From an uncultured virus (IMG/VR IMGVR_UViG_3300010370_000033) (taxonomy: Duplodnaviria; Heunggongvirae; Uroviricota; Caudoviricetes), in IMG/VR virus record IMGVR_UViG_3300010370_000033: 20,000 nucleotides of DNA; one strand, 5' to 3'. The notes under the pieces were generated by a model, which was given only the letters and a program-made list of their open reading frames with translations, was not told where the DNA came from and did no database searches. The translations under genes were made by a program, and so were the position numbers. Below, piece after piece: positions 1 to 20,000 of this stretch (positions are counted from its first letter, which is position 1; each line of letters begins with the position of its first letter).

Positions 1-35
1 GAATCAACGATTTTTTGGAAATTGATTTTCCCAAC

Positions 36-60
36 AAAAAAGGGGCTCCGAAGAGCCCCT
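36..60 (-). terminator. Rho-independent terminator with cUUCGg tetraloop
   Basis: Minus strand AGGGGCTC-TTCG-GAGCCCCT followed by a T run, downstream of ORF 110..343. Confidence 0.9.
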
Positions 61-109
61 AGAATGTCAATGTATCTTCAGGTAGTCTTATTCAGGACTT
101 TAATTCACA

Positions 110-343
110 TCAATTCACCTGAAGAATCAGTTCAGAACGACGAGCACGATTTACAAATGCGCCTACACTTTCTTCTTCTTCAATGGTATCAGACAGTTCG
201 GTTTCCCAGGCTTCAATATCATTGACGTGATAGGTATAGATCTTATCAGGATTGGTGTGATAGACAATATCTACTTGAGAGTCATCATTCACTTCAGAAA
301 TAGAAAGAATGGAGCTGGACTTGAATGCAGTTACAGTAGCCAT
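110..343 (-). CDS. KTSC-like small domain protein
   Basis: SSSILSI...Y.Y...SVGAFVN pattern resembles KTSC (SSxIxxxxY...YxY...SxGxFxN). Confidence 0.6.
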   Translation of the reverse strand: MATVTAFKSSSILSISEVNDDSQVDIVYHTNPDKIYTYHVNDIEAWETELSDTIEEEESVGAFVNRARRSELILQVN

Positions 344-399
344 AATAAGAAATTAACGGAATTAAAGGACTAAGAGAGGCTCTTGTGCCTCATGAGATT

Positions 400-459
400 A
401 GAATACCAAAGTTCTTGTATAAATACAAGGGTGTTTGTGCCAGTTCACCATCTGTCCAT
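400..459 (-). promoter_or_regulatory. Early promoter module 1 (palindrome 436-459, -35 TTGTAT, -10 TATTCT)
   Basis: TGTGCCAGTT-CACC-ATCTGTCCAT; 17-bp spacer; 30 bp from palindrome to -10. Confidence 0.8.
418..425 (+). promoter_or_regulatory. Possible T4-type late promoter TATAAATA
   Basis: Exact TATAAATA on the + strand inside the hairpin of module 1; may be chance in AT-rich DNA. Confidence 0.3.
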
Positions 460-618
460 TCGGGACAGGTCTTCAATATAGGCATTTACTTTCTCTGCTG
501 GCTCTAGATCAAATAGCTGTCGCCAGTTGATCTGATGAGGATTAAAGTCAGGAAATGCTGTGATTTCTAGGGTGATTCTATACCTTTCCTTAGTGGCGGA
601 CTGATAAGAAACTGACAT
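445..618 (-). CDS. Hypothetical protein, 57 aa (MSVSYQSATKERYRITLEITAFPDFNPHQINWRQLFDLEPAEKVNAYIEDLSRMDRW)
   Basis: Manual translation; below the ORF-track cutoff; directly downstream of a consensus promoter. Confidence 0.8.
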   Translation of the reverse strand: MSVSYQSATKERYRITLEITAFPDFNPHQINWRQLFDLEPAEKVNAYIEDLSRMDRW

Positions 619-645
619 TTTGAGTTCTGGGGTGAAACTTTGTGT

Positions 646-674
646 ATCTTAGGCGATCTTAGGGGATTTGTCAA
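646..674 (-). promoter_or_regulatory. Sigma70-type promoter TTGACA-N17-TAAGAT
   Basis: Perfect -35, 17-bp spacer, 28 nt upstream of the ATG at 618. Confidence 0.85.
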
Positions 675-765
675 GGGGTGTCGGGAGTTATATTTTGGGT
701 CTGGTGGGGTTTTTATGTGGGGCGCGTGTTATTTTGAGTTCTTAAGTGTTGGCAATCTAAGATCA

Positions 766-937
766 CAATAAGAATTGGCATTTACTAGCATTTACTAGCA
801 TTTACTAGCATTTACTAAGGTTTGCTCAATAAGATCTGACATTTTCCCAATAAGATCACCATAAGAAATAGCTTTTACTAAGGTTTCCTCAATAAGAACT
901 AAGATTTCTCAATAATATCAACTTTTTCTCAATAAGA
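766..937. repeat. Phased CAATAAGA repeats (iteron-like)
   Basis: Copies at 766, 827, 848, 890, 910 (CAATAATA) and 930; spacings 61, 21, 42, 20, 20. Confidence 0.8.
778..817. repeat. Tandem repeat 4 x GCATTTACTA
   Basis: Four exact 10-bp units. Confidence 0.95.
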
Positions 938-1025
938 TACTTCTTTCATTCCGATTTATCCTTATAAACGACTACTTTTTGTTCTACCTTTCCTACATAA
1001 AAATAGAGAAAGTAAAACTCCTACT

Positions 1026-1523
1026 ATGATAGATGCACCACATAAAGAGGTTTGGAGAATCAAAGGATTTGAAACCTTTACAAATTACTTTATTGATGTA
1101 AATGGTAATGTATATTCTACCAAGTATAAGAACCTTCGCAAACTTAGACCATATTGGGCTAACAACAAAGAGAACCCATATTGGAGAGTTACTCTATGCG
1201 ATAAAAATGGTAATCTAAGAAAGTTTTATATTCATCAACTGATGCGTGCTGCATTCATTCCAGAAGAAATGCAGGGACGTTATGTATTTGCTGGAAATAA
1301 GAATCGTAAAGATAATTCACTTCGCAATCTCACTCAAGAATATGAACTCAATGAAGATGTTCGCAATGAGATTAAGTTAATACATCAGGCTTGTATTGAG
1401 AAAGGATTGAATGTTTCTGATTACTCTGGTTTTGTGAATGAAGTGATGAGTGAGATGTTAGAAGAATATGTAAATCGTAAAGGATTGAAGAAGATATTGT
1501 ATAGACTGAAGAATGAGCAATAA
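1026..1523 (+). CDS. NUMOD4-domain protein with degenerate HNH motif and helical C-terminal extension
   Basis: EVWRIKGFE...Y.IDVNGNVYS (NUMOD4), then Y.RVTL...IHQLM..AF and N.N..DN...NL; the usual V[N/D]H reads VFA. Confidence 0.75.
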   Translation: MIDAPHKEVWRIKGFETFTNYFIDVNGNVYSTKYKNLRKLRPYWANNKENPYWRVTLCDKNGNLRKFYIHQLMRAAFIPEEMQGRYVFAGNKNRKDNSLRNLTQEYELNEDVRNEIKLIHQACIEKGLNVSDYSGFVNEVMSEMLEEYVNRKGLKKILYRLKNEQ

Positions 1524-1556
1524 AAAAGAGAGCATGTTTTAGTCGCTCTCTTTTTT
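1522..1556. terminator. Bidirectional terminator between convergent genes
   Basis: AAAAAAGAGAGC-N11-GCTCTCTTTTTT. Confidence 0.85.
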
Positions 1557-2013
1557 ATTGCATTTTTGATTTGAAGTATGAGATAATCAGATTTTCATCA
1601 ATATTAGGATTCTTTCTCCCTGAGTTGTTGAGTATTGTTGTATGCCAGGGACTATTGTCTTCTGTTGCTAATCTTGAAAGTTGGGTATCAGAATAAGAAC
1701 CATAGATTTCTTGAATTCTCAATAGAAGTGGAATTCTAGGATCTTGTTCTGAAATTGTAGGAGGTGATCTTAGAAGTTCTGAAAGTGGGAATTTGATTGA
1801 ACTGCTTCCATATTCTTTAGCAGCATTGTAGATAGTAGGAAATATTGGTCCCCAAGGAAATGCCGATACAAACTCATCAGTGAGTGGTTGATTGTATAAG
1901 GCAAGGCACCAACAATGAGAAAAATAAGTGAGTCTCTGAAGTTTGATGACTGTTGAATTTGGATTTTTAGCAAGAAACCAATTTGCAACTGCTAAAGATG
2001 AGAGATATTTCAT
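1555..2013 (-). CDS. Panacea domain (DUF4065, SocA/GepA-like antitoxin) protein
   Basis: VANWFL...KLQRLTYF...L..E...AFPWGP..P.IY...YG.YS..QLS.L....SPW...I....I..YF matches DUF4065 motifs. Confidence 0.85.
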   Translation of the reverse strand: MKYLSSLAVANWFLAKNPNSTVIKLQRLTYFSHCWCLALYNQPLTDEFVSAFPWGPIFPTIYNAAKEYGSSSIKFPLSELLRSPPTISEQDPRIPLLLRIQEIYGSYSDTQLSRLATEDNSPWHTTILNNSGRKNPNIDENLIISYFKSKMQ

Positions 2014-2310
2014 TTAATTTTCAAACTCTTTTTTCAATCGTTCGTATTCAATTCTTCGCGCTTCTTTTTGTTGATTTTCTCGTTCAATTCGGACAGCATA
2101 TTCTTTATCATTTTCCTTGCGATACTTAATTGCTCTAAGAACTATTGTAGCATCATCGCAGTAGGGTTCATATTCTTTCTGCAATTCAACTTTTGAATAT
2201 CCTTGAGAACGAAGATGCTTGAGTTTATGAATCAAGTCCTCAATAGGTTCAGTACACCAAATTCCACGAAGAACTGATGTGTATTCGGTTACTTGTTTGC
2301 GATCAGTCAT
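2014..2310 (-). CDS. Hypothetical phage protein with charged C-terminal coiled coil
   Basis: ORF abutting neighbours; R.END.EY..R...YERLKKEF tail. Confidence 0.8.
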   Translation of the reverse strand: MTDRKQVTEYTSVLRGIWCTEPIEDLIHKLKHLRSQGYSKVELQKEYEPYCDDATIVLRAIKYRKENDKEYAVRIERENQQKEARRIEYERLKKEFEN

Positions 2311-2474
2311 TTCAAAAGAGAATCAATTTTGCGAATAACTTGAGCCGTAAAGGTAAAGGGCCAAAAAAGACCTGCGAACATTCCTATAAACCAATCGTCC
2401 CAAGTATTATGTTCAACCATTGTAATTCCAGAAGAAACTGAAAGAAACAAATAAGCGGCAATGAGATAAGTCAT
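2307..2474 (-). CDS. Small membrane protein, 55 aa
   Basis: Manual translation MTYLIAAYLFLSVSSG...GMFAGLFWPFTFTA; two hydrophobic segments; ATGA overlap with next gene. Confidence 0.75.
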   Translation of the reverse strand: MTYLIAAYLFLSVSSGITMVEHNTWDDWFIGMFAGLFWPFTFTAQVIRKIDSLLK

Positions 2475-2480
2475 TGAAAT

Positions 2481-2684
2481 TCAGAAGTCAGTTTGAAAAT
2501 AAGATGAATTGTATGTTTCATCCCGATCAGAAGGAAGATTCAATCGCTTTTGAAGATGATTGATTCCTGAGACCTTATAGTCTTCTTCTTTGAGATCGGA
2601 AAGTAAATTAGTAATTTGTTTCTTTTCGTTTTGTGTCTTTGGTGTGCGAAAATAAGAATTGTGTTTGCGATAGGTGCGAGACAT
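2481..2684 (-). CDS. Hypothetical basic protein
   Basis: MSRTYRK...FRTPKTQNE ORF, 1-nt overlap with upstream gene. Confidence 0.8.
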   Translation of the reverse strand: MSRTYRKHNSYFRTPKTQNEKKQITNLLSDLKEEDYKVSGINHLQKRLNLPSDRDETYNSSYFQTDF

Positions 2685-3088
2685 CAGGTGTAATTATCAA
2701 GAAAATAATCTCGAAGAATTTCCATAGATTCAGAATCCAATTCATCAAGAAGAGATTGAATCTTATTCATTTTATTCTCTTGTTCTTTCTTTCGTTTTTC
2801 TTTTTCAACTTTTGTATAATACTCACAAGTGTATTGTCCACCATAATCATCTCCGTGAGGATAATGATTACGAAGAAAACTATTTTCTGAAAGTCCTACA
2901 ACTTCTTCATACGCTTGAATATCAACGTGAGATTCAGCCTCAGAAGTGTTCCGAATGAAACTACTCACAATATCGGAATAGTTTCCATAAACAACACGTT
3001 CAGCATCATTATAATTTTTTGCTACAACTGGAATCTCAATGGTTGTGGTAACGAGAAAGAGTGAAAGCTCGTCGGAATAAGAAGACAT
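2684..3088 (-). CDS. Hypothetical protein (likely paralog of 11677..12024)
   Basis: LF.VT......V.AK...DA and TC.E-like motifs shared. Confidence 0.8.
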   Translation of the reverse strand: MSSYSDELSLFLVTTTIEIPVVAKNYNDAERVVYGNYSDIVSSFIRNTSEAESHVDIQAYEEVVGLSENSFLRNHYPHGDDYGGQYTCEYYTKVEKEKRKKEQENKMNKIQSLLDELDSESMEILRDYFLDNYT

Positions 3089-3113
3089 TAGAATTCAGAA
3101 GTCAGTGTGAGTG

Positions 3114-3476
3114 TCACAGTTGAGATTCAATCAGATCTGCGATTTCATCAAATGAAAGATTCTCAAAATCATTCAAATCGGAGATTTGTTTCTTTCTATA
3201 TCCAGTATCAATAGTGGGATTAAGCTCCTTAAGATCCGCCCATTCAATGACTTCTTGAGTCAGAACTTCACCAGCATCTCCGTTTTTAGAAGGAATAAAA
3301 TAATCAAACTGTCCGTTACCATCAATCCATTCTTGATTAGTCTCTTTCAGATAAAGATCACAAAGAACTCCAAGACAACAGAAATGATTGCAGTCGTCAC
3401 GAAGTTGATAACGTCCTTGAGAATACTCTCCATTGCGAAGAGCATTTAACCACTTTTGCTTGATTTCGGATTTCAT
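3114..3476 (-). CDS. Hypothetical protein, FCCLGVL family (paralog of 6122..6520)
   Basis: KQKW..ALR.GEYSQ...FCCLGVL.DLYLKETNQ.W...LND....F..IA.LI..QL. Confidence 0.9.
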   Translation of the reverse strand: MKSEIKQKWLNALRNGEYSQGRYQLRDDCNHFCCLGVLCDLYLKETNQEWIDGNGQFDYFIPSKNGDAGEVLTQEVIEWADLKELNPTIDTGYRKKQISDLNDFENLSFDEIADLIESQL

Positions 3477-3502
3477 TTGAAGTTCTGGGGATGAACAAGA
3501 GT

Positions 3503-3562
3503 AGAATAACCGGGCTCTTGGAGGAATTCAAGAGCCCGTGTGACAGTGATTAGAGTGTCACA
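3503..3562 (-). promoter_or_regulatory. Early promoter module 2 (palindrome 3539-3562; TTGAAT/TATTCT; hairpin 3511-3538)
   Basis: TGTGACAGT-GATTAG-AGTGTCACA; 10-bp perfect inverted repeat over the -35. Confidence 0.9.
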
Positions 3563-3840
3563 TCAAAAGAGTACACTTGTCCGCGAGAGCGAATCTGAAA
3601 AATGGAGTTTACATTAAATGAACGCCAGGCCCCCCAACCACGCTCTTTTGCAATAGAGAAATCGCGAACGCGAATGAGATTTGGATTGTCTGTATTGGGA
3701 CCGAAACCTTTCAGTTCTTTACGATCTTTTGGATTAAAGACAATCGTACGCTTCTCTCCATTCTTTTTGATGAATTTTACAGAAACAATGGTGCTTCCTT
3801 CTTCTTGAAGAAAGTTGCGAATCAGAGTTGCTTTGCTCAT
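3550..3840 (-). CDS. WYL_2/DUF2693-like SH3/Sm beta-barrel protein
   Basis: V.F.KKNGEKR...D.......WRSF motif; start moved to ATG 3840 downstream of the promoter. Confidence 0.65.
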   Translation of the reverse strand: MSKATLIRNFLQEEGSTIVSVKFIKKNGEKRTIVFNPKDRKELKGFGPNTDNPNLIRVRDFSIAKERGWGAWRSFNVNSIFQIRSRGQVYSFDVTL

Positions 3841-3864
3841 TGGAGTTCTGTGGTGAACAATGTA

Positions 3865-3924
3865 AGTATGGCAGGGCATTAGAGGAGTTTCAAGTGCCCG
3901 TGTGACAGTTTCAGATCTGTCTAC
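3865..3924 (-). promoter_or_regulatory. Early promoter module 3 (palindrome 3901-3924; TTGAAA/CATACT)
   Basis: TGTGACAGT-TTCAGA-TCTGTCTAC. Confidence 0.85.
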
Positions 3925-4283
3925 TGCTTGCGAAAAACGAAAGAATTGGTTTTCGAAGAATAGACAGATCGTTGCGTTCTTGTATATGCCATCAGAGCAA
4001 CAAGCAGTTCATTTGCTTGTTGAATATCTTCCAGACTATCAGTTTCACCTTCAGGAAGTGGTTCGGATTTGCGAGCATTCTCAATATCTTTCAGCCAACG
4101 ACTTCCGTGCTCAGCAGTCTGTTTCACTTGCTGATTGGTCAGACTAACAGTAAGATTCGTCAGAAACTCAGAGAGAACCTCAGGATTCTCGGAGAGACGT
4201 TGAATCATCTCCTTACGAGAAATGCTACTAACTGTTCCAAATGGTGTAGGATCTTCCAACCATTTGGGAGATGTGGTGTTCAT
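3921..4283 (-). CDS. Hypothetical protein
   Basis: ORF-track frame; start moved to ATG 4283 after the promoter module. Confidence 0.75.
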   Translation of the reverse strand: MNTTSPKWLEDPTPFGTVSSISRKEMIQRLSENPEVLSEFLTNLTVSLTNQQVKQTAEHGSRWLKDIENARKSEPLPEGETDSLEDIQQANELLVALMAYTRTQRSVYSSKTNSFVFRKQ

Positions 4284-4307
4284 CTGAAGTGAGTTGCGAA
4301 CAAGATG

Positions 4308-4367
4308 AGAATAACAGAGCACCAGAGGAGTTTCTAGTGCCCTTGTGCCAGTTGTCAGGGTGTCACA
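4308..4367 (-). promoter_or_regulatory. Early promoter module 4 (palindrome 4344-4367; TAGAAA/TATTCT)
   Basis: TGTGCCAGT-TGTCAG-GGTGTCACA. Confidence 0.85.
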
Positions 4368-4618
4368 AGACGCTTTTTAGCATCACGAACTTCATCATCA
4401 ATACAAGTTCCAATTTGTTCGTAAATCCAGTCATTCTCTTCAATTTCATTGAGAACTTCTTCTACAATTTCATCAGAAAGTGAAATTGGATCAAAGTTTT
4501 CATCAAGTTCAATGACATCCTCTTTTGTGAAGATGAATGCTGCTACTGGAGAATTTTCTCCTTGTTGCTGAATCAGACGCTCAACGGATTCCTTAAGCTG
4601 TTGAAGTGTGCGAGCCAT
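4355..4618 (-). CDS. Hypothetical acidic protein
   Basis: ORF track; stop inside palindrome 4. Confidence 0.85.
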   Translation of the reverse strand: MARTLQQLKESVERLIQQQGENSPVAAFIFTKEDVIELDENFDPISLSDEIVEEVLNEIEENDWIYEQIGTCIDDEVRDAKKRLVTP

Positions 4619-4624
4619 TTGATT

Positions 4625-4804
4625 TTAGAAGCGAATGATGGGATGATTGTTGTCAAGAACTTGACAATCTTCAGTCGCGAAGACAAGTTCTATGCTAGCT
4701 TGATGAAACTCATCATTTTCATAAGAATCCCAGACACAAACATCTTGATTCAGTTGTTCTTCATTCAGTTTTTGAAGTTGTTGCAGAAGTTCTTTGTAAG
4801 TCAT
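4625..4804 (-). CDS. Hypothetical protein, 59 aa (MTYKELLQQLQKL...)
   Basis: Start moved to ATG 4804 after conserved leader GTTCACCACCGAACTCCA. Confidence 0.8.
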   Translation of the reverse strand: MTYKELLQQLQKLNEEQLNQDVCVWDSYENDEFHQASIELVFATEDCQVLDNNHPIIRF

Positions 4805-4828
4805 TGGAGTTCGGTGGTGAACAATGTA

Positions 4829-4887
4829 AGAATAGCGTGGATTTATGAACCTGTATGTGCTCTTGTGCCAGTTCAGACTTTGGCACA
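4829..4887 (-). promoter_or_regulatory. Early promoter module 5 (palindrome 4864-4887; -10 TATTCT, weak -35)
   Basis: TGTGCCAGT-TCAGAC-TTTGGCACA; 29 bp to -10. Confidence 0.85.
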
Positions 4888-5076
4888 ATGCTTGTGAAGA
4901 TAACTCATCAGAATTGGAACTTTTGAGTTATCATAAAAACAATCGCATTCTTCTGGAATTGAAATATCTGGATGATTCTTCGTTAGATAATTCATCATAA
5001 ATTGACCGTAACGTTGATTTCCCCTATGATGAAGAAACTCAGAGTTAATGAAGTGCATTAAATCATCAAAGTTCAT
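4873..5076 (-). CDS. Hypothetical protein (QRYGQ...DCFY motif)
   Basis: ORF track; stop inside palindrome 5. Confidence 0.8.
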   Translation of the reverse strand: MNFDDLMHFINSEFLHHRGNQRYGQFMMNYLTKNHPDISIPEECDCFYDNSKVPILMSYLHKHCAKV

Positions 5077-5258
5077 AGATGTGTCACCGTTGCGTAAATG
5101 GATGCTGTTCCGTGGCAGTAAATGTGAACTGGTTTTTTATAGAAATTTGCTACTTCTTGTGCCTCTGCATAGATTTCTTGATAGGGTCCAGCAAGAATTG
5201 TGTAATCCTTATTTTCCATTTTCAGAGTGAAAATGGAATTTCCGTTCAGAACAGTCAC
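5073..5258 (-). CDS. Hypothetical protein
   Basis: ORF with 4-nt overlaps at both ends. Confidence 0.7.
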   Translation of the reverse strand: MTVLNGNSIFTLKMENKDYTILAGPYQEIYAEAQEVANFYKKPVHIYCHGTASIYATVTHL

Positions 5259-5425
5259 TTAAAATGCCTCTCAAGAATCAGATTCATAACACAATGAGTT
5301 GCATAAGAGTTTTCGCGATCTGCTTCAGAGAGATTCTTGGCAAACTCTACCAATTCTTCTGAAGTATAAACTTTCTGCAAATCGTTCACGAATTGTCTTG
5401 CAAAATCAATGCTTTCAGTAATCAT
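5255..5425 (-). CDS. Hypothetical protein
   Basis: ORF-track frame; ATG at 5425 preferred over TTG at 5440. Confidence 0.7.
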   Translation of the reverse strand: MITESIDFARQFVNDLQKVYTSEELVEFAKNLSEADRENSYATHCVMNLILERHFK

Positions 5426-5550
5426 TTGAAGTGTTTGCAAATGAATGTGAAGAAAATCAATGTATTGGTCAGTGTGAAATACTTCACTCGCAATTCCATT
5501 GATTTAGAAAGTCAACTCCGCGAATTGAATTTCCTTTTCTTCACTCTCAT

Positions 5551-5610
5551 AAGATACTGAAGAATCGGAAATAAGTCTAGGGTGATTGTGCCAGTTACAA
5601 AATTGGCTTT
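5551..5610 (-). promoter_or_regulatory. Early promoter module 6 (palindrome 5587-5610; TAGACT/TATCTT)
   Basis: TGTGCCAGT-TACAAA-ATTGGCTTT. Confidence 0.8.
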
Positions 5611-5783
5611 TGAGGTGAGTTGTTGGTATGAGTAGGAGTCTTAGGTTGAGTCTCATTAAGAATCCAGTGGTGGACTGGGCTGAAAACTCAAAAAATCATT
5701 GATTTCAGGTTGGGAGTAGTGGAGTTCGTTGAGTGCAAATGAAAATGAGACTTTTTGAATTGTTCTAAACAACTTGAGAACTC

Positions 5784-5810
5784 AAAAAAAGAAGCCCATT
5801 TAGGGCTTCT
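5784..5810 (-). terminator. Rho-independent terminator
   Basis: Minus strand AGAAGCCC-TAAAT-GGGCTTCT-TTTTTT. Confidence 0.85.
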
Positions 5811-5934
5811 GAGAGTTAATGTTATCCAGAACTGTGATGATCTCTTGATTGGGAGTCAGGTAGTCTAGTTGAACTACCGTAGGAGAAATCTGAAACTTTC
5901 CAACAAGAACAGAAGCGAGAAGAATTTCAATCAT
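5800..5934 (-). CDS. Small hypothetical protein, 44 aa (MIEILLASVLVGKFQISP...)
   Basis: Manual translation; ATGA overlap with upstream gene; hydrophobic N-terminus. Confidence 0.7.
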   Translation of the reverse strand: MIEILLASVLVGKFQISPTVVQLDYLTPNQEIITVLDNINSQKP

Positions 5935-6125
5935 ACATCACGAATAATAAGTTTTTTATGAGACTTGGAAGAATCAGTGAAGTCAACGATATCCTCTACA
6001 AGAATTCTCACTTGTTGTTTTTTGTCCCAATCATAATCTTGAAACTCAAGTGGAGTATCTCCTCCATATTCTATTACAACTTGAGTGAGAATGGTAATCA
6101 GTTCTTGAACAGTTGTGGGATTCAT
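5931..6125 (-). CDS. Hypothetical protein
   Basis: ORF with ATGA overlaps. Confidence 0.75.
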   Translation of the reverse strand: MNPTTVQELITILTQVVIEYGGDTPLEFQDYDWDKKQQVRILVEDIVDFTDSSKSHKKLIIRDV

Positions 6126-6520
6126 AGTTGCGCTTGAATTAGTTCTGCAATGGACCCAAAATTGTAGCCGTGGTCATTAAGTTCGGAGAGTTCTGTTGAG
6201 AGATATTCATCACAATCAGACTCTTCATCAAAATCACCATTTTCAGTCATCACTTCAGGACAATTTGTATTCAGACCCGCCCAATCACTTACTGATTTTG
6301 GAAGAAAATCATCTGTTTCTTCAAAGGTATAATAATCATCAGATGTAATATCACCAGTTTTTTCGTGAAACTCCCACTGTTGATTTGTTTCTTTTAGATA
6401 AAGATCCGTGAGAACTCCAAGACAACAGAATCCGTCAGGTGTGTGAAGTTTTCCTTCTGTTTGAGAGTACTCTCCACTGCGAAGAGCCTCAATCCATTTT
6501 TGTTTGATTTCGGGTTTCAT
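6122..6520 (-). CDS. Hypothetical protein, FCCLGVL family (paralog of 3114..3476)
   Basis: Start moved to MKPEIKQKW by alignment with the paralog. Confidence 0.9.
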   Translation of the reverse strand: MKPEIKQKWIEALRSGEYSQTEGKLHTPDGFCCLGVLTDLYLKETNQQWEFHEKTGDITSDDYYTFEETDDFLPKSVSDWAGLNTNCPEVMTENGDFDEESDCDEYLSTELSELNDHGYNFGSIAELIQAQL

Positions 6521-6560
6521 TTTTTTGAAATAATAAAGATCATTCAAACTAAAGTTACAC

Positions 6561-6863
6561 TCATTTGTGACTCTGTGCAATGGAGAATGCTTCATCAAAA
6601 GACTTCACATCTTCTGCAACACAAGACTCCAGAAAAGAACCATCAGGCTGTTTTCCTTTATGAATCCAAACATTGAAGGAATCATAAGCGATTCCGGCAA
6701 TATAAGTACCCTCTCCAATTTGTTCACTAGGTCCGCGACGAGTGCAGTGTTTAATCTTGATGTTTTGATTCTTGGAAAGAGTATAAACATCAAAGGATGA
6801 TGTTTTCATCGTGCGAACACAGAACTCATTAGAGAGATCGTCGCCAATTTCAAAGAGAGTCAT
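6561..6863 (-). CDS. Hypothetical protein
   Basis: ATG directly after promoter module 7. Confidence 0.8.
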   Translation of the reverse strand: MTLFEIGDDLSNEFCVRTMKTSSFDVYTLSKNQNIKIKHCTRRGPSEQIGEGTYIAGIAYDSFNVWIHKGKQPDGSFLESCVAEDVKSFDEAFSIAQSHK

Positions 6864-6886
6864 TGTTCTTGGTTTGGAACATTGTA

Positions 6887-6946
6887 AGAATAACCGGGCT
6901 CTCAGAGTAAATCAAGAGCCCGTGTGCCACTTGAGGAATTGTCAGT
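6887..6946 (-). promoter_or_regulatory. Early promoter module 7 (palindrome 6923-6946; TTGATT/TATTCT; hairpin 6895-6922)
   Basis: TGTGCCACT-TGAGGA-ATTGTCAGT; same CGGGCTCT/AGAGCCCG stem as module 2. Confidence 0.88.
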
Positions 6947-7115
6947 CGCGATCAGAAATGTTCCAGATTCCCCATTGTCCTTGAGAATTGTTTCCTTGAA
7001 GAACCGAAATTGCCCAGAGTCTTTCTTCTGAAGAATACTGGTTCCATCTATCCGACAAGTAACAATCATCCCAGATCTTTTGGGCTCTAGAAATTGTCAT
7101 CAGAGAATGAGTCAT
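6942..7115 (-). CDS. Trp-rich hypothetical protein, 57 aa (...QWGIWNISDRD)
   Basis: Manual translation; ATGA overlap; stop in palindrome 7. Confidence 0.75.
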   Translation of the reverse strand: MTHSLMTISRAQKIWDDCYLSDRWNQYSSEERLWAISVLQGNNSQGQWGIWNISDRD

Positions 7116-7243
7116 TCCGAGACTTCTTCGCTTTCTTCTTGTTCAATATCGTTCGTGATTGCATCAAGAATCATCAGAATCTCATCACCAGTTTTTCCTT
7201 TGCGAAGCATATCAAGCATTAGATTTTTAGTTGCTTTAGTCAT
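7112..7243 (-). CDS. Small hypothetical protein, 43 aa (MTKATKNLMLDMLRKGKTGDEILMILDAI...)
   Basis: Manual translation. Confidence 0.75.
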   Translation of the reverse strand: MTKATKNLMLDMLRKGKTGDEILMILDAITNDIEQEESEEVSE

Positions 7244-7269
7244 ATTGAAACAAATGTAAAGGAACAATT

Positions 7270-7297
7270 TAAGCAGTTTAATGTCTTGCTTAGGACA
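7270..7297 (-). promoter_or_regulatory. Candidate H-type RNA pseudoknot in intergenic leader
   Basis: UGUC-C-UAAGCA-A-GACA-UUAAAC-UGCUUA: S1 UGUC/GACA, S2 UAAGCA/UGCUUA. Confidence 0.6.
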
Positions 7298-7303
7298 AGA
7301 AAT

Positions 7304-7522
7304 TCAGAGATTGTTCTCTGCAATTCGGTTCATTACTTCTTTTGCATATTGAGTAAAATCTGATGGATAAACGTATCGTGTAATATCTTCTTTAAGAATT
7401 ACATCATCAAGAATATCACACTGATCGTAAGTGTCTACAATCAACTTACACGCATCATAAAGAGATGCAAGATGAGATTCCTTAGAATCAAATGAAATCG
7501 CAGAGTAGGATGGAAGAGTCAT
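7304..7522 (-). CDS. Hypothetical protein
   Basis: Start at ATG 7522 (TGATG overlap with upstream gene). Confidence 0.8.
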   Translation of the reverse strand: MTLPSYSAISFDSKESHLASLYDACKLIVDTYDQCDILDDVILKEDITRYVYPSDFTQYAKEVMNRIAENNL

Positions 7523-7770
7523 CAGAGTTGCTTGGCTTGAAAGGACATAAAAGGACCACAATTCAGAAAATATCCATTTGTCTCAAACTCATCAATCATC
7601 ATCCAGTCTTCGTGCTTTTGAATCAGAAAGAAAGCACCCTTTGTTTCAGAATCTTCTTTTACTGCGCTGAATGATTTTGTGGCTTCAGTGTAGTTTGAGA
7701 ATACTTGTGGCCGATTCCAGAATCCGTGCTCATTGTGTCCGAAAGAAATCACCCGATACCAAATGTTCAT
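7522..7770 (-). CDS. Hypothetical protein
   Basis: ORF track; operon packing. Confidence 0.8.
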   Translation of the reverse strand: MNIWYRVISFGHNEHGFWNRPQVFSNYTEATKSFSAVKEDSETKGAFFLIQKHEDWMMIDEFETNGYFLNCGPFMSFQAKQL

Positions 7771-7773
7771 TGT

Positions 7774-7974
7774 TCAAACCTCTTGATAATCAATAGAAAT
7801 AACACTCCAGCCCATCTTATCAGAAATCGTATCTACAAGTTCTTCTTCATCATTCACTTCCCAAATTGTATTCAGAACTTCATCGTAGATTTCATCTTGA
7901 GACTCAAGATCAAGACACTCTTCATACAGATCGTCAGTGAAATCAAACTGAATTTGATTGATCTTGAAGTTCAT
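7774..7974 (-). CDS. Very acidic small protein
   Basis: 20 D/E versus 2 K/R in 66 aa; follows module 8 leader. Confidence 0.85.
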   Translation of the reverse strand: MNFKINQIQFDFTDDLYEECLDLESQDEIYDEVLNTIWEVNDEEELVDTISDKMGWSVISIDYQEV

Positions 7975-7998
7975 TGGAGTTCTGTGGTGAACAAACGT

Positions 7999-8058
7999 AG
8001 TGTGACAGAGAATCGGGTGAGTTTCAAGCGATGTTGTGACAGTTACGAAACCGTCACA
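7999..8058 (-). promoter_or_regulatory. Early promoter module 8 (palindrome 8035-8058; TTGAAA/CACACT)
   Basis: TGTGACAGT-TACGAA-ACCGTCACA. Confidence 0.88.
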
Positions 8059-8200
8059 GCCACTCTTCTAAAAAGTATGAAAAAGTGATTCCATTTTCTC
8101 GGCAAAACTCTTCCAAATCATCAGGAAGTTCATCCATCAATTCAGAAGTAGAGAATCGTTCCCAGAGAAGATAAAATTGTTCTGTAGTCAGTTCTAACAT
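8054..8200 (-). CDS. Small acidic protein, 48 aa (...EEFCRENGITFSYFLEEWL)
   Basis: Manual translation; TGA supplied by the GTGAC half-site. Confidence 0.75.
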   Translation of the reverse strand: MLELTTEQFYLLWERFSTSELMDELPDDLEEFCRENGITFSYFLEEWL

Positions 8201-8466
8201 CAGACAAGTGCCTCAATTTGGTTCAGATAGGTCTCAACTTCTTCTTCGGTCAGATAACCAAGAACATAAGAAGTGATGGGAGTTTTGTAAGTCAATTCCC
8301 AATTATTCTCATTTCCTTCAATAACTGCAAGTTCAAAGAGACCATCACGACCACCATAAGAATAGCGATGACTTACAACACTTGCTCCAAAACCATTCTT
8401 AAAGAAAACGCGAGCACCGACACCATCGTTAATCTTGTTGGTGAATTGAAGATCGGAGAATTTCAT
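8200..8466 (-). CDS. Hypothetical phage protein (F.NG.GASV...YGG..GL.ELAV...TPIT..V.GYLT..EV)
   Basis: ORF after module 9; motif pattern familiar from phage hypotheticals. Confidence 0.88.
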   Translation of the reverse strand: MKFSDLQFTNKINDGVGARVFFKNGFGASVVSHRYSYGGRDGLFELAVIEGNENNWELTYKTPITSYVLGYLTEEEVETYLNQIEALV

Positions 8467-8489
8467 TTGGAATTGATGTGAACAAACGT

Positions 8490-8549
8490 AGTGTGACAGA
8501 GAATCGGGTGAGTTTCAATGGAGTCTGTGACACTCAGTCAACTGTCACA
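8490..8549 (-). promoter_or_regulatory. Early promoter module 9 (palindrome 8526-8549; TTGAAA/CACACT)
   Basis: TGTGACACT-CAGTCA-ACTGTCACA; 41 bp identical to module 8. Confidence 0.9.
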
Positions 8550-8677
8550 TTCTTAAGCTCACAGAACTCCATTAGAAAATAATCAATCAGAAGATTGAGT
8601 TCTTCTGCTTGTTTTGAGAACTCTTCAAACTGAGATTTGTAGAGACAAAAGTATTTTGTATTTACTGTTTCGTTCAT
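8534..8677 (-). CDS. Small protein, 47 aa (...AEELNLLIDYFLMEFCELKNVTVD)
   Basis: Manual translation; ATGA overlap; stop in palindrome 9. Confidence 0.75.
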   Translation of the reverse strand: MNETVNTKYFCLYKSQFEEFSKQAEELNLLIDYFLMEFCELKNVTVD

Positions 8678-8886
8678 TCTGCTTCTTTAAGAATTAGGTC
8701 AAAAATGGTCATGGACAATTCATATTTCAATTCTTCATCTAATTCCCCCATCAGATGTGAAAGGGCATCGGGAATCATTTCTTGAAGAAAATTCTCATAA
8801 CGACTATCTTGCCGAATGTAATCAATGACTTCAGAAGTCAGTGTGTCAGCAAGTTTTTGAAAGGTTGAATTGGAGAGTTTCGTCAT
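8674..8886 (-). CDS. Hypothetical helical protein
   Basis: ORF track; resembles the C-terminal part of 10406..10903. Confidence 0.8.
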   Translation of the reverse strand: MTKLSNSTFQKLADTLTSEVIDYIRQDSRYENFLQEMIPDALSHLMGELDEELKYELSMTIFDLILKEAE

Positions 8887-8889
8887 TGT

Positions 8890-9099
8890 TTATTCTAGGC
8901 AACCATATTCATTAAGAAAACCAGCACACCAGCCAGTTCCGTTGTAATGGCCAACATAAAATCGTCCAAGTCCAAATCCAAAAGTTTCGTCGCCACAATC
9001 CATTTCTGATGCCGGTGGAAATGGTTGACTGTTCCATCCAACATAAAAGAATCCGATGTGAACGTGACCGTAATTAGAAGTCAGAGAAAATGCTTTCAT
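8890..9099 (-). CDS. Gly/aromatic-rich hypothetical protein
   Basis: Start at ATG 9099 (MKAFSL). Confidence 0.75.
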   Translation of the reverse strand: MKAFSLTSNYGHVHIGFFYVGWNSQPFPPASEMDCGDETFGFGLGRFYVGHYNGTGWCAGFLNEYGCLE

Positions 9100-9100
9100 T

Positions 9101-9280
9101 TCAGGCAAAAACAGAAGTGATGAGATTATACTTACCTTGATAGTGTTCGTAGATATTCACAGTCGCTCCATTGAGTTCCACACTCCAATCAAGAGCACGT
9201 TCATAAGCAATTTCAAGATTCGTGAAAAATTCAGAATCATCCTTGACATAATCATCAGAAACCGGAAGAATTGCAAACAT
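9101..9280 (-). CDS. Hypothetical protein, 59 aa (MFAILPVSDD...ALDWSVELNG...SVFA)
   Basis: Manual translation; follows module 10 with GAGG RBS. Confidence 0.8.
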   Translation of the reverse strand: MFAILPVSDDYVKDDSEFFTNLEIAYERALDWSVELNGATVNIYEHYQGKYNLITSVFA

Positions 9281-9304
9281 TGAAGTGTCCTCTTGAACTC
9301 TCTT

Positions 9305-9364
9305 AGAATACGGCAGTTGAAGCGTGGTGTCTATGAGTCTTGTGACGGTTCGTCAACTGGCACA
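9305..9364 (-). promoter_or_regulatory. Early promoter module 10 (palindrome 9341-9364; TAGACA/TATTCT)
   Basis: TGTGACGGT-TCGTCA-ACTGGCACA. Confidence 0.88.
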
Positions 9365-9531
9365 GAGTAAAGAATCTCACACATTTTGGCGTGATATTCG
9401 TCTGCCTTTTGAACCGCAGCATAAGACAATTCTGGATTCTCTATGTCATACTGAGTCATTTCTAGTGAATGAATTACACAAAACAATAGATCGGTGAGTG
9501 CCTCAATTTTTTGTTCAGGAGTTCTCATCAA
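9331..9531 (-). CDS. Hypothetical protein
   Basis: ORF track; reads through palindrome 10 and stops in the -35 box. Confidence 0.8.
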   Translation of the reverse strand: MMRTPEQKIEALTDLLFCVIHSLEMTQYDIENPELSYAAVQKADEYHAKMCEILYSVPVDEPSQDS

Positions 9532-9713
9532 AAATGATCCTTTCTAAACCATTCTGCTTGATAAGTATCCATCCAATATAGAGTGGTAGTCAAATAAAAT
9601 AGTGCTCCTACAATAGCGGAAGGAAAGAACATAAAAAATCGCCAAAGAATGACATACCAAGGATTGTAATAAGGTCGTTCTTTGGTTTTAGGCCACTTGA
9701 GATTGATTTTCAT
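9528..9713 (-). CDS. Small membrane protein
   Basis: Hydrophobic segment; ATGA overlaps. Confidence 0.75.
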   Translation of the reverse strand: MKINLKWPKTKERPYYNPWYVILWRFFMFFPSAIVGALFYLTTTLYWMDTYQAEWFRKDHF

Positions 9714-9919
9714 TTGGTTTTCTCTTGTTGTTTGATTGTGTACTGAAAATAAAAATCCATACGCTTCTCAACAATCCACAGTTGAAATGAACTGTGAAGA
9801 AAAGTAAAACTGAGAATACCTATCAGAGCATCCAACAGTGTGGCATAAGGAATGAGAATCCGAAGAAGGAATATTCGAAGAGTAGGCTCAGAATACTTCC
9901 AGCGTTGAATGAGTGTCAT
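9710..9919 (-). CDS. Small membrane protein
   Basis: Long hydrophobic segment; ATGA overlap. Confidence 0.75.
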   Translation of the reverse strand: MTLIQRWKYSEPTLRIFLLRILIPYATLLDALIGILSFTFLHSSFQLWIVEKRMDFYFQYTIKQQEKTK

Positions 9920-9922
9920 GAG

Positions 9923-10066
9923 TCATTTGCCGAAAAATTTATCAAAATCATCATTTAGTTTTTTTCGGTCGTGATAGTATTCGGTATCATACTTATCAGT
10001 TGGGAACAATGATGAAATGAACATTATGACGAAAAGAGTAAAACAAATGGAGATTGCTCCAAGCAT
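9923..10066 (-). CDS. Small single-pass membrane protein, 47 aa
   Basis: Manual translation MLGAISICFTLFVIMFISSLFP... Confidence 0.6.
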   Translation of the reverse strand: MLGAISICFTLFVIMFISSLFPTDKYDTEYYHDRKKLNDDFDKFFGK

Positions 10067-10089
10067 GAGGATTCATTTGAACTGAATAT

Positions 10090-10149
10090 AATATAAGGCA
10101 TGAAACGGATGCTGTCTCATGCCCCTGTGCCAGTTCTCAATCGGGAACA
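10090..10149 (-). promoter_or_regulatory. Early promoter module 11 (palindrome 10126-10149, distal arm degenerate; GAGACA/TATATT)
   Basis: TGTGCCAGT-TCTCAA-TCGGGAACA; GGCATGA/TCATGCC stem. Confidence 0.8.
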
Positions 10150-10409
10150 ATCAAACAGTAACGACACTGAAATGAGAAAGAATCCTTATTATGTGTTCTT
10201 CGCTCACCATTCTCTTCCCATGAATAGTGAACATAATATTGATTGTTATGAATGGTAGGATAGCATACAACTTTATCCACAGTCACAATGTTATTGCTAC
10301 TGGAGATCCAGCGTGATCCTGCTTGAATGGATTGTCCAGGAAAGATGTGACCGACAATAAATGTATGTCCATTCGTGGAGCACTGTTTCTCAAGATTTTC
10401 GTAGTTCAT
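10137..10409 (-). CDS. Hypothetical protein
   Basis: ORF track; stop in palindrome 11. Confidence 0.85.
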   Translation of the reverse strand: MNYENLEKQCSTNGHTFIVGHIFPGQSIQAGSRWISSSNNIVTVDKVVCYPTIHNNQYYVHYSWEENGERRTHNKDSFSFQCRYCLIVPD

Positions 10410-10903
10410 TTACCTACAGAACGAAAAGTAAGAGAATCCATAAACATACAAGCAATCTCACCCTTCACTTCGGGTTTCATATCACCGAACTTATCGGTCA
10501 GAAACTCATCAAAGAGTTGATACATGACTTCGGCATACTTAGGATGAGATTCAACAAAAGGAATCAACTCAGGAATGAGGGATTTTGTGATGCCTTTCAG
10601 CGTTTCGCATTTCAGTGATTCAGTCATAGGTTCTGGGTTGCGTAGTTTGATTTTGATGATGTCAAATAGAGATCGTTGAAGACTAGTATTAAAATCGTGA
10701 ATACCACATTCAGTATAACTAAGGGAACATCCCGAAGAATGAGAAAAATAATATGGATATGTTGTATCATACTGTTTTTTAAGTGTAGTCACAAACTCTT
10801 CACCATTACGAAGAGTGATGTGAACTTCCTTGTCAACAAACTGTGAAAGATCAATAGTCATTTCAGTACGCAGAACGGATTTGGCAGTGATGGAAAGGGA
10901 CAT
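10406..10903 (-). CDS. Hypothetical two-part protein
   Basis: Start moved to ATG 10903 after module 12. Confidence 0.8.
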   Translation of the reverse strand: MSLSITAKSVLRTEMTIDLSQFVDKEVHITLRNGEEFVTTLKKQYDTTYPYYFSHSSGCSLSYTECGIHDFNTSLQRSLFDIIKIKLRNPEPMTESLKCETLKGITKSLIPELIPFVESHPKYAEVMYQLFDEFLTDKFGDMKPEVKGEIACMFMDSLTFRSVGK

Positions 10904-10925
10904 GGGAAACCTCAACAACAATAGT

Positions 10926-10985
10926 AGTATAGGGCATGAAGTGGGTGCTGTCTCATGCCCTTGTGACAGTACCTCAAGTGGACTC
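10926..10985 (-). promoter_or_regulatory. Early promoter module 12 (palindrome 10962-10985; GAGACA/TATACT)
   Basis: TGTGACAGT-ACCTCA-AGTGGACTC; 9-bp stem 10931-10961. Confidence 0.88.
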
Positions 10986-11337
10986 AATCATAAGGATTAT
11001 ATTCAAGGTTTAGTTTGTTACAGATGTTATATTTTGCTTCATCCATTTGAATTCCAATAGATTGAGTGAGGTCTTCAAAAATAGATTTAACATCATGGAA
11101 CTTTTCTTTAAAAAGTTCTTCAGCACGACGCTCAACACTCTCATCAAGTTTATTATGCCAATTCATAAAAACTCGCTCAACTGGAAGTTCAACTCCATTG
11201 ATAGTCAGAGTTACATCGTATTCTTCTAGATTAGGAACTTCCACACCTTCATTCATTACCACAGAAATGGCAGAAAGTAGAAAATGTCCAAAAACATCGC
11301 CGTTGAGGGAAACAATGCGATTGCGAGAAAGTTTCAT
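10984..11337 (-). CDS. Hypothetical protein
   Basis: Single-gene cassette between modules 13 and 12. Confidence 0.85.
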   Translation of the reverse strand: MKLSRNRIVSLNGDVFGHFLLSAISVVMNEGVEVPNLEEYDVTLTINGVELPVERVFMNWHNKLDESVERRAEELFKEKFHDVKSIFEDLTQSIGIQMDEAKYNICNKLNLEYNPYD

Positions 11338-11363
11338 TGATGTAAAGGGCGTTCAACAGAGGT

Positions 11364-11423
11364 AGTATAGGGCATGAAGTGGGTGCTGTCTCATGCCATT
11401 GTGCCACTTCAGAAACCGAACAT
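11364..11423 (-). promoter_or_regulatory. Early promoter module 13 (palindrome 11400-11423, distal arm degenerate; GAGACA/TATACT)
   Basis: TGTGCCACT-TCAGAA-ACCGAACAT; 36 bp identical to module 12. Confidence 0.85.
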
Positions 11424-11684
11424 TTGTTTCGTAAAATCCCGAAACACTTCCCACATACTCATTTTCTTTTCGGGTGGTTTTTCTTCTGCTTTCTTCCAAC
11501 CAATCGCATCAGGACCACACTTTCCATCTGGTTCTCGGAGTTTCTTACATTCTTCTCTCCATTCAGTAACCTCACCTTTCACATAATCAATTCTTTCATA
11601 TGTGAATTTGTCGCACCAGACATAAACCATACCATCTGGATTGTGGCAGTGAGCACAAGTGATGCAGGATTTGATTTCAGTCAT
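11409..11684 (-). CDS. Cys-rich, putative zinc-binding protein
   Basis: CxxCxHC...C...C..LR...KCGP.A..W. Confidence 0.8.
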   Translation of the reverse strand: MTEIKSCITCAHCHNPDGMVYVWCDKFTYERIDYVKGEVTEWREECKKLREPDGKCGPDAIGWKKAEEKPPEKKMSMWEVFRDFTKQMFGF

Positions 11685-12024
11685 TTTTGTTCAGAAGATT
11701 TACAATTTCCTCAAAAGTAATCTTAAGAAGAATTTCATTCTTTTGTTCATTAGTGAGATACTCAATCAATTTCTCTTTATTTGACTCATCTTGAAGCCTA
11801 AGAATCTCATTACAAGTCAGTCCATTTCCATTGATGGGAATAGCACCACACCAATCGCCCAATTCCTCTACAGAAGTTATTTCGGCATTAACTGTAACTG
11901 CGGGATCTACTAGATTGTAGATTGCATCATCATACTCTTCCGCTTGAAAATAAGCATCATCAAAATCTTTAGCTGCAACTACAACATTATACATCACTGT
12001 AACATTAAAAAGTTTTTGAGTCAT
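11677..12024 (-). CDS. Hypothetical protein (likely paralog of 2684..3088)
   Basis: Start at ATG 12024; KLFNVT...VVVAAKDFDDA...LTCNE. Confidence 0.8.
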   Translation of the reverse strand: MTQKLFNVTVMYNVVVAAKDFDDAYFQAEEYDDAIYNLVDPAVTVNAEITSVEELGDWCGAIPINGNGLTCNEILRLQDESNKEKLIEYLTNEQKNEILLKITFEEIVNLLNKND

Positions 12025-12046
12025 AATGAATTGAATGAACAAATAA

Positions 12047-12105
12047 AGATTAACACGACACTAGAGGTGAGTCTAATGTCGTATGACAGTGAATCAAATG
12101 GACCA
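12047..12105 (-). promoter_or_regulatory. Early promoter module 14 (palindrome 12082-12105; TAGACT/TAATCT)
   Basis: TATGACAGT-GAATCA-AATGGACCA; ACGACA/TGTCGT stem. Confidence 0.8.
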
Positions 12106-12378
12106 AGTTCCGTTTTGAATCCTGATCTTGCGAATTTCCTCAAAAATAAACTTTTTGAGTTTAGAGTCTGTAGTCTTATTATAGGCATCAATCATCCGAC
12201 TCAGATATTCTTGTTGTGTCGGAAGATTTCCTACAGAACCTTTTGTTTCACCTAGAGTCTGAAGAGAAGAACCTGATTTTGATTTTGGAACTCCAAAATT
12301 TCCAGTGATGTTTCCTTTTGTTCTGAAAGAAGTTTTAATCTTAGAGAGATTAGTTGTGGCGAATTCAGGAGGAGTCAT
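12094..12378 (-). CDS. Hypothetical basic protein
   Basis: ORF track; stop in palindrome 14. Confidence 0.85.
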   Translation of the reverse strand: MTPPEFATTNLSKIKTSFRTKGNITGNFGVPKSKSGSSLQTLGETKGSVGNLPTQQEYLSRMIDAYNKTTDSKLKKFIFEEIRKIRIQNGTWSI

Positions 12379-12384
12379 TTCAGT

Positions 12385-12591
12385 TCAATTCATTGCGAGA
12401 ACAAGATTTGCAACCCTTTCTTCGGGAATCATTTCCTTCAGTTTTTCAGATACTTTCTCAAACTGATATGCAATTTTGAAGTAGTAATCTGCGAGATGAA
12501 AATCTTGAGAATCAAATGCAGCATTACCTTTTGAAGTGAGAGCGGAAACTACGTCCATCACTTCACCAGAAGTCAATGAAATTTGAGTCAT
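12385..12591 (-). CDS. Hypothetical protein
   Basis: Start at ATG 12591 (MTQISL). Confidence 0.8.
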   Translation of the reverse strand: MTQISLTSGEVMDVVSALTSKGNAAFDSQDFHLADYYFKIAYQFEKVSEKLKEMIPEERVANLVLAMN

Positions 12592-12613
12592 AAGAATTGG
12601 AATCAACGAAGTC

Positions 12614-12673
12614 AGTGTAGAGCAAACGAGAAGTCTATGGGGAAGTCAGTAGGCCAGTTTTTCGTGTGTCACA
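12614..12673 (-). promoter_or_regulatory. Early promoter module 15 (palindrome 12650-12673; -10 TACACT, no clear -35)
   Basis: TAGGCCAGT-TTTTCG-TGTGTCACA, 30 bp from the -10. Confidence 0.7.
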
Positions 12674-12798
12674 TATGAGTCCCATTGAAAATCATCGGGA
12701 AGTTTTCCTGTTGCAGCAGCAAGACAAGTCGCAATCACTTCCATTTCTTCTCCAGTCTCTTCGTTGAGAAAGATGAAAGACTTAGGAGTCATTTTCAT
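12646..12798 (-). CDS. Small hypothetical protein, 50 aa
   Basis: Manual translation MKMTPKSFIFLNEETGEEMEV...YVTHEKLAY. Confidence 0.7.
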   Translation of the reverse strand: MKMTPKSFIFLNEETGEEMEVIATCLAAATGKLPDDFQWDSYVTHEKLAY

Positions 12799-12914
12799 TT
12801 GAATTTCCTCTTGATGCAGTTCAGAGATTGTTTGCGAGACTTAAGTTTGTTTTTACACAAGCCTTTAGTCTTTTTTTGTTTTCCTGAGTTTTTTTGCCAA
12901 TTTGGTAAGTTCAC
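12795..12914 (-). CDS. Small very basic protein, 39 aa (MNLPNWQKNSGKQKK...)
   Basis: GTG start with GAGG RBS after module 16; ATGA overlap. Confidence 0.7.
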   Translation of the reverse strand: MNLPNWQKNSGKQKKTKGLCKNKLKSRKQSLNCIKRKFK

Positions 12915-12940
12915 TTGAACCTCGTTTGCTCCACTTCCAT

Positions 12941-13000
12941 ACTATTACATAGGAGAGATAGAGGTTCAAGAGGTCTTGTGCCAATTTCTCAAGTGTCTTA
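12941..13000 (-). promoter_or_regulatory. Early promoter module 16 (palindrome 12977-13000; TTGAAC, atypical -10)
   Basis: TGTGCCAAT-TTCTCA-AGTGTCTTA. Confidence 0.8.
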
Positions 13001-13459
13001 TGTATTCCGAATCGCTGGAGTTTCGCAATTATCAAGTGCCCAACGCATCCAGAAGTCCAACCACATCAGACGAGCAAGATGTGGATCGTGTGTAATTTCA
13101 TCAACACTATCGCTCCAATTACCAAAACCAGGAGGTTTCGTTGCAGTCTTACGATATTCTTCAAGAGCATTGTGAACTGTTGCATATTGTTCTTCAGTAA
13201 TCATTACCGTTCCAGGATGTTGACTGATAAGACCCTCATATTTGTGATAGAACAAATTAACAAGACCAGTTGTTTCACAAAAATCAGACCACCCAGTATA
13301 ACTTGGATGACGACCATTTGAGTTTCCAGTCATCTGATCGCAAGGAAATGTGGGCGCATCATCACTGGTAGCACTTTCCACAATCCAGCAGGCATAAAGT
13401 TCATCATCATCTTTACTGAAGAAAGGAATTGCGTTTCCGATTTTGATTGAATAGCCCAT
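12998..13459 (-). CDS. Hypothetical protein, 153 aa
   Basis: Single-gene cassette flanked by identical 22-bp sites. Confidence 0.9.
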   Translation of the reverse strand: MGYSIKIGNAIPFFSKDDDELYACWIVESATSDDAPTFPCDQMTGNSNGRHPSYTGWSDFCETTGLVNLFYHKYEGLISQHPGTVMITEEQYATVHNALEEYRKTATKPPGFGNWSDSVDEITHDPHLARLMWLDFWMRWALDNCETPAIRNT

Positions 13460-13483
13460 TTTGGTGTGCTTGATTGCTTTGTT

Positions 13484-13543
13484 ATTGTACTACAAGGACT
13501 TCAAGTCTTCTCGTGTTTTTGTGCCAATTTCTCAAGTGTCACA
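13484..13543 (-). promoter_or_regulatory. Early promoter module 17 (palindrome 13520-13543; -10 TACAAT)
   Basis: TGTGCCAAT-TTCTCA-AGTGTCACA. Confidence 0.85.
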
Positions 13544-13718
13544 TCTCAGGTAATTTAGCTTTTGATCTTGTTTTTTTGTGTTCCGCAATATACTTTCGCG
13601 CAGAGGTTTCGGTTCTACAGACTTTCTCTAATTGCCCGCCTTGATGAATAATGACATATCCCTTTTTACCGTACGGAACCGCGCAATATTCTCCTTTATT
13701 TACCAAAAATCCTTCCAT
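13539..13718 (-). CDS. Hypothetical basic protein, 59 aa (MEGFLVNKGEYCAVPYGKKGYVIIHQG...)
   Basis: Manual translation; TGA in the GTGAC half-site. Confidence 0.8.
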   Translation of the reverse strand: MEGFLVNKGEYCAVPYGKKGYVIIHQGGQLEKVCRTETSARKYIAEHKKTRSKAKLPEM

Positions 13719-13719
13719 A

Positions 13720-13755
13720 AGAGTGTGCTAAGAAAGAGGTATCTTAGCACACTCT
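13720..13755. repeat. Perfect 14-bp inverted repeat
   Basis: AGAGTGTGCTAAGA-N8-TCTTAGCACACTCT. Confidence 0.9.
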
Positions 13756-13758
13756 GGC

Positions 13759-14937
13759 TCATTTTTCAATCACACAATCCATTAGATCTCCTCGTTCAAA
13801 TACAGTTTCAACCACTGTATTTACTGATTTCTCAGTTGCAATTCCAGTCTTAGAATACACAGGAACCACACACAATCCGAAAAGTTTTGATGGATCTCCT
13901 TTACGCACAATTCTTCCAACGGTTTGAACCATTTCAATGGTATTCATATTCCGAAGAAAGATACAACAGTCTAAATTTCCACAATCCAATCCTTCACTCA
14001 TTATGGATCTGTGAATCAAAACAAACTTCTTATCTGGAATCTCATTCCATTCTTTCAAAGTCTCAAGAAACTTATGGCGATTCACTCGTTTTCCATTCAC
14101 GACAGCTCCAGTCTTACTTGTAATATAAAGATAAGAATATCCAAGATTCTCAAGTTCTTCAATAAAGTTAGTTTGAGAAATCAGATTCGTAAGTTGTTTT
14201 GTTGTTTTTACACAGATTAGAATCTTACTTTTTTGAATGTCCTCAAGAGTATTCAAAACATTTCTTTTATCTCGTTCTGCTGTGATTTCGTTATTTTTTA
14301 GAATCTCAAATTGCTTACTTTGAACCTTAGGAGAAAGAATATGACCACTTGCAATCAGTTCTGGTACAGTCACGCGACAAATGATTTCTCCATAAACCTC
14401 CACATCATTCATTCCAGGTTTGGCAATCGTATTTGAAGTCTTACGAGTTGCTGTAAAGAAATAACAGCGTTCTGCATTTGCTGAAAAGTATTCTGTAGAA
14501 GGAAAGAAGTGCATTTTGGTACTATGATGCGCTTCATCAAAATAGATCGTATTCACATCAATCTCAGACTCTTGAATCTGATGAAGAGAATGATATGTGG
14601 TGAAAATGAGTTTATGATAATTCTTATGAGTCTCCACCCATTTTTCAATTAGAAATGGATTCGTATGTGAATCATAGGGCGTTTCTCCCGTATGAACGTG
14701 CAGAATTCTCGCATTCACAATGAATTTTGTGAATTCAGAACAAAGTTGAGTTGTAAGAAGAATCTTGGGGGCAACTACTACAATGGTCTGAGAACTCTTC
14801 GTTTCAAGTTCTCGCATTGCATCTGCAATCATTGTAATTGTTTTTCCCGCACCAGTTGTTTTGATGATTTGTCCTTTTGAGTGCTGTTGCATCGCATTCA
14901 AAGCACGTTCTTGATACGGACGAAGTTGAAGCATCAT
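13759..14937 (-). CDS. Superfamily 2 DEAD/DEAH-box helicase (ResIII + Helicase_C type)
   Basis: LRPYQ (Q), TTGAGKT (I), DEAH (II), TAT (III), SEGLD (V), QTVGRIVR (VI). Confidence 0.95.
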   Translation of the reverse strand: MMLQLRPYQERALNAMQQHSKGQIIKTTGAGKTITMIADAMRELETKSSQTIVVVAPKILLTTQLCSEFTKFIVNARILHVHTGETPYDSHTNPFLIEKWVETHKNYHKLIFTTYHSLHQIQESEIDVNTIYFDEAHHSTKMHFFPSTEYFSANAERCYFFTATRKTSNTIAKPGMNDVEVYGEIICRVTVPELIASGHILSPKVQSKQFEILKNNEITAERDKRNVLNTLEDIQKSKILICVKTTKQLTNLISQTNFIEELENLGYSYLYITSKTGAVVNGKRVNRHKFLETLKEWNEIPDKKFVLIHRSIMSEGLDCGNLDCCIFLRNMNTIEMVQTVGRIVRKGDPSKLFGLCVVPVYSKTGIATEKSVNTVVETVFERGDLMDCVIEK

Positions 14938-14957
14938 TAAAAAAAATCAACGAAATA

Positions 14958-15017
14958 ATCTTAAACAAAAAATCCCCTTGTGTAAAGGGGATTTGTGCCA
15001 ATTCTTAAACTGTCACT
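14958..15017 (-). promoter_or_regulatory. Early promoter module 18 (palindrome 14994-15017; TTTACA/TAAGAT; hairpin 14970-14994)
   Basis: TGTGCCAAT-TCTTAA-ACTGTCACT; 10-bp stem followed by a T run, so it may double as a terminator. Confidence 0.88.
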
Positions 15018-15489
15018 TAGATTTTACTTGAGCTGGAGGAGAAGATGATGTGTTTAGAAACTTTTGAATCTCAACTCCTTTTACATATCCATAACCACCA
15101 AGAATCAGAGCGGTTGCAAGAACAATCATAAATTTACCGTGACCAGAATCATCTTGTCGTTCGGTATATTCTTCTACTGTCTGACCTACAATCAGTTGAG
15201 ATAACCAAGTACCAACTGTTCCACCAAAAAACATTGTAATGATTGGTGTATAAGTCATAAACAACCAGAAAAGAAAAGCAATTCCAATCATTCCTCCAAT
15301 TCCAGTGAAACTAATGTCATCACCAGAACTTGATGAACTTGAACTCACTTGACGTAAGTTCCTAATCGTAATTGGATTGTAAATGTGCTGAATTGCTTCT
15401 TTTGCGGTATAAGAAGCACCCGATTCAATTTCTACTGGAAAATAGCTTCCAGTATTTGTAACCTTAATCTCAGCTCGGTAGAGTGCCAT
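15013..15489 (-). CDS. Membrane protein (soluble N-domain, Ser linker, ~3 TM segments)
   Basis: Hydrophobic stretches after the poly-Ser. Confidence 0.88.
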   Translation of the reverse strand: MALYRAEIKVTNTGSYFPVEIESGASYTAKEAIQHIYNPITIRNLRQVSSSSSSSGDDISFTGIGGMIGIAFLFWLFMTYTPIITMFFGGTVGTWLSQLIVGQTVEEYTERQDDSGHGKFMIVLATALILGGYGYVKGVEIQKFLNTSSSPPAQVKSK

Positions 15490-15716
15490 CAGTTTTTGGA
15501 TTTAAGAGTCTTCAGTTGTTCAATCATCATTTGAAGTGTGGACCTTGTGTACCCTAGAGCATACGGAGCTGTTTTTTCTGTATTTTTGTAGAGCATTCGC
15601 TCTTTTTTAGAAAGATTGTAGTCAACTTTGTTGCAAACTGAAATCGCGGACTCAAGAGTTTCAATCATAGACTCAAGAGTTCCTTCAGAGATTGTGACTT
15701 GATTCATTGAATTCAA
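15489..15716 (-). CDS. Hypothetical protein
   Basis: ORF track; start may be at an internal ATG. Confidence 0.8.
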   Translation of the reverse strand: MNSMNQVTISEGTLESMIETLESAISVCNKVDYNLSKKERMLYKNTEKTAPYALGYTRSTLQMMIEQLKTLKSKN

Positions 15717-15916
15717 TACTCAGCAACAGCTTTAGCTTTAGACTTAGAAACTCGTCCTTCAGAATAGAGTTCTTTTACACGTTCTCGCCTGGTTGCAAGA
15801 AGCATTTCATATTCTTCTTGCTGACTTTCAGTGAAGTTAAAGTTTTGACGCCTCCAAGTGGCACGAAGTTCGTTTAGATGAGGCAGAACGTTGGGAATTT
15901 CAGACATTGTGTTCAC
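15713..15916 (-). CDS. Hypothetical protein
   Basis: ORF track; overlaps neighbours. Confidence 0.8.
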   Translation of the reverse strand: MNTMSEIPNVLPHLNELRATWRRQNFNFTESQQEEYEMLLATRRERVKELYSEGRVSKSKAKAVAEY

Positions 15917-16041
15917 TTACGAAGAGGGCTGTTCCAATAAGAGCGAAAGCACCAGTATAGAATAACAAATGTTGATGTTACTCCAATAAGACCCAGATAG
16001 GTTGTGGTGTCGCCAATGAATTGATAAGTTTGCAGTTCCAT
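15913..16041 (-). CDS. Small single-pass membrane protein, 42 aa (...FRSYWNSPLRK)
   Basis: Manual translation. Confidence 0.75.
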   Translation of the reverse strand: MELQTYQFIGDTTTYLGLIGVTSTFVILYWCFRSYWNSPLRK

Positions 16042-16045
16042 TGTT

Positions 16046-16183
16046 TCAATAATCAGTGTTGGATTTCAGATAGCGATAGAAGTTGCGCTCATCTTCATCT
16101 TCATCAAAGAGTTCATTATAAACATCTTCAACAAAGTCTGAAGGATAGAACTCTTCAATTTGAATGTCGTCAAAGTGATCCAT
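16046..16183 (-). CDS. Very acidic small protein, 45 aa (MDHFDDIQIEEF...)
   Basis: Manual translation; 16 D/E versus 3 K/R; first gene after module 19. Confidence 0.8.
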   Translation of the reverse strand: MDHFDDIQIEEFYPSDFVEDVYNELFDEDEDERNFYRYLKSNTDY

Positions 16184-16215
16184 AAGAGTGGTTGTGCTCT
16201 CGGATGAACAAATGT

Positions 16216-16274
16216 AATTTAAGGGATGGAAGCGAAAAGGTCAAGAGTCAATGGACAGTTGAGAAAGTGTCACT
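16216..16274 (-). promoter_or_regulatory. Early promoter module 19 (palindrome 16251-16274; TTGACC/TAAATT)
   Basis: ATGGACAGT-TGAGAA-AGTGTCACT. Confidence 0.85.
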
Positions 16275-16779
16275 CTTCACGAGTCATAATGGATTTAAGT
16301 CTAGCGAGATGTGCCGCTTCTTCTGCACCTTCTTTTCTTGATAGTTCAGAATGGACGTGTTTTCTATGTGAAGGACCAGATTTTGCTTGTTCTCTTGCCT
16401 TAAAAACATTAAATGGTTTTTGTCTCTCAAGAGGAGGTGGAATCTGCTCTAATTGAAGTTCTTCTGCTTGTTGTTCGGCTTCTTTTCTTTTTCTTTCTGC
16501 TTCTTGTCTTTGCTGTTCCTTTCTCTGCTGTTCTTGTTCTCTTTTTTGTCTTGCATCTTCCACTCTTTTTTGATATGATTGACTTAACTCATCGTGTCTT
16601 TCTTGTGCTCGTCTTTTATTTTCTAATGCTCTTCGGGTAAAATCATCAGCGGATGAGGAAGTTCTTTGCATAGCCTCTCGTCTTCTCGCAGCAAGTTTTT
16701 CTTCTGGGGAATTTAGATAAGCACGATATTGCTGAGCAAATGTGCTAGTGTCTTCTTGAAACTGCTGAAAGCTCTTCAT
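16270..16779 (-). CDS. Charged coiled-coil protein with T4-type capsid-targeting-like N-terminus (putative internal virion protein)
   Basis: MKSFQQFQE start; ATAAATA late promoter about 20 nt upstream. Confidence 0.7.
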   Translation of the reverse strand: MKSFQQFQEDTSTFAQQYRAYLNSPEEKLAARRREAMQRTSSSADDFTRRALENKRRAQERHDELSQSYQKRVEDARQKREQEQQRKEQQRQEAERKRKEAEQQAEELQLEQIPPPLERQKPFNVFKAREQAKSGPSHRKHVHSELSRKEGAEEAAHLARLKSIMTREE

Positions 16780-16799
16780 TTTAACTTACTTTTTTTGAT

Positions 16800-16817
16800 T
16801 ATTTATCCGTATAAATA
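16800..16817. promoter_or_regulatory. Back-to-back T4-type late promoters
   Basis: ATAAATA on minus (16800-16806) and TATAAATA on plus (16810-16817), each upstream of a divergent ORF. Confidence 0.8.
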
Positions 16818-16869
16818 AATCAGCCAACAATTAAGTTGGTTTTACACACAACACACCGGAGTAAAAACC

Positions 16870-17073
16870 ATGACACCTTATGAACTTCGTTTTGAAATCT
16901 TTAGACAAGCAGAACGTTTAGTAGAAACGCAATTTTCATCGGAAATGGAAATTGCTCAGCGATGGAATGACAATCTAGACAATACTATAAAAATGGACTA
17001 TCCAAAGTTTCCTTCATTTGAAGAAATCGAGAAATTAGCAAACAAAATTAATGAATTTGTGAGTTCAAAATAA
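16870..17073 (+). CDS. Hypothetical T4-like phage protein (MTPYELRFEIF...P.FPS...I...A..IN.FVS)
   Basis: Late promoter, GGAG RBS and downstream terminator. Confidence 0.9.
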   Translation: MTPYELRFEIFRQAERLVETQFSSEMEIAQRWNDNLDNTIKMDYPKFPSFEEIEKLANKINEFVSSK

Positions 17074-17093
17074 GATATAATAAAATATTTTAT

Positions 17094-17116
17094 GGAGGGG
17101 AATACCCTCCTTTTTT
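17094..17116 (+). terminator. Rho-independent terminator
   Basis: GGAGGG-GAATA-CCCTCC-TTTTTT. Confidence 0.85.
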
Positions 17117-17285
17117 ATATTTTTAGTTCTGAAATCAAAGAATAATTCTTACGATAAACTAGAAGTCTTGCTGGACTTCTAGTTTTTGCACTATCTAGGG
17201 AAATGACAAGATAATTATTGCAAACAAAATCAATAATTCCTTGCATTGAAAGATAAGAAACTTTCTTTCCCTCTTCAAACATCAT
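17115..17285 (-). CDS. Small hypothetical protein, 56 aa
   Basis: Manual translation MMFEEGKKVSYLSMQGIIDFVC...RLLVY. Confidence 0.7.
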   Translation of the reverse strand: MMFEEGKKVSYLSMQGIIDFVCNNYLVISLDSAKTRSPARLLVYRKNYSLISELKI

Positions 17286-17403
17286 ACATCTTTACATAAG
17301 AAAGAAGAATAATTTGTTCTTGAAGATTCTCAATTTCTTTTTGTTGTTCTTCAATCTTAGTTTTCAGTTCAGTTACGAGTTGTTGATTTTCAGTAAGATT
17401 CAT
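17275..17403 (-). CDS. Small coiled-coil protein, 42 aa
   Basis: Manual translation MNLTENQQLVTELKTKIEEQQKEIENLQEQI. Confidence 0.7.
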   Translation of the reverse strand: MNLTENQQLVTELKTKIEEQQKEIENLQEQIILLSYVKMYDV

Positions 17404-17405
17404 TT

Positions 17406-17642
17406 TCAATCCAGAGTAAAGGTTTCTACGATACGAGACTCTTCATTTTCTAGAAGAGCAAAACGTGATGCTTTTAGAATGTTTTCACGAAGTTTTCCAT
17501 AATATTGGGTCCATTTTTCATTGTCCCATTCTGCAATTAGATCAAAACACTCTTCATCGTTTTCTGCGATTACAGTGAGCATTCCACCGTCCGAGAAACT
17601 AGCTGGAACGAAGAACTCTACGATATAAAGAAACTTTTGCAT
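17406..17642 (-). CDS. Hypothetical protein
   Basis: ORF track with GGAG RBS. Confidence 0.85.
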   Translation of the reverse strand: MQKFLYIVEFFVPASFSDGGMLTVIAENDEECFDLIAEWDNEKWTQYYGKLRENILKASRFALLENEESRIVETFTLD

Positions 17643-17657
17643 TAGACTCCTGAAATT

Positions 17658-17831
17658 TCAAGTGGTTTGTTCTTTTTGTTGTGTGTAGACTGAATCATAA
17701 AGATGATTGAGTAAATTCTGACAAAGTTCATATTCTTTGCCATCATAAAGAGTTTTGTACATTTGCCAATACCGAATGGAATTAAAAATCAGTTTTCGTT
17801 CTTCTGTGGTCACATAAATCGGTTCCTTCAT
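17658..17831 (-). CDS. Small hypothetical protein, 57 aa
   Basis: Manual translation MKEPIYVTTEERKLIFNSIRYWQM...; GGAGG RBS. Confidence 0.75.
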   Translation of the reverse strand: MKEPIYVTTEERKLIFNSIRYWQMYKTLYDGKEYELCQNLLNHLYDSVYTQQKEQTT

Positions 17832-17996
17832 TCACCCTCCTCGTTGACGAAGACTTTGAACCAGATAAGCAGTGAACCTCTCCATCATCTCTGGAATCAC
17901 TGTTTCTGGACGTTCACTAATTGCGTTCTTTAATGCAAACATTTCTTTCCATTGTTCTGATGAGAGATCTTCTTTTTTTCCTAGTGAATAAGTCAT
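17832..17996 (-). CDS. Small hypothetical protein, 54 aa
   Basis: Manual translation MTYSLGKKEDLSSEQWKEMFALKNAISERPETVIPEMMERFTAYLVQSL. Confidence 0.75.
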   Translation of the reverse strand: MTYSLGKKEDLSSEQWKEMFALKNAISERPETVIPEMMERFTAYLVQSLRQRGG

Positions 17997-18075
17997 AATT
18001 AGGTTTTAATGTTACAATAGTCTAACATATGTAGCTGAATTGTCAGCATTTCAACAAATATCATTGTAACATTTC

Positions 18076-18336
18076 TTAATTTTTATAAGAATTAAGAATT
18101 TTCAGAATCTTACGTTCGCAATCTGGAGGAAGAGTTCCTTTGTGATCCCCATTAGAAGAAAATGAGAAGGAATACACATCATCTTCTTCGTTCCAATATG
18201 AATTGTCTCGCCAATATTCATTTGGATCTTCTTGATGAAGAAACATTCCTTGATCCATATTTTTGTATTTTGTTTTTGTCACTTCATTGATTTGATTTTG
18301 AATCTTAAAGATTCGGTCAAGCAGTTCTTTAGTCAT
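18076..18336 (-). CDS. Hypothetical protein
   Basis: ORF track. Confidence 0.8.
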   Translation of the reverse strand: MTKELLDRIFKIQNQINEVTKTKYKNMDQGMFLHQEDPNEYWRDNSYWNEEDDVYSFSFSSNGDHKGTLPPDCERKILKILNSYKN

Positions 18337-18338
18337 TT

Positions 18339-18557
18339 TTAGAAGAATTTGAAGGTTCCGTTGTTGCCGTCTTTTGTTTGTTTATCCAACATATCCATTA
18401 GATTCTCAAATTTCTTCACTTGCTCAATTTCAGAAAGAATCTTAGAGAGCATAAAAATAATATTCGGAGATTCGTTAGAACTTGCTGATTTAATCGCAGC
18501 ACGAAGATGAGACTCTGATTCTAGGAGATGATCCAAAGTAGCAGAAGATAGTGCCAT
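18339..18557 (-). CDS. Hypothetical helical protein
   Basis: ORF track; TAATG overlap. Confidence 0.85.
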   Translation of the reverse strand: MALSSATLDHLLESESHLRAAIKSASSNESPNIIFMLSKILSEIEQVKKFENLMDMLDKQTKDGNNGTFKFF

Positions 18558-18826
18558 TAGTTTTTCTTTTTACGAGGTTTTCTTTTTGTGGTGACTTTAA
18601 CCTTTTTTGATGGTCTTGATGGTTCTGGTGTGGAAATTGGAGTTAGATCAATCCAATCATCTGGACGACGAAGAATGACCACTTTTTTCTTATTCAGTTT
18701 GTGTCGTTCCAAATGAGTTGTTAGATGATCTTCACAACTAAAAAAGGCCACGATTTTTCCCGATTTATCCTCATATTCTAAACGAATTGGAAATGAAGAA
18801 TATGGAAACATTGATGTGTCAATCAT
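18557..18826 (-). CDS. Hypothetical protein with basic tail
   Basis: First gene after module 20. Confidence 0.85.
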   Translation of the reverse strand: MIDTSMFPYSSFPIRLEYEDKSGKIVAFFSCEDHLTTHLERHKLNKKKVVILRRPDDWIDLTPISTPEPSRPSKKVKVTTKRKPRKKKN

Positions 18827-18838
18827 TCAAACAAAGTC

Positions 18839-18898
18839 ATTTTAACACTTTTATCTAGGTTATGCAAGTGGTGATGTGCCGGTTCGGGAAACGTCACA
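18839..18898 (-). promoter_or_regulatory. Early promoter module 20 (palindrome 18875-18898; TTGCAT/TAAAAT)
   Basis: TGTGCCGGT-TCGGGA-AACGTCACA. Confidence 0.85.
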
Positions 18899-19202
18899 AA
18901 TAAGATAATCTCTTAAGTTTTCCTTTATAAAAAGAAATATAAGCCATTCTACTTAAGAGAACTTCTTCAGTTGCATTTGGATTTCGTGTTGAGGCATAAC
19001 GAACATCCATATCACGATCCGTTGCGAGTTTCTTAAGAGTTTCTATTGAAGTGTGAGGATTTTCTGCAATCTTGTATCTTACTACCCATTCTTTGCGTTC
19101 CGAAAGAATCTCAAGAGTTTCTGGATTTTTAGTGTCCCCAGTAAGATAATCAGTAAAAAACAAAGGTAAATGATTGAGAATCAATTTCTTAAGTTTTTTC
19201 AT
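18894..19202 (-). CDS. LRV (leucine-rich repeat variant)/HEAT-like repeat protein
   Basis: Two repeats of ETL..L......VR......NP. Confidence 0.8.
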   Translation of the reverse strand: MKKLKKLILNHLPLFFTDYLTGDTKNPETLEILSERKEWVVRYKIAENPHTSIETLKKLATDRDMDVRYASTRNPNATEEVLLSRMAYISFYKGKLKRLSYL

Positions 19203-19393
19203 TTAATAAGTTTATGAAATTTACAACAAGCATTAACAAATAATTTAGTGTGTTCACCGACATAATATTTTGTCACATTTGAACTATCAAAACCAACAGA
19301 TTTTAAATCAAAAATAATATCTAGTTCATTGCAAAAATCTTCTCGGAGACATTTATTTAAGTATGAATAGATCATTTTCTTATGTGGTTTCAT
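19199..19393 (-). CDS. Hypothetical protein
   Basis: ORF track; ATGA-type overlap. Confidence 0.65.
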   Translation of the reverse strand: MKPHKKMIYSYLNKCLREDFCNELDIIFDLKSVGFDSSNVTKYYVGEHTKLFVNACCKFHKLIK

Positions 19394-19423
19394 AATGAGT
19401 CAATAGATACATTTTCGGTAAGT

Positions 19424-19603
19424 TTAATTTTTATTCGTAAGATCCTTATATTTGTCAAGAGCACTAAAAAGAAGATACAAGTCTTCTCTAATTTTGAAAT
19501 CTGGAAAAGTCAACTTCCATTTTTTCCAATAACTCCAATAAAAACGAGAAATCACTTCTTGCTCTGTTAAAACTGCACCACTCTTAAATGTATAGGTTTT
19601 CAT
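19424..19603 (-). CDS. Small hypothetical protein, 59 aa
   Basis: Manual translation MKTYTFKSGAVLTEQEVISRFYWSYWKKW... Confidence 0.65.
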   Translation of the reverse strand: MKTYTFKSGAVLTEQEVISRFYWSYWKKWKLTFPDFKIREDLYLLFSALDKYKDLTNKN

Positions 19604-19779
19604 TTTTTCTGAATCAAGTCTTCAAATTTCAAAAATGCTCTTCCTCTCAAGAGTGTTGATTCATTTGAGCGTCTATTATAAATGAGATTGAGATGAGTAG
19701 TCCAGTTAAAAGATTTTATAGAAATAGATTCTAATTCTGTTGGTGTTTTAGAACAAAATGCAGTTACATAATCATCCAT
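19600..19779 (-). CDS. Small protein, 59 aa, tandem paralog of 19772..>19999
   Basis: MDDYVTAFCSKTPTELESISIKS...ESTLLRGRAFLKFEDL. Confidence 0.7.
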   Translation of the reverse strand: MDDYVTAFCSKTPTELESISIKSFNWTTHLNLIYNRRSNESTLLRGRAFLKFEDLIQKK

Positions 19780-19999
19780 TTACTATCATCTCTTCAAATT
19801 TCAAAAATGCTTTACTTCTTAAGATTGTTGATTCGGATGAGTGTTTATTGAGAACAAGGTTATGATGAGTAGTTCTATTTAAGGATTTTATAGAAATAGA
19901 TTCTAATTCTGTTGGCGATTTAGACCAGTTTGCAGTTACATAATCATCAGTTATGGTATAGTATATAAGTTCTTTTGTAATGATATTATCATAGTCAAT
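19772..19999 (-). CDS. 5'-truncated ORF, tandem paralog of 19600..19779
   Basis: ...DDYVTANWSKSPTELESISIKS...ESTILRSKAFLKFEEM; runs off the window edge. Confidence 0.7.
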   Translation of the reverse strand: MDYDNIITKELIYYTITDDYVTANWSKSPTELESISIKSLNRTTHHNLVLNKHSSESTILRSKAFLKFEEMIVNG

Positions 20000-20000
20000 C

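Follow-up and report, generated by a model that had tools for sequence, protein, structure and literature searches.

Described counterparts of the array reported here are the PeSLs of T4-type phages, repeated promoter cassettes at which phages acquire and lose genes. The passages of PMC4122927 that define PeSLs place a stem-loop immediately upstream of the promoter, and a comparison of PeSLs with integrons has already been published (part of PMC2839356). The window analyzed here is the whole 20,000-nucleotide stretch of IMG/VR record IMGVR_UViG_3300010370_000033, an uncultured freshwater cyanophage whose hosts are freshwater cyanobacteria. It contains twenty copies of a 24-bp site, which we interpret with moderate confidence as the upstream element of a repeated promoter-terminator cassette, the array being of the PeSL type rather than an analogue of an integron. 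The window units resemble PeSLs in that gene gain and loss accompany a repeated promoter cassette, and differ from them in carrying an additional conserved, operator-like palindrome. The units depart from the integron arrangement in that each has its own promoter, and the site, unlike attC, is conserved in sequence with no covariation between its arms.

An earlier note on this DNA had listed twenty such sites in a common orientation. All were recovered at the positions below, far above chance; they lie on the minus (coding) strand, and in 20 of 20 the well-conserved arm faces the downstream minus-strand gene.

436..459, minus strand: site 1, ATGGACAGATGGTGAACTGGCACA; promoter-side arm perfect, gene-side arm degenerate; -10 TATTCT at +30; upstream stop at site position 13; next start codon unusually distant, at +92 (gene 110-343)
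3539..3562, minus strand: site 2, two-armed palindrome, 0 mismatches; terminator-like promoter hairpin CGGGCTCTTG..CAAGAGCCCG (3511-3538, -19.3 kcal/mol, z -6.0); ATG at +62 (gene 3114-3476)
3901..3924, minus strand: site 3, promoter-side arm perfect, gene-side arm weak; hairpin z -2.9; upstream stop TAG at position 2; ATG at +60 (ORF 3550-3840; a start at 3879 gives the longest ORF)
4344..4367, minus strand: site 4, palindrome, 1 mismatch; a 520-bp deletion found in a relative has one end here
4864..4887, minus strand: site 5, palindrome; other end of the 520-bp deletion; ATG at +59
5587..5610, minus strand: site 6, promoter-side arm perfect; -10-like TATCTT at +30; no clear downstream ORF
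6923..6946, minus strand: site 7, promoter hairpin at 6895-6922 (-16.3 kcal/mol, z -4.3), nearly the same as that of site 2 (88%, repeat family D6); TGA at position 3 as upstream stop
8035..8058, minus strand: site 8, best palindrome, 9/9 arm pairs; stop TGA at position 3
8526..8549, minus strand: site 9, palindrome, 0 mismatches; ATG at +59
9341..9364, minus strand: site 10, palindrome; upstream stop at position 32; ATG at +60
10126..10149, minus strand: site 11, promoter hairpin GGGGCATGAGAC..GTTTCATGCC (-16.8 kcal/mol, z -4.6)
10962..10985, minus strand: site 12, promoter-side arm only
11400..11423, minus strand: site 13, promoter-side arm only; ATG at +62
12082..12105, minus strand: site 14, degenerate (CACTGTCATA arm); promoter hairpin -12.3 kcal/mol, z -5.1
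12650..12673, minus strand: site 15, gene-side arm good, promoter-side arm weak; 3 mismatches
12977..13000, minus strand: site 16, preceding the gene of a 39-aa basic peptide (12795-12914, phrog_3309); GTG at +62
13520..13543, minus strand: site 17, palindrome, 0 mismatches; stop TGA at position 3; ATG at +60
14994..15017, minus strand: site 18, preceding the helicase gene (13759-14937); textbook predicted terminator AATCCCCTT..AAGGGGATTTTTT within the promoter
16251..16274, minus strand: site 19, gene-side arm good, promoter-side arm degenerate; -35 TTGACC; stop TGA at position 3
18875..18898, minus strand: site 20, with 184 extra letters between its arms in relatives

The consensus on the minus strand is TGTGMCAGTT, 4 nt, AACTGKCACA. 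Scanning with the consensus of the earlier note at up to 3 mismatches yielded 27 strand-matches, which fall on 14 of the 20 starts, against 0.24 expected, and none of 200 shuffled windows reached 27. The six remaining sites (436, 3901, 10962, 11400, 12082 and 16251) have a degenerate gene-side arm and retain either the arm on the promoter side or the fixed layout downstream; about 14 of the 20 sites are two-armed palindromes and 6 keep mainly the promoter-side arm. With at most 1 mismatch, AACTGKCACA occurs 22 times in the window (3.04 expected), comprising 16 minus-strand arms of the sites, 5 mirror arms of symmetric sites and a match at 3112 that is probably due to chance. No further sites were found in the window. 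Column counts over the 20 sites bear out the proposal that the promoter-side arm is the better conserved: columns 16, 19 and 21 never vary, while 18, 22, 23 and 24 are kept in 17-19 sites, whereas in the gene-side arm column 6 is the sole invariant one and columns 1-5 are kept in 12-16.

Each of the 20 sites is followed by a predicted sigma70-like promoter of fixed geometry, relative to which it occupies about -66 to -43. The site is followed by 7 nt, a -35-like TTGA, 17 nt, TAnnnT, a TTGTTCA leader devoid of a Shine-Dalgarno sequence, and a start codon that lies mostly 56-62 nt past the site. The -35-like and -10-like boxes stand at fixed offsets after 20 of 20 sites, and the same offsets recur in 223 IMG/VR site contexts (TTGA at +8 to +11, T-A-n-n-n-T at +30 to +35). 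A generic sigma70 scan was unenriched in the window (59 versus 59.2 expected) and flagged 7 of the 20 unit promoters. In 11 of 20 units a GC-rich hairpin (strong in 9, z ≤ -2.9; moderate in 2 more) spans the -35 and the spacer, ends directly 5' of the -10 and has a T-rich tail. The window contains 26 terminator-like sites where shuffles have 10.0 ± 3.4, and such embedded hairpins make up 6 of the 26. From these consensus features promoter and terminator activities are predicted for the units, and the embedded hairpin probably terminates the transcript of the upstream gene.

A compact control unit, consisting of the 24-base site, the promoter with its hairpin and the leader, would precede each of about 20 small gene groups. 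Neighboring sites enclose 1 to ~9 genes, and the inter-site units are short operons, not single-gene cassettes; of the promoter+gene cassettes proposed earlier, the promoter unit repeated at the sites stands and the cassette content does not. The upstream stop codon lies inside or overlaps the site in 17 of 20 cases, as had been reported: at position 3 (the TGA of TGTGACA) in 6923, 8035, 13520, 14994, 16251 and 18875, at positions 10-14 (the spacer) in 8 sites, and in another 3 at positions 0-2. Two genes continue through the site and end 2 nt (12650) and 8 nt (9341) past it, and 5587 is the sole site with no abutting upstream gene. The earlier note took these stops as a sign of cassette junctions; compaction and the motif's own letters account for them, the stops falling in the gene-side arm or spacer since packing of the genome reaches as far as the promoter-side arm, which is indispensable.

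The placement of the window among cyanophages comes from a single gene:

13759..14937, minus strand: superfamily-2 helicase gene (Pfam ResIII, DEAD, Helicase_C; PHROGs phrog_16)

Its homologues occur in 419 phage records, 419/419 of them cyanophage or marine virus, with a top identity of 50.9% (S-SKS1), and the S-PM2 homologue is likewise preceded by a palindrome site. The other named matches among the window ORFs (29+37 with Pfam, 29+36 with PHROGs) are a SocA/Panacea-domain protein and one HNH endonuclease. In cultured cyanophages, forward/reverse counts of the motif at up to 3 mismatches, with the reversed pattern as control, were 11/13 in S-SKS1 (control 1/0), 18/15 in P-SSM2, 11/9 in S-T4, 6/7 in Syn9 and 11/8 in S-PM2 (controls 0/0 in these four), and P-SSM2 and S-PM2 show the site-to-(-10)-to-ATG layout of the window. 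Exact matches occur at at least 170 IMG/VR loci. Among 185,579 species genomes the full palindrome was found at 24 loci, none of them titled picocyanobacterium and two resembling mis-binned phage contigs. By this distribution the palindrome is phage-specific.

The symmetric site is most likely a putative operator for a dimeric sequence-specific protein that would bind it as double-stranded DNA and activate or time the promoter class. This reading follows from the lack of covariation between the arms: in 178 unique IMG/VR sites the arm combinations are CG 81, AG 46, CT 39 and AT 12 (odds ratio 0.54, p 0.11). Half-sites, as six sites of the window essentially are, would be unusual in a dimer operator, but coding sequence overlaps the gene-side arm. 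Against an activator, classical activators (CRP and NtcA classes) are not centered near -54, as this site is. The reader of the site looks more likely to be phage-borne than part of a host regulon. Two window proteins tried as candidate readers both failed. Profiling of 5 motif-positive versus 3 motif-negative genomes left 2OG-Fe(II) oxygenase paralogues, the family of the 39-aa basic peptide (phrog_3309, 4/5) and a 43-aa ORF, all of these survivors being devoid of a recognizable DNA-binding domain.

Direct contact with RNA polymerase is an unlikely alternative reading of the same geometry, in which the arms would serve the alpha C-terminal domains or another part of the polymerase as an UP-element analogue that needs no factor. 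UP elements lie at -66 to -43 in E. coli and T4 early promoters, the span taken by the site; six sites keep the promoter-side arm alone; and early genes must fire ahead of any phage protein, as is established for T4-type phages. However, strong host promoters should bear a general polymerase contact too, and the half-site is unenriched in 5 small cyanobacterial genomes (28 versus 26 control, with 22 in the 20-kb window alone), while near-consensus sites are at chance level in 401 small cyanobacterial genomes (~6 one-strand matches versus 3 control). The motif is also entirely missing from three related cyanophages, and two-fold symmetry with 10-bp arms suits a dimeric factor better. Slightly less probable still is an RNA hairpin in the upstream transcript, acting as terminator, 3'-end protector or processing site, with the adjacent promoter incidental. 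Seven of the 20 sites reach a folding energy of -6 kcal/mol or better (8035 at -12.4 kcal/mol), many P-SSM2 copies are near-perfect 10-bp stems, and the PeSL stem-loop has a similar position. Yet the other 13 window sites fold weakly (mean z -1.3), positions 5 and 20 are unpaired in 11 of 20, and position 8 is C, opposite a fixed C, in 101 of the 178 IMG/VR sites (57%). Across phages sequence is kept, not pairing. No T-run follows the palindrome, and the promoter already holds a GC-rich hairpin of its own, which has a T-rich tail. That the palindrome has no function of its own, being kept only through unit duplication and gene conversion within the genome, is the least probable reading of all. 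Whole units do form repeat families with similarity over up to 72-85 nt, and neighbors are often most alike, as with 8035 and 8526 (85% identity across 72 nt, D2) or 10962 and 11400, whose promoters are identical over ~44 bp (D8, 91%). Against this, the 24 bp are common to phages of different families (Kyanoviridae, the S-SKS1 genus) with helicases at most 51% identical, these phages differ in the promoter, hairpin and leader sequences that flank it, and in the window conservation is far higher in the site than in the -35/-10 spacer.

The relatives of the window are metagenomic, ~93-97% identical, and joints were taken from metagenome k-mer contigs. Of the 54 endpoints listed, 12 lie no more than 5 nt from a site (1.84 expected), and 22 of these 54 fall inside the site-promoter-leader unit (5.3 expected); a further 45 joints and 272 loose ends are outside this count. 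The suggestion that genes are gained and lost at the sites is therefore upheld for the units, but not its integron-like, site-specific form. We regard as very unlikely that the site is the core of a tyrosine or serine recombinase of phage or host (e.g. Xer), through whose spacer cassettes are exchanged. Inverted arms flanking a short spacer, ORFs terminating within the site and the endpoint enrichment would agree with such a core, as would a deletion exactly between 4344 and 4864 with just 12 bp in common (4341 joined to 4862, run X5 record 15; CTTGTGCCAGTT at both ends) and the 184 letters between the arms of 18875 in three relatives (joint 18878 to 18894 in X3, X5 and X6). Nonetheless, none of the 12 site-linked endpoints listed falls in the central spacer, where the earlier note proposed to look for breakpoints; they lie within or next to the arm on the promoter side, or at the outer edges. 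Joint endpoints are at 6928 and 12103, joint as well as loose ends at 10147 and 10149, and X2 and X3 have loose ends at 4344 and 4367. Many indels are free of any site (1527/2581, 9478/9701, 9923/10070, 16475/17142, 19617/19790), as are the ends of the one S-PM2 laboratory deletion recorded in a passage of PMC4503421 (5,799-15,339). The earlier statement that the window lacks a recombinase holds for its Pfam and PHROGs ORF sets, and the search for one beyond the window found PF00589 and PF00239 in 0 of 5 complete motif-bearing cyanophages, the named control genomes matching. Finally, the promoter distance, needless for recombination, is fixed in every phage.

In the favored reading, a promoter-terminator unit repeated ~20 times in 20 kb would offer homology patches to the general recombination system of the phage, through which small gene groups could be deleted, inserted and reordered at the units. 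Two joints were inspected for junction homology, 4341/4862 and 10966/11405, and both fall in sequence common to their two ends, 12 bp in the former and ~44 bp in the latter. The latter (run X6) could be an assembly collapse, because this repeat exceeds the assembler word, which we take to be 31 letters. Relatives also show the collapse of a site-free tandem paralogue pair (19613/19785, 81% identity), which points to general homology-driven exchange.

The 24-bp palindrome that an earlier note placed at 20 positions in the window (436 to 18875, each site being named by its start coordinate) is found at all of them. On the coding (minus) strand the element reads TGTGMCAGTT, four free bases and AACTGKCACA. 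With up to three mismatches allowed, this consensus matches 14 of the 20 sites, and the window as a whole yields 27 strand-matches against 0.24 expected. The remaining six sites have a degenerate gene-side arm and retain either the promoter-side arm or the layout that follows the site. The promoter-side arm AACTGKCACA, with at most one mismatch, occurs 22 times in the window (3.04 expected). The two arms differ as had been observed, the promoter-side arm being near-invariant and the gene-side arm looser, and every copy is oriented the same way relative to transcription. Downstream of the site are 7 nt, a −35-like hexamer (cTTGAa, tAGAC or GAGAC), 17 nt and a −10-like box TAnnnT, which is mostly TATTCT or TATACT. 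By consensus, both boxes stand at fixed offsets downstream of all 20 sites, and this fixed layout positions the site at about −66 to −43. The leader carries TTGTTCA, and the start codon is mostly +56 to +62 nt from the site; no Shine-Dalgarno-like sequence is visible in the unit leaders, a unit being the site, the promoter with its hairpin and the leader. Of the 20 unit promoters, 7 are recovered by a generic sigma70 scan, which shows no enrichment over the window (59 matches versus 59.2 expected).

A strong GC-rich hairpin (z ≤ −2.9) is present in 9 of the 20 units and a moderate one in 2 more, 11 in all. The hairpin begins immediately ahead of the −35, ends immediately ahead of the −10 and so lies inside the promoter. 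A consensus terminator scan identified 26 terminator-like sites in the window against 10.0 ± 3.4 expected, six of which are unit hairpins. The embedded hairpin together with these matches portrays the unit as a promoter with a folded-in probable terminator for the upstream transcript; we infer both activities from sequence. The strongest hairpin outside the units (13720–13755, 14-bp stem) is located between the stop of a helicase gene and the next gene, and is terminator-like on the plus strand.

The 20 units are distributed over 18.5 kb among ~60 small ORFs, most of which belong to no known family, and nearly all genes in the window are on the minus strand. The description of the array as promoter-plus-gene cassettes holds for the promoter-like sequence, which accompanies each unit, and fails for the single gene: units bound 1 to ~9 genes, and the arrangement is therefore one of short operons. 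Entire units can be grouped into repeat families reaching 72–85 nt. Two paralogues of family phrog_18067 (3114–3476 and 6122–6598, minus strand) each follow near-identical units, those of sites 3539 and 6923, and relatives' contigs switch between these two units. Site 5587–5610 is followed by promoter-like sequence and no ORF, only a 14-codon mini-frame (downstream to ~5440), and might serve to express a non-coding RNA or a long leader.

The numbers of stop codons in or overlapping the sites agree with those first reported, and 17 of the 19 abutting genes end in the site. The letters of the site bear on this pattern. None of the three frames of AACTGKCACA contains TAA, TAG or TGA, so the promoter-side arm cannot encode a stop. 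The gene-side arm offers a single one, the TGA of TGTGACA, which accounts for the stops found at the same offset in six sites; all other stops are in the free spacer. Among the 60 frames reading into the sites, 29 stop within them and the others continue 25 to >500 nt into the next unit. Given where stops are available, genes avoiding long overlaps must end in the site, and the pattern does not call for a special mechanism.

The sole informative gene in the window encodes a superfamily-2 helicase (13759–14937). A search of 50,697 phage records returned 419 relatives of this helicase, every one from a cyanophage or marine virus. They span the T4-like Kyanoviridae and the siphovirus genus of Synechococcus phage S-SKS1, which provides the top match (50.9% identity). 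A near-identity search with the entire window gave no near nucleotide match in the same records, and IMG/VR and JGI scans gave no close helicase relative, the best being 58% identical, the 24.8-kb source contig aside, which itself adds little. The public runs with near-identical or 93–97% similar DNA are labeled as aquatic, freshwater or estuary metagenomes. The window is read as a portion of an uncultured freshwater cyanophage genome. Rfam and tRNA scans of the window returned no matches. Occurrences of the site were counted over whole phage records, allowing up to three mismatches and using the reversed pattern as a control.

Matches to the site in cyanophage records (forward/reverse) and matches to the reversed-pattern control (forward/reverse).
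S-SKS1: matches 11/13; control 1/0
P-SSM2: matches 18/15; control 0/0
S-T4: matches 11/9; control 0/0
Syn9: matches 6/7; control 0/0
S-PM2: matches 11/8; control 0/0
S-B05: matches 4/2; control 5/1
P-TIM68: matches 0/1; control 0/0
SynMITS9220M01: matches 0/1; control 0/2

Matches in S-B05, P-TIM68 and SynMITS9220M01 are not above the reversed-pattern control. In P-SSM2 and S-PM2 the distances from the site to a TATAAT-like −10 and to the start codon are as in the window, and many units have no recognizable −35, its place being occupied by a hairpin. Exact matches in IMG/VR comprise at least 170 loci, many contigs carrying 3–6 sites. The 223 contexts taken from the listed IMG/VR loci stand out for TTGA (+8 to +11) and T-A-n-n-n-T (+30 to +35). 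One IMG/VR contig (L018) contains a 25-bp variant of the dyad with one extra central base (301–325, 674–698 and 1297–1321), which keeps the −35 and −10 distances of the 24-bp site. Sites cluster in the small-gene region of S-SKS1, and similarly in P-SSM2 and S-PM2. The helicase gene is located behind a site in the window and in S-PM2, and a phrog_459 gene behind a site in P-SSM2 and S-SKS1, so the promoter class includes large conserved genes as well as small ORFs. Homologues of the window's unit genes are found in motif-rich regions of S-SKS1 and P-SSM2; judged from coordinates, some of them are on the opposite side of the helicase gene in S-SKS1, which fits modular shuffling.

The palindrome could act as an RNA hairpin or as a site in DNA, and its variable positions distinguish between the two. 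Positions 5 and 20, which are variable and would be expected to pair, are unpaired in 11 of the 20 window sites. Among the matches listed for IMG/VR, 178 unique sites have the 5/20 combinations CG (81), AG (46), CT (39) and AT (12), and the association between the two positions is not positive (odds ratio 0.54, p 0.11). Position 8, which faces a fixed C, is itself C in 101 of these 178 listed sites. An intrinsic terminator is a poor description of the palindrome in the window, since no T-run follows the site and just 7 of the 20 sites fold at ≤ −6 kcal/mol, the other 13 folding weakly. It is the sequence of this two-fold symmetric site that is conserved, its two 10-bp half-sites vary independently of each other, and its spacing from the −10 is constant; together these features are characteristic of the target of a dimeric DNA-binding protein. 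To our knowledge, the sigma54, CRP, NtcA and LexA boxes do not fit the site in spacing or letters.

A host regulator as the protein that reads the site is disfavored by several counts. Scanning 185,579 species genomes for the full palindrome yielded 24 loci, and no record among them was titled as a picocyanobacterium. In 401 cyanobacterial genomes near-consensus sites are almost confined to large genomes; small ones (1.5–2.5 Mb) have ~6 one-strand matches versus 3 for the control, and the half-site occurs 28 times in five small genomes versus 26 for the control. These counts argue against a host regulon. The lead of a host operator was dropped: the full palindrome is found in Acidobacteria and some filamentous cyanobacteria, which are unrelated to the phage hosts, the Nostocales copy is downstream of purH between convergent genes, and a recurrent near-match falls within coding sequence. 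The Acidobacteriota contigs (L306–L309, L311, L314, L315, L317–L319 and L321) carry a perfect 10-4-10 palindrome, one per genome, which points to a local operator that has the same letters but is unrelated. Two short contigs binned in bacterial metagenome-assembled genomes, one Pirellulales (L316 and L323; the other unclassified), carry the complete dyad together with the promoter arrangement of the phages, and probably represent cyanophage DNA binned in error.

Among the candidates in the window and the genes left by profiling five motif-positive against three motif-negative genomes, no cognate DNA-binding protein was identified. An ORF with a weak TrmB-like match (15713–15916, 67 aa) was rejected on account of homologues in motif-negative phages, and another with a weak match to a PHROG transcriptional regulator (2684–3088) has no phage homologue. 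The profiling left 2OG-Fe(II) oxygenase paralogues, a phrog_3309 peptide and a 43-aa ORF. The only genes recurring behind a site are those of the helicase and the phrog_459 'peptidase', neither of which is a regulator. The phrog_3309 product is a very basic 39-aa peptide with an LPNWQ motif, encoded directly behind site 12977 (12795–12914, minus strand). Its homologues occur in P-SSM2, S-PM2, Syn9 and S-SKS1, four of the five positives, and in none of the three motif-negative phages compared. For so few genomes it is a weak lead, a candidate nucleic-acid-binding partner.

The earlier note proposed that gene cassettes are gained, lost and reordered at the site. Contigs of four runs, assembled from k-mers, were aligned to the window; their breakpoints are joints or loose ends. 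The tests use 54 listed endpoints, a further 45 joints and 272 loose ends being outside the count. Twelve of the 54 are within 5 nt of a site compared with 1.84 expected (binomial p 2e-7, the endpoints of different runs not being independent), and 22 are within a whole unit compared with 5.3 expected. The proposal is supported as regards junctions at the units, and not as regards the central spacer, the 6–8-bp segment in which a tyrosine recombinase would exchange strands: it contains none of the 12 site-linked listed contig endpoints, whose placement is ambiguous owing to shared letters. In a ~93% identical relative, 4341 is joined to 4862, so that precisely the unit lying between 4344 and 4864 is missing; the two ends share just CTTGTGCCAGTT (12 bp; 17 bp with one mismatch). 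Contigs of three runs carry 184 additional letters that separate the arms of site 18875. Additional endpoints at sites are 3534, 6928, 10149, 10971 and 12103, with loose ends at 4344, 4367 and 10147. The joint of 10966 to 11405, seen in one run, is inside a ~44 bp near-identical promoter; this repeat exceeds the assembler word, which we take to be 31 letters, and the joint could therefore be an assembly collapse.

Other changes occur where there is no site. These indels are 1527/2581, 9478/9701, 9923/10070 (three runs), 16475/17142 and 8885/8892 (with 230 additional letters), and a loss of 172 nt at 19617/19790 reduces a tandem pair of paralogues to one. In S-PM2, the spontaneous deletion of 9.5 kb (5,799–15,339), as described in the available portion of PMC4503421, likewise has ends without a site, sharing at most 7 identical bases. 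Pairwise comparison of the contigs from the helicase scans gave zero site-linked breakpoints for scoring. The window indeed contains no recombinase gene, and a search for one elsewhere found no tyrosine or serine recombinase in the five complete motif-bearing phages (PF00589, 0/5). The indels without a site, the S-PM2 deletion and the lack of recombinases in these five genomes argue against the site as the sole or a necessary junction.

The closest known counterpart is the promoter-early stem-loop cassette (PeSL) of the T4-type phages RB49/phi1, T4/PST and KVP40/nt-1 (Arbiol et al. 2010, PMC2839356; Comeau et al. 2014, PMC4122927). In the available portions of these papers, a PeSL couples a sigma70-like early promoter to a stem-loop that acts as a terminator. 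PeSLs are repeated among small variable genes, mark indels between close relatives and recombine via short homology, and the authors themselves likened the arrangement to integrons (PMC4122927; PMC2839356). Like PeSLs in these descriptions, the present array has many composite units of promoter, stem-loop and next gene start, interspersed with small, functionally uncharacterized genes of a variable region; close relatives differ by indels and replacements at the units, and exchange probably proceeds through short homology. The units have a sigma70-like promoter by consensus and an adjacent terminator-like stem-loop, they are clustered, and indels fall at them among the listed contig endpoints. 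The differences, as far as those portions describe PeSLs, are also clear. The AT-rich upstream region of PeSLs is replaced by a 24-bp dyad of conserved sequence, the stem-loop surrounds the −35 within the promoter rather than preceding it, and no Shine-Dalgarno-like sequence is visible in the units whereas the 3′ end of a PeSL is a Shine-Dalgarno with a start codon. The dyad is common to cyanophage families whereas PeSL stems vary by phage pair, and mini-circles between units are a feature of the RB49/phi1 PeSLs whereas the present units are known solely from assembled contigs. PeSLs in cyanophage S-PM2 were judged too sparse to matter in the portion available of Puxty et al. 2015 (PMC4503421).

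The integron analogy rests on co-oriented repeated sites that bound small gene units, on ORFs that often end in the site and on imperfect inverted repeats. In contrast to integrons, an IntI-type tyrosine recombinase with attI was not found in the window, and each unit has its own promoter-like sequence whereas integron cassettes are promoterless and use a common promoter. An attC site is a folded single strand of 57–141 nt conserved in structure, whereas the 24-bp site is conserved in sequence, with arms that do not covary and a fixed promoter distance. The integron-like reading thus stands for junctions at units and falls for a site-specific system. Repeated repressor sites across a phage genome are known from the 'stoperators' of mycobacteriophage L5 and the inverted repeats of Streptomyces phage phiC31, which serve lysogenic repressors of temperate phages and have known reader proteins. 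They resemble the site in that one short putative protein site occurs in tens of copies, all oriented alike with respect to transcription, within very short gaps between genes and often overlapping stop or start codons; they differ in that the site occurs in lytic-type cyanophages at a fixed upstream promoter position. The MotA box of T4 middle promoters is asymmetric, spans 9 bp at −30 and is recognized by a monomer acting with AsiA. The site is likewise phage-specific and keeps a constant spacing to the −10, and would mark a class of pre-replicative genes; many P-SSM2 and S-PM2 units have no recognizable −35, but the dyad is centered near −54.

The best explanation of the array is a PeSL-type promoter–terminator cassette with an operator-like dyad. 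Tentatively, and with considerable doubt, we consider a wider reading in which the dyad would be the operator of an unrecognized transcription factor common to unrelated cyanophage lineages, the T4-like Kyanoviridae and the S-SKS1-type siphovirus. This factor, phage-encoded or virion-delivered, would define a pre-replicative promoter class without MotA, AsiA or Alt, and the dyad would also be a preferred crossover point. If so, the site, as the longest run of letters common to all units, would move promoter–gene units between unrelated cyanophages. The dyad bears on how T4-like cyanophages time their early and middle genes; the T4 regulators alt, modA/B, motA and asiA are absent from these phages according to the available portion of PMC2984593. 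A dyad with a constant position upstream of ~10–20 promoters per genome offers a concrete handle for finding the factor; it is present in five or more cultured cyanophages infecting Prochlorococcus and Synechococcus and in many uncultured ones. A search by sequence string and keyword found no published description of the dyad; the Syn9 and S-PM2 genome papers and the Syn9 transcriptome paper, which are outside that search, might contain one. New relative to PeSLs are the sequence-conserved dyad, the stem-loop in the promoter and the sharing across cyanophage families, and the element extends the idea of promoter-guided gene shuffling to cyanophages.

Several further features of the window and of the related phages were observed. 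The only plus-strand gene in the window is an HNH homing-endonuclease-like ORF (phrog_59/959, 1026–1523), which opposes the flow of transcription. It is flanked by a gene-poor stretch (620–1025), and one relative lacks the adjoining 1528–2580. A 152-aa protein (1555–2013, minus strand) in this phage early-type region contains a SocA/Panacea antitoxin-type domain (Pfam E 4.6e-10). The coding strand is gene-free for ~330 nt at 16780–17114, where a terminator-like hairpin is found (17094–17110, plus strand) and relatives vary (joint of 16475 to 17142 in three runs). A 59-aa gene is tandemly duplicated (19613–19776 and 19785–19948; 81% identical, spacing 172) and is single-copy in two relatives. 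Tight clusters of two or three sites per 100–550 bp occur in P-SSM2 (66336–66614, a stretch with no annotated gene), S-PM2 (20116–20677) and S-SKS1 (150583–150677), two copies in S-SKS1 forming a larger inverted repeat.
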